Assembly: GCA_964576755.1 (NCBI GenBank)
Contig: CAZNUV010000001.1
Location: 40,883-104,882, forward strand
Direction of reading: 5' to 3'
DNA length: 64,000 bases
Source of the DNA: Candidatus Woesearchaeota archaeon
Lineage (GTDB): Archaea > Nanobdellota > Nanobdellia > Pacearchaeales > GW2011-AR1
Position 1 is the first letter of the stretch. The number at the start of each line of letters is the position of its first letter. The position numbers were made by a program, and so were the translations under genes. The notes under the pieces were generated by a model. It made no database searches and had not been told where the DNA came from. It saw nothing but the letters and a program-made list of their open reading frames with translations. Of the stretch, positions 1-64,000 are shown one piece after another.

Positions 1-395
1 AAAAGATGGATTGGTTCAAAATAAAATGAACCAAACATAAAGACTAAAACAACAATTCTAAGGACATTAATTATAAACAGCAGGGAAAAGCTAAAAACTA
101 GAATTAAAGCATGTTTAATAGGCTTTAAATCAGAAATAGACATAATCAGTATGAACAATAGATAATATGCAGAACCTGCAACACATGCAGGAATTATCTG
201 AAAAATAATCCCTTGATAGAAAATTATATTCCCAAAAAGAGTAGTATTCCCAAAAATACTTATAATTTTAGAAACAAGAAAGATTGTTGGACTTGTAAAT
301 AATTTATAAAAAATCCAGATATTAAAAAGTCCAAAAAACAAGATTATAATGTATCTGAAAATAAGAGTTATAATCTTTTTTTTTATAGAATCCAT
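1..395 (-). CDS. archaeosortase/exosortase family transpeptidase, partial (C-terminus beyond window start)
   Basis: Hand translation of the reverse strand from ATG at 395 gives MDSIKKKIITLIFRYIIILFFGLF...IIPACVAGSAYYLL...NVLRIVVLVF. It is a polytopic membrane protein. It carries an exosortase/archaeosortase-like active-site Cys motif (PAC-x-G-S) and a conserved N-x-x-R motif. Not in the ORF track because it runs off the window. Confidence 0.6.
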   Translation of the reverse strand, partial: MDSIKKKIITLIFRYIIILFFGLFNIWIFYKLFTSPTIFLVSKIISIFGNTTLFGNIIFYQGIIFQIIPACVAGSAYYLLFILIMSISDLKPIKHALILVFSFSLLFIINVLRIVVLVFMFGSFYFEPIHL

Positions 396-478
396 ATAAA
401 ACAAAGAGAATTTATGTTTAAATAAGTTTCATAGGATAAAAAAATATTCCTTAAAACAAAAAAAAAGATTTAGAAGAA

Positions 479-2107
479 TTAAAATTCTTGGTGAGCTGGT
501 CTACTAGCAAGTTTTACTATTAAAACTATTACTATTAAAACTAAAAGAGCAATTATTCCAATAAGTAAAAATGCTCCTGCTGTTCCTAAGTTTTCTCCAA
601 GATTAGATAACCCTGCAAAACTTCCTGTAAACAATCCTGTTTTCTCTTCTATTGTTACTGTAACGGGTTGTGTCTTTGTTTGCCCATTAGAGATAACATT
701 AATTGTAAAAGATTGTGATCCTGAAACAGTTGGTCTTAATTTTATTACAACCTGACTTGTTTGATCTTGACCAATTGAACTAATTGAAGGGTCTACACTA
801 ACTAATTCTGCCCAAGATTCATATCCTGTTGGACTTACAATAAATTCTGAAGATGTATCTCTGTTAGTGATACTTACTTCAATACTCATTTCTTCTCCAA
901 CTTTTGCACCAGATAAAAGCCTAGCATTAATAACTGGTTCATCCCCAGTACAACTACCTAAGACCTTTAAATAGTATTCAAAGTCATCTTTTTCATCTGA
1001 GCTTTTATCATACTCATCGTCCTTATCATCATATTTAAACTCAGTTGTAAGTATAAATTTGTAAGATTTTTCATCTGCATTTTTTGGAATGTTAAATGAA
1101 AAGTCTACAGTATCTGAATCTCCAGAATCAAGATTTTCTATTTCTTTTTCAAGAGTTATCCCTAATTCTTTATTATAAAAAATAACCTTAACCTTATCTT
1201 CATCTTCATCTCCAATGTTATAAACTTTTGCTTCTAAATTAATAACAGAACCACAAGTTGTTGTGTCTACTGCATCTACTTCTTTAACAAGAACATCATT
1301 TCTGTTTTTATCAATAGAAACTGTTTCTTCTGTGCCTATTTCTTCTGCTCTTAAACTTGCACATTGTTTGTCTTCATCTCCATCTTCATAAACTTTAGCA
1401 TAGATTCTATAATTGCTTCCATCATTAACATCTGCAGAAATTTGGAAATTAAATGTTACTTTTTTAGATTCTCCATCATCTAAGCCTACTTCTTGTTCTA
1501 AATCATCTTCATCAGTTGCCCAATCACTAACTTCTTTTCCACTTGAATCAACTAAAATTAAGGCTACAATAGTATCAATATTATCATCATCATTTAAATT
1601 TTCAATTTTAACATCTAGTTCTATATTATCTAATGGTCTCCATTCCCATTCTTTATCATTCTCATCTTTTCTATCTTTTATATATTCAACACTTAATTCT
1701 GTTCCAACTTCACCATATTTACAAAACTCATAACCACTAGAGTCTGGTAAAATAGTTAATTTTCTTGTTTCAGAAGTAGCATCTGTAAGAGGGCCATCAC
1801 AATAAATATTCCAAGTATGATTTCCAATTGCAAGATTATTTGCAGTAATTGTATTTGTAGTTGTTTCATCAATAGCTGAAGTAGAAGAATAATGTAAACC
1901 ATCAATATTTAAATCACAAGTATAGTCTTCACCAGAAGTTACTGAAGAAAATCCAAATGTAAAACTAACATCTCTAGACATTGTTGTAGATCCATTTACT
2001 GGTGAAACCAAATTAATGCTAAAAGAGGGAACCGCACTTGTTAAAGTTAAACTTAAAACTAGTAATGCAAATATTCCGAAAAATGTGAACAATTTTTTGT
2101 TTTCCAT
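479..2107 (-). CDS. secreted acidic cell-surface protein (CARDB/Ig-like repeats) with Thr/Ser-rich linker and C-terminal TM anchor; candidate archaeosortase substrate
   Basis: N-terminal signal peptide (FGIFALLVLSLTLTSA). D/E-rich beta-rich repeats. C-terminus reads ...TGLFTGSFAGLSNLGENLGTAGAFLLIGIIALLVLIVIVLIVKLASRPAHQEF, a hydrophobic helix plus basic tail resembling PGF-CTERM-type sorting signals. Lies immediately upstream of, and co-oriented with, the archaeosortase gene. Confidence 0.7.
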   Translation of the reverse strand: MENKKLFTFFGIFALLVLSLTLTSAVPSFSINLVSPVNGSTTMSRDVSFTFGFSSVTSGEDYTCDLNIDGLHYSSTSAIDETTTNTITANNLAIGNHTWNIYCDGPLTDATSETRKLTILPDSSGYEFCKYGEVGTELSVEYIKDRKDENDKEWEWRPLDNIELDVKIENLNDDDNIDTIVALILVDSSGKEVSDWATDEDDLEQEVGLDDGESKKVTFNFQISADVNDGSNYRIYAKVYEDGDEDKQCASLRAEEIGTEETVSIDKNRNDVLVKEVDAVDTTTCGSVINLEAKVYNIGDEDEDKVKVIFYNKELGITLEKEIENLDSGDSDTVDFSFNIPKNADEKSYKFILTTEFKYDDKDDEYDKSSDEKDDFEYYLKVLGSCTGDEPVINARLLSGAKVGEEMSIEVSITNRDTSSEFIVSPTGYESWAELVSVDPSISSIGQDQTSQVVIKLRPTVSGSQSFTINVISNGQTKTQPVTVTIEEKTGLFTGSFAGLSNLGENLGTAGAFLLIGIIALLVLIVIVLIVKLASRPAHQEF

Positions 2108-2254
2108 TTTGTTTTTGTTGTAATTCCATAATTATAACACCTTTATAAATGTTTCGATTAGTTCGATTTTATTAGAACCTGCCCGACGAGAATAGTGTTT
2201 TAGTAAGGTTTATAAAATTTAAAATTCTATTAAATCAATAAGGAACGATTAAAA

Positions 2255-2635
2255 ATGGTAAAGTCAAGAGAAAATTTAATTAGTGCATGGGCTTTCTTAA
2301 TTGGAGTAGTTTTAGCTATTCTAATTGGGATTTTTCAAAGAGTACTTGGCGGACCTTCAAGACTAATTATAAGTATTGTTTACACTGTTCTAGTTCTTTT
2401 AGGTTTATTGGTTGGTTTTCTAGTTGAAGGGGATAAAGACTCTACTACTTTTCTAATTGCAGCTCTTGCCTTAGTGATTGTAAGTGGTCTTGGCAAGGAT
2501 AGTCTAATATACATCTCTAATTTAAGTCCAATTACCTCCTATTTAAGTGAGGTTCTCTCTGCACTATTAATAATGTTTGTTCCAGCTACAATAATTGCAG
2601 CATTAAAAACAGTTTTCTCAATTACAAGTATATAG
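2255..2635 (+). CDS. small integral membrane protein, hypothetical
   Basis: 126-aa ORF with 3-4 predicted TM helices. Preceded by a TATA-like ggtttataaaat and an SD-like aagga. No antisense competitor. Confidence 0.5.
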   Translation: MVKSRENLISAWAFLIGVVLAILIGIFQRVLGGPSRLIISIVYTVLVLLGLLVGFLVEGDKDSTTFLIAALALVIVSGLGKDSLIYISNLSPITSYLSEVLSALLIMFVPATIIAALKTVFSITSI

Positions 2636-2727
2636 AGTTAATTTGGCCGGATTAGATAAAATGCCCTACTACTCCCATTATATACTATCTAAGAATCCTT
2701 ACCTATATTATAGGGTTATTATAAAGA

Positions 2728-3429
2728 TTAAAGAAATTCCAATAAGTCTGTATAATTTATTATCTTGGGACTATCTAATGCAAGACCATAGCAGGCAGTA
2801 TTAATATATATAGGAATATCAAAGTTTTCTAATTCTGAGAGATTTATACTATCTGTTTCAAATACATAGAGTTTCTTAGATTTATACTTATTCTGAATCT
2901 TTTTCTTTAAATTTTCTAAATTTTTATAAAATTGGCCAGATTTTGTTGAAACAAGAATGCCTATTTTATTAGACATAAGAAACTTTGTTATTTTCCCTTG
3001 AGTTTTTTGATGATATTTCTTGAGATCATTATTAGTGATTTTATCTAATTGATTGTTAACTACACTGTATACATAGAGTTCTTTGTTTAGTTGAATAGCA
3101 TTATTTATTGCATGGAATCTTCCATCTGTTAAAAGTAAAAAACAATCTGCATTTGGATTAAAAGCTTGACTTTGACATCCAAGAACATGTGATTTATGAT
3201 AAGCGCCTTGTTGAATTAGGACTTTTTTTGGGTTTTTTTTACTTGTTTCAAGATATTTTTTAACAATTAGAACTAAATCTAAATATTGAACTGTTGCAGC
3301 CAGAGAGATAATCTCTCCTGGAAGTTTATCCAAACCAGAAAGGTTTATACTCTCTTTTTTTGAGAATTTTCTTCTCGCTTCTATAAACACTACTTTCTGG
3401 TTTTTTGTATTTATTTTTAAGTTTTTCAT
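2728..3429 (-). CDS. dph2: 2-(3-amino-3-carboxypropyl)histidine synthase (diphthamide synthesis Dph2) homolog with internal deletion of the domain-1 Cys-ligand segment
   Basis: Matches the archaeal Dph2 pattern: HVLGCQSQ (Cys163-like), DGRFHAINNA (GIFHPLGLA-like), NTACYGLALDSP (VACPRVPLDD-like, Cys287). Only 233 aa versus about 340. The stretch that normally carries the first Cys ligand appears absent. Confidence 0.5.
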   Translation of the reverse strand: MKNLKINTKNQKVVFIEARRKFSKKESINLSGLDKLPGEIISLAATVQYLDLVLIVKKYLETSKKNPKKVLIQQGAYHKSHVLGCQSQAFNPNADCFLLLTDGRFHAINNAIQLNKELYVYSVVNNQLDKITNNDLKKYHQKTQGKITKFLMSNKIGILVSTKSGQFYKNLENLKKKIQNKYKSKKLYVFETDSINLSELENFDIPIYINTACYGLALDSPKIINYTDLLEFL

Positions 3430-3486
3430 AAAATACTCACAAAAAGGATATTTATTAAGCTAACTAAAATGATAAAATTAACTAGA

Positions 3487-3876
3487 TTAGAATCTTTCAA
3501 GACTACTAGATTTTGATTTTTCAGGCATGCTCTCACCTTTCTTTATTCTAACAAAAGAAGGTGTTGCAATAACGGTGTTTTCTCCAAATCCTGCAATAGA
3601 CCCGTCAAGAGCCTCTACTGTTTTTTTAATCTTAGATATTACTCTTTTTAATTCAACTACATCTTTCTGTTTTAAAGGCCGGATATCAACAACCGCAATA
3701 GTGTATCCTTCTCTTAAAGCATTTAGAATTTCATTAACATCCTCATACTGTTTTAAAACAAAAGTTTTAACAATAACCTTAGAATCCTCTTTATCTTGTC
3801 CAACATCAATTTCAATGAATTCTGGACCTATTTCTTCTTCCTTCCCCAACATCCTTTTTAATCTGTCTAAAACCAT
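3487..3876 (-). CDS. sepF: cell division protein SepF-like (FtsZ-interacting)
   Basis: 129 aa. DUF552/SepF-like core (EILNALREGYTIAVVDIRPL...). FtsZ lies in the same region. Confidence 0.55.
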   Translation of the reverse strand: MVLDRLKRMLGKEEEIGPEFIEIDVGQDKEDSKVIVKTFVLKQYEDVNEILNALREGYTIAVVDIRPLKQKDVVELKRVISKIKKTVEALDGSIAGFGENTVIATPSFVRIKKGESMPEKSKSSSLERF

Positions 3877-3920
3877 ATTAAAACTTAAAACTTTTTGTAT
3901 TTAAAGATTTCTATACTCTA

Positions 3921-4343
3921 CTATTTATTTATTATTTTTTTTGTTATCTCATCCCTAAGAGATTCTAGTTTTTCATAAAATTCTTTTTCTTGTTTATCAA
4001 TATTTTTCAACCTTAATTCAAGAAGTTTTTTCTTTTCTCCGAGGTCTTTTTGTAATTTTTCTTTAGTTGTTTTTATTATAATCTGTCCACCAACTACCTT
4101 AAAGACATCATCCTCGGTCTTTTCTAATTCGTTTAATGCAAAATTAGAAGAATCTAGTTCCATATTAAATGATTGTTTTTGCATTAATAGTTGTTGTAAA
4201 TTTTGTTCAAGGATTTGCATCTCCTGTATCTTTACTTTTGTTTCTTCATCTAAATTTGCAAGAGGATTAGAGTTTCTTTGAATATTCTCGTCTTCCATTT
4301 CGTCGTTTTCTTCTGAATCGGATTTGTTATGTTTGTCTTCCAT
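3921..4343 (-). CDS. pfdB: prefoldin subunit beta
   Basis: Coiled-coil, beta-hairpin, coiled-coil pattern (QEMQILEQNLQQLLMQKQ ... VFKVVGGQIIIKTTKEKL ... LELRLKNIDKQEKEF). Sits in the conserved archaeal L37Ae-RpoP-PfdB arrangement. Confidence 0.75.
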   Translation of the reverse strand: MEDKHNKSDSEENDEMEDENIQRNSNPLANLDEETKVKIQEMQILEQNLQQLLMQKQSFNMELDSSNFALNELEKTEDDVFKVVGGQIIIKTTKEKLQKDLGEKKKLLELRLKNIDKQEKEFYEKLESLRDEITKKIINK

Positions 4344-4480
4344 TATACTGCTTTAACTGTTTTCATTTTGGTCCTTGGTTTGAAAAAAATCCTTGAACCA
4401 CAATGAGGGCAAACAAACCTTTTCTGAAGACTTATAACAGTTATCTTAGTTCCACATTCAAAACATTTATATGATGCCAT
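4343..4480 (-). CDS. rpoP: DNA-directed RNA polymerase subunit P (RpoP/Rpc10), zinc ribbon
   Basis: Hand translation: MASYKCFECGTKITVISLQKRFVCPHCGSRIFFKPRTKMKTVKAV. CxxCG...CPxCGsrIfyKPR matches RpoP. Its stop overlaps the prefoldin start by 1 nt. Absent from the ORF track (45 aa). Confidence 0.75.
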   Translation of the reverse strand: MASYKCFECGTKITVISLQKRFVCPHCGSRIFFKPRTKMKTVKAV

Positions 4481-4514
4481 TTTATTTAGTGTTATTTTAA
4501 ATTTATAAGGTTAT

Positions 4515-4724
4515 TTATAAATGAAAAGCTCCCCCAGTGAATTTCTTTTTACATTTAACACAAAACCAAATCCCTTTTTCTAATCTTTTTGCTCTTCCTT
4601 TACAAAAAGGACAAGGCTGTTTCTTTCTCTGTATTGCTTCTACAGCTGAAAGCTTTTTTTTAGGTCGGCCATATCCTGCACCGAATCTTCCTGCAGAACC
4701 AATTTTTTTCTTTTTTACGCCCAT
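4515..4724 (-). CDS. rpl37ae: 50S ribosomal protein L37Ae (L43e)
   Basis: MGVKKKKIGSAGRFGAGYGRPKKK...CPFCKG...WFCVKCKKKFTGGAF is the zinc-ribbon L37Ae signature. Confidence 0.85.
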   Translation of the reverse strand: MGVKKKKIGSAGRFGAGYGRPKKKLSAVEAIQRKKQPCPFCKGRAKRLEKGIWFCVKCKKKFTGGAFHL

Positions 4725-4795
4725 GTTGATTTTATGTTTTTCTGATCTATTTTAGTTTATTTTTTATTTTATCCTATGCTTTTAAAGTTATGGTA

Positions 4796-4868
4796 TGGGG
4801 CTACCCGGATTTGAACCGGGGTCACAAGCTCCCAAAGCTCGAAGGCTACCAAGCTACCCCATAGCCCC
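4796..4868 (-). tRNA. tRNA-Pro (anticodon TGG)
   Basis: Reverse complement GGGGCTATGGGGTAGCTTGGTAGCCTTCGAGCTTTGGGAGCTTGTGACCCCGGTTCAAATCCGGGTAGCCCCA. Acceptor GGGGCTA/TAGCCCC, anticodon stem CGAGC/GCTTG, loop TTTGGGA (anticodon TGG), T-arm CCCGG-TTCAAAT-CCGGG, no encoded CCA. TATA tttataaata lies about 28 nt upstream. Confidence 0.9.
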
Positions 4869-4920
4869 ATAATTTGATTAGTATTATACTATTTATAAAT
4901 ATGATTCTATAATATTAAAA

Positions 4921-5583
4921 TTATTTTTTAGCTGGTTCTTTTTTTACTTCAGTAGGTTTAACACCAGCTTTTGCAGTAGCCTCTGCATTTTTCTCTTCTT
5001 CAACCTTTTTCTCTTCTTCCTCTTTCTTCTTCTTTGCTTCTTGTTGTGCATTTATATTCGCAAAATAATCATCAAGTTCTTTTCTTTTTTCAGGAGAAAC
5101 TTCTGTTCTCTGTTGTTCTATTTCTTCTTTATATTCTCCCTGTTCTATTAATTCTAAAATTTCTTTAGGATCCTTACTTTCGATTAATACACCCATAGCA
5201 AGGCAAGTTCCTATTACAGATTTTAATGCGGAAATAAATTCTTTTGCAAGCATGTATTGTTGTTTTATTTTTGTAACAGAAATAATTTGTTCTATTGCAA
5301 GGTTTCCCACTACAACTTTTAATCTTTCTCCAGAAGCAGTTTCTATTTTTAATTCTTTTTTTATTAATCCTGAAGTAGGGGGAGACATAACTTTTATTTT
5401 AAATTTTTTAGTTTTTGTATCAACATCTAAATGTACTGGAACTGTCATTCCCTTAAATTCTTGTGTTGCAGCATTTACATCAGAGATAACTTTACCCATA
5501 TTAATCCCCATTGGACCTAATTGTTGTGCAATCGCTGGGCCTGGAGTCATATTCCCGCCTTCAATTAATAATTTAACTATCAT
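4921..5583 (-). CDS. rpl11: 50S ribosomal protein L11 with about 65-aa K/E-rich C-terminal extension
   Basis: GGNMTPGPAIAQQLGPMGINMGKV...MSPPTSGLIKKELKIETASGE is the L11 N- and C-domain signature. A low-complexity KKKKEEEEKKVEEEK tail follows. Confidence 0.85.
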   Translation of the reverse strand: MIVKLLIEGGNMTPGPAIAQQLGPMGINMGKVISDVNAATQEFKGMTVPVHLDVDTKTKKFKIKVMSPPTSGLIKKELKIETASGERLKVVVGNLAIEQIISVTKIKQQYMLAKEFISALKSVIGTCLAMGVLIESKDPKEILELIEQGEYKEEIEQQRTEVSPEKRKELDDYFANINAQQEAKKKKEEEEKKVEEEKNAEATAKAGVKPTEVKKEPAKK

Positions 5584-5613
5584 CTTATTATTCTAGAAAG
5601 TTCATTTAAAAAC

Positions 5614-6279
5614 TTAATCCTCTAGCTCGCCTCCTTCTTCTCTTCTAATTACTCTAATATTATCTAATTTGACTGTTACTGGAATTGGAACTGTTGCTCC
5701 AAGCAATGAAACCACTGCCTCTCCTTTTGTTTTATCAATCCTAACTACTTTTGCTTTTTCTTTTTTGAATGGTTCTGAAATTATCTCGATGATATCATTT
5801 TTTTCTATTTTAATATCTGCAGTAATCGGTTCTAACATTGGTTTTACTTCTTCATAAGAAATTATTTTAGGGATTATCCCTTTCACATAAGGCAGATTAA
5901 AAACTGCTTCTTCTGCATTATCTCTATCTGGAGCTTCTAATAAAATATATCCTCTCAATCCATGGGGCCGTGCAATAGAATAAACATTTATATTTTTCTT
6001 TTTAATTTTATCCGCAACCATATCTAAAGCTTTATCTTCTTTATTTGTAGTAACTTTAACAACATAAATATGACTAATTGTTTTTTCTCTAGGTAATTCT
6101 GATTTTACTTCATCGTCTTTTGAATCTGAAGATGTTCCAGATTTTGTATCTTCATCAATACTATCCAGTTCTGATTCTTCTTCTAACTCTTCTTCTGGAA
6201 CTACAATTTCCTCGTCAGAAGAATCTACAATTAAATCGTCAGTTTCATCCATTTTCTTATTTTTTTCTATTTCATCCAT
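5614..6279 (-). CDS. spt5: transcription elongation factor Spt5 (NusG homolog) with acidic N-terminal extension
   Basis: NGN domain (IYVVKVTTNKEDKALDMV...GYILLEA) and KOW domain (KGEAVVSLLGATVPIPVTVK). Conserved position downstream of secE and upstream of L11. About 65 aa of D/E-rich N-terminus. Confidence 0.85.
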   Translation of the reverse strand: MDEIEKNKKMDETDDLIVDSSDEEIVVPEEELEEESELDSIDEDTKSGTSSDSKDDEVKSELPREKTISHIYVVKVTTNKEDKALDMVADKIKKKNINVYSIARPHGLRGYILLEAPDRDNAEEAVFNLPYVKGIIPKIISYEEVKPMLEPITADIKIEKNDIIEIISEPFKKEKAKVVRIDKTKGEAVVSLLGATVPIPVTVKLDNIRVIRREEGGELED

Positions 6280-6420
6280 TTTTCTAGGTTATTTTTATTT
6301 TTATTTTGTTCCAACTAATTCTTAATAATCTAAGAACTAGATAATATTTATAGATTTAAATGGTTTTTAAAGTTTACGGACCTATAAAATCGAGATAAAT
6401 TAAAACCCTGATTAAAAGTA

Positions 6421-6597
6421 TTAAAATGCAAGGTTTATTGTTACAGAAATAACAAACCCAATTGCTCCAATTAATAATAAACCAAGTGCAGAAACTTTTG
6501 AAATTGTTTTAAATTCCTGCATAGTTGGCTTTTTTAGAATTCTCCAAACACGTTTATATTGATTAAAATTATTGTTTATCCAAGATAATGCTTTCAT
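6421..6597 (-). CDS. secE: protein translocase subunit SecE (Sec61 gamma)
   Basis: Hand translation: MKALSWINNNFNQYKRVWRILKKPTMQEFKTISKVSALGLLLIGAIGFVISVTINLAF (58 aa, single C-terminal TM). Conserved position upstream of spt5. Not in the ORF track. Confidence 0.75.
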   Translation of the reverse strand: MKALSWINNNFNQYKRVWRILKKPTMQEFKTISKVSALGLLLIGAIGFVISVTINLAF

Positions 6598-6621
6598 GAT
6601 TTTGTTAAGAAATCGGGGTTT

Positions 6622-6927
6622 TTAAGTTTGTTTATTAAGATTTTTTATCTTCTTATTCTTTTGTTCAGAAGTGGTAAAATCAAGACGTGCACTACTTACT
6701 AAGTCAGATATATCTGGGAAAATATCAAGACGAGAACCAACCACCATATTCCCAGGACTGACATAACTTGGCTCAAATCCTAAAATAATCTTAGATATAT
6801 TTAACAAAAAATGGGGTTTATAGCTCCAAGATTCTTGTTTCCATTCAGCAGTCTGCTCTTTTATTTTGGGAACTCGATTTTTATAAGCTTCTGCAAAAAA
6901 TTTTATTGTATCTTGTATATACTTCAT
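6622..6927 (-). CDS. hypothetical protein (between ftsZ and secE)
   Basis: 101-aa ORF co-directional with the ftsZ-secE-spt5-L11 cluster. No recognisable motif. Confidence 0.4.
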   Translation of the reverse strand: MKYIQDTIKFFAEAYKNRVPKIKEQTAEWKQESWSYKPHFLLNISKIILGFEPSYVSPGNMVVGSRLDIFPDISDLVSSARLDFTTSEQKNKKIKNLNKQT

Positions 6928-6928
6928 T

Positions 6929-8026
6929 TTATTCTTCTAAAAATTCAATCCCTAGCTCACTCTCCATCTCGTTTCTTTTAGCCTCTTCTATAGGAAGTTT
7001 TTCTCCAGAAATCTGACTTGATTTAACCCCAGTAATAATCACCATAACTCGTACTGATTTTTCTAAATCTTCTGCAATTTGAGAACCAGAAATTATTTTT
7101 GCGTCTGGAGAAAGTCTATCTCCAACATAAGATATAATTTTCTTATATTCTTCTAATTGTAAATCAGGTCCACCAATAACATTAATTAATGCTCCTGATG
7201 CATTTGAAATGTCTACATCTAATAAAGGATTATTCAATGCTTTTTCAATAGCTTCTTCAGCGCGATTATTTGAATCTGCTTCTCCAACACCAATAAGAGA
7301 TACGCCACCATTAGTCATCACTGCTTTGATATCTGCAAAATCTAAATTTACAAGACCTGAAGTTGTTACTAATTCTGTAATTCCTTTTACTGCATTTGTT
7401 AAAACTTCATCTGCAACCTTAAATGCTGTAGGTAATGGTAAATCTGGTGCTAATTCTAATAATTTATCATTTGGAATTACTATTAGGGTGTCTACAATAC
7501 CTTCTAATCTTTCTAATCCTTCCATTGCATTTTCAATTCTTTTTCTCCCCTCAACACTAAATGGCAATGTAACAACCCCTATTGTTAAGGCTCCTTGCTT
7601 TTTTGCAATTTCTGCTACAACTGGAGCAGCTCCTGTACCTGTTCCCCCACCTAACCCGCATGTAACAAATACCATATCTGCATTTGCTATTTTCTTTTTT
7701 ATCTCTTGCATTGATTCTCTTGCTGCTTCTGCACCAATTCTTGGATTAGAACCAGAGCCTAGGCCCCGAGATATTTCTCTACCAATTAAAATTTTCTTGT
7801 CTGCATTTGCATAAAGAAGGTCTTGTGCATCTGTGTTAATTGCAATAATTTCCCCACCCTTTATTCCAATCTCTCTCATTCTAGAAACAGTATTTCCTCC
7901 AGCCCCACCAACACCAATTACCTTAATACGTGCAGATTGTTTTTTCAATAATTCTTCTAATTCTCTATCAATATTCATATTTTCTGAACTTGAACTAAAA
8001 TTAGTTACCTCTTCAAACTCTTCCAT
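6929..8026 (-). CDS. ftsZ: cell division GTPase FtsZ
   Basis: GVGGAGGNTV, tubulin signature CGLGGGTGTGAAPV, T7 loop NLDFADIKAVM. Confidence 0.95.
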   Translation of the reverse strand: MEEFEEVTNFSSSSENMNIDRELEELLKKQSARIKVIGVGGAGGNTVSRMREIGIKGGEIIAINTDAQDLLYANADKKILIGREISRGLGSGSNPRIGAEAARESMQEIKKKIANADMVFVTCGLGGGTGTGAAPVVAEIAKKQGALTIGVVTLPFSVEGRKRIENAMEGLERLEGIVDTLIVIPNDKLLELAPDLPLPTAFKVADEVLTNAVKGITELVTTSGLVNLDFADIKAVMTNGGVSLIGVGEADSNNRAEEAIEKALNNPLLDVDISNASGALINVIGGPDLQLEEYKKIISYVGDRLSPDAKIISGSQIAEDLEKSVRVMVIITGVKSSQISGEKLPIEEAKRNEMESELGIEFLEE

Positions 8027-8043
8027 TATTTTTTTAGAGGTTT

Positions 8044-8063
8044 AGGATTTATAAGGATTTATA
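8044..8063. repeat. tandem 10-mer (aggatttata x2) in the ftsZ upstream region, duplicated TATA-like element
   Basis: Direct read. Lies 18-37 nt upstream of the ftsZ start on the opposite strand. Confidence 0.7.
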
Positions 8064-8079
8064 GGCTTTAGTATTATAT

Positions 8080-8541
8080 ATGGTCTGCCTTAATAAAAAT
8101 TATAAAGAGTGTTTCCAGAACAAATTTATGGTAAGAATTGATAATCTTGTTCTTTTAACCCTAACTTCAATCCTATTGGTCTCTTCTAACGGGAAAAACA
8201 ATAAACCAAGTAAAGATAACACCCCAGTTAATTTAAAATATTTTAAACAGAATTTTGAGATAGAAGAACCTTATTTTCAGATTAACCATATATCCTCTGC
8301 TCAAAAAATTAATCCTGCGATATTTAATGCATGTTATGGAGACTATGATACTGTATTAAATAAATCAACTCAATATAGTACTTATTTAAAGATGAAATAT
8401 GAAGAAAATATTATGGCTATTCAAAATAGAATCAAACATTCAGGGATTTTTCCTTGTCCTGGACCTTCTCTTGCTCAATCTTCTTCTCATTTTCAGGTTT
8501 TTTCTCATCTACCTTATTTTCACCCTCTACAACAGCATTAA
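8080..8541 (+). CDS. hypothetical small secreted protein (uncertain)
   Basis: 153-aa ORF divergent from ftsZ with a hydrophobic N-terminal segment. Its 3' 110 nt overlap the convergent FKBP gene, so the true end is uncertain. Confidence 0.3.
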   Translation: MVCLNKNYKECFQNKFMVRIDNLVLLTLTSILLVSSNGKNNKPSKDNTPVNLKYFKQNFEIEEPYFQINHISSAQKINPAIFNACYGDYDTVLNKSTQYSTYLKMKYEENIMAIQNRIKHSGIFPCPGPSLAQSSSHFQVFSHLPYFHPLQQH

Positions 8542-9187
8542 GTTTCATTCCTAAAATATTTTGGAATTGCTCTTCAAAAAGCTTTAAAAAATTATTAAAT
8601 CCTTTTGGAACTTTGAATAGTATCTCTTTCTTCTCTTTATTTATTGTAAATTCAAATTGTTTTCTAAAGAAAAAATCCTGTAATGAGTTTATTTGTTCTT
8701 TTTCATCTGTGACTTTTCTATTAATTTTAAAGTTATATATAACATCACGACCAGCAAGAGGATTATTAAAGTCTACTAGAACTCTTCCTCCTGAAACAGA
8801 AATAATCTTAACAACATTTCCATCAAGAGATAGCTGCATACCTCTTTGAGGAACAATTTTTTGTTCTGTAAAAGATTTGAGAGGAATCATTTTAATTAAC
8901 AAGGGATTTCTCTTTCCAAAAGATTTGTCAGGTGTTAATTCTGTAGTATACTCTTTTCCAATCTCTTTTCCTTCTAAATCCTCATCTAATCCCTTAAGAA
9001 TCATATTATTTCCCACAGATAATACAAAGGGTTTCAATTCTTTAATTTGTAAACCTGCTTTTTCTGCTTCGGATTTTATATTTGTGTCAAAAATATCTCC
9101 GCCTTTTACTTTAGCAGTGAATTCTATCTCAACAAAATCTCCTTTTTTAACATTCTCTTGTTTGAGTATTTTATTTTGTTCAACCAT
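8432..9187 (-). CDS. FKBP-type peptidyl-prolyl cis-trans isomerase (long archaeal type with IF insert)
   Basis: GDFVEIEFTAKVKGGDIFDTN...FVLSVGNNMILKGLDEDLEGKEIG...NPLAG. K/E-rich C-terminal tail. Confidence 0.75.
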   Translation of the reverse strand: MVEQNKILKQENVKKGDFVEIEFTAKVKGGDIFDTNIKSEAEKAGLQIKELKPFVLSVGNNMILKGLDEDLEGKEIGKEYTTELTPDKSFGKRNPLLIKMIPLKSFTEQKIVPQRGMQLSLDGNVVKIISVSGGRVLVDFNNPLAGRDVIYNFKINRKVTDEKEQINSLQDFFFRKQFEFTINKEKKEILFKVPKGFNNFLKLFEEQFQNILGMKLNAVVEGENKVDEKKPENEKKIEQEKVQDKEKSLNV

Positions 9188-9225
9188 ATGTTTCTCTGTA
9201 AAAAAGCTATTAAAAACCTTTCTAA

Positions 9226-9909
9226 TTACCTAGAAAGACTAATTTCGTTTAACTTATAAAAAAGTTCTCCAAAGACCTTAATGGGTTTTTTATTTGCTTT
9301 AATTTTAATTATTCTATTCCCATAATATTTTATAAGCATTGGTTCTATATCGTTTCTATAATCTTTTAATCTTTTAGAAAAAACTTCAAAATCATCATCC
9401 CTTCTTTTAATTATTTTCTCGCCACTACAAACATCACAAAAACCCTCTCTAATTGGTTTAAGTGATTCGTCTGTTTGATTATTATATACTTTTCTACATC
9501 TTGGGCAACTCACCCTTCCAGCAGCCCTCTGGTAAAGCTGGGCATCATTATTTAATCTAAGAATAACAGGAATATGATCTGGATGTAGATTATCTAAGAA
9601 ATTGGCCTGACCAAAAGTTCTTGGAAACCCATCAATAACAAAGCCATGCTGATATTCTGGTTTTTTTAGATATTCTTCAACTAAATTATTGGTGAGATTG
9701 TCTGGGACTAATTTGCCCTGGCCCCAATATTCCTCCCTAGCACTTATCCCAAGAAGAGAACCTTCATTTGCAAGTTTTCTAAAAATCTCTCCTGTGGAAA
9801 TATGAAAAATTTGTAATTCTTTCTCAAGTGTATTAGAAACAGTTCCTTTTCCTGAATTTGGGGGGCCTATTAAAACAATCTTTCTAAAATCTCTCTGCAG
9901 TTTTTCCAT
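9226..9909 (-). CDS. adk: adenylate kinase (bacterial-type, zinc LID)
   Basis: P-loop IGPPNSGKGT. LID CPRC...CDVC with GRVDD-like motif. Not linked to secY. Confidence 0.9.
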   Translation of the reverse strand: MEKLQRDFRKIVLIGPPNSGKGTVSNTLEKELQIFHISTGEIFRKLANEGSLLGISAREEYWGQGKLVPDNLTNNLVEEYLKKPEYQHGFVIDGFPRTFGQANFLDNLHPDHIPVILRLNNDAQLYQRAAGRVSCPRCRKVYNNQTDESLKPIREGFCDVCSGEKIIKRRDDDFEVFSKRLKDYRNDIEPMLIKYYGNRIIKIKANKKPIKVFGELFYKLNEISLSR

Positions 9910-9984
9910 AAAAATCCCATAAAAGACTAATTTATAATGTTTTCTATGATTATCTAAAGGCTAGGAGGAAATCTCATGTATCCA

Positions 9985-9998
9985 AACCTTTATAAATA
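9985..9998 (+). promoter_or_regulatory. BRE/TATA promoter element AACCTTTATAAATA about 25 nt upstream of the aIF5A ATG (leaderless)
   Basis: Identical to the secY promoter 14-mer. No SD between the TATA and the ATG. Confidence 0.6.
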
Positions 9999-10017
9999 AA
10001 TTTTTTGTTAACTTGAT

Positions 10018-10407
10018 ATGGCTTTTAAATTATTAAATGCAACAGAACTACGTGTTGGAAGTTTTGCAATGATAGATGGGGAAGCATTTCAAATTAAAAG
10101 TATGGATATTTCTAAAACAGGGAAACATGGTCATGCAAAATGCAGATTTGAAGCAGTGAGTTTAACTGGTGGAAAGAAAAAAGTATTAGTTGTTCCCGGA
10201 CATGAAAGGTTTGAGGTTCCAATGATTATAAAAAATAAGGCACAGGTTCTTTCAATTTCTGGAGAAATAGTGAATGTAATGGACTTAGAAAGTTATGAAA
10301 ATTTTGAATTAGACATCCCTGAAGAATTCAAGGGTCAGATAAAAGAAGAAGATAATATTGAGTATTGGGACATCGAAGGAAGAAAAATAATAAAGAGGAT
10401 ATTATAA
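10018..10407 (+). CDS. eif5a: translation initiation factor 5A (aIF5A)
   Basis: Hypusine loop SKTGKHGHAKCRFEAV. N-terminal SH3-like and C-terminal OB domains. Confidence 0.85.
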   Translation: MAFKLLNATELRVGSFAMIDGEAFQIKSMDISKTGKHGHAKCRFEAVSLTGGKKKVLVVPGHERFEVPMIIKNKAQVLSISGEIVNVMDLESYENFELDIPEEFKGQIKEEDNIEYWDIEGRKIIKRIL

Positions 10408-10409
10408 TT

Positions 10410-10574
10410 ATGGCATCAAAAATTCCTGCAGCTCAAAATAGATTATTTAAGAATATTTTTGTTTGTAAAAATTGTAAACATCGAATGAGGGTTGAACCGT
10501 TAAAAATATTAGGTGGAAAGGTTAGATGTAGAAAATGTAAAAAGAGTGACTTTCGTGTCGTAAGAAAGAAATAA
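10410..10574 (+). CDS. rpl40e: 50S ribosomal protein L40e
   Basis: MASKIPAAQNRLFKNIFVCKNCKHRMRVEPLKILGGKVRCRKCKKSDFRVVRKK is the C4 zinc-ribbon L40e pattern. The ORF-track start at 10365 overlaps aIF5A; ATG at 10410 is preferred. Confidence 0.7.
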   Translation: MASKIPAAQNRLFKNIFVCKNCKHRMRVEPLKILGGKVRCRKCKKSDFRVVRKK

Positions 10575-10594
10575 TTAATAAATTAATATAATCA

Positions 10595-11977
10595 ATGGTA
10601 TCTTTTATAGTATATGACTTAAGTTTCTTGGTTTTATTTACAATCTTTATTTTTATTTTTTTATATAAAAATAGGAGAAAACTAGGTAGGGAGGGGATAA
10701 TCTTTATGTATCGGACCCAAGTGGGAGTTAAACTGATTAAATATGTGGGTGACACTTTTTCTAAAGTTTTACATAAGATGAAACATGTAGTAATTGGAGT
10801 TGGGTTTATCTTAATGGGAATTATGCTCTATCTATTAGGTTTTTCATTTTACAAATATATTTCTGATCCTTTAATTTTTCAATTAATAAAAGCTCCGCCA
10901 ATTGCACCTTTGATTCCCTATTTTCCAGAATTATTTGGGATGCAATCTTATTTCCCTCCTTTTTATTTTACTTATTTTATTATAGCTCTTTTAATTGTCG
11001 CAGTAGTCCATGAATTCTCACATGGAATCTTTATGAGACTTTTTAAGATAAAAATAAAATCTACAGGTTTTATTTTTCTTGGACCAATATTAGGGGCATT
11101 TGTTGAGCAAGATGATAATCAAATGAAGAGAGAATCTAATTTTAATCAAATGACTATCCTTGCTGCAGGTGTTTTTGCAAATTTAATTTTTGCAGTTTTA
11201 TTCTTTATTCTCCTATTAGGATTTTTTAATTTTTCATATGTAGAATCTGGATATAAGTTCAATACTTATGCGTATAGTATTGTTCCGAAAAATCAAATTT
11301 CTGGTTATGGGAATTTTTCTGAACCTTTAACCGAGGTTTATGTACAAAATAGAACATACTATTTAGACGAAGAATTAAAACAAAACTTTAATAAAAATTT
11401 GACCCAGGTTATCTTATATGAGGGTCCTGCAGTAAAATCTCAAGTAAAGGGGGCAATTGTTGAGATAGACAATAGTAAAATCTCAAATCAAAAAGAGTTG
11501 GAAATTTTCTTGAGTAAAAAAAGCCCTGGAGAAATAATTAATTTAAAAACAGAAGATAAACAAGAAGAAATAAATAATTATGAACTAATTTTAGGTGAAC
11601 ATCCTTTTAACAATTCAAAAGCTTATCTCGGGGTTGGATTTATTGGAGGTAATCAACAAAAAGGAATATTTTCAAAAGTAGTAAACTCTATTCTTTATTT
11701 TAAAGATCCTGCAGTTTATTATAAACCTACTTGGAATAGGGACGTAGTGGAGTTCATTTATAATTTTTTATGGTGGGTGGCCATAATTAATTTGTTGGTA
11801 GCATTGTTTAATATGCTACCCTTAGGAATATTAGATGGTGGAAGATTCCTTTATCTTACTATTTTTTCTATAACAAAATCCAAAAATTTTGCAAAAATAT
11901 TTTTTAAAATAATTTCATATGCAATATTATTAATTTTTGTTTTAATGTTACTATTTTGGATTTTTAAATTTTTCTAA
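10595..11977 (+). CDS. site-2 protease (M50 family intramembrane metalloprotease) with PDZ domain
   Basis: HEFSHG (HExxH) inside a TM helix. NMLPLGILDGG (LDG motif). Central PDZ-like soluble region. Multiple TM helices. Confidence 0.85.
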   Translation: MVSFIVYDLSFLVLFTIFIFIFLYKNRRKLGREGIIFMYRTQVGVKLIKYVGDTFSKVLHKMKHVVIGVGFILMGIMLYLLGFSFYKYISDPLIFQLIKAPPIAPLIPYFPELFGMQSYFPPFYFTYFIIALLIVAVVHEFSHGIFMRLFKIKIKSTGFIFLGPILGAFVEQDDNQMKRESNFNQMTILAAGVFANLIFAVLFFILLLGFFNFSYVESGYKFNTYAYSIVPKNQISGYGNFSEPLTEVYVQNRTYYLDEELKQNFNKNLTQVILYEGPAVKSQVKGAIVEIDNSKISNQKELEIFLSKKSPGEIINLKTEDKQEEINNYELILGEHPFNNSKAYLGVGFIGGNQQKGIFSKVVNSILYFKDPAVYYKPTWNRDVVEFIYNFLWWVAIINLLVALFNMLPLGILDGGRFLYLTIFSITKSKNFAKIFFKIISYAILLIFVLMLLFWIFKFF

Positions 11978-12104
11978 TTTCTCGACGACAATTTTTTTGT
12001 TTAACAAACAGTTTTAACAAAAAAATTTATTTTTAGAAAAGTATTTAAACAAGTTTATCGTTATTAAATTAACTAAAATTAAAAAAATAAAAAGAGGTCA
12101 TCAA

Positions 12105-12224
12105 ATGGTCGCAAGAAAAAAAGCTGCAAAAAAGAAAACAGTTAAGAAAAAAACTGTAAAGAAGAAAGCTGCAAAAAAGAAAAAAGCAGTTAAAAAGAAA
12201 GCAGTTAAAAAAAAGAGAAGATAA
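12105..12224 (+). CDS. 39-aa lysine-rich basic protein (poly-AKKK / H1-tail-like), putative nucleic-acid binding
   Basis: Hand translation: MVARKKAAKKKTVKKKTVKKKAAKKKKAVKKKAVKKKRR. Strong SD aaagaggt 7 nt upstream. Not in the ORF track. Confidence 0.45.
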   Translation: MVARKKAAKKKTVKKKTVKKKAAKKKKAVKKKAVKKKRR

Positions 12225-12259
12225 AGTAAAATTTAAATTTTTTTATTTTTATTTATTAT

Positions 12260-13288
12260 ATGAATAAATCTAAGGGTAAGGATATTTCTGATAGTTTAAA
12301 AAAAGATTTATCTAAAAAACATTATGCACTTGCTGGAAGCACTTCTGCTGTTCAAATTTGTAATTGGACTAAAAATTCATTGAACAAAAAGGGGGTATGT
12401 TGGAAAGAGAAATTTTATGGAATTCAAAGTCATCGATGCTGTCAAATGTCTCCTTGCGTAATGTGGTGTGAAAATAAATGTTTACATTGTTGGAGACCAA
12501 TAGAAGACAATCTAGGAACAGATATTCCTGTCATAGATGACCCAAAAAAGATAATTGAGGAAATAATTAAACAACGAATAAAATTATTAAATGGTTTTGG
12601 GGGAAATGAAAGAATAAATAAGAAAAGATTAAAGGAGTCTTTAGAACCAAACTTATTTACCTTTTCTTTGTCTGGAGAACCAACACTTTATCCAAGACTT
12701 GGAGAATTAATTAAAGAGCTAAGAAAAAGAAAAATAGTAACATTTATCGTGACAAATGGACAAAATTCTCAAGCAATAAAAAAATTAGAAAAAGAAAAAG
12801 CGCTCCCAACACAATTAACTGTTTCATTAAATGCTCCTAATGAAAAACTTTTTACAATTTGGCATCGTTCTTCTAAACCCGCTGCATGGAAAGAGTTTAA
12901 TAAAACTTTAGAACTTTTAAAAGAATTAAAAAATAAAACTAGAAAAGTAATCCGTCTTACTCTTGTTAAATCTATTCAAGGAAAAAATTTACTTGATAAA
13001 ATTTCAAATATGGGAGAAGAAACTATTTCTGAATATGCACATTTAATAAAAAAAGCAGATCCAGATTTTATCCATGTTAAAGCTTTTATGTCTCTAGGTT
13101 ATTCAAGAGAAAGAATGGGTTATGAAAAAATGCCAGAACATTATGAAATAAAACGTTTTGCAGAGAAATTATTACAAGAATTAAAAAGCCAAGGATCAAA
13201 GGAATATAAAATTCTCGGTGATGAAAAAAGAAGTAGAGTTGTATTAATTGGGAAATCTCGTAGAGGGTTAAAAATTAAAAAAGCGTGA
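12260..13288 (+). CDS. taw1: tRNA 4-demethylwyosine synthase (Taw1/TYW1, radical SAM)
   Basis: YGIQSHRCCQMSPCVMWCENKCLHCWRP matches the TYW1 signature (SHRC.QM.P....C.NKC.FCWR) with a CX3CX2C cluster. Confidence 0.8.
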   Translation: MNKSKGKDISDSLKKDLSKKHYALAGSTSAVQICNWTKNSLNKKGVCWKEKFYGIQSHRCCQMSPCVMWCENKCLHCWRPIEDNLGTDIPVIDDPKKIIEEIIKQRIKLLNGFGGNERINKKRLKESLEPNLFTFSLSGEPTLYPRLGELIKELRKRKIVTFIVTNGQNSQAIKKLEKEKALPTQLTVSLNAPNEKLFTIWHRSSKPAAWKEFNKTLELLKELKNKTRKVIRLTLVKSIQGKNLLDKISNMGEETISEYAHLIKKADPDFIHVKAFMSLGYSRERMGYEKMPEHYEIKRFAEKLLQELKSQGSKEYKILGDEKRSRVVLIGKSRRGLKIKKA

Positions 13289-13305
13289 AAATAAATTGTC
13301 TAAAA

Positions 13306-13662
13306 TTATAACATTACAACACCCTCTTTAGTCAAAGCAGTAAATCTAACTCCAACAGGTAGGCTTAATAAAGCAGAAAGAAGAGCCATATGTTCTTTTC
13401 CTGAACCAGATGCAATTGATAAAGCAACTTCTGTTCCTTTGACCTTACCTTTAAGTTTTTTTGCAAATTCTTCTTTTAAAGATGTAAGCGCCTTATTATC
13501 AGAGTATTCTACAAAATCAAAGGGAATTCCTTTCTCTAGTTTAAAATCTTTAGCATAACTAGGGCCAACTAAAATAATTCTTTCCCATTCTCCTTTTGAG
13601 CATAATCCAGAAACTTGTCCCCAAGTTCCTTTCCCAGTACTCAACATTGCTACAAGTTCCAT
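13306..13662 (-). CDS. hypothetical protein
   Basis: 118-aa ORF with normal composition and no recognised motif. Confidence 0.45.
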   Translation of the reverse strand: MELVAMLSTGKGTWGQVSGLCSKGEWERIILVGPSYAKDFKLEKGIPFDFVEYSDNKALTSLKEEFAKKLKGKVKGTEVALSIASGSGKEHMALLSALLSLPVGVRFTALTKEGVVML

Positions 13663-13750
13663 AATTTTATTTTAATTCTCAATTTTATAAGCATTTATAT
13701 TCTTGACAATAGATTTATAAAGCTAAAAAAGCTAAAAAAATTACCTTTGA

Positions 13751-13763
13751 CTACCGCTGGTAG
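13751..13763 (+). promoter_or_regulatory. stem-loop (CTACC-GCT-GGTAG) in the L1 operon leader, followed by GGAGG about 25 nt from the ATG
   Basis: Perfect 5-bp inverted repeat 30 nt upstream of the rpl1 start. L1 is known to autoregulate via mRNA structure in archaea. Confidence 0.25.
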
Positions 13764-13792
13764 GAGGATTAGATAAATCTTATAGACTAAAG

Positions 13793-14413
13793 ATGGAAGA
13801 ACAGACATTTGAAAAAGCATTAGAAGAATTAAGAAAAGATAAAAAAAGAAAGTTCTTACAGACAGTAGACTTAATTATAAATCTTCAAGAATTTGATGTT
13901 CGGAAAGAATCTTTCAACACTTTTATAAAAATTCCTCATCCAATTGATAAAAAGATATGTGCATTTTTAACAAAAAAATCAAGCATAGTTGATACAATTA
14001 CTAAGGAAGGGTTTGATAAATACAAAGAGAAAAAAGAGATAAAAAATCTTACTAAAAAATATGATTTCTTTATTGCTATAGCTCCGCTGATGCCTCAAAT
14101 TGCTACAAAGTTTGGTAGAATTTTCGGTCCGGTTGGTAAAATGCCTTCTCCACAAGCAGGAATACTAACTAAAGAAGATGATAAAACAATAAAAGAAAAT
14201 GTTGAAAAGATGAAAAGCATGATAAGGATACGGGTCAAAGAAAGAAGTATAAAGGTTATTATTGGGAGAGAGGATTTGCAAAATAAAGATTTAAAAGAAA
14301 ATGCTGAAGCAATTATCAATGCAATTGAAAAAAATCTTCCACGTGGTAAACAAAACATAAAAAATGTCCTTATAAAATTTACAATGACTAAACCGATAAA
14401 GGTGAAATATTAA
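13793..14413 (+). CDS. rpl1: 50S ribosomal protein L1
   Basis: FLQTVDLIINL...FGRIFGPVGKMPSP is the L1 signature. Confidence 0.85.
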   Translation: MEEQTFEKALEELRKDKKRKFLQTVDLIINLQEFDVRKESFNTFIKIPHPIDKKICAFLTKKSSIVDTITKEGFDKYKEKKEIKNLTKKYDFFIAIAPLMPQIATKFGRIFGPVGKMPSPQAGILTKEDDKTIKENVEKMKSMIRIRVKERSIKVIIGREDLQNKDLKENAEAIINAIEKNLPRGKQNIKNVLIKFTMTKPIKVKY

Positions 14414-14414
14414 A

Positions 14415-15350
14415 ATGGTAAAAGAAGATTTGAAGAAAGAGAAAAAAATTGAAAAAAAAGAAGAGAAAAAGAAGATTGAAACTCATGTTTCTGAAGCAAA
14501 AAAGAAAAAAGTTGAAGGATTAAAAAGACTTATGAAGAAAAAAGCAATTATAATCGCATCAATTAAAAATTTACCTTCTTCACAATTCCAGGATATTAGA
14601 AAAAAATTAAGAGCTAAAGCAGAAGTAGTTGTCTCTAAAAAGAGTTTAATTGACTTTGCATTAGAACACGCACAAGATGCGCATTTAAAACAATTAGTTA
14701 AATATGTTGATGAAAATTGTGCATTACTTTTTTCCGATGAAGATGCGTTCGAGTTGTCTGCATTACTTTCAGAAAATAAAAGTGCTACAAAAGCAAAACC
14801 AGGACAAGAAGCTCCAGAAGATATTCATATTGAAGCAGGGCCTACTGATTTAATGCCTGGGCCAGATATAAGTTTTCTTAGCGGAGTTGGGTTACAAGTA
14901 AAAATTGAAAATGGGAAAATTGCAATTCAAGCTCCAAAGATATTAGTTAAAAAAGGAGTTGCTATCTCTGAAAATCAATCAGCAGTTTTATCTAAATTAG
15001 GAATTACTCCGTTTGAAGTTGGACTTGAACCTTTAGTTGCTTTTTATGATGGTAAAATATATACCCATATTAAAATAAACAAGCCTGAAACAATTGAAGA
15101 ATTAAAAAAAGCCTGTGGAAGAGGGCTAGCATTTGCTGTTTCTATTAATCAGGTAAACCAAGAAACATTACCATTTATTTTAGCAAAAGCAGCAAGCCAT
15201 GAAATGGTTCTTTCAAGTTTGATTAAAACAGGAGTTAAAGAAGAAACTATTGAACAGGTGAAAGAAGAAACACAAGTAGAAGGAGAAAAATTAGCTGAGG
15301 AAAAAGAAGAACCTAAAGCAAAAGAAGAAAATAAATCAGATTCAAACTAA
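14415..15350 (+). CDS. rpl10: 50S ribosomal protein L10 (acidic P0)
   Basis: P0 N-domain (LKRLMKKKAIIIASIKNLPSSQFQDIRKKLR). Acidic KEE-rich C-terminus. Confidence 0.85.
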   Translation: MVKEDLKKEKKIEKKEEKKKIETHVSEAKKKKVEGLKRLMKKKAIIIASIKNLPSSQFQDIRKKLRAKAEVVVSKKSLIDFALEHAQDAHLKQLVKYVDENCALLFSDEDAFELSALLSENKSATKAKPGQEAPEDIHIEAGPTDLMPGPDISFLSGVGLQVKIENGKIAIQAPKILVKKGVAISENQSAVLSKLGITPFEVGLEPLVAFYDGKIYTHIKINKPETIEELKKACGRGLAFAVSINQVNQETLPFILAKAASHEMVLSSLIKTGVKEETIEQVKEETQVEGEKLAEEKEEPKAKEENKSDSN

Positions 15351-15366
15351 ATAAAAAACAAACAAA

Positions 15367-15651
15367 ATGGAATACACATACGCAGCACTTTTGTTGCATA
15401 AACTAGGGCAAGAGATCAGTGAAGACAACTTGAAGAAAGTGATTTCAGCAACTGGAGCACAGGTTGACGAAGGAAAAGTCAAGGTTCTTGTTGCAAGCTT
15501 AAAAGATGTCAATATTGATGAACAACTAGCAAATGCAAGTCTTGCCGCAGCTGCACCAGCAGCAAGCACAGAGACAACAGAAGCGCCAGAAGAAAAGAAA
15601 GAAGAACCTAAAGCAGAAGCTGCAGAAGGTTTAGCTTCATTATTCGGTTAA
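15367..15651 (+). CDS. rpl12: 50S ribosomal protein L12 (P1 stalk)
   Basis: MEYTYAALLLHKLGQEISEDNLKKV...AAAAPAA...EAAEGLASLFG. Confidence 0.9.
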   Translation: MEYTYAALLLHKLGQEISEDNLKKVISATGAQVDEGKVKVLVASLKDVNIDEQLANASLAAAAPAASTETTEAPEEKKEEPKAEAAEGLASLFG

Positions 15652-15775
15652 TCTAGTTTTTAATTCTTATTTAGGATTAGCCGCACTAGTTGTAGTTTGA
15701 ACAAGGTTTATAAAATCAAAGATAAATAAATTTCTCCCGAGGTCCTGGGAAAAGAGTTCTGTGATAATTTAGAAA

Positions 15776-16369
15776 ATGAAAATCCGACACAATTTAGATA
15801 TTGAAAAAGAAATGCGCAATAAAAATGAATTCTGGAAATATTGGGAAATTAGTGAAGAAATAGCAAAAAGACTAAGCCCATTAATAGTGAATAAATATAA
15901 AGATAAACTTAATAGATTAGGAGGGACTTTAGATACTACCTGGAATTTACAGTTACCTTCAATACTTTATTGTTTAAATGGAAAATTAAAAGGGAAAAAG
16001 ATTCTAGATTTGGGTTGTGGTTCATATCCTACAACAGATGGAATGTTTATGTCCTGGCAACCATGGTTATGTAGAGCATTACTGGAAATTGAATCTAAAC
16101 CAATTGGGATAGATATTGGAAATCTATCATTTGAAGAATTTGAACACTATCAACTAGACTTAACTAAACCTGATGCTCTTGATTTTTTACCAGATAAGTC
16201 TATAGACTTAGCAAATGCCTCTCAGTTGGTTAATTCACCTTTTTTATTTAGGTATTGTAGGAAACTTGGTTATGGTGAGATAAACCTCTTAGAGACTCTA
16301 ACTCCTCAATTAGAAAGAATCATCAGGCCAGAGGGAGTACTTATTTACTCAGACGACAGATTTATTTAA
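15776..16369 (+). CDS. class I SAM-dependent methyltransferase
   Basis: Motif I ILDLGCGSYP. Rossmann-fold pattern. Confidence 0.6.
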   Translation: MKIRHNLDIEKEMRNKNEFWKYWEISEEIAKRLSPLIVNKYKDKLNRLGGTLDTTWNLQLPSILYCLNGKLKGKKILDLGCGSYPTTDGMFMSWQPWLCRALLEIESKPIGIDIGNLSFEEFEHYQLDLTKPDALDFLPDKSIDLANASQLVNSPFLFRYCRKLGYGEINLLETLTPQLERIIRPEGVLIYSDDRFI

Positions 16370-16424
16370 ATCAAGATAAGCAAGATTTAAAATAGCTTAA
16401 TTCTAACAAATTATGAGTCAACTA

Positions 16425-16551
16425 GCCCACATCGCATAATGGTATTGCACTGGCCTTGAAAACTTCAAGTTTTTCTTGGAGTTGCTCAGGAAACTGAGTT
16501 TCATGACAGCCAGGCCCTCTGGGTATCTCGGTTCGATTCCGAGTGTGGGCG
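16425..16551 (+). tRNA. tRNA-Ser (anticodon TGA), type II with long variable arm, about 47-nt intron at canonical 37/38 position
   Basis: Acceptor GCCCACA/TGTGGGC plus discriminator G. D-arm GCA-TAATGGTAT-TGC. Anticodon stem CTGGC/GCCAG, loop CTTGAA|A. Variable arm GCCCTCTGGGTAT. T-arm CTCGG-TTCGATT-CCGAG. The intron begins AACTTCAAG and pairs with the anticodon (BHB-like). TATA atttaaaata lies about 28 nt upstream. Confidence 0.75.
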
Positions 16552-16559
16552 TTTAGAAC

Positions 16560-17144
16560 ATGAAACACAAAACAAAAATGTTTTTAATAGGGGGAATAAT
16601 AATAGTATTAATGCTCCTAACCATCGGAGGAATATATAAAATGGAAAATAAAAAAATAGTAAACATAAAAATTACAACATCTGAAGGAGATATAGTCTTA
16701 GAACTCTATCCTGAACAAGCTCCAATAACTGTTGAAAACTTCTTAGGTTATGTAAGTCGTGGAGATTATGAAAATACTGTTTTTCACAGAGTTATAAAAG
16801 ACTTTATGATTCAGGGAGGCGGATTTACTCCAGAGGGCAAGGAAAAACCAACAAAAAGCCCTATAAAACTTGAATCAAATAATGGTTTAAAAAACGAAAA
16901 ATATACTATTGCAATGGCAAGAACTAATATTCCTGATTCTGCAACAAATCAGTTCTTTATTAATACTGCAAATAATGACTTTCTAAACTACGGATCTCGA
17001 GATAAAGGTTATGCTGTTTTTGGAAAAGTCACTAGTGGGCAAGAAGTTATCGATTCTATTCAAAACAAAGAAACTACTACAAAATATCAAATGCAAGACT
17101 GGCCTATTAAAGAGATAACTATTCTAAAAATAGAAGTTGTCTAA
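16560..17144 (+). CDS. cyclophilin-type peptidyl-prolyl cis-trans isomerase with N-terminal membrane anchor
   Basis: FHRVIKDFMIQGGGF with cyclophilin core motifs. N-terminal hydrophobic helix MFLIGGIIIVLMLLTIGGI. Confidence 0.9.
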   Translation: MKHKTKMFLIGGIIIVLMLLTIGGIYKMENKKIVNIKITTSEGDIVLELYPEQAPITVENFLGYVSRGDYENTVFHRVIKDFMIQGGGFTPEGKEKPTKSPIKLESNNGLKNEKYTIAMARTNIPDSATNQFFINTANNDFLNYGSRDKGYAVFGKVTSGQEVIDSIQNKETTTKYQMQDWPIKEITILKIEVV

Positions 17145-17162
17145 AAGAGATATTCTAGAATT

Positions 17163-18635
17163 TTATTTAATGATAAAAATTTTATTTAATGATAAAAATT
17201 TTAATCCTGACCGTAATTTTTCCGGGCTTTCAGAATAAAGTGTAATTAGTTTTTCAGATTTTTTAACGGGTCCAAGATGTCTATGTAAATAAACTCCAGA
17301 ACTTTTTGATTCAGGAGTTCCGAGAATTCTACATAGCCTATTAATCTGACGATTATTTATCTGAACAATTTTTCCATTTCTTTTTACCCTTATTAATCTT
17401 GAAAACTCTCCTACTTTTAATAATTTTACCCTCTTTTCAAAATCATTAGAATTATTTTGCATGTTTATAATCTGTTTAAATTTTTCAAACGCTTTTCCAG
17501 AAGAAAGTATATCTCTAGCGATTTTTTTAGAATTTTTAATACCACAAAGGGACATAAGTTCTGCAGATAATAAGAGAGATTTTTCTTTTAAATCCTCTGG
17601 ACCCCTGCCTTGTAAAACTTCTAAAATATCTAACATTTCTAAAACCGGACCAATTCCATTTCCAATTGGTTGAGAACCGTCAGTTAATATTGTTTTAAGT
17701 TTTATTTTAAAATTTTTTGCAACCCTATAAAAATGATTAGATAATTCTTTTGCTTTCTTTTTTGTTTTAATTTTAGCATACGTTCCATAAGGGATATCTA
17801 TTAACAAATGTGTAGCCCCTGCTGCGATTTTTTTAGACATTATCGAAGGTATCATCTGAGACTCAATATTTAAATTTAATAGCCTTTGTACTTCGATTAT
17901 TTTATCATCTGAAGGAGATATTCCTAAACTTCCACTCCAACTTAAACATGCCCCAGTCTTATTTACTATTTTTTTTAAGTCAACTAATGAAAACTCTATA
18001 TCTGCAATTGTTTCAATCACATCTGCTGTTCCTGATGCAGAAGTTATTGCTCTTGAAGAAGTTTTTGGAAGGTATAATCCTGCTGAAGCACATATAGATA
18101 CAAGAATTGGAGTTGTCCTATTCCCTGCTAGACCCCCAATACAATGTTTATCTGCAATAATCTTTTTATTAAACTTTAGGATTTTTCCATTTTCTACCAT
18201 TACTTTAGTCATATTTATTGTTTCTTTCAAGGACATTCCCCGCATTTTTGTAGCAGCAATAAAATATGCAATTTCTGCTTCTGTTAAATTGTTTTGTACA
18301 ATCTCAGATACTATTGTGTTTAATTCTTCTTTAGAAAGTTCTTTTCCTGAAAGTTTCTTCTTTATCAACATTGTAGTTTTAGTAAAATCGGCAAGACTTA
18401 CACTGATATATGATTTATTTTTTGCTTTTATAAAATCAGTAACTTCCTTAGAAAGCCCAATCTCATTATTTTTAACCATCTTTGGAAAGATATCTACAAT
18501 AGCATTAATAGATTTAGAATTTCTTATTTCAACCTTTTCATCAACGTGTACATGAAGTTTTTTTGCAGTTTCCTCATTTAAAAAAACTACTGGTCTTCCT
18601 GCTGACCAATTAAAATTTTTTACTTTAAGTTTCAT
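17163..18635 (-). CDS. deoA: AMP phosphorylase / thymidine phosphorylase family (archaeal DeoA-like)
   Basis: DKHCIGGLAGNRTTPILVSICASAGLYLPKTSSRAITSASGTADV is the pyrimidine-nucleoside phosphorylase family signature. About 490 aa with the N-terminal extension typical of archaeal AMPpase. Confidence 0.8.
   Translation of the reverse strand: MKLKVKNFNWSAGRPVVFLNEETAKKLHVHVDEKVEIRNSKSINAIVDIFPKMVKNNEIGLSKEVTDFIKAKNKSYISVSLADFTKTTMLIKKKLSGKELSKEELNTIVSEIVQNNLTEAEIAYFIAATKMRGMSLKETINMTKVMVENGKILKFNKKIIADKHCIGGLAGNRTTPILVSICASAGLYLPKTSSRAITSASGTADVIETIADIEFSLVDLKKIVNKTGACLSWSGSLGISPSDDKIIEVQRLLNLNIESQMIPSIMSKKIAAGATHLLIDIPYGTYAKIKTKKKAKELSNHFYRVAKNFKIKLKTILTDGSQPIGNGIGPVLEMLDILEVLQGRGPEDLKEKSLLLSAELMSLCGIKNSKKIARDILSSGKAFEKFKQIINMQNNSNDFEKRVKLLKVGEFSRLIRVKRNGKIVQINNRQINRLCRILGTPESKSSGVYLHRHLGPVKKSEKLITLYSESPEKLRSGLKFLSLNKIFIIK
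17165..17202. repeat. 19-nt perfect tandem duplication (atttaatgataaaaatttt x2) overlapping the 3' end of the AMP phosphorylase CDS
   Basis: Direct read of the sequence. The period is 19 nt (not a multiple of 3). The second copy supplies the stop codon in frame. Confidence 0.8.
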
Positions 18636-18640
18636 CTCTT

Positions 18641-19657
18641 TTATATTTTTTTAGATTTATATATTTCTATTAACAGGATTAAATAAGATATTATCAAGGG
18701 CCCTAAAATTAATCCTAAAAAACCAAATACAAGTAATCCCCCAATCATACTAACTAAAATTACTGCTTGATTTATATTTGTTTTTTTACTTACAATTATC
18801 TGTCTAATTATTGTATCAATCCAAGAAACAATTACAGAACCGTAGATTAGTAATCCTATTGCTGCAAAAGGTCTTCCACTGATAAATAAGAAAATGCTTA
18901 CTGGAACCCAGATTAACCATGGGCCAATAACTGGTAACACCCCTAAAATAGTTGAAAAGATAGTCAAAACTAATGCATTTGGAACTCCAAAGATGAATAA
19001 TCCAACTCCAGCAGATAATCCTTGGAAAATTCCCCCAATAACCTGGCCATTAATAACTGAATAAGTTATATCGCTAAATCTCTTAAAAATCTTTTCTCCA
19101 GTCTCTTTTGTCCAAGGAAAAAGTTCCTTAGCATATTCCACATATTTATCCCCCTCTTTTAATCCAAAAAAGAATAAAAACAAAATAATAAAAACATGCA
19201 ATAAAATAACTGCAAAATTTAATAAAAGATTTGTAAACGAGTTTAATATTCCTGATGCTGCCCTAGAAACCATAGTATCAAATGCAACAGAGACTGTTTG
19301 AGTAAAATCTGCTGAAGAAAATATCGATGGGAAAAATTCTTGTAAGGCTGGGGCAAGCTCTACTCTCTGAAGAGAAGTATACATTTCAAACCCTTGTCTA
19401 ATAACCAGGGGGGTAAAAAACCAGATAGGTAAAATTATTATAATGATAAAAAAAGTACATATAATGAGTGCAGCCAAGTTTTTTGAACGAACCCATTTAA
19501 AAAGAATCTTATAAACTGGGTAAAAGATAAATGCTAAAATTAATCCAAAAATAGAAGAAAGTAAAATGGGTTTTAGAATTATAAAAGATAGAATCATCAA
19601 GATTGCTACAATGAGGATATTAGCAATTGTTCTAAAATGTTTCTCGTCAACTAACAT
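18641..19657 (-). CDS. AI-2E family transporter (PerM/UPF0118) membrane protein
   Basis: 338 aa, about 8 TM helices. Conserved central GQ.IGG..QG...G...F..G..NAL.L..F...L...P.IGP region. Confidence 0.65.
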   Translation of the reverse strand: MLVDEKHFRTIANILIVAILMILSFIILKPILLSSIFGLILAFIFYPVYKILFKWVRSKNLAALIICTFFIIIIILPIWFFTPLVIRQGFEMYTSLQRVELAPALQEFFPSIFSSADFTQTVSVAFDTMVSRAASGILNSFTNLLLNFAVILLHVFIILFLFFFGLKEGDKYVEYAKELFPWTKETGEKIFKRFSDITYSVINGQVIGGIFQGLSAGVGLFIFGVPNALVLTIFSTILGVLPVIGPWLIWVPVSIFLFISGRPFAAIGLLIYGSVIVSWIDTIIRQIIVSKKTNINQAVILVSMIGGLLVFGFLGLILGPLIISYLILLIEIYKSKKI

Positions 19658-19767
19658 AAATTATTCAAGCTAATCTTATTTATAAGGTTTATGAAGAGTT
19701 CAAATGAAATATAATATAAAATTAATTACCTCAAAAACTTTATAAACTGAAGAGTAATTTTTTACTT

Positions 19768-20472
19768 ATGATTATTAAAAAAGTTTTTAGAGGGATAAGC
19801 GATGATTCTGTCCATTCTGATTTTCTGAAATTTAGTCGAGGGGAATTTAAAGATAAATATCTAATCCAAGCAAAAAAACAATCAACCCAATGGATTATCA
19901 AATCTGGCTCAGAATATGCAAATTTCTTAGTTAAGAAAGGGTTAGAAAAAGTAAATGGAAAAATTTCTATGAAAGGAATTCTTGTTTCTACATTTGATTT
20001 AACTAAAGAGATTGGTTTTGAGATACAAAAGACTAAAAATTTTATGGGCATCAGGCAAATAGTCATTGATACAGAAGTAGAACCAAAACAGATTTTAGAT
20101 TTTATGGAAAAGTACCCTAGAGTTTTTTTTGCCTTAACATTTTCTATACCAGGTTATGATTTAAAGGTCAAAGCAAAAGCTCCTAAATCTGCAAAACCTT
20201 CTACAAAAAAAGATCAGGAAATAAAGATAGATTTTTGTTCACTTAAAACTACAGATTCAAATATTGTAAAAGAATTATTTTTTGATTTTCCAGAATTTAA
20301 AGAGATTAGAATTAGTCACACAATAAAAATTGATAATATAATCTATCCTAAAGATTTGAAAAACATGAAACCAGAAGAGATTAGAGAAAAAAGCAAGCGT
20401 GTAGGAATTGTAATTAGGAATATTGATATTGATGGGCAAAAAAAAGTATCTGAAGCAAAGTTCGAGGCATAA
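19768..20472 (+). CDS. hypothetical protein
   Basis: 234-aa ORF with native-like composition. The antisense ORF 19740-20066 has junk-like F/L/S-rich composition. Confidence 0.5.
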   Translation: MIIKKVFRGISDDSVHSDFLKFSRGEFKDKYLIQAKKQSTQWIIKSGSEYANFLVKKGLEKVNGKISMKGILVSTFDLTKEIGFEIQKTKNFMGIRQIVIDTEVEPKQILDFMEKYPRVFFALTFSIPGYDLKVKAKAPKSAKPSTKKDQEIKIDFCSLKTTDSNIVKELFFDFPEFKEIRISHTIKIDNIIYPKDLKNMKPEEIREKSKRVGIVIRNIDIDGQKKVSEAKFEA

Positions 20473-20700
20473 TCATTAAAGAATTCTAAAGCAAAAGCCT
20501 TAAAAACCCCAAAAAACTCTAAATTTTAGGTTATAGTAGAAGCTTAAAACTTAAATGTTTAGGCTAATTAATTTTGACTTGGTTGAGTCAGATACAATAG
20601 CAAACTGCTAATTTGCTTGAATATCGATTGAGAACTAGTGTAAACTAGAGTAGTCTAGCTTACAAAATAATTTTCAAGATAAAAAAACAAAAAGTAAAAA

Positions 20701-21666
20701 ATGACAGACCATAGAATAAGAAGCGGAAGTTTACAGTTTTGGCCTAGAAAAAGGGCTAAAAAGATTTTACCTAGTGTTAACTGGAATGCTGTAAAAAGTG
20801 AAAGTAAAATTAATGGGTTTATAGGATATAAGGTTGGGATGATTTCTGTTTATGCAAAAGATAACACTGCAGATTCAATGACTAAAAATAAAAAAATTAT
20901 AATTCCCACAACAATATTAGAGTGTCCAAAAATGAAAATATATTCTGTTAGATTATACAAAAATAATAAGGTTTTGCAAGATGTAATAGTAGGATTTGAT
21001 AAAGAACTTAAAAGGAAATTAAAAAAACCAAAACAGATTAAAGATATCACAAAAGAATTAGAAAAAATAAAACAAGAATATGATGATATCAGAGTTATTG
21101 TCCATTCTGATGTAAAATCTACTGCAATAAAGAAAACTCCAGACTTAATTGAACTAGGATTGGGTGGAAGTAGAGAAGATAAACTAAGTTTTATTAAAGA
21201 AAAAATAGGTAAAGAAATTTCTATTTCTGAAGTTTTTAATAAAACTGATGGGGAAAACATTACTATAGATGTAAGGGGTGTAACAAAAGGGTTTGGAACT
21301 CAAGGACCTGTTAAAAGATTTGGGATTACATTAAAGTCATATAAATCTGAAAAAGGAAGGCGAAGACCTGGAAGTATTGGTCCTTGGCATCCTGCAAGAG
21401 TTACCTTTAGAGTTCCAATGGCGGGTCAAACAGGATTTCATACTCGTGTAGAGTATAATAAACAAATTCTAAAGGTAGGAAATGTAAAAGAAAATGATAT
21501 AAATCGAGAGCAAGGATTTCATAGATTTGGGAAGATTAAAACAGACTATATATTAATAAGGGGCTCTGTTCCTGGACCAAATAAAAGAGTATTACTTCTA
21601 ACTCCGGCAATTAGACCTACAAAAAAACAAACTAAACAAAAATATGAGGTTTTGGAATTAAGGTAA
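20701..21666 (+). CDS. rpl3: 50S ribosomal protein L3
   Basis: GYKVGMISVY...PGSIGPWHPARV is the L3 signature. Confidence 0.9.
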   Translation: MTDHRIRSGSLQFWPRKRAKKILPSVNWNAVKSESKINGFIGYKVGMISVYAKDNTADSMTKNKKIIIPTTILECPKMKIYSVRLYKNNKVLQDVIVGFDKELKRKLKKPKQIKDITKELEKIKQEYDDIRVIVHSDVKSTAIKKTPDLIELGLGGSREDKLSFIKEKIGKEISISEVFNKTDGENITIDVRGVTKGFGTQGPVKRFGITLKSYKSEKGRRRPGSIGPWHPARVTFRVPMAGQTGFHTRVEYNKQILKVGNVKENDINREQGFHRFGKIKTDYILIRGSVPGPNKRVLLLTPAIRPTKKQTKQKYEVLELR

Positions 21667-21670
21667 AAAA

Positions 21671-22465
21671 ATGAAAACAAAATTACTTGATAAAACTGGA
21701 AAGCTAAAAAAAGAATTAGATTTACCAAAAAACTTTTCTGTAAAAATTAGACCAGATATTCTTTTAAAAGTTTTTGAAGCTAAAAAACTTGAAAAAATGC
21801 AACCACAAGGTTCAAAACCTGGGTCTGGTGCAGGTTATTCTGCTTCAGGAATCATAAGACATAGAAGGCATGTTTGGAAAACAGGATATGGCAAAGGGAT
21901 ATCAAGAGTACCTAGAAAAATTATGTCTCGAAGTGGTTCAAGTTTCAATTGGGTAGGAGCTACTGTTGCTTCAACAGTTGGTGGAAGAAAAGCACATTCG
22001 CCTAAATCTCTTAAAAATTTAACGAGAAAAATCAATAAAAAAGAATTTTTAATTGCATTCAATTCAGCTTTGTCTGGAACTATTGATGAAAAAGCAATAG
22101 AAAAAAAATATAATAAAAAAATTGAATCTGGATTGGTATTTGACTCGGCTATACTAGATGTAAAGACTAAAGATTTTATAATAACAATGAAAATTTTATT
22201 TAAAGATAATTTTAATAAGATTATTAAAACAAAATCTATAAGGGCGGGACGTGGAAAATTACGTGGTAGAAAATATAAATCAAATGCTGGACTATTATTT
22301 GTTATTTCTAGTGAAGAAAAAATGAAAAGATCTGGAATAGATGTTGTAAAAGTTAAGGAATTAGATATAACTAATTTGGCACCGAATGGTGTTGCTGGAA
22401 GAATTACTTGTTATACTGAAAGGGCAATTGAAGAAATTGAAAAAGTTTTTGGGAGGAAAAATTAA
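21671..22465 (+). CDS. rpl4: 50S ribosomal protein L4
   Basis: HRRHVWKTGYGKGISRVPRK. Conserved operon position. Confidence 0.9.
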   Translation: MKTKLLDKTGKLKKELDLPKNFSVKIRPDILLKVFEAKKLEKMQPQGSKPGSGAGYSASGIIRHRRHVWKTGYGKGISRVPRKIMSRSGSSFNWVGATVASTVGGRKAHSPKSLKNLTRKINKKEFLIAFNSALSGTIDEKAIEKKYNKKIESGLVFDSAILDVKTKDFIITMKILFKDNFNKIIKTKSIRAGRGKLRGRKYKSNAGLLFVISSEEKMKRSGIDVVKVKELDITNLAPNGVAGRITCYTERAIEEIEKVFGRKN

Positions 22466-22471
22466 AATAAA

Positions 22472-22714
22472 ATGTTACAAAAAATAAAAGCTACAGAAAA
22501 AATAGTAAAAATGATTGAAATTGATAATCTTCTTGTTTTTGAACTAGATAGACAATTTTCAAAGGTGATGATTAAAAAAGAAGTTGAAGATTTATTTAAT
22601 GTAAAGGTTAAAAGTATTAGAACTCTAACGAGAAAAAATAAGAAAATAGCCTATATAAAACTAAAACCAGAATATCAAGCAATTGATATTGCAACAAAAT
22701 TAGGAGTAATGTAA
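22472..22714 (+). CDS. rpl23: 50S ribosomal protein L23
   Basis: 80 aa. L23 fold pattern (LVFELDRQFSKVMIKKEVEDLFNVKV). Operon position. Confidence 0.85.
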   Translation: MLQKIKATEKIVKMIEIDNLLVFELDRQFSKVMIKKEVEDLFNVKVKSIRTLTRKNKKIAYIKLKPEYQAIDIATKLGVM

Positions 22715-22727
22715 TAACTAAAATAAA

Positions 22728-23429
22728 ATGGGTAAACGAATAATTCAACAAGCAAGAGGGCATGGAAGCCATACTTATAGAGTTAAAAGAAAGGCATTTT
22801 CAGTAAAACCAAAATACCCTGGAAATCTTGATGGAGAATGGGAAATAGTTAAACTATTTGCTTCTGCAGGCCATAGTTCTCCTATTGCAAAATTAAAGAA
22901 AATTAAATCAACTGAAGTCTTCTATAATATAGCTGCAGAAAAAATATATGAGGGTCAAATAATCAAAATAGATGGACATAATACAGGAGATATTTCAAGA
23001 ATTGGTGACTTAAAAAATAATACATTTGTATTTAATATTGAAAGTAGACCAAAAGATGGAGGGAAATTAGTAAGAAGTGGAGGAAACTTTGGAACAATTG
23101 TCGGGAAAAAGGGAGAGACTGTTATTGTTAAAATGCCTTCAAAACAAGAAAAACACTTCCATTCACAATGTAGGGCAACAGTTGGTACAACTGCAGGAGA
23201 TGGAAGGTTAGATAAACCAATATTAAAAGCAGGAAAACAATATCATATTAAAAAAGCAAAATCTAAACTATGGCCAAGAACTTCTGCAGTAGCAATGAAT
23301 GCAATTGATCATCCATTTGGATCTGGTAGAGGTAAGAGAATCAAAAGTAAGATTGCAAAGAGAAATGCGCCAGCAGGAAGAAAGGTAGGTTTACTAAGGC
23401 CTAGAAGAACTGGAAGGAGGAAAAAGTAA
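22728..23429 (+). CDS. rpl2: 50S ribosomal protein L2
   Basis: GRGHGSHTYRV...GGKLVRSGGNFGTIVGK...HPFGSGRGK. Confidence 0.9.
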   Translation: MGKRIIQQARGHGSHTYRVKRKAFSVKPKYPGNLDGEWEIVKLFASAGHSSPIAKLKKIKSTEVFYNIAAEKIYEGQIIKIDGHNTGDISRIGDLKNNTFVFNIESRPKDGGKLVRSGGNFGTIVGKKGETVIVKMPSKQEKHFHSQCRATVGTTAGDGRLDKPILKAGKQYHIKKAKSKLWPRTSAVAMNAIDHPFGSGRGKRIKSKIAKRNAPAGRKVGLLRPRRTGRRKK

Positions 23430-23431
23430 AA

Positions 23432-23836
23432 ATGGTAAATATTGCAGTTGGTGGAAGAGAAAAATTATTCCGAGGTAAAAACATAGAAGAATTAAAACAA
23501 ATGGACGTTAGAGAATTTGCAAAATTGTTAAAATCAAGACAAAGAAGAACAATTATGAGAAATTTCCATGTTATTGAAGATTTTATTCAGAGAACAAAAA
23601 AGAAAATAGAAAAAAATAAACCAATTAAAACACATAAAAGAAGTCTGATTATTGTTCCAAAATTAGTTGGTTTGACAATTGGAGTTTATAATGGAAAAGA
23701 ATTCGTACAAGTTAAAATTGGAGAGGAAATGTTAGGCCATAGATTAGGAGAGTTTTCATTAACAAGAAGAACGGTTAAACATGGGGCGGCAGGTGTTGGA
23801 GCTACTAGATCAAGTGCAGCACTTTCTGTTAAATAA
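23432..23836 (+). CDS. rps19: 30S ribosomal protein S19
   Basis: HKRSLIIVPKLVGLTIGVYNGKEFVQVKI...GHRLGEFSLTR. Confidence 0.9.
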   Translation: MVNIAVGGREKLFRGKNIEELKQMDVREFAKLLKSRQRRTIMRNFHVIEDFIQRTKKKIEKNKPIKTHKRSLIIVPKLVGLTIGVYNGKEFVQVKIGEEMLGHRLGEFSLTRRTVKHGAAGVGATRSSAALSVK

Positions 23837-23838
23837 AA

Positions 23839-24375
23839 ATGGTAGAAGATAACAAAAAATCAATTGAAAAAGAAATGGTAGAAGAAGAAAAGGTAGACGT
23901 TAAAATGAAAGAAGAAAAAATAAAGCCAGTAGAAGAAAAAAAATCAGTAAAAAAGGATATCCAACCAAAAGAAAAAGCGGTTGTTAGAGGAATGTCTTTA
24001 CATATCAGTTCAAAAAACAGTTTTGCAATCTGTAAATCATTAAAAGGGAAAACTCCAGATAGGGCCCTTGAGTTTTTAGAAAAGGTATTAAGGAAAAAAG
24101 CTGCAATCCCTATGCCGAAAAGAGAAGTGGCTCACCGGCCTGGAAAGGGAATGGCCGGAGGAAAATATCCTATCAATGCTGTAAGAGAGATAGTGGTGCT
24201 ATTAAACCAACTTAAAGCTAATGCTAATGTAAACCAAATAGAAAATCCAATTATAACAATTGCCAAAGCAGATAAGGCTTCTAGACCAATGAAAAGGGGT
24301 GGAAGACAAGCAAAAAGAACTCATGTTTACATAGAAGTCCAAGATAGAAATAAAATAAACAAAAAGAAGAAATAA
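23839..24375 (+). CDS. rpl22: 50S ribosomal protein L22 with K/E-rich N-terminal extension
   Basis: VRGMSLHISSKNSFAICKSLKGK...HRPGKGMAGGKYPINA. Confidence 0.85.
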   Translation: MVEDNKKSIEKEMVEEEKVDVKMKEEKIKPVEEKKSVKKDIQPKEKAVVRGMSLHISSKNSFAICKSLKGKTPDRALEFLEKVLRKKAAIPMPKREVAHRPGKGMAGGKYPINAVREIVVLLNQLKANANVNQIENPIITIAKADKASRPMKRGGRQAKRTHVYIEVQDRNKINKKKK

Positions 24376-24376
24376 T

Positions 24377-25060
24377 ATGGAAGAAAGAAAATTTATAAAA
24401 GTTAGAAAAGAAGAATTTGCTGTAAAAGAATTTGTTAAAAAAACATTTGGAAAAGGGAAAGTTAGTAGTATAAAAATTGAATATACCCCTGTTGGTGAAA
24501 AAATTGTTGTTGCAACACATAAGCCGGGATTAATTATTGGGCGTGCAGGTGAAAGTATTTCACGACTAACTGAAGTTTTAAAAAAGAAATTTAAAATGGA
24601 AAATCCTCATATAGATATCGAAGAGATTAGGAAACAAGAATTTGATTCTCAATTAGTTGCAGATCAAATCGCATTATCTTTACAAAGATTTGGGGCATTA
24701 AAATTCAAGGCAATTGGTTATAAAATGCTAACAAGAATTAAAGACGCAGGGGCATTGGGCTGTGAACTTAAACTTTCAGGAAAACTTCCAAGTGATAGGG
24801 CAAAATCTTGGAGATTTGCATATGGTTATCTCAAAAAAACTGGAGATGCTGCAAAGGTTGTAAGTAGATCTGAATCTGTTGCAGAAACAAAACAAGGAGT
24901 TATAGGAATAAAAGTTTCAATATTATCTCCAGATGCAAAACTCCACGATAAGATAACCATAAACAAAGAACTCTATGATGAAATAAAAAGAAATGCAAAC
25001 TTTGAAATCACAGAGAAAGAAGAAAAGAAAGAATTAAAACCAAAAAGGAATAAAAGATAA
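24377..25060 (+). CDS. rps3: 30S ribosomal protein S3
   Basis: KH domain LIIGRAGESISRL. S3 C-domain. Confidence 0.9.
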   Translation: MEERKFIKVRKEEFAVKEFVKKTFGKGKVSSIKIEYTPVGEKIVVATHKPGLIIGRAGESISRLTEVLKKKFKMENPHIDIEEIRKQEFDSQLVADQIALSLQRFGALKFKAIGYKMLTRIKDAGALGCELKLSGKLPSDRAKSWRFAYGYLKKTGDAAKVVSRSESVAETKQGVIGIKVSILSPDAKLHDKITINKELYDEIKRNANFEITEKEEKKELKPKRNKR

Positions 25061-25062
25061 AA

Positions 25063-25224
25063 ATGGCTGATAAAAAAAACATTAACCCAAATGAAGTAGA
25101 AGGAAAATTAAAAGACTTAAAAATAGAATTATTAAAGCAACCTACAAAAAGGAAACAAATTAAAAGGGAAATTGCACGTTTATTAACATTCAAAAATAAA
25201 TCAAAGGAGAATAATAAGAAATAA
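25063..25224 (+). CDS. rpl29: 50S ribosomal protein L29
   Basis: Hand translation: MADKKNINPNEVEGKLKDLKIELLKQPTKRKQIKREIARLLTFKNKSKENNKK. Operon position between S3 and SUI1. Its stop overlaps the next start (TAATG). Not in the ORF track. Confidence 0.7.
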   Translation: MADKKNINPNEVEGKLKDLKIELLKQPTKRKQIKREIARLLTFKNKSKENNKK

Positions 25225-25520
25225 TGGATATATGCCCAAATTGTGGATTACCTTTACAGGCTTGTGTTTGTAAGGAAATTGCAAAAAGTGATCAAACAAT
25301 AACTGTGACTACTGAAAAAAGAAAGTTTGGTAAAATACAGACAATTGTTACAGGATTAAAGGATGTCGATATCAAAGAAATTGCGAAAAAACTTAAATCA
25401 GAACTTGCATGCGGAGGAACAATAAAGGGTAAGACAATAGAATTGCAAGGGAATCATAAGGGCAAAATAAAACCTATTCTTAAAGAAGAAGGGTTTGATG
25501 AATCACAAATAAAAGAATAA
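25224..25520 (+). CDS. sui1: translation initiation factor SUI1 (aIF1) with N-terminal zinc knuckle
   Basis: CPNCGLPLQACVC...ACGGTIKGKTIELQGNHKGKI. Confidence 0.85.
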   Translation: MDICPNCGLPLQACVCKEIAKSDQTITVTTEKRKFGKIQTIVTGLKDVDIKEIAKKLKSELACGGTIKGKTIELQGNHKGKIKPILKEEGFDESQIKE

Positions 25521-25532
25521 TAATTAAAAAAA

Positions 25533-25940
25533 ATGGTAAAAAAAGATCAAAAAAAATCAGTAGGAAAAGAACAAATAAAAAAACCTAGCAAAGATACTAT
25601 AAAGTTGAATGAATGTAAGGACGCTCTTTGTCCAGTCCATGGAACTAAACCTTTAAAGTTAAGGGGGAGAATATTTGAAGGCCATGTAATAAAAAAACTC
25701 CATGGGAGAGTTTCAATACAATTTGAAAGATCATTATATATTCCTAAATATGAACGATATGAAAAGAGAAGAACAAAACTTCATGCAAGACTACCAGATT
25801 GTTTGAAAGATGAACTCCAGGTAGGAGATTTAATTCAAATAGCAGAATGCAGACCATTAAGTAAAATTATTCATTTTGTTGTTGTAAAAAAAGTGAAAAA
25901 TAAAAAAGAATTAAAAGAAGAAGGAGAACTTAAAAAATGA
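25533..25940 (+). CDS. rps17: 30S ribosomal protein S17
   Basis: GHVIKKLHGRVSIQFERSLYIPKYERYEKRRTKLHA...VGDLIQIAECRPLSK. Confidence 0.85.
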   Translation: MVKKDQKKSVGKEQIKKPSKDTIKLNECKDALCPVHGTKPLKLRGRIFEGHVIKKLHGRVSIQFERSLYIPKYERYEKRRTKLHARLPDCLKDELQVGDLIQIAECRPLSKIIHFVVVKKVKNKKELKEEGELKK

Positions 25941-26338
25941 AAGCAATTAGTGCAAAAGCAACAAGGGGATTAAATATTGGAAGTATAATGGATGCTTGTG
26001 ATAATAGCGGTGCAAGAATTGTTAAAATAGTCTCTGTAAAAAGAGCTGGTTCAAAAAAAGGAAGACAAAATCCTGCAAAAATATCAGATTGGGTAAAAGT
26101 TTCAGTAAGAAAGGGGGATCCTAAAATGAAAGGGGAAGTATTTGATGCAGTAATAGTTCGACAAAAAAAACCTTGGAGAAGAAAAACTGGGGAGAGAGTA
26201 TGCTTTACAACAAATGCTGTAGCATTGTTGAAAGATGAAAAAGGAAATCCAAAAGGCACCCAAATTAAAGGTGCAGTTGCAAGAGAAGTTCAAGAGAGAT
26301 GGAAAGAAGTTGCTAAAATCGCTACGAGTGTATATTAA
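25937..26338 (+). CDS. rpl14: 50S ribosomal protein L14
   Basis: GLNIGSIMDACDNSGARIVKIVSV. Confidence 0.9.
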   Translation: MKAISAKATRGLNIGSIMDACDNSGARIVKIVSVKRAGSKKGRQNPAKISDWVKVSVRKGDPKMKGEVFDAVIVRQKKPWRRKTGERVCFTTNAVALLKDEKGNPKGTQIKGAVAREVQERWKEVAKIATSVY

Positions 26339-26346
26339 AAAATAAA

Positions 26347-26868
26347 ATGGTAAAACAAAAATTTTCAAAAAAATGGAAGGCAAGTAAACAGCCACGTAAA
26401 CAGAGAAAGTACATTTACAATGCCCCATTACACATAAGAAGAAACTTCTTAGCCTCAACACTATCTAAAGAACTTAGGGGAAAATATGGTATGAGGAATA
26501 TTGAAATAAGAAAAAATGATGAAGTAAAAATCATGCGAGGAAAATATAAGAAAAAACAGGGAAAAGTAAATAATGTTAATGCAAAAAATTTAAAAGTTGC
26601 TATTGAAGGGATACAAAGAACTAAAAAAGATGGAACAAAAATAAACGTTTGGTTTAATCCTTCAAATTTAAGGATTATTGTATTAAACACTGATGATAAG
26701 AAAAGATTCAAAAGAGTCAATAAAGAAACTAAACCCACTGTTCCTTCAAGTATAACTAAGATAGCAGATACAAAAATGAATAAAAAAGAAGAAATAAAAA
26801 ATACTAATAAAAAACCTATGAAAAAATCTGGAAATAAAAAAGGAGAAAAGAAAGATGTACAGAAATAG
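26347..26868 (+). CDS. rpl24: 50S ribosomal protein L24 with basic C-terminal extension
   Basis: KOW: IRKNDEVKIMRGKYKKKQGKV. About 60-aa K-rich tail. Confidence 0.85.
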   Translation: MVKQKFSKKWKASKQPRKQRKYIYNAPLHIRRNFLASTLSKELRGKYGMRNIEIRKNDEVKIMRGKYKKKQGKVNNVNAKNLKVAIEGIQRTKKDGTKINVWFNPSNLRIIVLNTDDKKRFKRVNKETKPTVPSSITKIADTKMNKKEEIKNTNKKPMKKSGNKKGEKKDVQK

Positions 26869-27505
26869 AAGTAAAATGTCTAAAAACTGGCCAATCCCTA
26901 GAAAAGGGACTAAGTACCTTGTATGTGCTAGCCATGCAGATTCGAAAGGAATTCCATTATTATTTGTTCTTAGAGAAATATTAAAGATAGCTAAAACAAG
27001 AAAAGAAGCAAATTATATGGTTAGAAATAAAGAGATAAAAATAAATAATAAAGCTAGAACCACAGAAACATTTCCAATACAATTATTTGATGTTATTCAA
27101 ATAGAAAAGATGAAAAAGAATTTTAGACTAGAAATTTTAAATAAAAAATTTGTGTTGAAAGAAATATCAGAGAAAGAAACAGATACAAAAATTGTAAAAA
27201 TAATAGGTAAAAAAGTAATCTCAGCAACTAAAATCCAGATGAATCTAGAAGATGGTCAAAATTTTATAACTAAAGAAAAGTTCTCTTTGAAAGATTCTGC
27301 ATTAATAAATACAAAAGAAAACAAAATAGAAAAAATTCTCGAATTAAAACCTGGTGCAAAAGTAGAAATTGTCGCAGGAAAGCATGCTGGAGAAACAGGA
27401 AAAATAACCCAAATAAAAGAATTAGCAAGAGAAAAGGTATATCATGTTCAACTAAAAGAAAAGGAGGTTGGTCTTCCAATTAAAACCTTAGTAGTAATAG
27501 AATAA
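26855..27505 (+). CDS. rps4e: 30S ribosomal protein S4e
   Basis: KNWPIPRKGTKYLVCASHADSKGIPLLFVLREILKIAKTRKEANYMV. Confidence 0.85.
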   Translation: MYRNRSKMSKNWPIPRKGTKYLVCASHADSKGIPLLFVLREILKIAKTRKEANYMVRNKEIKINNKARTTETFPIQLFDVIQIEKMKKNFRLEILNKKFVLKEISEKETDTKIVKIIGKKVISATKIQMNLEDGQNFITKEKFSLKDSALINTKENKIEKILELKPGAKVEIVAGKHAGETGKITQIKELAREKVYHVQLKEKEVGLPIKTLVVIE

Positions 27506-27506
27506 A

Positions 27507-28061
27507 ATGAAATCAGTCTCTGAAAAACCAAAAAAAATGAAGAATGCCCAAGAAGAAAATAAGATGAGAACAGTGAAAATAGAAAAAATAATCTTAAATA
27601 TAGGGGGAACTGGTGAAAAACTGGAAAAGGGGTTTATACTTTTAAAGAGTCTCTCTGGAAAACAGCCTGTAAAGGTTAAAGCAACAAAAAGAATTCCTAC
27701 ATGGCAAGTCCGTCCTGGTCTTGAAGTCGGAACTAAAGTTACATTAAGAGGAGATATCGCTGAAAGATTATTAGAAAAACTTCTTGGAGGGATAAAAAAT
27801 ACAATTAAAGAAAAGCAGATACAAAATAATTTTTTATCATTTGGAATTCCAGAGTATATTGATATTCCGGGAACAGAATATCTAAGAGATGTAGGAATCA
27901 TGGGTTTAGAAGTTACTGTAGTTTTTTCAAGGGCTGGGAAAAAGGTAGAAAAGAAAAAAATTAAGAGAGGTAAAACTCGAAGACAAACAGTTAGTATCCA
28001 AGAAATAGAAGATTTTATGACAAATAAATTTAAAACAAATATCCTACGGAGGAAAAAATGA
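27507..28061 (+). CDS. rpl5: 50S ribosomal protein L5
   Basis: [35 protein letters not shown]...[13 protein letters not shown]. Confidence 0.9.
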
Positions 28062-28288
28062 CTGCAAGTGATTGGCACAAAATTTTAAAACAATTTAAGA
28101 AAAAACCTGCAATAAAGAAAAAGTTTTTAAAGCATAATCAACCAAAAGAAAGGAAGTTCGGAATCGCTGCAAAAAAATGTGAGAGGTGTGGAAGATTTGG
28201 GGCACATATTAGTTCCTATGGATTAAATTTATGTAGGCATTGTTTTAGAGAACTTGCTACACAGTTAGGATTTAAAAAATATAGTTAA
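28058..28288 (+). CDS. rps14: 30S ribosomal protein S14 (type Z, zinc)
   Basis: [27 protein letters not shown]. Confidence 0.85.
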
Positions 28289-28289
28289 A

Positions 28290-28661
28290 ATGAGTCAAGA
28301 TATAATTTCAGATGCACTGAACCAAATAATGAATGCTAAAAGAGTAGAAAAAACAGAAGTTGAAATAAACAGAATTTCAAAAGTACTTATAAATTTATTT
28401 AATATGATGAAACAAGGTAAACACATTGATTTTAAAATAACTGGGACTAAAGCAATTGTAACAATCTTAAACTTAAATGAATGTAAGGCAATAAAACCAA
28501 GATTTTATGTTCAAGTAAAAGATATTGATAAATATCTAAGAAGATTTTTGCCTTCTAGAAATTTTGGAGTGTTAGTAATCTCTACAAATAAGGGTTTAAT
28601 GACTCAAGAAACAGCTTATGAAACTAATAAGGGGGGTAGTTTAATTGCTTATTTTTATTAA
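28290..28661 (+). CDS. rps8: 30S ribosomal protein S8
   Basis: MSQDIISDALNQIMNAKRVEK. Confidence 0.9.
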   Translation: MSQDIISDALNQIMNAKRVEKTEVEINRISKVLINLFNMMKQGKHIDFKITGTKAIVTILNLNECKAIKPRFYVQVKDIDKYLRRFLPSRNFGVLVISTNKGLMTQETAYETNKGGSLIAYFY

Positions 28662-28694
28662 ATACTTTAAAAATAAAAATTAAAACATATCATC

Positions 28695-29243
28695 ATGAAA
28701 CAATATTTAGAAAAAAAAATAAAGATTCCAGAAGGAGTTGAAATTCAAATAGATAGCTCAACAAATACGGTATCAGTACGTTCTGAAGGGAAGGAATTAA
28801 AAAGAGAATTTAATACTCCAAATATTAAAATTTTGAATGAAGGGAAGGAATTAAAAATATTTTCTGAAAATGCTACAAGAAGAGAAGGAAAAATTATTGG
28901 TACAACAGTAGCACATATTAATAATCTTATTCGGGGAATTAAAGAAGAATTTGAATACCATCTAGAGATATGTAGTGTTCATTTTCCCATGACTGTAAGG
29001 GTAGATAAGGATAAAATTACAATTAAAAACTTTCTAGGGGAAAAAGTTGATAGAACTTGTAAGGTTTTACCAAATGTTAAAGTGGATATCAAGGGGAATC
29101 AAATAACAGTAACTTCCTCAAATAGAGAAGCTGCAGGACAAACTTCTGCAAATATTGAAAAATGCGCAAAAGTTAGAGGAAGAGATAGAAGAGTTTTCCA
29201 AGATGGAATATTTATTACAAAAAAACCAGGGAGAAACTTATAA
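28695..29243 (+). CDS. rpl6: 50S ribosomal protein L6
   Basis: Two-domain L6 pattern (KKIKIPEGVEIQID...CSVHFPMTVRVDKDKITIKNFLGEKV). Confidence 0.9.
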   Translation: MKQYLEKKIKIPEGVEIQIDSSTNTVSVRSEGKELKREFNTPNIKILNEGKELKIFSENATRREGKIIGTTVAHINNLIRGIKEEFEYHLEICSVHFPMTVRVDKDKITIKNFLGEKVDRTCKVLPNVKVDIKGNQITVTSSNREAAGQTSANIEKCAKVRGRDRRVFQDGIFITKKPGRNL

Positions 29244-29620
29244 TGGAAAAATCAAAAAGAAAAAAACCTAATTTTAAAAGACAGGATTGGAATAAAAAAG
29301 TAAAATTAGGAAAATCTCAAAAAAAGAAAAGAATATGGAGAACCCCAGTAGGAATACACAGTCAAATAAGACTTGGAAAAAAAGGTTATTCTAAAAAACC
29401 CGCTATTGGATGGGGAACAGATAACACATTAAAGGGCAAAATTAACAACCTTGAACCAGTTAGGGTTGACAATATAAAACAATTAGAAAACATCAAAAAG
29501 ACTCAGGGGATAATCATTAAAAATATAGGAAAAAGAAAAAAACAGGAAATTATAGAATCTGCTAATAAGATGAAAATAACAATCTTAAATAAATATAAAA
29601 GAAAAAAACAGGATAATTAA
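29243..29620 (+). CDS. rpl32e: 50S ribosomal protein L32e
   Basis: WRTPVGIHSQIRL...PAIGWGTDNTLKGKINNLEPVRVDNIKQLENI. Confidence 0.8.
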   Translation: MEKSKRKKPNFKRQDWNKKVKLGKSQKKKRIWRTPVGIHSQIRLGKKGYSKKPAIGWGTDNTLKGKINNLEPVRVDNIKQLENIKKTQGIIIKNIGKRKKQEIIESANKMKITILNKYKRKKQDN

Positions 29621-29621
29621 A

Positions 29622-30026
29622 ATGCAATTAGCTAAGAAAAAAGAACTCGCTGCAAAAGTATTGAAAGTTGGGAAAAAAAGAATTCTATTTACAGAAGAAA
29701 ATCTAACTGAAATTAAAGAAGCCATATCTCGACAAGACATTGTAGATTTACATAAGGCTGGAGCAATAAAAATAAGAGAAATTAAAGGAAGGAAAAAAAT
29801 TGTAAAAAGAAAGCATAAAAGAGGTAAGGGGAAAGTAAAAAAGAAAGTAAGGGAAAAGAAAAGAGAGTATGTTCTATTAACTAGAAAATTAAGGGGTGTT
29901 GTAAAAAACATGTTAAGAATCGGGCAAGTAGAAAAAACAAAATATCTCCAAGTAAGAAAAATGATTAAAGCAAAAAAATTCAAAAGTAAAAGACACCTCG
30001 GAGAAAGTGTAGGAGAATTAGAATGA
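29622..30026 (+). CDS. rpl19e: 50S ribosomal protein L19e
   Basis: MQLAKKKELAAKVLKVGKKRI...IKIREIKGRKK. Confidence 0.85.
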   Translation: MQLAKKKELAAKVLKVGKKRILFTEENLTEIKEAISRQDIVDLHKAGAIKIREIKGRKKIVKRKHKRGKGKVKKKVREKKREYVLLTRKLRGVVKNMLRIGQVEKTKYLQVRKMIKAKKFKSKRHLGESVGELE

Positions 30027-30502
30027 GAACACAAAGGAAAAGAAGAAAAGAAAATAAAACAGACTATAAATTAAGATTAAGATTATTAAAATCCGGGATT
30101 CCAAGGATAGTCATAAGAAAGACAAATAATTATATAATTATTCAAACAGTTGAATCTATAGAAGCACAAGATAAAGCGAAATTTACTACAACATCTAAAG
30201 AATTACTAAACTATGGATGGGATAAAAAATATGTTGGATCTTTAAAATCTCTTCCAGCAGCATATTTAACAGGATTAGTAATGGCTAAAAAAATTGGTAA
30301 AGGTAAATTTATCCTTGATTTAGGAATGATAAAAAATATTCATGGTTCAAGGATTTATGCAACTGTAAAGGGTCTTGTTGATGGTGGTTTAAACATTCCA
30401 GTAAATGAATCCATTTATCCTTCAGAAGACAGATTAAATGGAGAACATCTAAAAGAAGAATTAAAAAAAGTAATAATTAAAGTTAAGGAAAAATTAAAAT
30501 AA
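30023..30502 (+). CDS. rpl18: 50S ribosomal protein L18
   Basis: TDYKLRLRLLKSGIPRIVIRKTNNYIIIQ. Confidence 0.85.
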   Translation: MRTQRKRRKENKTDYKLRLRLLKSGIPRIVIRKTNNYIIIQTVESIEAQDKAKFTTTSKELLNYGWDKKYVGSLKSLPAAYLTGLVMAKKIGKGKFILDLGMIKNIHGSRIYATVKGLVDGGLNIPVNESIYPSEDRLNGEHLKEELKKVIIKVKEKLK

Positions 30503-30503
30503 A

Positions 30504-31310
30504 ATGGTAGAAGAAGCTCAAACACCTGAAATGCATCTAAAACAGTTAGAACAAATGACTCGAAAGTCTAAAAGAGAAGAAAAACCAACTGAACAAGTTG
30601 TAGAAACGGAAAAGAAGAGTTGGAAAGATGAATCAAGAGAAGAAAGACGAGAAAGGGAGGATAAGGAAAAATTAGAATCTTGGGTTCCTAAAACTGAATT
30701 AGGTAAACAAGTAAAATCAGGTAAAATAAAAAACATACAAGAAATATTTGATTCTGGAAGAAAAATATTAGAACCTGGAATTGTTGATACTCTTTTAAAT
30801 TTAAAAGTAGAACTATTAAACACTGGACAAGCAAAAGGTAAATTCGGTGGAGGAAAAAGAAGACCTTGGAAACAAACTCAAAAGAAAACTAAAGAAGGAA
30901 ATATAGCAACATTCTCTGTATTAGCTGTTGTTGGAGATGGAAACGGATATATTGGTATTGGTAGCGGGCGTGCTTCAGAAACTTTACCAGCAAAAGAGAA
31001 GGCAATTAGAAAAGCAAAATTAAATATAATAAAGATTAAACGGGGTTGTAGTAGTTTTGATTGTTCTTGTGATGAAATGCATAGTATTCCACTTAAAACA
31101 GAAGGAAAATGTTCTGGAGTTAAGGTTATTCTAATGCCTGCACCCCAGGGAAGTGGATTAGTTATTGGAGATGAAATGAAAAAGATTTTAAAATTAGCTG
31201 GAATAAAAGATATCTATAGTAAAACTTTTGGACCTACAAGAACTACAGTAAATACTGCAAAAGCTTGTATGGATGCTTTAACTAAATTAGAGAATTATAA
31301 ATTAGAATGA
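30504..31310 (+). CDS. rps5: 30S ribosomal protein S5 with about 100-aa acidic N-terminal extension
   Basis: FSVLAVVGDGNGYIGIGSGRASETLPAKEKAIRKAK...GSGLVIGDEMKKILKLAGIKDI. Confidence 0.9.
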   Translation: MVEEAQTPEMHLKQLEQMTRKSKREEKPTEQVVETEKKSWKDESREERREREDKEKLESWVPKTELGKQVKSGKIKNIQEIFDSGRKILEPGIVDTLLNLKVELLNTGQAKGKFGGGKRRPWKQTQKKTKEGNIATFSVLAVVGDGNGYIGIGSGRASETLPAKEKAIRKAKLNIIKIKRGCSSFDCSCDEMHSIPLKTEGKCSGVKVILMPAPQGSGLVIGDEMKKILKLAGIKDIYSKTFGPTRTTVNTAKACMDALTKLENYKLE

Positions 31311-31672
31311 ACATGATAGCTGTATTAAGAATTCACGGGCAAGTGAAAATAAAAAAAGAAATTAAAGAAACTCTTGATAGATTGAGACTTAGAAGAAAGT
31401 TTGCTTGTGTTTTAATTGACGAAAAAGATAATGTAAAAATGGGAATGGTTAAAAAAGTTACAGATTATGTTGTTTATGGTCCAATTGATGATAAACTTAT
31501 AAAAGATATTGAAACAAAGCGTGGTAAAAAAGACAAAGATGGAAAATTAAAACCATTTTTCAGATTACATCCGCCTATTGGAGGATTTAAAAAATCTACC
31601 AGAATATCTTATCCAAAAGGTATACTTGGCAAAAATAAAGAAATAACTAAATTAATTGAAAAAATGTTATAA
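31307..31672 (+). CDS. rpl30: 50S ribosomal protein L30 (L7e family)
   Basis: MIAVLRIHGQVKIKKEIKETLDRLRLRRKFACVLID. Confidence 0.85.
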   Translation: MNMIAVLRIHGQVKIKKEIKETLDRLRLRRKFACVLIDEKDNVKMGMVKKVTDYVVYGPIDDKLIKDIETKRGKKDKDGKLKPFFRLHPPIGGFKKSTRISYPKGILGKNKEITKLIEKML

Positions 31673-31698
31673 GATTCTATAAACAAGGAATAAATACA

Positions 31699-32223
31699 AT
31701 GAAAGTGAAAAAAAGGAAAAAAACAACACGACAAAGAGGATGTACAACTCACGGATGGGGTGCAAGACAAAGACATAAAGGCCACGGATGTAGTGGTGGA
31801 TACGGAATGGCTGGAACTGGTAAACGTGGAGACCAAAAAAAACAAAAGGCTCTAATGATGGCAAACAAAGCTGGAGCTAAAACATATTTTGGAAAACAAG
31901 GATTTACTTCAAGAAGCACTCAAAAAAAGATAAATAATGTTATAAATCTGCAAGAAATACAAAATAATTTTGATTTTAAAACAGGGAAAATAGATTTAAG
32001 AAAATATAAAATCCTTGCAAAGGGGAATGGTTTTAAAGCAGAAATATCTGCAAAATCAGCTTCAAAATTAGCAATAGAAAAAATGCAAAAAGCAGGCGGA
32101 AAGATAATTTTACCCATGGTTAAAGAAAAAAAATCACAATCAGTTGAAAAAAATGCAAAAGAGAGTGGTAAAAAATCAGTAGGACAAGAAACAGCTGAAA
32201 AAGAAAATGCCAATAAACATTAA
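31699..32223 (+). CDS. rpl15: 50S ribosomal protein L15
   Basis: RGCTTHGWGARQRHKGHGCSGGYGMAGTGKRGDQKK. Confidence 0.85.
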   Translation: MKVKKRKKTTRQRGCTTHGWGARQRHKGHGCSGGYGMAGTGKRGDQKKQKALMMANKAGAKTYFGKQGFTSRSTQKKINNVINLQEIQNNFDFKTGKIDLRKYKILAKGNGFKAEISAKSASKLAIEKMQKAGGKIILPMVKEKKSQSVEKNAKESGKKSVGQETAEKENANKH

Positions 32224-32419
32224 ACCTCCATTAGATAGACCAAAACATGAAGATTTCTGCAATGAGGTTAGGGGCCTCAATAGTTATTGTGAAAAGTTTG
32301 ATACTAATGAATGTCTCCAAATATGCTCTTTTTACAAAATGAAAGTCAAAAGGCCAGAAATCTCAAAAATATGTTATATATTAAAGAAAAGGATTTCTGA
32401 TTTAAACAAACCTTTATAA
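32207..32419 (+). CDS. hypothetical Cys-containing small protein (doubtful)
   Basis: 70-aa ORF between L15 and secY. The secY promoter motif lies inside its 3' end. Weak support. Confidence 0.25.
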   Translation: MPINIKPPLDRPKHEDFCNEVRGLNSYCEKFDTNECLQICSFYKMKVKRPEISKICYILKKRISDLNKPL

Positions 32420-32422
32420 ATA
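32409..32422 (+). promoter_or_regulatory. BRE/TATA promoter element AACCTTTATAAATA about 25 nt upstream of the secY ATG (leaderless transcript predicted)
   Basis: An identical 14-mer occurs at 9985-9998 upstream of aIF5A with the same spacing to the ATG. Confidence 0.6.
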
Positions 32423-32441
32423 AAATTTATCAACTATAAAT

Positions 32442-33812
32442 ATGAGTTTAAAAAATATATTCTATTTTTTACCAGAAGTAACACCTCCTACAGAAAAAAA
32501 GGTTAGTTTTAATGTTAAGCTTAAATGGACCCTTATTATAATTGTTGCATTTTTTGTTCTAGCAAATATTCCTTTATTTGGACTAAGCTCAAATGCCTTA
32601 GCAAGATTTGAATATCTTGCAATTATTCTTGGAACAGACTTTGGTTCTATTATTTCTTTAGGTATTGGCCCAATTGTAATGGCTTCTATTATCTTACAAT
32701 TATTAAACGGGTCGGGAATATTAAATATGGATACTTCAACTGCCGAAGGGAAAAAATTCTTTCAAGGAGTACAAAAATTACTTGCATTTGCTTTTGTAAT
32801 ATTTGAGGCAATGGTTTATGTTTTAATGAAAGGATTAGAAGCATTACCCGGAATGACCTTCTTAGTTATATTACAATTATGTATTGGAGGATTTTTAATT
32901 ATCTTTATGGATGAAGTTGTTCAAAAATGGGGATTTGGATCTGGTGTTTCATTATTTATAGCTGCAGGTGTTGGATGGAGGCTTTTTGCAGCCTTATTTC
33001 AGTTTATAGGACCAGAAGGAGGATTTTCGCCAATTGGGAGAGTATTAGTGTTAGTTTCTTCACTTATAGAAGGAAACTCAACAGGAGCAGCCCTAGCCTT
33101 ATTTGCAATAGCTGTAACTGTTGTATTGTTTTTAATAGTAGTCTGGGCTCAATCTCTAAAAGTTGAAATTCCACTTTCGTATGATAGGATTAGGGGTTAT
33201 GGTGTAAAATGGCCATTGCAATTTTTTTATGCTAGTGTTTTACCAGTTATTTTAGTCTCTGCTCTTGCAGCAAATCTCCAATTATTTGCGAGTTTATTAG
33301 AAAATTGGTTAGGTCATGCAACTGTCTTAGGAGCTTTTCAACAAGGCCAACCGATTTCAGGACTTGCCTTTTGGATTCATTCTCCAAGTCCAAGTTTATT
33401 AGAAAGAATTATTACCTCTAGTTTTAAACCAGTTCTTGCATTACAGGCTCTTGGACATGTATTATTTTATGTAATCTTTTCAGTTATCTTCTCTATGTTT
33501 TGGGTAAATACATCTAGAATGGATGCATCAAGTCAAGCAGAAAACATAATGAATTCTGGTTTACAAATTCCAGGATTTAGACGTGATAAAAGAGTATTAG
33601 AATCAATATTAAAAAGATATGTAGGTCCCTTAACAATTATGGGTGGAGCAGCAATAGGCCTATTAGCAAGTGTTGCAAATTTATTAGGTGCATTAGTCGG
33701 AGGAACAGCAATATTACTTTCAATTATGATTATCTATCAACTTTATCAAAATATTGCACAACAGCATGCGCTAGACATACATCCTGCATTAAAAGGAATG
33801 TTTGGTGCCTAA
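32442..33812 (+). CDS. secY: protein translocase subunit SecY
   Basis: 456 aa, 10 TM helices. SecY/Sec61alpha pattern. Terminal gene of the ribosomal superoperon. Confidence 0.95.
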   Translation: MSLKNIFYFLPEVTPPTEKKVSFNVKLKWTLIIIVAFFVLANIPLFGLSSNALARFEYLAIILGTDFGSIISLGIGPIVMASIILQLLNGSGILNMDTSTAEGKKFFQGVQKLLAFAFVIFEAMVYVLMKGLEALPGMTFLVILQLCIGGFLIIFMDEVVQKWGFGSGVSLFIAAGVGWRLFAALFQFIGPEGGFSPIGRVLVLVSSLIEGNSTGAALALFAIAVTVVLFLIVVWAQSLKVEIPLSYDRIRGYGVKWPLQFFYASVLPVILVSALAANLQLFASLLENWLGHATVLGAFQQGQPISGLAFWIHSPSPSLLERIITSSFKPVLALQALGHVLFYVIFSVIFSMFWVNTSRMDASSQAENIMNSGLQIPGFRRDKRVLESILKRYVGPLTIMGGAAIGLLASVANLLGALVGGTAILLSIMIIYQLYQNIAQQHALDIHPALKGMFGA

Positions 33813-33888
33813 AATATTAGGATAATTTAAATAACTAAAGAGGTAGGTAATATTAGAAAGTTTAATAAAAAAGAGGAAAAATAAAAGA

Positions 33889-34287
33889 ATGATAACTGAC
33901 ATAATAACTTTATATCCAAAAACATCAATAATATTTCTCTCAATAATTGTTACACTAGTTTCCACTTTAGTTACAAAATGGCTTACTAATCAAGAACATT
34001 TAAGAGAACTAAAGAAAAGGCAAAAAGAAATCCAAAAAGAATTGAAAACTTGTAAACCTGGAGACTGTAAATATCAAGAATTGCAATCTGAGGTTTTACA
34101 GATTACTGGAACAATGATGAAATCATCATTTAAACCCCTATTTATTACAATGATTCCATTTTTAATTTTGTTTTACTGGATACGGAGTATTTATACCCCT
34201 TTAATGGGTTTCACATGGTTTTGGTATTATTTAGGGGCAAGTATTGTTGCAAGCACTATTTTTAGAAAGCTTTTTAAAATGGCTTAA
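33889..34287 (+). CDS. DUF106 family membrane protein (archaeal Oxa1/YidC/EMC3-like insertase)
   Basis: 132 aa. TM1, then charged coiled-coil (LRELKKRQKEIQKELK), then TM2-3 topology as in Mj0480. Conserved archaeal position near secY. Confidence 0.6.
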   Translation: MITDIITLYPKTSIIFLSIIVTLVSTLVTKWLTNQEHLRELKKRQKEIQKELKTCKPGDCKYQELQSEVLQITGTMMKSSFKPLFITMIPFLILFYWIRSIYTPLMGFTWFWYYLGASIVASTIFRKLFKMA

Positions 34288-34307
34288 AATATTTCTAAGA
34301 TTAAGGG

Positions 34308-34733
34308 ATGAAGATGATTAAAAAAATAAAAAATTTGTTAAATAAACATATCTTTAAAGAAATGGGTAAAGATAGCCCTTACCATGAATGTGATTTATGT
34401 TGTAAGTATATTTGTATGGAAATTGACACACCAAAAACAAAAAAAGATTTTGATGAGATAAGATGGTTCTTACTTCATAATAATGTTTGGATTTATATTG
34501 ACCATGATTCTAGTTGGAATATCCAATTTAACACTAAATGTAAACAATTAAAAAATGGGTTATGTGGTATTTATAAAAAAAGACCACAAATCTGTAGAGA
34601 ACATTCTCATAAAGAATGTGAAAAGAATGGGGAAGGAGAACCTCATAAGACTTTATTTAAAGATTTAAAAGAATTTGAAATTTGGATGGAACAAAAAGGA
34701 AGGTTAGAGAATAATAGATTCTTATCTAACTAA
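34308..34733 (+). CDS. hypothetical Cys/His-rich putative metal-binding protein
   Basis: CDLCCKYIC ... CGIYKKRPQICREHSHKEC pattern (YkgJ-like Zn/Fe-chelating motif is possible). Confidence 0.4.
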   Translation: MKMIKKIKNLLNKHIFKEMGKDSPYHECDLCCKYICMEIDTPKTKKDFDEIRWFLLHNNVWIYIDHDSSWNIQFNTKCKQLKNGLCGIYKKRPQICREHSHKECEKNGEGEPHKTLFKDLKEFEIWMEQKGRLENNRFLSN

Positions 34734-35127
34734 TTTTTTTATGTTTATTTAATTCCTTATTCAAAACTTTATCTGCCTTCCAAATAAAAGGGTCTTGCCT
34801 AGGCGCATTTGAAAATTTAATAATTCTGCCACTAATTAATCCTATTACTTTCTGATATAAAAGCTGAAGTTGAGGTTTGTTAATCTTATATTTTCCTGTT
34901 ATTTGCCTGATTACTAACTCAGAATCTGAAATAATTTCAACTTCTCTGGATTTAATTGTTTCAAGGGCAAATATAATTGCACTATATTCGGCCTCATTAT
35001 TTGTAAGATTATCCCCTAAAAATCTTACAAATGCTTGTGTAATTTTTTCGTCTTCAACTACTAGGAATGCACAAGCTGCTTTTCCTGGATTTCCCCTACT
35101 TCCTCCATCTGTATAAATCTTTTTCAT
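34726..35127 (-). CDS. rnhA: ribonuclease HI
   Basis: YTDGGSRGNPGKAACAF...NNEAEYSAIIFALE...D-x-E catalytic pattern of type 1 RNase H. Confidence 0.85.
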   Translation of the reverse strand: MKKIYTDGGSRGNPGKAACAFLVVEDEKITQAFVRFLGDNLTNNEAEYSAIIFALETIKSREVEIISDSELVIRQITGKYKINKPQLQLLYQKVIGLISGRIIKFSNAPRQDPFIWKADKVLNKELNKHKKIS

Positions 35128-35134
35128 TTTATTC

Positions 35135-36565
35135 CTAATTTTGGATAACCTTTAATTTTGACTTTTTAGAATTAATCAATTTTATTAAGTTGTTCATAAG
35201 AAAATTTACTTTTTCCCTAGTTAAATCTGTCTTAGAATAATGAAGCCTAATCATCTCATTACAAAAATCACTACATTTTTTTTGTTTTAATTTTTTGAAT
35301 TCTCTAAGAAGATAATCAAAATTATCATTTTCAGAAAATCCAAAAACCTCATTAAAAAACTGTTTAGAAATTTTATTTAGAATTAAAATCTTATCATCGA
35401 GAGATTTATGTGTATGTTTTTCTATTTCTAAATCTTCGATATATTTTATTTTTTTAACTGTTTGTGGTTTTTTTAGGATATCTTTTCTTGTTTCTTTTGT
35501 ATTTTTCCTAAGTATCTTTTCTTGTTTCTTTTTTGCAATTTCAATTTTCTTTTTTTCTTTAGATAATTGTTTTTCCTTTTTGATTTTTTCTTTTTTTATT
35601 TGTTTTAATCTTTTTTCTTCTAATCTCTTCTGTTTTAGTTTTTCCTTAATCTGTTTTAGCTCTTTTTGTTTTTCTTCTTTTTGTTTTTTTATTATTTCTT
35701 TTTGCTTTTGAATTCCTAATTTTTTATTAATCTTCATTACTTCTGAAGGACTTCCTAATAAGCGTTGAATTTTTTCCTGAGATTTTTCAAAAAATTGTGT
35801 ATAACTTAGAACCCCTATTTCAGAGATTACTCCAGATAAAAGGTCCTTCTTAGTTAAATCAAATGCAATGTTTTCAACTTCAATATTCTTTTCTCTTTCA
35901 TCCCAAACCTCTCGAGAATTCCTTTTTTCAATTTTAACTTGTTCAGTAAATTTTAAAGAAATTCCACAAGAATACCTAGGAATATTATGGTCTTTTGCAA
36001 TTTTACATAGTGTAGAAGTACCTATTTTATTTGCAACACCTTTTTTCAAAAATGCATCTGCACCAAATAGAAATAAATCGCATTTTTTTAACAATTGAGC
36101 TGCTGCAAGATCTGGCCCGATTATAACTTTAATCCCTGCTTTTGATAATTCTTTAGCAGTTTTTCTTCCTTGAAGAAGGGGCTCTACTTCAGTGGTGTAT
36201 ACTACAAACTTTTTCTTATTCTTTTTAGCTTGTTTTAAAATTTCTATAACACTAGAAGAATGACAATGGGAATAAATATTCATGTCATTTTTTATAAGTT
36301 TTGCGCCTTTTTTTGCAATTTTTTTCTTTGAATTTTTAATATAGGAGAATAATTTTTTAGAATCTTTTTTAGGGTTTTTTGAGTTTAATAAAAAGCCAAT
36401 AGAATTTTGCATTAATGGTTCAGTTGGCCTTGTTGATAAGATTTCTTTTGCAGATTTCTCGTCGGGCCTAATAAGAAATGCTTTAATTCCTGCTAAAGCA
36501 ACATTTGTTGCTCCTTGAATTTTTATACTTTTTATATCTTTTAGAATATTTTCAAATTTACTCAT
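35135..36565 (-). CDS. eIF-2B alpha/beta/delta family protein (aIF2B subunit or ribose-1,5-bisphosphate isomerase-like) fused to about 100-aa ER/K single-alpha-helix segment and a C-terminal about 120-aa domain
   Basis: IQGATNVALAGI, IYSHCHSSSV (THCNS-like), GADAFLKKGVANKIGTSTL are e2b2 family motifs over the first about 270 aa. Then EEKQKELKQIKEKLKQKRLEEKRLKQIKKEKIKKEKQ... Then a non-repetitive C-terminal domain. Confidence 0.7.
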   Translation of the reverse strand: MSKFENILKDIKSIKIQGATNVALAGIKAFLIRPDEKSAKEILSTRPTEPLMQNSIGFLLNSKNPKKDSKKLFSYIKNSKKKIAKKGAKLIKNDMNIYSHCHSSSVIEILKQAKKNKKKFVVYTTEVEPLLQGRKTAKELSKAGIKVIIGPDLAAAQLLKKCDLFLFGADAFLKKGVANKIGTSTLCKIAKDHNIPRYSCGISLKFTEQVKIEKRNSREVWDEREKNIEVENIAFDLTKKDLLSGVISEIGVLSYTQFFEKSQEKIQRLLGSPSEVMKINKKLGIQKQKEIIKKQKEEKQKELKQIKEKLKQKRLEEKRLKQIKKEKIKKEKQLSKEKKKIEIAKKKQEKILRKNTKETRKDILKKPQTVKKIKYIEDLEIEKHTHKSLDDKILILNKISKQFFNEVFGFSENDNFDYLLREFKKLKQKKCSDFCNEMIRLHYSKTDLTREKVNFLMNNLIKLINSKKSKLKVIQN

Positions 36566-36667
36566 GGGAACACCTCTTATAGTTTAGATAAAACTAAGGT
36601 ATATAAAAGGTTTTTGAAAACTGTAAAATCAATAAAAGTTTAAAAATAACAGAATCTAGATAATATC

Positions 36668-37534
36668 ATGATAGAGTTTCTTATGAATCCAAAAAGAGCT
36701 GAAAGAAGACCCTGGGAAATGTTTTTTATCGGGGCATTTTATGCTTCTATATCTATACTTTTAGTTAGTTTTGTTTTTGCAAAAGACTCTGTACTAAATC
36801 AATTTGGGGGGATTTTAGTTATCTTGTTTACAATTATCTGTTCACTTCCTTTCATGTATTACATCATTAAATTTGAAGAAGGTAAAGATGTTGTTATTAC
36901 TAACAACGGAAGGCTTCTAAAAGAACATTCTAAAGCAATTCAAGCATTAATGTGGCTCTTTATCGGTTTTGTTGTTGCATTCTCTTTTTGGTATTTAGTT
37001 CTACCAAATTATACTGAGATAAATTTTAATGCCCAAATAAAAGTTTTCTGTGCAATAAATAGCCCAAATAATTATGAAACTTGTATACAACAAAATGGAA
37101 TTTCTGCAGTAACAGGAGATATAACTGGTAGCTTTGCTAAAGATAAATTATTAATAAACATATTTGCAAACAATATTTATGTGTTAATTTTCACGATTCT
37201 ATTTTCATTAATCTTTGGTGCGGGTGCAATGTTTATCCTTGCTTGGAATGCTTCTGTAATTGCAGCAGCCATAGGAATTTTTTCAAAGGGAAATGTTATA
37301 AATCTCCCACTAGGATTAGCTAGATATATGATTCATGGAGTTCCTGAAATTGGAGCCTATTTTATTGGAGCATTAGCTGGAGGGATTATATCTGTTGCCG
37401 TTATTAGAAAAGACCTTCAAGGAGAAAGAAAATGGAGGATTTTAGAAGATTCTCTAATCTTAGTTATAGGGGCTGTCTTAATATTAGTTCTTGCGGCAAT
37501 AATGGAAGTTTATATAACACCAAAACTATTTTAA
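36668..37534 (+). CDS. SpoIIM-like / DUF95 family membrane protein
   Basis: 6 TM helices. YMIHGVPEIGAYFIGALAGG motif typical of the stage II sporulation protein M family. Confidence 0.55.
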   Translation: MIEFLMNPKRAERRPWEMFFIGAFYASISILLVSFVFAKDSVLNQFGGILVILFTIICSLPFMYYIIKFEEGKDVVITNNGRLLKEHSKAIQALMWLFIGFVVAFSFWYLVLPNYTEINFNAQIKVFCAINSPNNYETCIQQNGISAVTGDITGSFAKDKLLINIFANNIYVLIFTILFSLIFGAGAMFILAWNASVIAAAIGIFSKGNVINLPLGLARYMIHGVPEIGAYFIGALAGGIISVAVIRKDLQGERKWRILEDSLILVIGAVLILVLAAIMEVYITPKLF

Positions 37535-37559
37535 AGAGTTTTTTCTTTAATTCAGAATC

Positions 37560-37694
37560 ATGGTGACATTAATTTGTAAGTTTTGCGGATATTGTCTAAA
37601 AAAAGATTCTCAAATTAAGACTTGTCCTTATTGTGGTAAAAAAAATGCCTTAGTAGAAGAAGAAACTGCCGAGGAAATTGTAATAGAAGTTTAA
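37560..37694 (+). CDS. 44-aa zinc-ribbon peptide (uncertain)
   Basis: Hand translation: MVTLICKFCGYCLKKDSQIKTCPYCGKKNALVEEETAEEIVIEV. CxxC...CxxC. Directly upstream of aglB. Not in the ORF track. Confidence 0.35.
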   Translation: MVTLICKFCGYCLKKDSQIKTCPYCGKKNALVEEETAEEIVIEV

Positions 37695-37713
37695 TATTAA
37701 GATAGATGAAAAA

Positions 37714-40449
37714 ATGGAAGAAGAAATAAATAAAAGAAAAGAGAAAGTTTTAGATTTTTTAAAACAACCAACAGTTTGGGTTTTAGGATTTTTGATAATT
37801 GCTTTAATTTTAGGAGTTTATATTAGAAGCATCCCCATGCATATTAGGCCAGAAACTGGAAAACCAGGTCTGTGGGATATAACTACAGATACATGGACTC
37901 TTGGTCCAGATCTTGATCCATGGCTATTTTTAAGATCTGCTAAAGAAATTGTTGATACAGGCTCTATTGCTCAAATAGATGTCATGAGGAATGTTCCATT
38001 AGGGTTTGATACAACAAAGGAAACTCGACTACTTCCATATATGATTACTACAACTTATTGGATACTAAATATTTTTTCAAATGTTAATATTGAATATGCC
38101 GGAGTTATATTCCCAGTGATTATGTTTACTTTTACAATCTTAGTTTTTTTCTTATTTGTTAGAGAGATATTTATAACGAAAAATAAAAATTCAAAAATCA
38201 AGGCTAATATCATTTCCCTTATCTCAACATTTTTTATGATTGTTATACCTAGTCTTTTATCAAGAACTTTAGCAGGAATTCCAGAAAAAGAATCTGCTGG
38301 TTTCTGTTTTCTTTTTTTAGCGTTTTATTTATTTTTAAAGGCATGGAAATCTGAAAATTGGAAATTTGCTTCTTTTTTTGCAATAATTGCGGGAATTTCT
38401 ACTGCTACAATGGGGCTGATTTGGGGAGGTGTAAATTATATTTTTGTTACAATTGCAGTTTCTACATTTTTAGCATTTTTATTAAACAAGATAGATAAAA
38501 AAGAAACTTTAATTTATTCCCTCTGGCTTGTTTTTTCTTGGGCGGTAATGTTAATATTTTCTAATAGGTTTGATTTAAAGGGATTTATAGTTTCTCTTGA
38601 TACTGGACTTGCATTTCTTATTTTATTTATTCTTATTGTCCACTTAATACTGTGGAAAACAAAAATATCTAAACTGAAAATTTTAAGGAATTGTAAACTT
38701 CCAAAAAATATTACTTCTTTAATTATTTCAATAATTTTAGGGGTTTTACTCGTATCAGTATTATTTGGTCCAAATTTTATAATAGAAAAAATAACCGATT
38801 TAAACCAAATTTTATTTAAGCCAACTACAGGAAGATGGAACACTACTGTTGCAGAAAATAGACAACCTTATTTCTTAGAATGGGGTGCGAGTTTTGGGCC
38901 TTTTATCCCTAATGTTAAAAACAGTGCTATTTTGTTTTGGCTGTTCTTTGTGGGTTCGGTAGTATTATTTAAACAAATGTTAAAAAAGATAAAGAATAAA
39001 GATGCTTGGATTTTGACTGGACTTTATATTTTCTTTTTTTGCGGACTAGTCTTTTCAAGATATTCAGAACATCCAGCTTTGTTTGATGGTGAGAATTTTA
39101 TTAGTAAAGCTTTTTATTATTTTTCTGCATTATTATTAATAGGATTCTTAATATATTATTATTTTCAATACCATAAAAGGCAAGATAATAGTTTTGATTT
39201 AATACGGTTTGAATATCTACTCTTATTTTCCCTATTTATTTTAACATTATTCACAGCAAGAAGTGCGGTAAGACTGATCATGGTTTTAGCCCCAATAGCC
39301 CCTATCTTTGTAGGTTTTTTAATTTTTTATCTTGTAGATAAATTTATAAAATCTGAAGATGAGACAAAAAGAATTATATATAGTTCTCTAGCGATTGTAG
39401 TCATTTTGTTAAGTTTGTTCACATTTTGGACATACTATAATAGTGTTAAAGCACAAGCAAGCGGCATGATTCCTTCTTCATATAACCAACAATGGCAAAA
39501 AGCAATGCAATGGGTTAGAGAAAATACTAATGAACAGACAACAGTATTTGCACATTGGTGGGATTATGGATATTGGGTTCAATCTATAGGAAAAAGAGCA
39601 ACTGTTTTAGATGGTGGAAATGCAATAAAATTTTGGAATTATCTTATGGGGAGATATGTATTAACCGGAGACAACCAAGATGATGCTTTAGAATTTTTAT
39701 ATAATCACAATGCGACCCATTTATTAATAGATTCTACAGATATTGGAAAATATGGGGCATTTTCAAGTATTGGAAGTGATGAAGATTATGATAGATTTAG
39801 TTGGATTCCTGCAATGATTTATGATGAATCTCAAACAAAAGAAACTAATAGAGGTATTACAATTGTTTATCAAGGAGGATTTGGTATTGATGAAGATATA
39901 GTCTATGAACAGAATGGAACCAAGATATTTCTTCCTGCAGAAAAAACTGCAATAATCGGGATGGTTATTGAGACTATTCAGAATAATAATTCAATTGCAT
40001 TTGAACAGCCCCAATTAGCATTTTACTATCAAGGAAAACAGATAAATATTCCATTGAGATATATTTATTTTAAAGACCAATTTTACGATTTTAAAACAGG
40101 ATTAGAAGGAACAGCAGATATCATTCCAAAAGTAGATTCTAATGGTAAATTAAATATTGCTGGGGCCCTGATATATATCTCTCCAAGAGTTATGAGAGGT
40201 ATGCTTGCCCAAAAATACCTATTAGATGATCCATTTAATAATTTTCCAAATTTTAAACTAACCCATACTGAATCTAGTTTAGTAGTAGAGTCTCTAAATT
40301 CTCAAGGAACAAATCTTGGAGAATTTATTTATTATGGGGGAGTTCAAGGACCTATTAAAATCTGGGATATAGAATACACTGGAAAAGAAAAAATAGTGGA
40401 AGAATACTTAGATAAAGATTATTCAAAATATCTATCTTGGGAATTATAA
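37714..40449 (+). CDS. aglB: dolichyl-phosphooligosaccharide-protein glycotransferase AglB (archaeal STT3 oligosaccharyltransferase)
   Basis: 911 aa, 13 N-terminal TM helices. Hallmark WWDYGYW motif (AHWWDYGYWVQS). Large C-terminal soluble domain. Confidence 0.9.
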   Translation: MEEEINKRKEKVLDFLKQPTVWVLGFLIIALILGVYIRSIPMHIRPETGKPGLWDITTDTWTLGPDLDPWLFLRSAKEIVDTGSIAQIDVMRNVPLGFDTTKETRLLPYMITTTYWILNIFSNVNIEYAGVIFPVIMFTFTILVFFLFVREIFITKNKNSKIKANIISLISTFFMIVIPSLLSRTLAGIPEKESAGFCFLFLAFYLFLKAWKSENWKFASFFAIIAGISTATMGLIWGGVNYIFVTIAVSTFLAFLLNKIDKKETLIYSLWLVFSWAVMLIFSNRFDLKGFIVSLDTGLAFLILFILIVHLILWKTKISKLKILRNCKLPKNITSLIISIILGVLLVSVLFGPNFIIEKITDLNQILFKPTTGRWNTTVAENRQPYFLEWGASFGPFIPNVKNSAILFWLFFVGSVVLFKQMLKKIKNKDAWILTGLYIFFFCGLVFSRYSEHPALFDGENFISKAFYYFSALLLIGFLIYYYFQYHKRQDNSFDLIRFEYLLLFSLFILTLFTARSAVRLIMVLAPIAPIFVGFLIFYLVDKFIKSEDETKRIIYSSLAIVVILLSLFTFWTYYNSVKAQASGMIPSSYNQQWQKAMQWVRENTNEQTTVFAHWWDYGYWVQSIGKRATVLDGGNAIKFWNYLMGRYVLTGDNQDDALEFLYNHNATHLLIDSTDIGKYGAFSSIGSDEDYDRFSWIPAMIYDESQTKETNRGITIVYQGGFGIDEDIVYEQNGTKIFLPAEKTAIIGMVIETIQNNNSIAFEQPQLAFYYQGKQINIPLRYIYFKDQFYDFKTGLEGTADIIPKVDSNGKLNIAGALIYISPRVMRGMLAQKYLLDDPFNNFPNFKLTHTESSLVVESLNSQGTNLGEFIYYGGVQGPIKIWDIEYTGKEKIVEEYLDKDYSKYLSWEL

Positions 40450-40495
40450 TTTAATCTTAGACAAATTTTAAAAGCCTTAAATGTGTATTTAATTC

Positions 40496-41512
40496 ATGGA
40501 AATTATCTTATTTGTTTCAATAATAATAAGTTTCATTTTAACTATTGTTGTACTCCCAAAATGGATTAGAAAGTGTAAACAAACTGGACTTTTATGGGAA
40601 GATATGAACAAATATACTCATCCTAAGAATGTTGCAGGTTCTGGAGGAATTGTGGTTGTAATGGCGTTTATATTAGGGGTTTTAAGTTATATTGCGATAC
40701 GTACGTTTTTGATTATAAATCAAAATGGAATAACTACACAAATATTTTCTCTACTAACAGTGGTCTTAATTTTGTCAATCGTAGGTCTTACTGATGATTT
40801 ACTTGGTTGGAAACATGGAGGATTATCAGCTAAGATAAGAATTTTTTTAGCTCTTATTGCATCAATCCCCTTGGTAGTAATAAATGCTGGTTCTCAGACA
40901 ATAATGCTTCCATGGATTGGGACTATTAATTTAGGACTATTTTATACATTGATTATTCTTCCTTTAGGAGTTGCAGGAGCTACAACTGCGTTTAATTTTT
41001 TAGCAGGGTTTAATGGATTAGAAACAGGACAAGGAATAATCATTTTAACATTCCTTTCTTTTATTTCATATATCACTGGGACCACATGGTTAGCATTAAT
41101 TGGTCTAATTATGGTTTCTTCTTTAATTGCATTTTATTTTTATAATAGATTTCCGGCCAGGGTCTTTCCGGGGGATATACTTACTTATTCGGTTGGGGCA
41201 TTAATTGTAACCATGGCAATTTTAGGGAATTTTGAAAAGATTACAATATTTATTTTTATCCCATACATTATTGAGGGAATTTTAAAGGCTCGTGGAGGTT
41301 TAAAAAAACAATCTTTTGCAATACCAGATAAATATGGAAATCTAAAATTACCATATAAAAAAGTCTATAGTTTAACCCATTTATCAATTTTAATCCTAAG
41401 CAAGTTTAAAAGAAATGTAAGAGAAAGAGATGTGACTTATCTAATCTTTATCTTTCAAGTATTAATATGCCTAATAGCCCTTGTACTTTTTAAGAAAGTT
41501 CTATATATCTAA
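40496..41512 (+). CDS. UDP-GlcNAc:dolichyl-phosphate GlcNAc-1-phosphate transferase-like (MraY/WecA/GPT family, AglH-like)
   Basis: Polytopic protein. GLTDDLLGW, AFNFLAGFNGLETGQ (NxxNxxDGxDGL-like) and PGD motifs of the polyprenyl-phosphate hexose-1-P transferase family. Confidence 0.75.
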   Translation: MEIILFVSIIISFILTIVVLPKWIRKCKQTGLLWEDMNKYTHPKNVAGSGGIVVVMAFILGVLSYIAIRTFLIINQNGITTQIFSLLTVVLILSIVGLTDDLLGWKHGGLSAKIRIFLALIASIPLVVINAGSQTIMLPWIGTINLGLFYTLIILPLGVAGATTAFNFLAGFNGLETGQGIIILTFLSFISYITGTTWLALIGLIMVSSLIAFYFYNRFPARVFPGDILTYSVGALIVTMAILGNFEKITIFIFIPYIIEGILKARGGLKKQSFAIPDKYGNLKLPYKKVYSLTHLSILILSKFKRNVRERDVTYLIFIFQVLICLIALVLFKKVLYI

Positions 41513-41513
41513 A

Positions 41514-42443
41514 ATGACAGAAAAAATTTCAATTATTATACCCTGCAAAAAGATAGATTCTCAAACCAAAAAATGTATCTTAGAATGTTTAAAATTAGAT
41601 TATTCTAATTTTGAAATAATCGTTCTACCAGATAATTCTGATAAGGTAAAATACCCTAAAATAGTCAAAATAATTTCTACAGGCCTTGTTAAGCCTTCAA
41701 TAAAGAGGAATATTGCAATGGATAAATCTAATAGTGAATTTTTTGCATTTATAGATTCGGATGCATATCCAAAAAAAGATTGGTTAAAAAATGCTATTAA
41801 ATATTTTAAAAATGATAAAATTGGAATTGTTGGTGGACCAAATTTAACCCCTTCTGAAGGAAATTTTTGGGAAAAAATTTCAGGATATACACTTTCTAAT
41901 TTTTTTGTGAGTGGAAAGGCCTCTATACGTTATAAGATTTCTAATAATCAATTCGTTACAGAACTCCCTTCTTGTAATTATATCACAAGAAATAAGGCTG
42001 CTGAAAAGTATGATTCTAATTTTTTAACTGCAGAAGATACAAAATTTTGCTTTTCAGCTAGGAAAAAAGGATATAAAATATTATATGCAAACGATGTTAT
42101 AGTCTTTCATCATAGAAGAGATAGTTTAAAAAAACATCTAAAACAAATGTTTGTTTATGGAAGAGATAATCTTTGGCTTTTAAAAAAAGAGTTTTCTATA
42201 AATAAACTCCATTTTCTAATAACTCTTATAGGGATTATTGGTTTTTTATTGGGAATTATTTTTTCCTTTTTTAATCCGGTTATAAGAATTATTTTCCCGA
42301 TATTAATAACAATTTCTTTGTTTATGATTCTTTTCACTAGCATACACAAAAGTATAAAGATAACTTTTTTTGTTTTTATCACTTCAGTACTAACTCTTTT
42401 TGCCCATGGGCTAGGATCTTTATATGGTTTAATTTCAAAATAG
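41514..42443 (+). CDS. family 2 glycosyltransferase with C-terminal TM helices (Dol-P-sugar synthase-like)
   Basis: ISIIIPCKK...FAFIDSDAYP (DxD). GT-A fold pattern. Two C-terminal TM helices. ATG at 41514 is preferred over the overlapping track start. Confidence 0.8.
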   Translation: MTEKISIIIPCKKIDSQTKKCILECLKLDYSNFEIIVLPDNSDKVKYPKIVKIISTGLVKPSIKRNIAMDKSNSEFFAFIDSDAYPKKDWLKNAIKYFKNDKIGIVGGPNLTPSEGNFWEKISGYTLSNFFVSGKASIRYKISNNQFVTELPSCNYITRNKAAEKYDSNFLTAEDTKFCFSARKKGYKILYANDVIVFHHRRDSLKKHLKQMFVYGRDNLWLLKKEFSINKLHFLITLIGIIGFLLGIIFSFFNPVIRIIFPILITISLFMILFTSIHKSIKITFFVFITSVLTLFAHGLGSLYGLISK

Positions 42444-42485
42444 GATATTTTTAATAAAAACATTTATAATAGGTCCTTAATAAGG

Positions 42486-43946
42486 TTGAATATGAAAATA
42501 ATTATTGGATACCCTCCTACAGAATCTGAAAAGGGGGTTGCACTTTTAAGTCAAAATAGACAATTTCAATGGTTTAGCAATCCTAGTTATTTATTCCCAA
42601 TTGTTTTAGGCAGTGCTGCAACTATGTTAAAATCAAGAGGCAATAAGATACTCTGGCTAGATTGTATTGCTGAAAAAATTCAAATGGAAAAATTTTTTAG
42701 TATTCTAAAAAAGGAAAGCCCGGACTTATTTGTCTTTGAAACAAAAACACCAGTAATTAAACAACATTGGAATCTTATTAATCAACTTAAAAAAAACTTT
42801 CCAAAGATGAAGATAGTTCTTTTAGGAGACCATGTAACTTCATTCCCTAAAGAAAGTATGGAAAAATCAAAAGTAGACTTTGTTTTAACTGGAGGAGATT
42901 ATGATTTCTTACTAAGTGATCTTGTAGATTTTTTAAATAATAAAATAAAAAAAATTCCTAAAGGTATTTGGTATAGAAAAAATAATAAAATAATGAATTC
43001 TGGAAAATTTACACTAAATCAAAAATTAGACAATGCACCATTTATAGACCGTCAATTAACTAAATGGGAAAATTATCAAAAAGAATACAACATTAGCAGA
43101 AAGCCTTATTTTTATATTATGTCTGGAAGAGATTGTTGGTGGGGAAAATGCAAATTTTGTGCTTGGCCAAGATTATTCCCGTGTTTTAGAGTGAGAAGTG
43201 TTGAAAACGTCTTAAATGAAATTGGGCATTTAATAAAACAATATAATGCCAAGGAAATATTTGATGATTCTGGAACTCTAACTGTAGGAAAATGGTTAGT
43301 AGATTTATGTAATGGGTTAATCAAAAGAGGTTATAATAAAAAAATAAGATATTCTTGTAACATGCGTTTTGCAGCATTAAAACAAGAGGATTATTATCTA
43401 ATGAAAAAAGCTGGGTTTAGATTGTTAAAGTTTGGATTAGAAAGTGCTAATCAATCTACCTTAGATAGATTAAATAAAGGTGTTAAAATAAAAGATATTC
43501 TTGAAGGTTGTAAAATGGCTAAAAAGGCAGGATTAACTGTCCATTTAACAATGATAGTAGGATATCCTTGGGAAACAAAACAAGATGCATTAAAAACATT
43601 TGAATTAGCCAAAAAATTAATGCAATCAGGACTTGCAGATGTATTACAATCAACAGTTTTGATTCCTTATCCTGGAACTCCTCTTTGGGAAGAAGCAAAA
43701 AAGAATGACTGGTTTTTATTTAACCCTGAAGATTATGAGAAATATGATATGCGGAGCCCTGTATTAAAGACTAAAAACTCTAATGCAAATGATGTTGCTT
43801 CTGTCTGTGGGCAGATTTATACTATCTTTTTGACACCCAAATATATCTTTGCAAGAATTAAATCTATCCGTTCTTGGGACGACATTATGTTAAACTTAAG
43901 AGGAATTAAAGCAGTATTTGGACATTTAAAGGACTTTTGGAAATAA
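42486..43946 (+). CDS. cobalamin-binding domain radical SAM protein (class B-like), paralog 1
   Basis: N-terminal Rossmann/B12-binding-like region. Cluster CWWGKCKFC (CX4CX2C variant). Radical SAM core (FGLESANQ). Confidence 0.7.
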   Translation: MNMKIIIGYPPTESEKGVALLSQNRQFQWFSNPSYLFPIVLGSAATMLKSRGNKILWLDCIAEKIQMEKFFSILKKESPDLFVFETKTPVIKQHWNLINQLKKNFPKMKIVLLGDHVTSFPKESMEKSKVDFVLTGGDYDFLLSDLVDFLNNKIKKIPKGIWYRKNNKIMNSGKFTLNQKLDNAPFIDRQLTKWENYQKEYNISRKPYFYIMSGRDCWWGKCKFCAWPRLFPCFRVRSVENVLNEIGHLIKQYNAKEIFDDSGTLTVGKWLVDLCNGLIKRGYNKKIRYSCNMRFAALKQEDYYLMKKAGFRLLKFGLESANQSTLDRLNKGVKIKDILEGCKMAKKAGLTVHLTMIVGYPWETKQDALKTFELAKKLMQSGLADVLQSTVLIPYPGTPLWEEAKKNDWFLFNPEDYEKYDMRSPVLKTKNSNANDVASVCGQIYTIFLTPKYIFARIKSIRSWDDIMLNLRGIKAVFGHLKDFWK

Positions 43947-44711
43947 AAATTTTGATACAGTAGAAAATTCGTATTTTTGTTTTTTACAAAAAAGAATATA
44001 AGACTCTAATAAATTTAATAGCTCTTTTCCATTCTTTCTTTTTATTATAAGCGGTAACTTAAATGGTTTTAAATCTGAAAATTCCCAGGGATGAAATATA
44101 ATCATAGTATAATTAGAAAAAAGATTATTCAATTTTGTGAAAACCTTAGGGTATAATGGTCCGAGATTTTTAAATGCAAACCAAGCAATTGGTAATCTCA
44201 ATAGAGGTAAAACAGATGGAGGGATTTCTACAATATTTCCAAGATAATGAACACTTCTTTTTTTAAACAAGTTTATGTATTTTCCTGGAAGAAATGTTGG
44301 GTGAATTGAAGAGTCATATTCAAAACCTAAATTTTCTAATCTTTGAATATCTTTTATCTGAAATCTTGGAGCCCTAAACCCCCTGATTTTTAATTTTAAC
44401 TTTTCTAACTGAGCCTTAGATTGACTGATTCTTTTAAAATTATTTTTATCTAAATAATTATCTTTATGCTCTAATCCGTGACAAGCAATTTCATGCCCTT
44501 TTTTTTGTAGGGATTTAATAAATCCGGGATATTTTTTGGCAAAAACCGCAGTTGTGAAAAATGTTGCTTTAACCTTATGTTTATCTAAAAGTTTATCTAA
44601 CTCGATTAATCCTCTCATAGATTGTTCAAATTTTTCATTTACCTTAGAAACAGGTAATTCATCAAATTCTTCTGTATCAAAAGTTAGGAGAATTTTCATT
44701 TTACATTTCAT
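43926..44711 (-). CDS. polysaccharide deacetylase (NodB homology domain)
   Basis: MKILLTFDTEEFD (TFDD motif region)...CHGLEH... is the carbohydrate esterase 4 pattern. Confidence 0.7.
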   Translation of the reverse strand: MKCKMKILLTFDTEEFDELPVSKVNEKFEQSMRGLIELDKLLDKHKVKATFFTTAVFAKKYPGFIKSLQKKGHEIACHGLEHKDNYLDKNNFKRISQSKAQLEKLKLKIRGFRAPRFQIKDIQRLENLGFEYDSSIHPTFLPGKYINLFKKRSVHYLGNIVEIPPSVLPLLRLPIAWFAFKNLGPLYPKVFTKLNNLFSNYTMIIFHPWEFSDLKPFKLPLIIKRKNGKELLNLLESYILFCKKQKYEFSTVSKFLFPKVL

Positions 44712-45397
44712 CTTAAAAATCTTAATACAAACAATCTTTTAAGCATTCCGGGAAGATACTTTAATCTAAAAGTACTAAACTTTTCATATTTAAACGGAAG
44801 GTATTTTTCTGCGAATCTATACTTTTTCTTTTTTGCACGGTATAAAAATTCTATATCAAAATCAAAACCTGTACAAGTAAAATGATTACCTATCTCTTTC
44901 CAGACTTCTTTTTTAAAGAATTTTGCTCCTGCCTGTGTATCTCTAAACTCTAAATTAAACAAAATTTTAGATACAATAAACCCCCCTAAAGATAAAAACC
45001 TTCTAATTATAGAGTCTTGTACCCTTTTTGTTCCTCTTAAGTATTTTGAAGCCAAAACAATATCATAACTTTCTAAGTGGTTTATCATTTCCAATACCTT
45101 TGTTAAATTAAAGGGGTTATCTGCATCTAAAAAACCAATATAATCTCCATTTGCATTATTAAAACCCGCTATAAGGGCATAACCTTTTCCTCTTTGAGGT
45201 ATTTCTATCACCTTCACAGGTAACTTTTTAGATAAGTTTTGTATAATTTTAGGAGTATTATCAGTACAATCATTACAAACAACAATAATTTGAATTTTTT
45301 TGAATTTTTTTGAAAAAAAGTTGTAATATTCCCTTATAGATTTTTCTATCACTTTTCCGGAATTATGGGCTGGAACTATTAGTGAAAAAGATTTCAT
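44708..45397 (-). CDS. family 2 glycosyltransferase, dolichyl-phosphate mannose/glucose synthase-like (DPM1-like)
   Basis: FSLIVPAHNSGKVIEK...VVCNDCTDNT...GKGYALIAGF...FLDADNPF. Confidence 0.85.
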   Translation of the reverse strand: MKSFSLIVPAHNSGKVIEKSIREYYNFFSKKFKKIQIIVVCNDCTDNTPKIIQNLSKKLPVKVIEIPQRGKGYALIAGFNNANGDYIGFLDADNPFNLTKVLEMINHLESYDIVLASKYLRGTKRVQDSIIRRFLSLGGFIVSKILFNLEFRDTQAGAKFFKKEVWKEIGNHFTCTGFDFDIEFLYRAKKKKYRFAEKYLPFKYEKFSTFRLKYLPGMLKRLFVLRFLR

Positions 45398-45481
45398 TAG
45401 ATTTCAGAGATTAAGCATATATAAAATTATTGGATTTATACTCTTAGAAAGGTTTTTTAATTAATTTTCATCCCCTATTCT

Positions 45482-46438
45482 ATGGGTACATGGAATATAT
45501 TAAAAAAACTTTTTCCATTAATCGGAATTTCAATATTTATATACTTAATATTAAAATTAGACATTAAAAATATCTCTCAAACTATTTTAAATGCCAATCT
45601 CGGTTTCCTTGTTATAGTTATTCTCCTCGTGATATTATCTGTTTCATTACAAACATTAAAATGGTGGATTATTGCACTAAACCAAGAGATGAATATCCCA
45701 TTTAAAAAAGCTGTAAAAATAAATTTAATGTCAGATTTTTATGGATTTGTTACACCTTCAAAATTGGGTACAATTATGAGAGTAGAGTATTTAAAAAAAT
45801 ACGGTACTGTGGGAAGAGGGATTACAAATTTTACGCTAGATAAAATACTAGATATCTGTTCATTATTTTTCTTATCGTTATTGTTTATTTTTGTTTTTAA
45901 AGGGATATTTCCAATTTATTTTAGAATGTTAATGTTTGGAATAGTTATTCTAATAGTTCTAATTTTTCTTTTTCTAAAGGAAAGAGCTATCTTATCTATT
46001 TTAAAATGGATGTATAACAATTTTCTTCCGAAAAAGTTTAAATTAAAGGCTAAATCAACCTTTCATGCGTTATATGAAAATTTTCCTAAAAAATCCGTTT
46101 TGATTCAAGCCCTTTTATTGAATACTATTACCTGGATTGTAGCTTATTTTATCTCTTACTTTATAGGCCTATCTTTAGGAATAAATGTTCATTGGATTTA
46201 TTTCTTAGCCATATTTCCAATTGCAACCTTAATTGCCCAACTACCTATAACTGTAAATGGACTTGGAACTAGAGAAGCAGTATTAATTCAACTATTTGGA
46301 TTGTTAAATGTTGAAGCGACAAAGGTTTTTTCAATGTCAATTTTAGGTCTTTTAATTGCAGGAATTGTCCCAGTAATGGTTGGACTCTTTTTTATACTTA
46401 AGGGGGAAAATAAAAAAAATGAAATACACCCTATTTAA
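45482..46438 (+). CDS. UPF0104 / flippase-like (LPG synthase TM-domain-like) membrane protein
   Basis: 318 aa, about 8 TM helices. Family commonly partnered with GT2 enzymes. Confidence 0.5.
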   Translation: MGTWNILKKLFPLIGISIFIYLILKLDIKNISQTILNANLGFLVIVILLVILSVSLQTLKWWIIALNQEMNIPFKKAVKINLMSDFYGFVTPSKLGTIMRVEYLKKYGTVGRGITNFTLDKILDICSLFFLSLLFIFVFKGIFPIYFRMLMFGIVILIVLIFLFLKERAILSILKWMYNNFLPKKFKLKAKSTFHALYENFPKKSVLIQALLLNTITWIVAYFISYFIGLSLGINVHWIYFLAIFPIATLIAQLPITVNGLGTREAVLIQLFGLLNVEATKVFSMSILGLLIAGIVPVMVGLFFILKGENKKNEIHPI

Positions 46439-47690
46439 GGAAGCTGACAAAAAAATTGAAAAAGATATGCAAGAGATAATTAAAGAAATAAGAAGAAAAA
46501 TTCCGGAAGTTATTTCTATATTCCTTACAGGAGGATTTTCCCGTGGAGAAGGTCCTGTAAAAAAGGTACGAGAAGGATTTTATCCCTATAATGATTATGA
46601 CATTCAAGTTATAACTCAGAAAAAATTAAGTAAAGAAGAGACAGATAACATTTCTATTGAAATTTCAAAAAAATTAGGTTACAGAGGTATTGGTTATTTT
46701 TATAATTTTAAAAAAGAAGAACAAAAATTTAAAGAGAATTTCTATATAGACTTAAAGGTTGATACTCCAAAAGATTTAGAAACCCTTTTGCCAAGAATAA
46801 GGACTATTGAATTAAAAGAGAACTCTAAATTATTATGGGGGAAAGATGTACGGAGTATTATTCCCAATTATCAACTTAAAGAAATACCTCTCGCAGAGGG
46901 GGCTAAATTATTATTGGATAGAATGAGTCAACTCATCCAGTATTATTCTCTTAAAAAAGAAATGGATAAAGAATTTATGACATACATTATCCAACAAGCC
47001 TATGCTGCATGTTGTACTTCCCTCTTATTATTATCAAAGAAATATGAAATTGGTTATTTAAAATCTATGAAAATTTTTAAAGAGAATTATAAAACCGACT
47101 TTCCAGAACTATATAAAAAATCTCCAAATCTAGATAAAAAAATAGAAGAATTTATTAAATGGAAATCTAACCCAGAAAAATTACCAAATAGAAATATAGA
47201 TGAAGAATGGTTTATTGTAAAAGATAATATCCTTGAAGTTACAAAATACTTTTTTAGTAAATTTCTAAATAAGAAGATTAATACACTAGAAGAACTCTCA
47301 AATGGAATTCTTGGAATGAGAGAACAATTTTACCTGCCTTTTTTGAATGCAATTATAAAGAATAAATTAAAGATTAATCTTGGAAAAATAAACATACTCT
47401 TACTACCTTTAGTTTCCTTGATTCTAAAATATAAATACTACCAAAGATTGAAAAAATTTAAAATGAATAAGATAAACATTTTCCTTGAAAAAAGTCCAGA
47501 GTTAATAATCTTTGGAAGTTTGATTTTTTTAATTGGATCTATTGATAAAAATGGGGTTAATGAAGACCTTCTTAAAAAAGGTAGAGAGTTATTAGGAAAA
47601 GTATATAACTGCAAAGCAAAGAATTGGGAAGAAACCAGTTTAGAGTATGCAAATGCTTATATAACATTTTTTCTTCAAAAAATAATATGA
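46419..47690 (+). CDS. nucleotidyltransferase-fold domain protein, hypothetical
   Basis: TGGFSRGEGPV...YNDYDIQVI resembles the minimal nucleotidyltransferase GS...D.D motif. ATG at 46419 preferred. Confidence 0.45.
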   Translation: MKYTLFKEADKKIEKDMQEIIKEIRRKIPEVISIFLTGGFSRGEGPVKKVREGFYPYNDYDIQVITQKKLSKEETDNISIEISKKLGYRGIGYFYNFKKEEQKFKENFYIDLKVDTPKDLETLLPRIRTIELKENSKLLWGKDVRSIIPNYQLKEIPLAEGAKLLLDRMSQLIQYYSLKKEMDKEFMTYIIQQAYAACCTSLLLLSKKYEIGYLKSMKIFKENYKTDFPELYKKSPNLDKKIEEFIKWKSNPEKLPNRNIDEEWFIVKDNILEVTKYFFSKFLNKKINTLEELSNGILGMREQFYLPFLNAIIKNKLKINLGKINILLLPLVSLILKYKYYQRLKKFKMNKINIFLEKSPELIIFGSLIFLIGSIDKNGVNEDLLKKGRELLGKVYNCKAKNWEETSLEYANAYITFFLQKII

Positions 47691-48784
47691 AATCTCAGTT
47701 AATCATTTGTATTGATGGTATGGGAAAAGACTTAATTTCAAAGGAAAATACACCTTTCTTATATGATTTTGGAAAGAAAAATTGTTCTTTAGAATTAAAG
47801 ACATTATTTGCTTTTACTGGATTAGAATATTGCTTTTTTACTGGAGAAAATCCTGAAAAGTCTAAAATTTGGTTAGAATTTATTAAATCTGATAGATCTA
47901 TTTTTAATAATTCTGTCTTAAAATTCCTTTCGTTCAACAAAAAAATAAGAACTTATTTTGGAGCTTTAATACAACTAATAAATGGCCGTACTTTTATTTC
48001 TGGATTACACAATATTCCAAAAAATAAATTAAAATATTTTGATTCTTCTATCAAACAAGGTCTATGGAAATTAGATTTTTTTAAAAATAAAAAATTCTGT
48101 TTCTATAAATGGCCTTTTTTTGTAACTGAAAACAAGAAAAAAATGATTTTGAAATATGAATCAGATGGGGGTCGGTTAAAAAGATTGCTAAATGCTAATA
48201 AAAAGGAAATTTATTATACCCAACTAATGGAAATTGATAAGACAATACATAAATATGGGAAAAAACATAAAAAAACAAAAGAAGTTTTGAAAAAGATAGA
48301 TTCTCTTATTGAAATCTATGCTCAGGATTACTTAAATAAAAATAAATCTGGAGAGATATTTATCTGGTCAGACCATGGTTTTGCAGATGTTAAAAATTAT
48401 ATAAATCTCTTTAAGTTTTTGCCGAATAGAAAGGACTATACCTATTTTATTGCTGGAACAACAGTTCATTTTTGGTATAAAAATAAAGAAATTAAAAAAG
48501 AAATACTAAAAAGTCTAAAATCAGTTAAAAATTTAAATATTTTGGATAAAAATTCTGCAAAAAAGTACCATATTCCTTTAGATGAAAAATACGGAAATCT
48601 TATTTTTTATCTAACAAAAAATAATTATTTTTTCCCAAATTTCTATCAAATGAGGGATTTAGAGAGATTTAAGAGCATGCATGGATATCCTGACAATAAA
48701 GAACTTAATGGATTTTTAATAACAAACAAAAGGATAAAACAAAAGGCTTTAAAAATAGAAGATGTTATTGAAATTTTGCGATGA
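47687..48784 (+). CDS. alkaline-phosphatase superfamily protein (type I phosphodiesterase/NPP-like)
   Basis: LIICIDGMGKDLI (metal-binding D near N-terminus)...IWSDHGF (DHG motif). ATG at 47687 overlaps the upstream stop (ATGA). Confidence 0.55.
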   Translation: MKSQLIICIDGMGKDLISKENTPFLYDFGKKNCSLELKTLFAFTGLEYCFFTGENPEKSKIWLEFIKSDRSIFNNSVLKFLSFNKKIRTYFGALIQLINGRTFISGLHNIPKNKLKYFDSSIKQGLWKLDFFKNKKFCFYKWPFFVTENKKKMILKYESDGGRLKRLLNANKKEIYYTQLMEIDKTIHKYGKKHKKTKEVLKKIDSLIEIYAQDYLNKNKSGEIFIWSDHGFADVKNYINLFKFLPNRKDYTYFIAGTTVHFWYKNKEIKKEILKSLKSVKNLNILDKNSAKKYHIPLDEKYGNLIFYLTKNNYFFPNFYQMRDLERFKSMHGYPDNKELNGFLITNKRIKQKALKIEDVIEILR

Positions 48785-50259
48785 AACAACACAAAAAAAG
48801 ACCAGAAGTTTGTTTAATAAACCCCCCTTTAGATAAAAAGACTTCAAGCAAATTTCCCATGTCAGGGGTTCCATTAGGTATTGCATGTCTAGCCGCATAT
48901 CTAAGAGAGAAAAATATCCCTTCTCAAGTGATAGATGCCCCAATTATGGGATATAATATCCCTCAAACAGCAATAAATGCTATTAAAAGTGGGGCAAAGA
49001 TCATAGGTATAAGTTGTTTAACTGAGAATAGATATGCTGCACTAAAAACCTTAAAAGAAATTAAAAAAATAAGGCCTCAAATAATTACAATAATTGGAGG
49101 GTTACATGCTACTTTTTCTGATGAATCAATACTAAAAAATTATCCTTTTGTGGACATTGTTGTTAGGGGAGAGGGGGAAAAAACTCTCTATGAATTAGTA
49201 AAAGAATTTCAAAAGAAAAATCCTAATTTAAAAAAAATAGATGGGATTTCATATAAAGAAGACAAAAAAATTATTGTTAATCAACCAAGAGCTTTTATGA
49301 GTGAAATAGAAAGTCTTCCATATCCTGCATATGACTTATTCCCTATGAAAAGATACCCTCTTCCTCCAGATGTTAAGATAAAAATTAATCAAACTGCCCA
49401 AGTAACAACTTCAAGGGGATGTCCAATGGGTTGCAAATTTTGTGAAACAACACACGCTTGGGGGAAAAATATTAGAAGTACTTCTGCAAAAAAACTTTTT
49501 GAAATTATAGAACATTTGTATAAAACATATGGTATTGATTATATCCGGTTTGCTGATGATTTATTTACAATGAGACGAAGTAAGGTAATGGAATTCTGTG
49601 AATTGCTTATTGAAAGTAAACTCCCAATAAAATTTAGAATACAGGCGAGGGTGGATACAGTAGACTTGGAGGAATTAAATTTACTTAAAAAAGCCGGATG
49701 TGATCTAGTAGAATATGGTGCAGAATCTGGTTCAAATAAAGTTTTAGAAGCAGTTGGAAAAAATATTACTATTCAAAAAATAAAAAAGGCAGTGGATATT
49801 ACTAGGCAAGCAGGAATTGAAGTAAAATATTTCTTAATTGTAGGATCTTTAGAAGAAACTCCAAAAGAAACCTGGGAAACATTTGAACTAATAAAGAATA
49901 CTCGTCCTGATTGGATTGGAATAAATCCATTAACTATTTACCCTGGAACTGCAGTCTATGAAATTGCAACAAAACAAAATTTGGTTAATGAAGACATATG
50001 GCTAAAATATATTAATCCAAAAACAGGCAATTCTCCACTTTATAATAAAAATTATTCTGATAAAGAATTGATATTTCTTGCCCAATTAGGACATGTTTGG
50101 GGTTGTAGAAATTCTCCAAAAAGAGAAGAGTATCCGTTTATAGAAAAAGTTTTAGCAAAAATACTAAATGAAAAATTTGCAAAGATACTTGTGAAAAATA
50201 AACTAATAAGAAAAATAAGTGCAAATATTGCATGGGTATTTTCTGATCTTTTACAATGA
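48781..50259 (+). CDS. cobalamin-binding domain radical SAM protein (class B-like), paralog 2
   Basis: N-terminal B12-binding-like domain (VIDAP...IGISCLT). SRGCPMGCKFC (CX3CX2C). Confidence 0.8.
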   Translation: MKQHKKRPEVCLINPPLDKKTSSKFPMSGVPLGIACLAAYLREKNIPSQVIDAPIMGYNIPQTAINAIKSGAKIIGISCLTENRYAALKTLKEIKKIRPQIITIIGGLHATFSDESILKNYPFVDIVVRGEGEKTLYELVKEFQKKNPNLKKIDGISYKEDKKIIVNQPRAFMSEIESLPYPAYDLFPMKRYPLPPDVKIKINQTAQVTTSRGCPMGCKFCETTHAWGKNIRSTSAKKLFEIIEHLYKTYGIDYIRFADDLFTMRRSKVMEFCELLIESKLPIKFRIQARVDTVDLEELNLLKKAGCDLVEYGAESGSNKVLEAVGKNITIQKIKKAVDITRQAGIEVKYFLIVGSLEETPKETWETFELIKNTRPDWIGINPLTIYPGTAVYEIATKQNLVNEDIWLKYINPKTGNSPLYNKNYSDKELIFLAQLGHVWGCRNSPKREEYPFIEKVLAKILNEKFAKILVKNKLIRKISANIAWVFSDLLQ

Positions 50260-51266
50260 GAATATTGGTAACTGGTGCAACAGGATTTATTGGAAGTCAT
50301 TTAGTTGAAAAACTAGCTAAAGAAGGCCATAAAATAAGAATACTTGTGAAAAAAAAGGAAGAGAATATTAGTCTTAGAAATGAAACTCTAAAGATACTCA
50401 AAGAATTAAATGTAGATATGCAAATAGGAGATTTGGAGGATAGATTATCTTTAGAGGGAATTACAAAAGACATAGATGTTGTTTTTCATTTAGGAGCTAT
50501 TGCAAGGCCAATGGCAATACCTAATAGAAGGTACTTTGAAGTAAATGAAAAAGGGACATTAAACTTATTAGAAGTCTGTAAAAATAAAAAAATAAAAAAA
50601 ATAGTTATTATGAGTAGTGTCTCTGCTGTAGGTCCTACTAAGGATGGTAATGCTGTAAATGAAAAAACAAGGTGTATGCCTGTGGATACTTATGGTTGGA
50701 GCAAATTAGCTCAAGAAAAAGTTGCTGAAAAATATTTTAAAGAATATAACATGCCTATTGTTTTATTAAGACCTCCAATGGTTTTTGGACCAAGAGATAT
50801 GGAGATGCTAAAATTATTTAAGGCTGTTGATAAAAGATTTTTTCCTATTCATTGTGATAAAAAAGTAATGGAATTTCTGTATGTTAAAAATTTAGTTAAC
50901 GCATGTATCCTAGCTATGGAAAATGGGAAAAACGGAGAAACATATCATATAACTAATGGAGAACATTATAGTATCAACGAGATAATTAGGGCTATGGAAA
51001 AGGCTAAAAAAAAGAGAGTGTTTCCAATAAAGTTTCCTAAGTGGAGTTTTGTTTTAGTGGGAGGATTTTTAGAAATTTTAGGTAATATTTTTAATTTTAG
51101 ACCCCCATTCAGACATGATACTATTAAATGGATGACTGAAAAATTCTGGTATAGTGATATGTCTAAAGCTAGAAGAGAATTAGATTATAATCCTAAGATT
51201 AGCTTAGAAGAAGGAATAAGGGAAACAGCTGAATATTATGAAAAAAGGGGGTTAATAAATAGATAA
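50256..51266 (+). CDS. NAD-dependent sugar epimerase/dehydratase (SDR family)
   Basis: ILVTGATGFIGSHLVEKL Rossmann motif. YxxxK region (YGWSK). Confidence 0.85.
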   Translation: MRILVTGATGFIGSHLVEKLAKEGHKIRILVKKKEENISLRNETLKILKELNVDMQIGDLEDRLSLEGITKDIDVVFHLGAIARPMAIPNRRYFEVNEKGTLNLLEVCKNKKIKKIVIMSSVSAVGPTKDGNAVNEKTRCMPVDTYGWSKLAQEKVAEKYFKEYNMPIVLLRPPMVFGPRDMEMLKLFKAVDKRFFPIHCDKKVMEFLYVKNLVNACILAMENGKNGETYHITNGEHYSINEIIRAMEKAKKKRVFPIKFPKWSFVLVGGFLEILGNIFNFRPPFRHDTIKWMTEKFWYSDMSKARRELDYNPKISLEEGIRETAEYYEKRGLINR

Positions 51267-51284
51267 TAGGGAATTATTTTTAAA

Positions 51285-52688
51285 ATGATAGACATATTAT
51301 TAATTAATCCTTCCAGTATTGCTGTCCAAAACAATCCTATCCCTTTTGGGTTAACTTATATGGCAAGTTATTTAGAAGAAAATGGTTTTTCAGTAAGAAT
51401 CCTTGATCTTTCAGTTCATAAAATGAATGAAAAACAAGTAATGAATTACATAAAAAAAGTAAATCCAAAAAATGTTGGGATATCTTGTATGTCTGTACAT
51501 ATTAATTTTGTAAAAAACATTTCTAAAAAAATAAAAGAAGATTTTAAAGGAATTAGAATAATTGTTGGGGGGATACACCCCACTGCTCTTCCAGAAAAAA
51601 GTTTGAAAGAAATGGAAAATGTAGATGTTTTTGTTTTAGGGGAAGGAGAAGAAACTATTCTAGATTTAATGAAAAATAAAAAACTAGAAAAAATTAATGG
51701 AATAGCTTATATTAAGAAATGTAAATTAAAAATAAATAGTATTAGGGGGTTTATAGAAGACCTTGATAAATTACCATTTCCTGCAAGACATTTACTCCCC
51801 GATATTAAAAATTATAGCCTTGGGTTTGATTGGGAAGGAAGAAAACCAGATGCGACAATATTTAGTAGCAGAGGATGTCCATTCAATTGTATTTATTGTG
51901 CAAGTAAAGTTATGTGGAATCAAAGAGTAAGATTTAGATCTGCTGAAAATGTCTTAAAAGAGATAGACTTTTTAGTTAAAAAATATAAAATAAAAGAAGT
52001 TTTGTTTTATGATGATCATTTTCTGCTCAATAAAAAAAGATTGGGAGATATCTGCAAGGGATTAATAAAAAGAAATTATGATTTAACCTGGTGTTGTTTA
52101 TCTCGAGTTGATAGTATTGATTTTAAGACACTAAAACTAATGAAACAATCTGGATGCCATATGATTAGTTTTGGTGTTGAAAGCGGAAGCCAAAGAATCC
52201 TAGAAAATTTGGGGAAAAACGTAAAAGTTGAAACTATCACAAAAGCTTTTGATATTTGTAAAAAAGTTGGTATAAATACAAAAGCCTCTTTTATTTTTGG
52301 CTCTCCTGGAGAAGATTTTGAAAGTATAAAAGAAACACAAAACCTAATTAAAAGAATACTCCCTGATTATGTTTGGTTATTTATAATGACTCCCATGCCT
52401 GGGACTAAATTGTATAAATTGCATGAAGAAACAGGTATTGCTTCAGATGATTGGGGAATGTATGACCAAACAACATATGATAAGTTTTATGGGACTAATC
52501 TTAAATATAGAGACCTAAGAAAGGCTGTTGCAGAAACCTATAAATCATATTATTTAAGTTTAAACTATTTAATATCTCAAATAAAAAAATTGAGTTTTAG
52601 AAAAATAAAGGTATATTTTAGTTTATTAAGAAGAGTAGTTTATGTTATGAACTATATCAATGTTGGAAGGGTAAAGAAAAAGGCATGA
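51285..52688 (+). CDS. cobalamin-binding domain radical SAM protein (class B-like), paralog 3
   Basis: SSRGCPFNCIYCAS (CX3CX2C). N-terminal B12-binding-like domain. FGVESGSQ. Confidence 0.8.
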   Translation: MIDILLINPSSIAVQNNPIPFGLTYMASYLEENGFSVRILDLSVHKMNEKQVMNYIKKVNPKNVGISCMSVHINFVKNISKKIKEDFKGIRIIVGGIHPTALPEKSLKEMENVDVFVLGEGEETILDLMKNKKLEKINGIAYIKKCKLKINSIRGFIEDLDKLPFPARHLLPDIKNYSLGFDWEGRKPDATIFSSRGCPFNCIYCASKVMWNQRVRFRSAENVLKEIDFLVKKYKIKEVLFYDDHFLLNKKRLGDICKGLIKRNYDLTWCCLSRVDSIDFKTLKLMKQSGCHMISFGVESGSQRILENLGKNVKVETITKAFDICKKVGINTKASFIFGSPGEDFESIKETQNLIKRILPDYVWLFIMTPMPGTKLYKLHEETGIASDDWGMYDQTTYDKFYGTNLKYRDLRKAVAETYKSYYLSLNYLISQIKKLSFRKIKVYFSLLRRVVYVMNYINVGRVKKKA

Positions 52689-52708
52689 ATTTATAGAGTT
52701 TTTAAGGA

Positions 52709-54319
52709 TTAAACAGTGTTTATTAAAGAATAATTAAGATTATTCCTAGAAGAATAGTCAAATTTATAAATAACTATCAATGGTTGTTGATTTTCTGGAT
52801 AAGCTTTTACAGGAATAATCCAGTCTTTGTTGTCTTCAATATACCCATTCACCCATTCTGGGTGGGGCTGAAATCCAGAGATAATTAAAAAAACAGGCCT
52901 ATCTCTTTCAACAAACTCTTCAAATTGAGTTTTGTTTCTCGGAGTACCCATTTCTGGATCTCCCTCTGTTTCAAAAGTAGAAATAGGTCTTTCAGAATAA
53001 TATGAAATTTGAGGAAAAGAAGTAGTGACTATATAATCTCCCTGATTTGAATTTGCTTTTACCCACAACCCTGCTTGTTTAACCTCTAAATAAGAAGTAC
53101 TCTTATTCTCAATAAGGCTTTTTGCCCATAAAATATTGGGGATAAGTGATAGAACTAATAATAACAATACTAAAAAAAGAACAATATTCTTGTTCTGTTT
53201 TTTAAAAAAATCTTCGATTTTTTCAAAGGTAGTTGCAACCATTAAAAACAAAAATGGTAAAAGGGCCATTACATATCTCTGCTCTACATATTGAGTTATC
53301 TTCCCAAGGATAACATAAGGAATAACTATCATTAAGAAAACAAATAATTTTTTTTGTACTTCTTTATCTTTAAATATTTTATCCAATCCTAAAAATAAAT
53401 CTAAAAAGAATATAAACGCCCCAATTAAAAAAATAACAAAAACTATTTTTGTTAATAAATAAGGTAAATCTAAAAAATAATTAAAGAATGAGATAAAAGA
53501 AGTTTTTGCAGCAGCTGCAGTAACTGTTGGGTCTGATCCAATTCCAAAATAGTGCCCTAAAATATCTATTAAGAAAAATGTTTTATATTTAATACTATAA
53601 AGAACCATATGGGGAATCAATACACAAACAAACAAGAGTAAAGATATCCATAAACTTTTATTTTTTATAAAACTAAATTTTTCTTTTGCTAAAATAAACA
53701 AAAATAAGGGCAGTGTAAACATTAGATACTGGAATCTAGTCAATACAGCTAATCCTAAAAATAAAGCAAATAGGTAGGTAAATTTATTTCCTTGTTTTAA
53801 AACATAACCTTTCCAAAAAAAGAGGAGGGCTGTAAGAAGGAAAAAAGATGCAGGAATAGATGTCATTGGCCGGCCTGTAAAAAATAAAAAAACCCAAGAA
53901 AAAGTTAATCCGATAGAAGTTAATAATGCAAGTTTTTTATTAAACATATTTTTTATTAAAAAATAAGAAACAAATACAATTCCTGTAGAGAATATTACTT
54001 CTAAAAATCTTATTCCCCCTTCTCCAAGGTTTAGCTTAAAGATTATTGCAGGGATTAAGGCCCATAAAAAAGCTCTTCTATAATACCAAATATCATTCAT
54101 ACCTAATCCAAATGCCCATCTTTTTGCAGTTGATAAATAAGTAGCAGTATCCCACCAAATTGCCTGATCGCGAGTTTGTAAAAATATCCAAAATCTTATT
54201 GCAAAGGCGAGAATAAGAATAACTAAGAATATTTTATCATAGTTATCTTCAATCCAACCGAATAAAAAATTGTTTAATTTATTCTTTCTATTTTCTATAT
54301 CCTCTTTAGTATTACTCAT
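52709..54319 (-). CDS. GT-C fold glycosyltransferase (ArnT/PMT-like, family 39/83-like) membrane protein
   Basis: About 12 TM helices N-terminal. Periplasmic-type C-terminal domain. Dol-P/Und-P-sugar dependent GT-C pattern. Confidence 0.55.
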   Translation of the reverse strand: MSNTKEDIENRKNKLNNFLFGWIEDNYDKIFLVILILAFAIRFWIFLQTRDQAIWWDTATYLSTAKRWAFGLGMNDIWYYRRAFLWALIPAIIFKLNLGEGGIRFLEVIFSTGIVFVSYFLIKNMFNKKLALLTSIGLTFSWVFLFFTGRPMTSIPASFFLLTALLFFWKGYVLKQGNKFTYLFALFLGLAVLTRFQYLMFTLPLFLFILAKEKFSFIKNKSLWISLLLFVCVLIPHMVLYSIKYKTFFLIDILGHYFGIGSDPTVTAAAAKTSFISFFNYFLDLPYLLTKIVFVIFLIGAFIFFLDLFLGLDKIFKDKEVQKKLFVFLMIVIPYVILGKITQYVEQRYVMALLPFLFLMVATTFEKIEDFFKKQNKNIVLFLVLLLLVLSLIPNILWAKSLIENKSTSYLEVKQAGLWVKANSNQGDYIVTTSFPQISYYSERPISTFETEGDPEMGTPRNKTQFEEFVERDRPVFLIISGFQPHPEWVNGYIEDNKDWIIPVKAYPENQQPLIVIYKFDYSSRNNLNYSLINTV

Positions 54320-55316
54320 TTTTATATAAATTATCTAATGCTTTTAAAACTTCTTCTACAGAAACACTTTTGATTAACTCCTCATTATATTGGTCCATTT
54401 TATTTGGGAAAAATTCTCCTTGTTTTGGAGATACTATTTTTGTTAATAACCCCTCATAGTCTTCAACCTCATCCGGAGAGGTACAAAAAAACAATCCAAT
54501 AGTTGGTTTTTTTAATCCTAAGGCAATATGTAATGCCAAACTATCTGAACATACCATGGCTTTACAATTATTGACTAATGAAGCAAACTCTAAGAGACTA
54601 TTATTAGGATTATTTTTGTGAATGTTTAATCCCTTGTTTTTTAATTCATTAAATATATCTTCTTGTTCTTTTGGTTCATTAGGGCCTCCAAAAAGTAATA
54701 TTTCTTTTCCTTTTTCAGATAATTTTTTTATAAATTCTTTTAAATTATCTAAATGCCATTTTTTAGAAGGCCATCTAGAAGAAGCACCTAAATGAATTCC
54801 AATTAGATTTTCAGGATTTATATTGTTGTGTTTTATAAATTCATTAGCATATTTTTTGTGTTTTTCCCCTAATTCGATTGAATGGTGTTGTTTTTTATAA
54901 GGTAATTCTGCTGTTTCAAACATCATCTGTTGATAAGTTTTTCTATTAGATTTTTTAATTTCATCATCAAATAAGGTATTAAGATAGTATTCGGCAGGCA
55001 GATTAAATGCTACTGGGAAATTATCTTCAGAATAGAATCCATATTTCTCTTTAGCAATTATTTTTTCTGCCAAGGTTGTAGCTTCTTTATCAATATCAAA
55101 ATTATACAAAATATCAAATTCTTCTACAGGCTCATAAGGGAGAGTAAAAACCTTGTCTACATATTGGCTTTGATTAACAATCTCTAAACTATTATCTTTA
55201 GTAATCCAAGTTATTTCTGAATCAGGGTATTTCTCTTTAATCCCTAATAAAAGAGATAATGTTCTGACTACATCTCCTAATGCGCCTAGTTTAATTATAA
55301 CAATCTTTTTTCTCAT
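54312..55316 (-). CDS. family 9 glycosyltransferase (heptosyltransferase-like)
   Basis: IVIIKLGALGDVVRTLSLL is the GT9 N-terminal signature. GT-B fold. Confidence 0.75.
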   Translation of the reverse strand: MRKKIVIIKLGALGDVVRTLSLLLGIKEKYPDSEITWITKDNSLEIVNQSQYVDKVFTLPYEPVEEFDILYNFDIDKEATTLAEKIIAKEKYGFYSEDNFPVAFNLPAEYYLNTLFDDEIKKSNRKTYQQMMFETAELPYKKQHHSIELGEKHKKYANEFIKHNNINPENLIGIHLGASSRWPSKKWHLDNLKEFIKKLSEKGKEILLFGGPNEPKEQEDIFNELKNKGLNIHKNNPNNSLLEFASLVNNCKAMVCSDSLALHIALGLKKPTIGLFFCTSPDEVEDYEGLLTKIVSPKQGEFFPNKMDQYNEELIKSVSVEEVLKALDNLYKNE

Positions 55317-55377
55317 TTTTTAAATTTAAACCCCTAGGTATAGTAAACTTTATAATTTGGAAGAATATATAAGGTTT

Positions 55378-55791
55378 ATGAAAGCATATATTGCCGGACC
55401 GCTATGTACTGAAAAAGATAGGAAATTTGTTGAAAAGATGTCTAGATTATGTGAATCTCTTAGGATTAAAACTTTTCTTCCACATAGAGACTGTGGATTA
55501 TGGAAAAACATTAAAGATACAAAAAGGATTGCAGAAGGAGATCTTAATGGGTTTAAAGACTGTAACCTGGTTGTTGCTAGTTTGAACGGATTTGGAGTGG
55601 GTACAGGAACTGCATGGGAAATGGGATATGCTTATTCTAAAAAACTTCCAATTATTGCTATAAAAACTGATAGAAAAATAGAAAAATCAATAGAGGAAAT
55701 AAGTGCAATTATCATGGGTACAACAAAGATTGTTTCAAATTTTAAAGATTTAGAAAGAGAAATTAAAAAGATAATAAAAAATAAGAACTAA
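55378..55791 (+). CDS. nucleoside 2-deoxyribosyltransferase / DNPH1-like family protein
   Basis: YIAGPL near N-terminus. GVGTGTAWEMGYAY (D/GTAFExG nucleophile motif). The track start at 55357 is TTG; ATG at 55378 preferred. Confidence 0.65.
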   Translation: MKAYIAGPLCTEKDRKFVEKMSRLCESLRIKTFLPHRDCGLWKNIKDTKRIAEGDLNGFKDCNLVVASLNGFGVGTGTAWEMGYAYSKKLPIIAIKTDRKIEKSIEEISAIIMGTTKIVSNFKDLEREIKKIIKNKN

Positions 55792-56690
55792 TCTAGGGGT
55801 TTTGTTGATTTAATCTCTATTTCTCTCCAACCATCATTATATTTAGACTTTTGTCGTATTTTTCTAAAAGCATGAAGATAAATATAAGATCTTGCCAAGA
55901 ATAATTCTAAAGTCCACCAAAATTCTTTGAAATTTTTTGGATATTTTAAAGAAAATATTGCTCCAAATTTTAGTTCATTAAAAAAAGATTTTGTTCTAGG
56001 CATATTAGGAGCTATTTTATTTAGGTTCTCATGAGCAAGGATGTTTCTAATCTTCTGATTAGTCCAATCTTTCCAATTATTAGGGTTTTTAACATAAACT
56101 TCTGCTTTTGGAACATAACCAATTTTATATCCTTTTTCCCAAAATAAAAAGGGGATAATACTATCTTCAGAAGTTTCTAAAGGAAAATCAAAAATTACTC
56201 CCTTTCTTATAGCAAATAAATAACCAGAACATTCAAAAAACTTTTTCTGTAAGGCTAGTTTTTTCCTTACATTATCAATCCCTGCAAAGAGTAAATGAGA
56301 CCAGTATCCATATTTTGTTGTTTTGCTATCTATAGAAACTGGTTTTCCTGTAATACATCCAATTTTTTTGTTCTCAAAAGCATACAATATCTCAAAAACA
56401 GTATTCTCAGAAACATAAACATCTCCATCAGTTAAAATAAATATATCTTCCTTATCTTTTGAAGAATATTCTTGGAATAAAAGGTTTAGGGCATAAGATT
56501 TTCCCTCACCAGGATCTAAAAAAAAACAGAATCTCTTATCTTTTATTTTTGATTTTAAAAATTTCTCTACTTCAGGAAAGGGATCTACAACAGTGACCCT
56601 AATCTTTTTACTTTTATTCATTAAGAAAACTTCTGCTGCCCGAAGTGTAGCTTTAGGCTCATTATAAGAAGTAATTATTATGTCTATCAT
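55788..56690 (-). CDS. family 2 glycosyltransferase
   Basis: IDIIITSYNE...ILTDGDVYV (DxD). Confidence 0.8.
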   Translation of the reverse strand: MIDIIITSYNEPKATLRAAEVFLMNKSKKIRVTVVDPFPEVEKFLKSKIKDKRFCFFLDPGEGKSYALNLLFQEYSSKDKEDIFILTDGDVYVSENTVFEILYAFENKKIGCITGKPVSIDSKTTKYGYWSHLLFAGIDNVRKKLALQKKFFECSGYLFAIRKGVIFDFPLETSEDSIIPFLFWEKGYKIGYVPKAEVYVKNPNNWKDWTNQKIRNILAHENLNKIAPNMPRTKSFFNELKFGAIFSLKYPKNFKEFWWTLELFLARSYIYLHAFRKIRQKSKYNDGWREIEIKSTKPLD

Positions 56691-56703
56691 GTTTTATAAC
56701 CTT

Positions 56704-56898
56704 TTAAGAACAGTTGAATGGATAATCTGCAGGACGAATAAGAACCACTTTCTGTCTGTCTTTTTTAATGGCTTCTATTCTACATTTTCTTGTTCCTTGC
56801 TTACCAATGTCTGAAATCTCTATATTTTCAATTTTTAATTCTTCACCACCAATTAGGACTATATCTCCTTTAACTAGCTCTTTTGCTTTTTTCTTCAT
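56704..56898 (-). CDS. eIF5A N-terminal-domain-like mini-protein (64 aa, no OB domain)
   Basis: MKKKAKELVKGDIVLIGGEELKIENIEISDIGKQGTRKCRIEAIKKDRQKVVLIRP aligns with aIF5A at 10018 (ELRVGSFAMIDGEAFQIKSMDISKTGKHGHAKCRFEAV...KKVLVVP). GKHG is changed to GKQG. Confidence 0.6.
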   Translation of the reverse strand: MKKKAKELVKGDIVLIGGEELKIENIEISDIGKQGTRKCRIEAIKKDRQKVVLIRPADYPFNCS

Positions 56899-56951
56899 AT
56901 TGGTAAGATAAGGTTTAAGCTTATAAAGTTTATTGGTATGTATTTATATAA

Positions 56952-57659
56952 ATGGAAAAGAAACATGCTATAATCTGTTGTTCAGGAGGCCTTGATAGTG
57001 TAATAACTGCACATTATGTTAAAAATCAGTTAAAATATTCTGATTTAATAATCTTGTTTTTTAATTATGGGCAAAAGTCAATTAAGCAAGAGATAAAACT
57101 ATCCAAAACATGTGCAAGAGATTTAAATGCTAAATTTGTTGAAATTAATTTAAAATGGTTAAGTCAAATTTCTAATTCCCTGATAAATAAAAAAGGTAAA
57201 GGTAAAAAACTCACAAAAAAGGATTTGAAAGACACAAAGAAAGAAAGTGAGAAATTTTATGTCCCTTGTAGAAATACTGTCTTTTTAGTAAATGCCCTTG
57301 CATTAGCAGAATCTATTTTTATAGAATCTAAAAAAATTAATGATATCTTTGTAGGATTTAAGTGTGAAGGTAGAGAGAGCTACCCAGATACAACACAGAA
57401 ATTTATTGATGCAATGAATAACCTTGGAAAAGTTGGATGTTCTACAAAATTTCAAATAAAGGCACCTCTAATTAAAAAAGATAAAGAAGATATAGTTAAA
57501 CTTGGAAAAAAGCTAGGTATTAATTTTAAGAAAACTTTTAGTTGTTATATTCCAAACAAGGGTAAACATTGTGGAGATTGTCTTGCTTGTAAATTAAGAC
57601 AACAAGGTTTTTATTGGGCAGGGATAAAAGACCCTACAGAATATTACTCAAAAAAATAA
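56952..57659 (+). CDS. queC: 7-cyano-7-deazaguanine synthase QueC (PP-loop ATPase)
   Basis: PP-loop CSGGLDS. C-terminal zinc site SCYIPNKGKHCGDCLACKLRQQGF. Confidence 0.8.
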   Translation: MEKKHAIICCSGGLDSVITAHYVKNQLKYSDLIILFFNYGQKSIKQEIKLSKTCARDLNAKFVEINLKWLSQISNSLINKKGKGKKLTKKDLKDTKKESEKFYVPCRNTVFLVNALALAESIFIESKKINDIFVGFKCEGRESYPDTTQKFIDAMNNLGKVGCSTKFQIKAPLIKKDKEDIVKLGKKLGINFKKTFSCYIPNKGKHCGDCLACKLRQQGFYWAGIKDPTEYYSKK

Positions 57660-57664
57660 CAAAC

Positions 57665-59209
57665 CTAAACATGATATCTTATCTTATCATACCAAACTTT
57701 AAATGAAACTGGTAAACTTCTATAGATTGGTTTAATAATTTTTTCTCTAACTAAATCAAAAATAGATAAAAGTCTTGTCGCAAAAATTGCAAGAGTTGGA
57801 TTTTTCAGGTTTCTTTTAACTCTCTCTGGTTTTAGAAGAAAATTAATCATCCAGTTAGGCATTAAACCAAATCTTTTATTTGTTACAGGTCCTCTCATTA
57901 GGTTTAAAATTAAAACTAAATAAATATTTTTTCTTTTCAGTAATATGTGTTTTCCTCTATCCCAATAATTCAGTTGAGCAGCAGTATCTTTTTCAGATTT
58001 TATTAATCCATCTTTTAAAGCACGGTCATAAAGCTTAGTTCCGGGGAAAAATACAAGATTATTTACAGACAGATAATAAGGTTTAGAAATCTTTTGAAGA
58101 AGTCTTATCATAGCAATTATATCTTGAGGTTTTTCATAAGGATTACAAGTTATAACATCATACATTACTGCTAATCTGTCTTTATAATTGCTAAGGATTT
58201 TACTTGCATTTAAAACATTCATATCTGTTTGATTCCTATGATATATTTCATGATTTGTTCTTTCTGCTCCTTGAATTCCAACGATTAAATCAGTACATCC
58301 TGCATTTACTAAAAGATCTATTTTTTCTTGAGAAATTGTTTTTGGGTCTCCCAAACATTTAAACCTAAGTTTTACTTTTTCTTTATATAACTCACAGAAT
58401 TCTTTTATTTGACTTAATGGTCTTAAAGAAAATGTGTCATCCCTAATATCAAAATAGCTTAAACTAGGAAATTTCTTTTTCATTTCTAAAATTCCTTTAA
58501 TAATATATTCTGGAGAATGCCATCTTAAAATTTGTTTACATTTACCTTTATAGAGCTCATTAAAAAAACTATTACTACAATAATCACAACCATAAGGACA
58601 ACCACGACCAGTTAAAAAGAATATTCCTCCTGCAAGATCCTTTTCTTGGAATTTTCTTAAATTTCCATTATCCAAGATATAATTTGTTTTAGTATCATAA
58701 TCTGGCAAAGGTAATAAATCTAGATTATCAATTGTTGGTCTAACTGGATTTTTTATAACCTCTCCGGATTTTTTATCTCTTATCCAAAGATTTTTTATCT
58801 TGTTTATTGGTTTATTTTTTTCTAAGGCATTAACTAGTTCTAAAATAGTTTCTTCTCCCTCTCCAACACAAACTAAATCTGTCTGTTTTATACAATCTTC
58901 AGGAGAAATTGTTGCGTGAACTCCTCCATAGACAATTGGAATTTCTGGAATTTTTGATTTAAGAAAAGCTATAATCCTATTTGCCCTTTTTGAAGTAGAA
59001 GCATAAGAACTTATTCCGATTACATCACTTTTATAACATATTTTTAAAAGTTTAGATAACTCTGAGATAGTATAATTTCTAGAATAATCTTCTGAAAGAG
59101 TCATAAAGACTAATTTAACATTATGGCCTGGTTTTTTTAAAACTGCAGAAATTGTTCTTATTCCTTGGTCTGAAGGAAAACATGCAGTAGAAATTAAGGT
59201 AATTTTCAT
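57665..59209 (-). CDS. cobalamin-binding domain radical SAM protein (class B-like), paralog 4
   Basis: TGRGCPYGCDYCSN (CX3CX2C). N-terminal B12-binding-like domain. Confidence 0.8.
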   Translation of the reverse strand: MKITLISTACFPSDQGIRTISAVLKKPGHNVKLVFMTLSEDYSRNYTISELSKLLKICYKSDVIGISSYASTSKRANRIIAFLKSKIPEIPIVYGGVHATISPEDCIKQTDLVCVGEGEETILELVNALEKNKPINKIKNLWIRDKKSGEVIKNPVRPTIDNLDLLPLPDYDTKTNYILDNGNLRKFQEKDLAGGIFFLTGRGCPYGCDYCSNSFFNELYKGKCKQILRWHSPEYIIKGILEMKKKFPSLSYFDIRDDTFSLRPLSQIKEFCELYKEKVKLRFKCLGDPKTISQEKIDLLVNAGCTDLIVGIQGAERTNHEIYHRNQTDMNVLNASKILSNYKDRLAVMYDVITCNPYEKPQDIIAMIRLLQKISKPYYLSVNNLVFFPGTKLYDRALKDGLIKSEKDTAAQLNYWDRGKHILLKRKNIYLVLILNLMRGPVTNKRFGLMPNWMINFLLKPERVKRNLKNPTLAIFATRLLSIFDLVREKIIKPIYRSLPVSFKVWYDKIRYHV

Positions 59210-60360
59210 TTTTTTGTAGATTTTATTAATTTTTTATATTCTTCTAAATATCGTTTAGAAATATTATTCCATTTGAATTTTTTAGCTCTTTCAAGATTGG
59301 ACTTAGATATTTTTTTAGCGAGTTTAGGATTATCAATAATTTTTATTATGTTCTCTTCCATTTTTTTTATATCTCCATATTCAGAAAAAAGCCCGTTTTC
59401 AGGTTCTTTTATTTCATAAGGGATACCATTAACTGGGCATGCAACTATTGGAAGCCCAGATGCCATTGCTTCAAATAATGTTAAAGGTAAACCTTCTCTA
59501 TAACTTGGAAGGGCATAAATATCAGCAGATTGATACATTTCAGCTATTTTATCTTTACCTTTCATATAGCCTAGGTATTGCATATTTTTATATGGCTTAA
59601 TTAATTTTTTGACTTCTTCTGCTTTTCCTTCATCTGGACCAACCCAGATAAATGCAATATCTTTTCTTTTCTTTGTAATATTTATAGCTACTTGAGCTAA
59701 TTTTTCTGGTCCTTTTGTAGGGTTTAACCTTCCAAAGAATAAAACTAGATATTTTTCTTTTATGTTATATTTTTTTCTGAAATTGTTGTTTTTTATTTTT
59801 TCAAACAATATTTCATCAACCCCATTAGGAATAACCTGGATTTTTTTATTATTAACAAATTTTTTTAAAATAGGTAATTCCCAGGGAGTTATGGCAATTA
59901 CTCTATCAATAAGTCTAAATGCAAATTTGTTCAGAAAAATATCATTTAAAAATAAAAACAAATGTAAACTTTTTGGTCTGAATTCTTTTCCTGTCCAAGG
60001 ACAATGAGTAGTATGAATATATTCGATATTCTTAAATTTGGCTAAAAGTCCTGCAAAGAGAATATAATCATGTCCAGAAACATGGCTATGAATTACATCA
60101 AAATCCCCTTTAAATCTCCATAAGAGAGATGGCCAGAAAAATGTATTAAAAGAAAATCTAAACCAGTAGGGCAGCCTATGAACATGAACGCCTTCAATAG
60201 TTTCTTCTTTAAGTTTAATACGGGAATTTTTATCAGAATCACAGCAAAAAACATGTACCTCATGACCTTGTTTAACTTGCCTTGTTGCCAATTCATAGAT
60301 CATTTGTTCAACCCCACCGATTGTTGGAAGATAAAACATGCTAATATGGGCTATTTTCAT
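59206..60360 (-). CDS. family 4 glycosyltransferase (GT-B, retaining)
   Basis: EGLPLTLFEAMASGLPIV (E-x7-E motif). Confidence 0.85.
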   Translation of the reverse strand: MKIAHISMFYLPTIGGVEQMIYELATRQVKQGHEVHVFCCDSDKNSRIKLKEETIEGVHVHRLPYWFRFSFNTFFWPSLLWRFKGDFDVIHSHVSGHDYILFAGLLAKFKNIEYIHTTHCPWTGKEFRPKSLHLFLFLNDIFLNKFAFRLIDRVIAITPWELPILKKFVNNKKIQVIPNGVDEILFEKIKNNNFRKKYNIKEKYLVLFFGRLNPTKGPEKLAQVAINITKKRKDIAFIWVGPDEGKAEEVKKLIKPYKNMQYLGYMKGKDKIAEMYQSADIYALPSYREGLPLTLFEAMASGLPIVACPVNGIPYEIKEPENGLFSEYGDIKKMEENIIKIIDNPKLAKKISKSNLERAKKFKWNNISKRYLEEYKKLIKSTKK

Positions 60361-60434
60361 AATTTTTAACTAAAAAGAGAGCATATAAATATTGTGGTAA
60401 CAAAATTTATATAGCTAGATTTTTTTCAACAAAG

Positions 60435-61475
60435 ATGAATATTAAGAATTTTTTACAGGAAATAAGGTATTATATTAAATTAGAAGGAGTAAAAAGACCA
60501 TTTTTAAAATTTTTATGGTATCAATCTATTTTTTCAAAATTAGTTAATACTCCTCCTTACAATAAAATCTATGCAAAAAGAATAAAAAAACAAGCAAAAA
60601 GAATAAAACCCGGGATTCTACAGATTGAAACAACAAATGCATGTAATGCTAGATGTTTAATGTGTCCACACAGATTTATGAAACGACCAGTGAAGACTAT
60701 GAGTTTAAATGATTTTCAAAAGGTTTTAGATAATGTTATGAAAAACTATCCAAGTATTAAGAGAGTTACACTAAGTGGATTTGGAGAACCTTTACTAGAC
60801 CCTGGTTTATTCAAAAAAATTGATTATATAAACAAAAAATATCCTAAACTAAAAATAGACCTGTTCACAAATGCAGGATTATTAAATAAAGAACGTGCAG
60901 ATAAATTACTACAAAAAAAACTCGGGAGAGTTACTTTTTCTATAAATGGGGCTGAAAAAGAAGATTATGAAAAAATTATGGGATTAGATTATAATATTGT
61001 AACTAAGAATGTTTCTTATTTTTTGAAACAAAAAAAATTATTAAAAAAAGAATTTTTAGTTAACATTTCTATGATGGTTTTAAAAGAAAATGAGAAAAAA
61101 GCTCAAACATTCATTGAAATGTGGAAACCTCTTACAGACTCTGTTAGGGTTTATTATCCTCAGGATTGGGTAGGGGAATTAAAAGAAAATCTTGGAGAAC
61201 AAAAAATACCTTATGAAAGAAAACAATGGCCTTGTTCTGCTCCTTGGACACATATTGTGATTCATTCTAATGGAGAATTTTTAGCTTGTTGTAGAGATTT
61301 TAATTCTCAATGGGCATTTGGAAACCTGATTAAAGGAGATGATATAAAAAAATTAAGAGAGGGAAAGAAATTCCAAGAATTTTTAAAACAACAGTTGAAA
61401 TCTGATTTTTCTTTTCCTTTATGTAAAAATTGTGATCATGCTTATGATTCTAGTGTAGAGTGGTGGCTTTGGTAA
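60435..61475 (+). CDS. radical SAM protein with C-terminal SPASM/twitch-like Cys-rich domain
   Basis: ETTNACNARCLMCPH (CX3CX2C). C-terminal CSAPW...CCRD...CKNC auxiliary-cluster motifs. Confidence 0.8.
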   Translation: MNIKNFLQEIRYYIKLEGVKRPFLKFLWYQSIFSKLVNTPPYNKIYAKRIKKQAKRIKPGILQIETTNACNARCLMCPHRFMKRPVKTMSLNDFQKVLDNVMKNYPSIKRVTLSGFGEPLLDPGLFKKIDYINKKYPKLKIDLFTNAGLLNKERADKLLQKKLGRVTFSINGAEKEDYEKIMGLDYNIVTKNVSYFLKQKKLLKKEFLVNISMMVLKENEKKAQTFIEMWKPLTDSVRVYYPQDWVGELKENLGEQKIPYERKQWPCSAPWTHIVIHSNGEFLACCRDFNSQWAFGNLIKGDDIKKLREGKKFQEFLKQQLKSDFSFPLCKNCDHAYDSSVEWWLW

Positions 61476-62343
61476 GACCATCTTTTGTTCCTTTAATAAA
61501 TGGAGTGATAAGAGAAAAATTCCCTTTTAATAAAAAGTTAGATAACATGAATGGAATATAAAATCCAAAAAGAAAGGTAAAAAAGATAGTTTTTTGGAAA
61601 AAAGAAGAGTTTCTTTTAATAAATAGAACTTTACTTCTCATATAATGGTACATCTTAAAGGGGTTTATTGCCTTTTTATTACAATCATGCCAGGCTTTTG
61701 CTTTAGGTGCATAAATAATCTTATATCCTTTTTTCCGAATCCTATAACACCAATCGGCATCTTCATAAAATAAAAAAAAGTCTTCACTAACTGGACCTAC
61801 TTCTAAAACTATCTTTTTGGTAGTTAATAAAACAGAACCAGGAACTGCATCTACAGAGACTGATTTTTCAAATTGCCCATTATCTATTTTATCAATTCTA
61901 TTTCTGTCTGCCTTACCTGTTTTTAAACTAATTGAAAATCCAATATTATCAATTCTTCTTTTATCACTGTAATAGTATAATTTTGGAAAAACAATTCCAG
62001 AGTGAGAATTAGAAGTAAAAACATTAACTAATTCTTTTAATATATTTTTTTCTAAGATAACATCACTATCTAATCTTAGGACAAATGGCCCTTTTGCACT
62101 TTCAAATCCCTGATTTATAGCCTTAACACACCCTAGATTTTCTTGATTTTCTATAATCTTAACTTTTTTAAATTTCTTTTTTATATCTTCCTTACTTCCA
62201 TCAGTACTGTAATTATCAATAACAATCACATCATAAGAAGGATAATTTAATTTAGATATTGAATCAAGACATCTAATAACTTTTTCACCATCATTCCAAT
62301 TAGGTAAGATTATTGTAACATGTGGAAGTTCCTTGTTTCCCAT
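61450..62343 (-). CDS. family 2 glycosyltransferase
   Basis: VTIILPNWNDGE...VIVIDNYSTDGS...RLDSDVIL. Confidence 0.85.
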   Translation of the reverse strand: MGNKELPHVTIILPNWNDGEKVIRCLDSISKLNYPSYDVIVIDNYSTDGSKEDIKKKFKKVKIIENQENLGCVKAINQGFESAKGPFVLRLDSDVILEKNILKELVNVFTSNSHSGIVFPKLYYYSDKRRIDNIGFSISLKTGKADRNRIDKIDNGQFEKSVSVDAVPGSVLLTTKKIVLEVGPVSEDFFLFYEDADWCYRIRKKGYKIIYAPKAKAWHDCNKKAINPFKMYHYMRSKVLFIKRNSSFFQKTIFFTFLFGFYIPFMLSNFLLKGNFSLITPFIKGTKDGLTKATTLH

Positions 62344-62452
62344 GTCTTTAGGAACCCCTTAAAGCTTATAAAGATTTCTAGGGAGGATTAATTAATGTAA
62401 TTATAAAGTTACAACCCAAAAGGTTTAAATACCGGATATTATATCGAAAGAT

Positions 62453-63148
62453 ATGAGAAAAGATATTGCAATCGCCACAATAACTTCAGATAAATGTGGA
62501 AATATAGATGTAATCAAACAAGGTTTGGAAACATTAAACAAGAAATTTGATGTTTATGTGGCTGATAGAAATTCTTCTGAAGAATTTTTAGAAGATATAA
62601 GGAATATGGGATGTAAAAGAATTATTGGACCAAATAAAACCCTTCCTGATCAACATAAACAAGTCCTACTTTGTGCTTCAGAAAATAAACCTTATGTTCT
62701 TTATACAGAACCTGATAAAGTTGATTGGTTCAATAATGGTTTAGAAAAATCTATTGAAGAGTTTTTTTTAAGAGAGTTGGATCATGGAGAGGTTTCAAGA
62801 ACTCCTGAACAAATGAAAACATTTCCAGTACCTCAACAGATGACAGAAGGGGTGGTTAACAATTTATTAGGACAAATTACTGGAATTCAAGGAGATTATA
62901 TCTATGGTCCTCAGATTTCTAGTTCAGAAATATTAAAAACCTTAAAAAGTTTACCAAAGGATATTAGTTATCTTGGTTGGGGAACACTTACATATATTCC
63001 TATAAAAGCAAAAGAAAAAGGACTTAGAATTGGGATGATTTATAATGCTAATGAATGCCCTATTAGTCAAAGAAATGAAGATAATGCAGATTATAGAGTA
63101 CAACAGGCTAATGGAAACATAGCAGGGATTTTACTGGGCCTAAAATAA
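62453..63148 (+). CDS. hypothetical protein
   Basis: 231-aa ORF with no recognised motif. Lies between a GT2 and glf. Confidence 0.45.
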   Translation: MRKDIAIATITSDKCGNIDVIKQGLETLNKKFDVYVADRNSSEEFLEDIRNMGCKRIIGPNKTLPDQHKQVLLCASENKPYVLYTEPDKVDWFNNGLEKSIEEFFLRELDHGEVSRTPEQMKTFPVPQQMTEGVVNNLLGQITGIQGDYIYGPQISSSEILKTLKSLPKDISYLGWGTLTYIPIKAKEKGLRIGMIYNANECPISQRNEDNADYRVQQANGNIAGILLGLK

Positions 63149-63205
63149 GACCTCTTTCTAATTAATCCCAATAATGTTTATAAAACAAGTCAAATAGATA
63201 AATTT

Positions 63206-64000
63206 ATGGATAAAAAGAAATATGATTATCTAATTGTTGGTGCTGGATGGAGTGGTGCAGTTTTAGCAGAAAGGCTCTCCTCTATTGGAAAAAAAATATT
63301 AGTGATAGACAAGAGAGACCATATTGGAGGAAATTGTTTTGATGTTTTAAACGAAAAGGGGATTTTAATCCATAGATATGGCCCCCATTATTTTAGAACA
63401 AGTTCTTTTAGAATTATGGAATATTTATCTAACTTTACTTCTTGGATTTTACATAGATATAAAGTAAAAGCAAATATTAATGGAAAACTTTATACTCTTC
63501 CGATTAATAGAAACACATTGAATCAATTTTTTGGGATAAATCTAAAAACAGATGAAGAAACAAAAAAATTCCTAGAGTCTAAAAAAGAAAAAATAAAAAT
63601 TCCAAAGAATGCTGAAGAACAAGTTTTAGCTTTAGTTGGAAAAGAAATATATGAATCTTTTTTTAAAAATTATACAATAAAACAGTGGGGAATTCATCCA
63701 AAAAAACTAGACCCTTCAATAACCGCTAGAATTCCTATTAGAACAAATACTAATGATGATTATATCAATGAAATTTTCCAGGGAATGCCTAAAAAGGGAT
63801 ATAATGAAATTTTTAAAAAATTATTAAAAAATGTGGATTTAAAACTAAACACTGATTTTGAAGATATAAAAGACAAGATTGATTATAAAAATATAATTTA
63901 CACGGGTAGGATTGATGAGTTTTTTGGATTTAAATTTGGTAAGTTACCTTATAGAAGTATTAATTTTAAATTTGAGACATATCCTAAGGAATTTTATCAA
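63206..64000 (+). CDS. glf: UDP-galactopyranose mutase, partial (runs off window end)
   Basis: FAD motif YDYLIVGAGWSGAVLA. VIDKRDHIGGNCFD...GILIHRYGPHYFRT. Confidence 0.9.
   Translation, partial: MDKKKYDYLIVGAGWSGAVLAERLSSIGKKILVIDKRDHIGGNCFDVLNEKGILIHRYGPHYFRTSSFRIMEYLSNFTSWILHRYKVKANINGKLYTLPINRNTLNQFFGINLKTDEETKKFLESKKEKIKIPKNAEEQVLALVGKEIYESFFKNYTIKQWGIHPKKLDPSITARIPIRTNTNDDYINEIFQGMPKKGYNEIFKKLLKNVDLKLNTDFEDIKDKIDYKNIIYTGRIDEFFGFKFGKLPYRSINFKFETYPKEFYQ

Follow-up and report, generated by a model that had tools for sequence, protein, structure and literature searches.

A probable dedicated pacearchaeosortase/PACE-CTERM surface-protein pair in a DPANN archaeon

The window analysed here is a 64-kb stretch of AT-rich DNA (29% GC) whose source is a DPANN archaeon within the Pacearchaeota/Woesearchaeota radiation. 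At its start, on the reverse strand, lie two genes that an earlier note on this DNA had proposed to encode a surface protein and the sortase dedicated to it. The upstream gene (positions 479–2107, stop codon at 479–481) is an intact open reading frame (ORF) for a protein of 542 aa, and the downstream gene (positions 3–395) is cut by the window edge, leaving the first 131 of its 190 codons. Between them is a spacer of 83 nt (positions 396–478, reverse strand, read from the sequence) that holds a run of nine Ts (458–466), a run of seven Ts (438–444) and the hexamer TTTAAA (417–422), the last situated 27 nt before the ATG of the downstream gene. We infer that the T runs and TTTAAA may represent an archaeal oligo-T terminator and a TATA box, respectively, an arrangement that would give the two genes separate expression levels.

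The downstream gene encodes a polytopic membrane protein whose translation contains, as had been described, the motifs IPACVAGS (with Cys71) and N-x-x-R (NVLR, with Asn110 and Arg113). The complete gene, which can be read on L001, a longer copy of this contig (L001:11713-12282), specifies 190 aa. Against the pacearchaeosortase model NF033505 (cutoff 80) the 131-aa partial product scored 100 bits and the 190-aa product 153.4 bits (E 5.7e-45), and with 26.5 bits (cutoff 23) the enzyme also passed TIGR04178, the signature of exosortases and archaeosortases. The next-best HMM matches were to ArtE (TIGR04124) and ArtD (TIGR04175), whose models of ~150 positions are matched end-to-end, in keeping with a compact architecture; membership of either family is rejected by scores of 28.7 (cutoff 95) and 22.8 (cutoff 125), respectively. 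In 30 homologues of 42–62% identity, Cys71 (codon at positions 183–185, reverse strand), Asn110, Arg113 (codon at 57–59, reverse strand) and His130 (codon at 6–8, reverse strand) are invariant. A Cys/Arg/His set has been described for exosortases and archaeosortases in work that also covers dedicated one-to-one systems (bioRxiv 10.1101/2023.06.07.544157), and the Cys of that set has its counterpart in Cys71, which is predicted to act as the catalytic nucleophile. The AF2 model of the enzyme has a mean pLDDT of 88.9.

We also considered that the edge ORF might encode a generic CAAX/CPBP membrane protease or an unrelated polytopic protein, its Cys and N-x-x-R motifs being coincidental. Such a reading could draw on the Pfam model Exosortase_EpsH (PF09721, threshold 25.7 bits), to which the partial enzyme aligned with 13.6 bits and the full-length enzyme gave no match at E ≤ 0.01, and on the finding that no solved structure matches the enzyme by sequence or fold. 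The enzyme family has diverged too far for PF09721 to recognise it, although one homologue (P0009) does carry a precomputed PF09721 match. Against a generic protease stand the score for NF033505, well above its cutoff, the score for TIGR04178, also above cutoff, the identity of the next-best families (ArtE and ArtD) and the lack, at E ≤ 1, of any Pfam or NCBIfam match of the edge ORF to CAAX, CPBP or Abi protease models. A CAAX/CPBP identity is refuted by these HMM results, which bear out the archaeosortase assignment first made from the motifs, and the probability that remains for this alternative is close to nil.

The 542-aa protein matches NF033506 (PACE-CTERM-PROT, 'putative S-layer protein') with 320.2 bits (cutoff 110, E 3.1e-95), aligning to positions 206–620 of the 627 in the model; with E-values as low as those of enzyme and target, chance similarity can be dismissed. 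In agreement with its first description, the target is acidic (pI 4.18; 101 Asp plus Glu versus 44 Lys plus Arg) and begins with a predicted Sec signal peptide (residues 1–25; positions 2033–2107, reverse strand), composed of MENKK, a hydrophobic core and TSA followed by VP. This assignment draws on hydropathy (peak at residues 4–27), on an AF2 helix (residues 5–21) and on conservation, the signal-peptidase-like 'SA' site at residues 24–25 being near-invariant in homologues, with Ser24 conserved at 90% or more. Cleavage by signal peptidase would be predicted between TSA and VP.

In the AF2 model of the target (mean pLDDT 80.9) four β-sandwich domains can be distinguished. The first (residues ~28–122; positions 1742–2026, reverse strand) is hypervariable, with a mean identity of 16% to 33 homologues versus 36–41% for domains 2–4; it is modelled at lower confidence and is not matched by the first 205 positions of NF033506, which cover the hypervariable N-terminal domain and constitute one difference between the window target and that family. 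This domain is probably the distal, outward-facing end of the protein. The CARDB/Ig-like repeats of the initial description were recovered above cutoff, as a CARDB domain (PF07705, 31.4 bits, cutoff 22.7) at residues 271–352 in the third β-sandwich (positions 1052–1297, reverse strand) and as a HYDIN/VesB-like Ig domain (PF22544, 27.4 bits, cutoff 25.5) at residues 401–486, in the fourth (positions 650–907, reverse strand). The fourth domain ends in a conserved QPVxVxI strand, its Q-P-V-S-V-x-I columns being conserved in 74 targets. A fold search with the target returned generic Ig-like arrays only (HYDIN and the MG domains of alpha-2-macroglobulin) and nothing diagnostic of S-layers. The target carries only two N-x-S/T sequons, though an AglB cluster is present in the window, and heavy N-glycosylation is accordingly unsupported.

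The C-terminal sorting region (residues 491–542; positions 482–637, reverse strand) contains, in order, the motif GLFTGSFAG, a Gly-rich spacer, the aromatic residue F513, a hydrophobic helix, K532 and the tail ASRPAHQEF. The helix (residues ~510–531; positions 515–580, reverse strand) is a predicted transmembrane segment with a Kyte-Doolittle peak of 3.7 and an AF2 helix at residues 509–534, and it is followed by the basic residues K532 and R536, so that the hydrophobic helix and basic tail of the earlier note are both present. Its Thr/Ser-rich linker is absent: the 21–23 residues that join the last β-strand to the helix (EEKTGLFTGSFAGLSNLGENLGT) are rich in Gly and disordered in the model, and the Ser/Thr-rich stretch that precedes them is part of the fourth Ig-like domain. 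Nor did a tripeptide of the AGAF/GSF kind emerge as the signal. Across the 74 targets, conservation falls on three features: the stretch G-[FL]-x-G-[IL]-[TF]-G, an aromatic position at helix entry (W/Y/F in 69/74, F513 here) and an invariant Lys or Arg at helix exit (74/74, K532 here). Both 'GSF' and 'AGAF' overlap with one of the three. The Gly-rich motif is separated from the helix by a variable spacer of 3–12 residues and is degenerate in the subclade of the window.

The tail of the window target also departs from that of the curated family. It scores a weak 18 bits against the signal region of NF033506 (positions 574–620), where a canonical tail reaches 52 bits; its helix does not start with N-W-Y-L-W-G-I-G-A-L-N, and its last ~10 residues form an extension ending in -EF. 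The window signal is thus a diverged flavour of the PACE-CTERM signal. A scan at E ≤ 10 returned NF033506 only, and none of the other CTERM models (PGF, PEP and PEF-CTERM) matched the tail. To this extent the suggestion of a variant subtype with a variant signal stood, but the subtype is not a new one: NCBIfam already names both the enzyme and the target family, and the gene pair represents no new kind of system.

A relative is encoded in 334 species-level genomes. Of the best 80 loci, 76 had enough upstream DNA to be testable, and in 75 of these the target gene precedes the sortase gene in the same orientation; four of the remaining five had <520 bp of upstream DNA. This linkage holds across about 40–60% sequence divergence. 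An HMM made from the C-termini of the 74 targets matched only the target ORF in the 64-kb window and L001 (68 bits, E 1e-20), and neither this HMM nor a C-terminal-helix heuristic yielded another candidate substrate in the window or L001. Near the 76 sortases no second signal-bearing protein was found, the count being exactly one per locus, as would be consistent with a one-to-one system. Absence of further motif-sharing proteins does not refute the pairing, because for one-to-one sorting systems gene adjacency is accepted as evidence of it (bioRxiv 10.1101/2023.06.07.544157). Within the DNA examined around the sortases, this is a dedicated one-enzyme/one-target system, in line with the sortase/substrate pair originally proposed, the upstream protein being the NF033506 member.

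The same data bear on whether the C-terminal helix might instead be a permanent anchor that is never cleaved, with the archaeosortase homologue acting on something other than the target or in non-catalytic assembly. A conserved motif that is weak and lies at a distance from the helix, as in the subclade of the window, would fit such an arrangement, and the conserved -EF extension of the tail (18 of the 74 targets have an aromatic last residue) is odd for a segment that is to be discarded. The linkage of target and sortase in 75/76 testable loci despite their divergence, the invariance of the sortase's catalytic residues and the absence of an alternative candidate substrate near any of the 76 sortases all argue against it, and we regard a permanent anchor as very improbable.

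With the NF033505/NF033506 systems the window pair shares scores above both cutoffs, gene order, the Cys/Arg/His set, a tripartite C-terminus and a distribution in DPANN lineages. With the ArtA/PGF-CTERM system of Haloferax volcanii it shares the TIGR04178 superfamily, a polytopic membrane cysteine enzyme with conserved Cys and Arg, and substrates built from a motif, a helix and a basic tail. For ArtA, whose substrates include the S-layer glycoprotein, experiments have demonstrated that C-terminal cleavage is coupled to lipid anchoring (PMC6098224, PMC7157517), whereas the window pair is known from sequence. ArtA acts on multiple substrates, nine of them in H. volcanii, where its gene is not reported to adjoin a substrate gene, whereas here the relationship is one-to-one and the genes are adjacent; moreover, the PGF motif of the ArtA substrates abuts the helix, as does PEP, whereas the window tail has no PGF and a spacer precedes its helix. 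No ArtA model was among the enzyme's family matches at E ≤ 1. The JDVT-CTERM/MrtJ system of the myxosortase family resembles the window pair in having one target per proteome and tandem genes for enzyme and target, the reasoning by which those two were matched to each other (bioRxiv 10.1101/2023.06.07.544157), and differs in being bacterial and in its unrelated fold, that of an Rce1/CPBP-like intramembrane protease.

Some homologues in Pacearchaeota MAGs already carry the NCBI names 'pacearchaeosortase' and 'putative S-layer protein', and none of the papers covered by a literature search mentions 'pacearchaeosortase' or 'PACE-CTERM'. Both window genes would receive these labels automatically from the NCBI annotation pipeline. 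Names and a testable function are gained here for a pair of genes from an uncultivated DPANN archaeon; the reasoning of the earlier note, made from the letters of the DNA, proved sound.

With both family memberships, the conservation of the Cys/Arg/His set, the near-universal adjacency, the local one-to-one relationship and the domain architecture established, we consider it very likely that the locus encodes a dedicated pacearchaeosortase/PACE-CTERM pair that processes its surface protein as follows. The acidic 542-aa target would be exported through the Sec pathway by way of its N-terminal signal peptide, and its C-terminal helix would hold it transiently in the membrane, with the four Ig-like β-sandwich domains outside and the hypervariable first domain most distal. 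The 190-aa polytopic enzyme of the archaeosortase family would then recognise, inside the membrane, the three parts of the C-terminal signal, and Cys71, helped by Arg113 and His130, would remove the helix together with the basic tail. On the model of Haloferax ArtA, a membrane lipid would probably resolve the acyl-enzyme intermediate, so that the target ends up lipid-anchored at the cell surface. We infer export, cleavage and its position, lipid attachment and an S-layer role for the PACE-CTERM target.

At the lipid step another reading enters, namely that the enzyme is a protease only, which cuts the helix and leaves the target to be shed or handed to a protein-held lattice with no lipid attached. 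Whether archaeosortases act as transpeptidases in one step has not been settled, even in the case of ArtA (bioRxiv 10.1101/2023.06.07.544157), and the window has no adjacent lipid-synthesis gene and, like L001, no PAP2 homologue. In addition, conserved neighbours in the envelope gene cluster, an S_layer_C protein without an anchor and two signal-anchored proteins, could hold a released target. The Cys/Arg/His set, however, is the one inferred for transpeptidation (bioRxiv 10.1101/2023.06.07.544157), ArtA substrates are lipid-modified (PMC6098224, PMC7157517), and in 36 related loci a gene for a PAP2 lipid phosphatase lies between target and enzyme, pointing to lipid chemistry. Proteolysis without lipid attachment seems to us unlikely. 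Many DPANN archaea are regarded as having no lipid synthesis of their own, which makes the question of anchor chemistry sharper for the pacearchaeosortase target.

The anchor-less S_layer_C protein (PF05124, 867 aa) is encoded four genes from the target. Together with the PAP2 phosphatase and the two signal-anchored proteins, it offers a starting point for studying envelope building in ultrasmall symbionts. It is a better S-layer candidate than the target, and for that reason the target bears its 'S-layer' label with some uncertainty. A broader and distinctly doubtful proposal is that the pair forms one arm of a conserved two-part envelope module of Pacearchaeota-like DPANN archaea. In it the sortase-processed, lipid-tethered Ig-array protein would be a SlaB-like stalk near the membrane that holds the lattice of the S_layer_C protein from the same conserved cluster. 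In roughly half the lineages the PAP2 phosphatase encoded between target and enzyme would handle the lipid acceptor, whereas the lineage of the window would have a second, uncurated signal flavour (no N-W-Y-L-W helix start, extended tail ending in -EF) and no PAP2. A comparison aimed at specificity determinants, between sortases grouped by the tail flavour of their targets, yielded only two columns that discriminated, both weakly.

The open reading frame (ORF) at the edge of the window (positions 3-395, minus strand) is stop-free and specifies the first 131 residues of a very hydrophobic protein that begins MDSIKKK and contains the motifs IPACVAGS and NVLR; on L001, a longer copy of the same contig, the complete gene encodes 190 amino acids. 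The ORF belongs to NCBIfam family NF033505 ('pacearchaeosortase'; 100 bits for the window fragment and 153.4 bits, E 5.7e-45, at full length, with a cutoff of 80) and also exceeds the cutoff of TIGR04178, the exosortase/archaeosortase signature (26.5 bits versus 23). Because it falls within both families, its identification as an archaeosortase, which an earlier note had proposed to check with such models, stands. ArtE and ArtD were the runner-up matches, far under their own cutoffs. We also considered a CAAX-type protease, and no such family matched. The earlier note was right to suspect a variant; the subtype, however, had already been defined by curators (NF033505/NF033506), and NCBI has given the names 'pacearchaeosortase' and 'putative S-layer protein' to some of the homologues in Candidatus Pacearchaeota and Nanoarchaeota metagenome-assembled genomes (MAGs). 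Thus the pacearchaeosortase/PACE-CTERM system is already curated in NCBIfam, and we found no publication on it in the literature searched. What remains novel is a diverged flavour of the sorting signal and a conserved envelope cluster.

In an alignment of 30 homologues (42-62% identity), C71, N110, R113 and H130 of the sortase are invariant. Exosortases and archaeosortases are inferred to use Cys, Arg and His for catalysis (bioRxiv 10.1101/2023.06.07.544157), and the codons of all three residues lie within the window (minus strand; Cys71 at 183-185, Arg113 at 57-59 and His130 at 6-8). An AlphaFold2 model (mean pLDDT 88.9) comprises two N-terminal helices, a short β-meander (51-66) and a short helix beginning at the Cys, followed by long helices bearing N110/R113 and H130 and a C-terminal amphipathic helix. 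Neither sequence profile nor fold identified relatives among solved structures.

The neighbouring gene (479-2107, minus strand; window G+C 29%) is an intact ORF for 542 amino acids, and an exact-sequence look-up found the identical protein on longer public contigs, including L001, a 145-kb ENA contig. It scores 320.2 bits (E 3.1e-95) against a cutoff of 110 and so belongs to NF033506 ('PACE-CTERM-PROT, putative S-layer protein'). The protein is acidic (pI 4.18; 101 D+E versus 44 K+R), has two N-x-S/T sequons in all, and starts with a hydrophobic segment, by hydropathy, followed by an 'SA' site (residues 24-25) that hardly varies among homologues. Two Pfam domains exceed their thresholds, CARDB (residues 271-352) and a HYDIN/VesB-type Ig-like domain (401-486). 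In an AlphaFold2 model built with 34 homologues as input (mean pLDDT 80.9), a signal helix precedes four all-β domains (~28-122, ~126-257, ~262-385 and ~390-487), a low-confidence linker (488-508) and a helix (509-534); Foldseek matches in the PDB were generic strings of Ig-like domains and nothing else. The linker had been described as Thr/Ser-rich, but that stretch is mostly the last Ig-like domain, and the actual linker, EEKTGLFTGSFAGLSNLGENLGT, is Gly-rich. The first domain (residues 28-122; window 1742-2026), which lies outside the NCBIfam model match, is hypervariable, with a mean identity to homologues of 16% versus 36-41% for the other three. This variability is consistent with an exposed domain at the distal end, driven to diversify by host contact or by evasion of viruses.

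Scanning a single genome from each species, we recovered sortase relatives in 334 genomes, and in the best 80 loci we detected target ORFs with HMMs made from homologues. In 75 of these 80 loci, a same-strand ORF of the target family lies upstream of the sortase: the two genes are direct neighbours in 30, have a single opposite-strand gene between them in 36, and show shorter gaps or an unrelated gene in 9. In four of the other five, the upstream sequence is shorter than 520 bp, leaving L060, a single-cell genome locus (Nanoarchaeota SCGC AAA011-D5), as the only one with room and no upstream target. There, the sortase ORF (L060:5644-6552) is open for 303 codons upstream, back to the previous stop, and an S_layer_C-like protein is still close by. 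An HMM trained on the C-terminal 62 residues of 74 targets found exactly one signal-bearing ORF in each locus, and no second one in the 64-kb window or L001. Such a pattern is characteristic of one-to-one pairing, for which the accepted evidence is adjacency, not many signal-sharing proteins (bioRxiv 10.1101/2023.06.07.544157), and hence a lack of other proteins sharing the motif, which the earlier note would have counted against the pairing, does not bear on it. Both the observation and its interpretation as a dedicated sortase/substrate pair hold. Typical pairs also occur in three MAGs labelled as bacteria (L016, L024 and L079; Patescibacteria, Vicingus and Omnitrophota), most likely mis-binned DPANN contigs.

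Aligned target C-termini share an order of elements: Q-P-V-S-V-x-I, the last Ig-domain strand; a G-[FL]-x-G-[IL]-[TF]-G stretch and a variable spacer; Asn (50/74) and a helix-entry aromatic residue (W/Y/F in 69/74); then ~19 hydrophobic residues, an invariant K/R (74/74) and further basic residues. The commoner flavour, ...GITGNxISExNWYLWGIGALNVIL...RVAKK, stops there and scores 52 bits against the NCBIfam model, whereas that of the window, ...GLFTGSFAGLSNLGENLGTAGAFLLIG...VKLASRPAHQEF, lacks the NWYLW...LN start and scores 18 bits against the model's signal region. Its extended tail (window 482-514) has ~10 residues, the last aromatic, usually as -EF (18/74); the aromatic end recurs in 18 related loci, and -QF, -EY and -AY also occur in the window's subclade. 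The extreme C-terminus is conserved on a supposedly discarded cytoplasmic tail. PGF-, PEP- and PEF-CTERM models matched neither flavour, and unlike the PGF and PEP motifs, which abut the helix, the PACE-CTERM glycine motif does not (comparison with bioRxiv 10.1101/2023.06.07.544157).

The gene wedged between target and sortase in 36 of the 75 loci encodes a PAP2-family phosphatase (PF01569, 72.5 bits) of ~205 aa on the opposite strand (for example L015:3213-3830, minus strand; also L005, L019, L022 and 32 more). Its best NCBIfam matches are weak ones to undecaprenyl-diphosphatases, and no model names it specifically. We found none in the window or L001, and none within 6 kb outside the target-sortase gap. 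The gene is rarer with the -EF flavour (2/18 versus 33/56; Fisher p = 4e-4, with loci counted regardless of shared ancestry). Such a location for a lipid-phosphate phosphatase is a hint that it takes part in anchor chemistry.

By analogy with Haloferax archaeosortase A (ArtA; PMC6098224, PMC7157517), the target would be exported by Sec and held transiently in the membrane by its C-terminal helix; Cys71 would then attack, yielding an acyl-enzyme intermediate and freeing helix and tail, and a lipid amine would resolve the intermediate; archaetidylethanolamine has been proposed as this acceptor in the case of ArtA. Our observations are of homology, conservation and synteny alone; cleavage, its position and lipidation are inferred. 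Oligo-T runs (T9 and T7) occur in the 83-nt spacer between the genes, as does a TTTAAA box that lies 27 nt upstream of the sortase ATG; the spacer may comprise a terminator and a separate promoter, in which case expression could be high for the target and low for the enzyme.

The neighbourhood of the pair is conserved among the best 80 loci. On one flank are L37ae, prefoldin, SepF and a 126-aa membrane protein with about four hydrophobic helices (window 2255-2635, plus strand), divergent from the target, which matches no family and whose homologues are found no more than 6 kb from the sortase in 57/80 loci. Beyond the sortase, just past window position 1 (L001:12762-16796), lie genes for signal-anchored, Cys-containing proteins of 239 aa (72/80 loci) and 194 aa (68/80) and, next to them, a Pfam S_layer_C protein of 867 aa that carries a signal peptide and has no C-terminal anchor (59/80). 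The pair and these neighbours together resemble a conserved cluster of envelope genes. Given this anchor-less neighbour, either it or the target may form the lattice, and the S_layer_C protein could be the true lattice protein.

Elsewhere in the window, a glycosylation-type cluster (37714-52688) encodes an STT3/AglB oligosaccharyltransferase (911 aa), GT4 and GT2 transferases, an LPG_synthase_TM protein, a type I phosphodiesterase, an NAD-dependent epimerase and three B12-binding radical SAM enzymes. A 127-nt span at 16425-16551 (plus strand) matches the Rfam tRNA model at 45 bits, ARAGORN reporting none, and is probably an intron-containing archaeal tRNA.

Follow-up and report, generated by a model that had tools for sequence, protein, structure and literature searches.

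Gene content of the locus

In a tiny symbiotic-type archaeon of the Pacearchaeota (DPANN), a conserved block of genes adjacent to that of the oligosaccharyltransferase AglB interleaves B12-type radical SAM (rSAM) genes with glycosyltransferase (GT) genes, the two presumably being co-transcribed (Table 1). Gene content in the window, the whole 64,000-nucleotide stretch analysed here, was established with Pfam and NCBIfam profiles, the gathering score of the B12-binding family PF02310 being 32.1. The profiles bear out the inventory of an initial annotation, which had listed AglB, an initiating GPT, GT4, GT9 and GT-C enzymes, a flippase-like protein, a NodB deacetylase, an epimerase, Glf and a SPASM radical SAM. 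They give four GT2 enzymes where five had been counted. The 231-aa protein at 62453-63148 matches no family in Pfam, NCBIfam or PADLOC, and AglB stands at the edge of the island instead of at its centre. Four further genes had been missed: the ANT-like nucleotidyltransferase, the adjoining phosphodiesterase, and QueC and a nucleoside-deoxyribosyltransferase-like gene, the last two interspersed in the island, so that some island genes are not glycan-related.

Table 1. Features of the glycosylation island and its continuation on the same contig
Feature	Position	Strand	Profile evidence
SpoIIM-like 7-TM membrane protein	36668..37534	+	PF01944 59.8 bits
AglB/STT3 oligosaccharyltransferase, 911 aa	37714..40449	+	PF02516 45.8 bits
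Polyprenyl-phosphate HexNAc-1-phosphate transferase (GPT/AglH-like)	40496..41512	+	PF00953 102 bits
GT2a, GT2	41514..42443	+	PF00535, PF13641, PF13632
rSAM1, HpnJ-like class-B-type radical SAM, 484 aa	42492..43946	+	PF04055 73.9 bits; PF02310 27.5 bits
NodB-type (Polysacc_deac_1) deacetylase	43926..44711	-	PF01522 48.9 bits
GT2b, small soluble GT2, 229 aa, polyprenyl-phosphate-sugar-synthase-like	44708..45397	-	PF00535 84 bits
LPG_synthase_TM flippase-like membrane protein	45482..46438	+	PF03706 139.5 bits; TIGR00374 94 bits
ANT-like nucleotidyltransferase (MNT + HEPN-like helical domain)	46419..47690	+	no Pfam family
Alkaline-phosphatase-superfamily (AlkP) phosphodiesterase / nucleotide pyrophosphatase-like	47687..48784	+	PF01663 62 bits
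rSAM2, B12-domain radical SAM, 492 aa, CX3CX2C	48781..50259	+	PF02310 78 bits; PF04055 85 bits
SDR sugar epimerase/dehydratase/reductase	50256..51266	+	PF01370 145 bits
rSAM3, B12-domain radical SAM, 467 aa, CX3CX2C	51285..52688	+	PF02310 88.8 bits; PF04055 90 bits
PMT_2-type GT-C glycosyltransferase	52709..54319	-	PF13231 37.9 bits
GT9 (heptosyltransferase-family) glycosyltransferase	54312..55316	-	PF01075 77 bits
GT2c glycosyltransferase	55788..56690	-	PF00535 41.5 bits
rSAM4, B12-domain radical SAM, 514 aa	57665..59209	-	PF02310 56 bits; PF04055 48 bits
GT4 glycosyltransferase	59206..60360	-	PF00534 116 bits; PF13439 102 bits
Radical SAM/SPASM protein, 346 aa	60435..61475	+	PF04055 59 bits; PF13186 43.7 bits
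GT2d glycosyltransferase	61450..62343	-	NCBIfam GT2 families, top PgaC 86.6 bits, all below cut-off
231-aa island protein	62453..63148	+	
UDP-galactopyranose mutase Glf, cut by window end	63206..64000	+	PF03275 132 bits
5th B12-rSAM	just beyond window end		
GT2-radical SAM/SPASM fusion	just beyond window end		
Second deacetylase	just beyond window end		
Wzx-like flippase	just beyond window end		

AglB carries the motifs WWDYG (aa 615) and DLD (aa 66) along with 14 TM-like segments, and has orthologs of 33-60% identity in 18 related loci. A SpoIIM-like homolog lies 5' of AglB in 15 related loci as a conserved neighbour, and the GPT, with 8 TM-like segments, comes after AglB in 26 loci. Three C-terminal TM-like segments (aa 238, 257 and 290) form a predicted membrane anchor in GT2a. 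The deacetylase gene overlaps that of GT2b by 4 nt and neighbours it in 10 loci; GT2b itself, which has a counterpart in 56 of 90 loci, matches PpgS (polyprenyl-P-GalNAc synthase, 47 bits) best and AglJ and the Dol-P-hexose transferase family as well, all below cut-off. The flippase-like gene occurs in 28 loci, and the AlkP-type phosphodiesterase, which overlaps both its neighbours by 4 nt and finds no match among PDB sequences, in 20. PMT_2, a family using polyprenyl-phosphate sugar donors, is present in 14 loci and has 9 TM-like segments here; the GT9 gene overlaps it by 8 nt and has orthologs of 59-62% identity in two loci (L011 and L012). An identical GT2d gene in L001/L106 carries precomputed PF00535 and PF13641 assignments, and Glf is complete, at 365 aa, in L106.

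Radical SAM enzymes and their relatives

Four genes for class-B-type radical SAM proteins were found where the initial annotation had placed them (42486-43946, 48781-50259, 51285-52688 and 57665-59209). The AglB/GPT glycosylation locus into which they are set in this DPANN genome is genuine and conserved. To call them four paralogs overstates their relationship: rSAM1-4 share only 24-32% pairwise identity and are thus old superfamily relatives, not recent paralogs. A paralog with 40% identity to rSAM4 lies just outside the window, as does the GT2-rSAM fusion, whose rSAM half shares 28% identity with the SPASM protein.

Searches against curated NCBIfam families brought none of the four to any cut-off, and their reaction is therefore not transferable by homology. 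The top match is HpnJ for rSAM1 (185 bits) and rSAM3 (220 bits), against a cut-off of 577.6 in both cases, and BchE for rSAM2 (208 bits against 481); ApyD and HpnJ lead for rSAM4 at about 91 bits. In a direct comparison rSAM3 shares 29% identity with an annotated HpnJ. Among PDB sequences, rSAM2 matches AprD4 best (E 1.3e-21) with OxsB second, TokK is the only match of rSAM4, and BtrN is the top match of the SPASM protein (E 5e-11). An AF2 model of rSAM1 (pLDDT 88) has AprD4 as its closest fold (TM 0.73-0.79). The closest solved structures, namely AprD4 (paromamine), OxsB, BtrN and the ANT enzymes, act on sugars or cyclitols.

The B12-binding domain ascribed to all four proteins passes the Pfam threshold in rSAM2, rSAM3 and rSAM4 and stays below it in rSAM1. 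In the latter, the cysteine motif is a conserved CX4CX2C with C217, C222 and C225 invariant. The sub-threshold domain, this motif and AprD4 as closest structural neighbour make the cobalamin dependence of rSAM1 doubtful. At the position of TokK Trp76 and OxsB Asn186 the alignment to the rSAMs is ambiguous, and cobalamin binding is not readable from sequence. No cobalamin genes occur among the Pfam-scanned ORFs of the window, which comprise all but some short ones and the bulk of those in the ribosomal operon (22.7-32.2 kb), and no cobalamin riboswitch was found in the 64 kb. The idea that the cofactor is scavenged agrees with published DPANN genomics (PMC8421398).

Operon geometry and synteny

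AglB, GPT, GT2a and rSAM1 run head-to-tail on the same strand, and every rSAM is co-oriented with a nearby glycan gene, at a distance of 48 nt for rSAM1 and 18 nt for rSAM3 and with 4-nt overlaps for rSAM2 and rSAM4, the latter with the upstream GT4. The flippase-like gene heads a tightly overlapping six-gene operon that continues with the nucleotidyltransferase and the phosphodiesterase and ends with rSAM2 and rSAM3 flanking the SDR gene. Similar arrangements recur in dozens of related loci, and other Pacearchaeota keep the order SpoIIM-AglB-GPT-GT2a-rSAM1-deacetylase-GT2b-flippase-NTase-AlkP-rSAM-PMT_2-GT9. The clustering of rSAM and glycan genes exceeds chance.

No other protein of the locus is as well conserved as rSAM1, which shows 50-77% identity across about 90 loci; identity reaches 55% or more in 41 loci for rSAM1 and in 5 for AglB. 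Within a set of 80 metagenomic loci, 59 could be tested for the gene directly 5' of rSAM1, which is GT2a-like in 41 (median gap -7 nt) and a GT2 in 45. Of the 28 metagenomic loci with 7 kb or more of upstream sequence, 11 contain AglB, and of the 35 longer than 12 kb, 16 contain a second B12-rSAM; further neighbours include Wzx-like flippases, GT4 and GT-C-like proteins, a UDP-sugar dehydrogenase/epimerase and methyltransferases. Most loci in the rSAM1 group at 50-55% identity are without AglB, which ties the core cassette to glycan synthesis generally and not specifically to N-glycosylation. The conserved core enzyme of the locus is rSAM1; rSAM2-4 fall within a variable portion of it. Orthologs of rSAM2 (71%) occur in L032 and L037, where AlkP and SDR are kept, those of rSAM3 (59-79%) in about 19 clusters, one of which (L006) has it adjoining rSAM1 and the deacetylase, and a 69% ortholog of rSAM4 in L040. 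Another genome of 27% GC (L021) combines four B12-rSAMs with PMT_2 and a 227-aa GT2.

Conceivably, the rSAM genes could be unrelated passengers, such as peptide or cofactor maturases, or the island an assembly chimera. Distant homologs do turn up outside glycan loci, RiPP-type clusters included: relatives of rSAM3 at no more than 40% identity are found in Hecatellales, in Archaeoglobaceae and in a Clostridium RiPP-type cluster with a PqqD chaperone, an S8 peptidase and an ABC transporter. QueC and the deoxyribosyltransferase-like gene, scattered among the island genes, would also fit. However, the synteny data contradict this reading, which we regard as very improbable. Start/stop codon overlaps tie the rSAMs to GT, SDR and AlkP genes, their adjacency is kept across about 90 loci, the contig also carries a GT2-rSAM fusion, and the island is free of precursor-peptide, PqqD and protease genes. 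A chimeric assembly is refuted, since four samples independently yielded the identical island and the gene order is kept across Pacearchaeota; GC content is flat (27-30% across the island, 26-32% across the whole window), and the island runs at least 10 kb past the window end.

Proposed function and possible chemistry

We consider it likely that this is a conserved AglB-anchored surface-glycan locus whose class-B-type radical SAMs are sugar-tailoring enzymes. The block suggests that the surface sugars of this archaeon undergo an uncharacterised type of radical modification. On the cytoplasmic face, the GPT and GT2 enzymes would make dolichol-(pyro)phosphate-linked sugars. Each rSAM would reductively cleave SAM and take a hydrogen off a sugar carbon in an intermediate that is either lipid-linked or nucleotide-tagged. 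Methylcobalamin might then donate a methyl group to the radical; alternatively, the radical might lead to an HpnJ/OxsB-like ring contraction, or to dehydration with subsequent reduction by the SDR, an AprD4/AprD3-like deoxygenation. After flipping, AglB would transfer the products to protein Asn and the PMT_2 GT-C would transfer from Dol-P-sugar donors. The chemistry had struck the initial annotation as unfamiliar in archaeal N-glycan pathways, and no open-access paper was found that connects radical SAM enzymes with N-glycosylation in archaea or with glycan loci of DPANN.

That annotation had also proposed a heavily tailored glycan, possibly C-methylated or otherwise radical-modified. Tailoring is well supported; C-methylation is one option only, as the chemistry may be C-methylation, ring contraction or deoxygenation. 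Strictly cobalamin-dependent C-methyltransferases adding branches to N-glycan sugars, as GenK/GenD1 do for gentamicin or MoeK5 for the lipid-linked moenomycin saccharide, are a possible but less probable solution. Three of the four rSAMs have B12-binding domains above threshold, the PhpK and Sden_1168 methyltransferase models score 112-161 bits with rSAM2 and rSAM3, and the nucleotidyltransferase and phosphodiesterase beside rSAM2 are reminiscent of the route of Fom3, a methylase that uses transient cytidylylation in fosfomycin synthesis. But the top profiles (HpnJ, BchE) are non-methylases, and the top structures include, besides QCMT, AprD4, which is a dehydratase, and OxsB, which catalyses ring contraction. 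Moreover, rSAM1 falls short of the B12 threshold, and ordinary SAM methyltransferases are also frequent in related loci, so rSAMs are not required as a source of methylation. Characterised class B enzymes are mostly methylases (PMC12931638; PMC9204698), and published networks group HpnJ with the methylases Fom3 and MoeK5 (PMC9204698), whereby sequence cannot decide the chemistry. Our best guess for rSAM1 is an enzyme that does not methylate and may be independent of cobalamin; rSAM2-4 would be genuine cobalamin enzymes that diversify an outer, variable portion of the glycan.

The target could also be a lipid-linked sugar or glycolipid instead of a protein N-glycan. Taken further, the module would be a lipid head-group system in which a sugar is placed on a membrane or polyprenyl lipid, deacetylated and rearranged by radical chemistry, giving a carbocycle as the hopanoid HpnI-K-J route and archaeal calditol synthesis do, before the MprF-like flippase moves it across the membrane; host-scavenged lipids would then be remodelled. 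HpnJ is the top profile for rSAM1 and rSAM3, HpnA, named a 'hopanoid-associated sugar epimerase', is that for the SDR (163 bits against a cut-off of 368), HpnL weakly matches the flippase-like protein, and a ladderane lipid rSAM model gives rSAM3 150 bits. Ring contraction by HpnJ and Cds has been reviewed (PMC13459092). GT2, deacetylase, rSAM and LPG_synthase_TM genes co-occur, and the GT2b-rSAM-deacetylase operon of L013, adjoining a flippase-like gene, follows the logic of hpnI-J-K-L and parallels hpnI-J-K with the LPG-synthase-domain gene of Mycetohabitans. In P0326, the flippase-like domain is fused to the ANT-like nucleotidyltransferase family, an MprF-like architecture. The HpnJ, HpnA and HpnL matches, the L013 operon and the P0326 fusion also count in favour of the sugar-tailoring reading. 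Nevertheless, we judge this reading unlikely. Every score falls well short of its family cut-off, and no lipid-family cut-off is reached. HpnI, HpnK and HpnL find no BLAST match in the island, so the hopanoid parallel is one of analogy and not of orthology, and the deacetylases differ in annotated family (HpnK against NodB/Polysacc_deac_1). The window contains no lipid-synthesis genes, and Pacearchaeota are without the tetraether synthase Tes (PMC8941075). Finally, rSAM1 directly adjoins GT2a and has the same orientation as AglB and GPT.

Composition and layout of the AglB-linked glycan locus

From 37.7 kb onwards, Pfam and NCBIfam searches delineate an island encoding AglB, GPT, four GT2 glycosyltransferases, a GT4, a GT9, a PMT_2 GT-C, an LPG_synthase_TM flippase-like protein, a NodB deacetylase, an SDR, Glf (cut by the window end), a radical SAM/SPASM protein and four proteins with B12-binding and radical SAM domains, here named rSAM1 to rSAM4. 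These four lie exactly where the initial annotation had drawn them, and its observation is confirmed with corrections. GT4, GT9 and GT-C are present as described, but the GT2 enzymes number four and not five; a 231-aa ORF between GT2d and Glf, which has no Pfam, NCBIfam or PADLOC family, may be what had been counted as the fifth. Genes absent from the earlier list are a 423-aa family-less protein (the ANT-like NTase), an AlkP-type phosphodiesterase, QueC (preQ0 synthesis) and a nucleoside 2-deoxyribosyltransferase-like gene. The last two are probably housekeeping insertions, since there is no defence-system match beyond QueC itself; on the same PADLOC result a defence-system reading of QueC, NTase and their neighbours was rejected.

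Features of the window and their profile matches (cut-offs in brackets)
Feature	Position	PF02310 (bits)	Cys motif	Best NCBIfam profile (bits)
tRNA, 127 nt	16425-16551
AMP-phosphorylase-like protein	17163-18635
IF-2B-family protein	35135-36565
SpoIIM-like 7-TM protein	36668-37534
AglB	37714-40449
GPT	40496-41512
GT2a	41514-42443
rSAM1 (484 aa)	42492-43946	27.5 (32.1)	CX4CX2C	HpnJ 185 (577.6)
Deacetylase	43926-44711
GT2b	44708-45397
Flippase-like protein	45482-46438
NTase	46419-47690
AlkP-type phosphodiesterase	47687-48784
rSAM2	48781-50259	78	CX3CX2C	BchE 208 (481)
SDR	50256-51266
rSAM3	51285-52688	89	CX3CX2C	HpnJ 220 (577.6)
Nucleoside 2-deoxyribosyltransferase-like gene	55378-55791
GT2c	55788-56690
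QueC	56952-57659
rSAM4	57665-59209	56	CX3CX2C	ApyD and HpnJ, about 91
Patch shared with rSAM5 (L106:12262-12348), minus strand, inside rSAM4	58739-58825
SPASM protein	60435-61475
GT2d	61450-62343
231-aa ORF	62453-63148
Continuation of the island (L106:10754-20696, same contig, mostly beyond the window end)	63206 to about 73148

AglB belongs to the STT3 family (PF02516, 45.8 bits against a cut-off of 24.5) and carries WWDYG at aa 615, a DLD motif at aa 66 and 14 TM-like segments; it misses the subfamily model TIGR04154 (72 versus 450 bits). The SPASM protein matches PF04055 (58.9 bits) and, C-terminally, PF13186 (43.7 bits, cut-off 21.5), while no curated NCBIfam equivalog is attained (best 97 versus 380 bits). 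Its closest solved relative is BtrN, which dehydrogenates an aminocyclitol by radical SAM chemistry, and several locus proteins therefore have nearest solved relatives acting on aminosugars or cyclitols. The NTase family comprises 112 members without a Pfam domain, one of them fused to an LPG_synthase_TM domain; the few members with a source name come from Pacearchaeota, Nanoarchaeota or an 'archaeon'.

The layout is that of tightly packed predicted transcription units. AglB, GPT, GT2a and rSAM1 follow one another on one strand at short spacing, the genes for GT2b and the deacetylase share 4 nt, and the chain of flippase-like protein, NTase, AlkP, rSAM2, SDR and rSAM3 has spacings of -20, -4, -4, -4 and then +18 nt. 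Further downstream the GT9 and PMT_2 genes overlap, as do GT4 and rSAM4 (by 4 nt). The island runs on past the window, where Glf is followed by rSAM5 (a fifth B12-binding rSAM of 522 aa, 40% identical to rSAM4), a GT4, a 748-aa double SDR with a PseB/FnlA-like part, a second NodB deacetylase, a Wzx-type flippase and a 663-aa protein in which a GT2 domain is fused to a radical SAM/SPASM-like one. Five B12-type rSAMs, a SPASM rSAM and the GT2-rSAM fusion are thus found within about 36 kb. Judged from its domain composition, the fusion argues directly that one substrate would undergo both radical SAM chemistry and glycosyl transfer in this organism. An 87-nt patch, identical at 86 of 87 positions, is shared by rSAM4 and rSAM5 and looks like a trace of gene conversion between these paralogs, which are encoded on opposite strands some 5 kb from each other.

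The initial annotation had allowed for the island being a chimeric assembly. This DNA was recovered independently from two ENA samples, one JGI sample and one Logan run, and a 145-kb ENA contig is 100% identical to the window over the compared stretch; identity across four independent assemblies together with flat composition (26-32% GC across the whole window) rules this out.

Sequence and fold of the radical SAM proteins

All four proteins contain the radical SAM core (PF04055, 48-90 bits), whose three [4Fe-4S] cysteines are spaced as CX3CX2C in rSAM2, rSAM3 and rSAM4 and as a CX4CX2C variant in rSAM1. The B12-binding domain, judged by the PF02310 gathering score of 32.1, is present in rSAM2, rSAM3 and rSAM4 and borderline in rSAM1, so that the two-domain assignment expected from the first reading stands for three proteins and falls under the PF02310 cut-off for the fourth. 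The variant cysteines of rSAM1 (C217, C222 and C225) are invariant in 25 relatives. Its AlphaFold (AF2) model has a pLDDT of 88 and class B architecture, with an N-terminal domain of alternating strands and helices (Rossmann-like), and matches class B structures. The best structural match is AprD4 (TM 0.73-0.79), followed by QCMT, TsrM and OxsB; the similarity to AprD4 is real but generic to the fold. The one loop modelled with low confidence contains the most invariant motif of rSAM1, LSQNRQFQ (aa 20-28). By sequence, the best solved relatives of the four proteins are AprD4 (a sugar 1,2-diol dehydratase), the methylases QCMT and TokK, and OxsB (sugar-ring contraction). Telling methylase from non-methylase by the residue beneath the corrin was set aside: in an ambiguous alignment, TokK W76 pairs with Glu82 of rSAM2 and OxsB N186 with Leu80.

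The proteins had been described as four paralogs. They do belong to one superfamily, of which they are old members with a pairwise identity of 24-32%; this divergence rules out a recent expansion, the only closer pair being rSAM4 and the out-of-window rSAM5.

None of the four attains the cut-off of any curated NCBIfam family. HpnJ (TIGR03471) was rejected for all, rSAM2 and rSAM4 scoring 141 and 91 bits. The highest score for BchE (TIGR02026) is that of rSAM2, and no bacteriochlorophyll genes are present. The AprD4 family (NF033070, cut-off 500) gives 44.5, 92.5, 89.9 and 24.5 bits for rSAM1 to rSAM4, and PhpK and every other family score far under their cut-offs. Assignment to a non-glycan family such as lipid synthases, considered at the outset, was not borne out by any cut-off either: the ladderane-type archaeal lipid model TIGR04072 reaches 89-150 bits against 360, and the Ta0216-type TIGR04190 48-81 bits on rSAM2-4 against 500, with rSAM1 unmatched among the 25 families listed. 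A tetraether synthase or other enzyme of lipid core modification was likewise discarded, Pacearchaeota being reported to lack Tes (PMC8941075). Transfer of function from distant homologs (at most 40% identity) was also abandoned, their neighbourhoods being heterogeneous: a LarB/LarC-like setting, a Clostridium RiPP-type cluster with PqqD chaperone, S8 peptidase and ABC transporter, and glycan loci in Lawsonia and in the contig L021.

Conservation across related loci

Named homologs of the island proteins come from Candidatus Pacearchaeota or Nanoarchaeota, which bears out the earlier guess of a DPANN origin. Other Pacearchaeota genomes and metagenomic contigs present a recurrent order: SpoIIM, AglB, GPT, in some cases a flippase-like gene, GT2a, rSAM1 and deacetylase/GT2b, then flippase-like protein, NTase, AlkP, one to three further B12-rSAMs, PMT_2 and GT9. 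The SpoIIM-like protein directly upstream of AglB is conserved in 15 related loci.

A profile scan of metagenomes retrieved 507 rSAM1 relatives, and the best 80 loci were analyzed. In this set a GT2 gene lies directly upstream of rSAM1 on the same strand in 45 of the 59 loci with enough upstream sequence; it is GT2a-like in 41 of these 59, with a median gap to rSAM1 of -7 nt, and in 18 loci the second gene upstream is GT2b-like. AglB occurs in 11 of the 28 loci having at least 7 kb upstream, and a second B12-rSAM in 16 of the 35 longer than 12 kb. Wzx-like flippases and GT4 also recur in the neighbourhood, together with large GT-C-like membrane proteins (DUF2079, DUF6541), UDP-sugar dehydrogenase/epimerase, AlkP-type enzymes and SAM methyltransferases. 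The rSAMs are integral, predicted co-transcribed parts of a conserved glycan-assembly locus, to which AglB and GPT belong in Pacearchaeota.

No other protein of the locus is nearly as conserved as rSAM1, which has at least 55% identity in 41 loci versus 5 for AglB and 6 for GT2a. In Pacearchaeota loci it is 71-77% identical where AglB is only 44-60%, and it also exceeds GPT and the surrounding glycosyltransferases. Orthologs of rSAM2, rSAM3 and rSAM4 were found in one or two of these loci only, always within the same locus; they belong to a variable region comparable to O-antigen-type diversity.

Related combinations occur elsewhere. A GT2b-GT2a-rSAM1 cassette (46-57% identity) is present in bins labelled as the CPR bacteria Candidatus Saccharibacteria (L017, L018) and in an unclassified bacterium (L019), through either inter-domain transfer between small-genome symbionts or mis-binning. 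Of the rSAM1 loci with 50-55% identity, two fall in Saccharibacteria-labelled bins. In another low-GC genome (GCA_019058315.1, L021:1235-11285 on a 1.4-Mb contig, 27% GC), four B12-binding rSAMs cluster with a PMT_2 GT-C, a SAM methyltransferase and a 227-aa GT2, so that a small GT2, a GT-C and several rSAMs again occur together. Plasmid 1 of Lawsonia intracellularis (L105, NC_008012.1; 27 kb) is largely taken up by a glycan locus; it encodes two radical SAM proteins along with five SAM methyltransferases, GT2s, DUF2142, GalE and heptose-pathway-like proteins. It is an uncharacterised bacterial counterpart of the rSAM-containing glycan loci; since such bacterial loci exist, the general idea is not unique to archaea.

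Candidate chemistries, cofactor use and flanking genes

The setting suggests that the substrates would be lipid-linked or nucleotide-tagged intermediates at the cytoplasmic side, where the rSAMs would abstract hydrogen from sugar carbons before flipping and transfer by AglB or the PMT_2 GT-C. Three chemistries with precedents among related enzymes could follow. The C-methylation considered possible in the initial annotation is one of them; its interpretation is partly supported, in that the rSAMs lie in a conserved AglB/GPT locus.

C-methylation would have GenK and MoeK5 as precedents. By description, GenK/GenD1 and MoeK5 are cobalamin-dependent sugar C-methyltransferases, class B rSAMs that functionalise unactivated sugar carbons; unlike the island, they belong to actinomycete antibiotic pathways. 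MoeK5, which works on a lipid-linked saccharide (PMC9204698), is the nearest precedent for a glycan substrate carried on a lipid.

Ring contraction to a carbocycle, as with HpnJ and OxsB, is the second option, and the set of GT2, deacetylase, rSAM and LPG-synthase-type protein mirrors hpnI-K-J-L, which turns bacteriohopanetetrol glucosamine into a cyclitol ether head group. Among NCBIfam profiles, HpnJ scores best on rSAM1 and on rSAM3, over nearly their full length. Each of the two has 29% identity to an annotated HpnJ encoded on a Mycetohabitans megaplasmid (21-29% over the rSAMs), and rSAM1 shares with this HpnJ, by eye, a 'C.FC.WP' motif and an N-terminal insertion. An HpnA-like SDR completes the likeness, and the related locus L013 has a GT2-rSAM-deacetylase operon. 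However, both scores are far from the HpnJ cut-off, the cysteine motif of rSAM1 differs from the CX3CX2C of HpnJ, the organism is an archaeon, its locus is tied to AglB and GPT, and no hopanoid genes are present (the window contains no squalene-hopene cyclase). The deacetylase is NodB-type (Polysacc_deac_1), a different family from HpnK, and orthology of the GT2/deacetylase/flippase module to hpnI/K/L was rejected, as Mycetohabitans HpnI, HpnK and HpnL have no BLAST match to island proteins. Since HpnJ groups with the methylases Fom3 and MoeK5 in published networks (PMC9204698), HpnJ-like scores do not decide among the chemistries. OxsB, a cobalamin-dependent rSAM, catalyses non-methylating deoxyribose ring contraction, and as a PDB sequence match it spans both the B12 and rSAM domains of rSAM2 (E 7.6e-18) and rSAM3 (E 7.6e-16). 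OxsB (744 aa) has N-terminal and helix-bundle domains in addition, uses a nucleotide substrate and works with the HD-domain partner OxsA; none of these is seen here.

Dehydration plus reduction to a deoxy sugar, the third option, would fit the rSAM2-SDR-rSAM3 layout. Paromamine, an aminoglycoside precursor, is deoxygenated at C3' by AprD4 and its reductase partner AprD3; the substrate is a sugar, and an rSAM beside an NAD(P)-dependent reductase-type gene is common to both settings. AprD4 is also the best PDB sequence match for rSAM2 and rSAM3. On the other hand, identity in the structural alignment is only 14-15%, the NCBIfam scores are low, AprD4 acts on a soluble natural-product intermediate, and rSAM2-4 have strong B12-domain matches.

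The Fom3 substrate is presented via transient cytidylylation, which the NTase and phosphodiesterase by rSAM2 may recall; we take this as a lead only. Polyprenyl-phosphate aminosugar pathways make polyprenyl-P-HexNAc, deacylate it, flip it and transfer it outside. The small GT2 (best match PpgS), NodB-type deacetylase, flippase-like protein and PMT_2 GT-C resemble these ArnC/ArnD/ArnT and PpgS/Rv3779-type pathways, which lack an rSAM and whose models all score below cut-off on the island. Archaeal agl clusters of Haloferax, Methanococcus and Sulfolobus similarly group AglB (with WWDYG), GPT, Dol-P-type GT2, flippase candidates and SDRs; in the island these are joined by the concentration of radical SAM genes described above.

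We tentatively propose that Pacearchaeota and related small-genome archaea may make a surface-glycan sugar new to archaeal glycoconjugates (carbocyclic, C-branched or radically deoxygenated) on lipid-linked intermediates by the HpnJ-like rSAM1 (CX4CX2C), which is highly conserved throughout the lineage, and a GT2a-type GT2, diversified by cobalamin rSAMs and the GT2-rSAM fusion. Glycoside tailoring by class-B-type rSAMs is already known; what is new is the archaeal AglB-linked surface-glycan locus and the highly conserved rSAM1 subfamily. Characterised sugar or glycoside class B rSAMs serve antibiotics, nucleosides and hopanoid head groups, and reviews of the class name none that works on cell-surface or archaeal N-linked glycans (PMC12931638; PMC9204698). 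Full-text searches for AglB with radical SAM in archaeal N-glycan synthesis, for DPANN radical SAM with glycosylation/cobalamin or glycosyltransferases, and for B12-binding radical SAM with glycosyltransferase in archaea found nothing relevant, and two DPANN comparative-genomics papers (one of them PMC8421398) mention neither radical SAM nor glycosyltransferases. The chemistry had been noted as unfamiliar from archaeal N-glycan pathways, in agreement with this lack of precedent. That a genome-reduced archaeon spends at least seven radical SAM genes on a single glycan locus, and that rSAM1 is so conserved across hundreds of environmental relatives, suggests an unusual, functionally important sugar on the DPANN cell surface, the interface with hosts. 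For enzymology, rSAM1 offers a well-defined new subfamily with an obvious partner glycosyltransferase. The cofactor dependence (B12, Fe-S) of DPANN symbionts becomes concretely testable; if the proposal is true, the surface of cofactor-auxotrophic symbionts would rely on iron-sulfur chemistry and scavenged B12.

We know of no sequence motif that diagnoses cobalamin binding, and its use by rSAM1 is doubtful. Class B enzymes bind cobalamin base-off, and AprD4 is classed as unrelated to B12-dependent rSAMs although it lies in their sequence network (PMC12931638). Cobalamin genes were absent among the ORFs scanned with Pfam (all but most of the ribosomal operon and a few short ORFs), as was a cobalamin riboswitch from the 64-kb window, and both absences are uninformative. 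The scavenging suggested by the initial annotation is reasonable, since Woesearchaeota are reported to have complete cobalamin pathways only rarely (PMC8421398).

The remainder of the window holds core archaeal genes (FtsZ, the r-protein operon, SecY, Tyw1, AMP phosphorylase, IF-2B-like). A 127-nt tRNA is found by Rfam but goes unreported by ARAGORN; it is probably an archaeal tRNA with an intron. The AMP-phosphorylase-like and IF-2B-family proteins suggest the archaeal AMP salvage pathway; the latter, a candidate ribose-1,5-bisphosphate isomerase, has 476 aa, about 220 aa more than a 268-aa homolog in the related locus L006.
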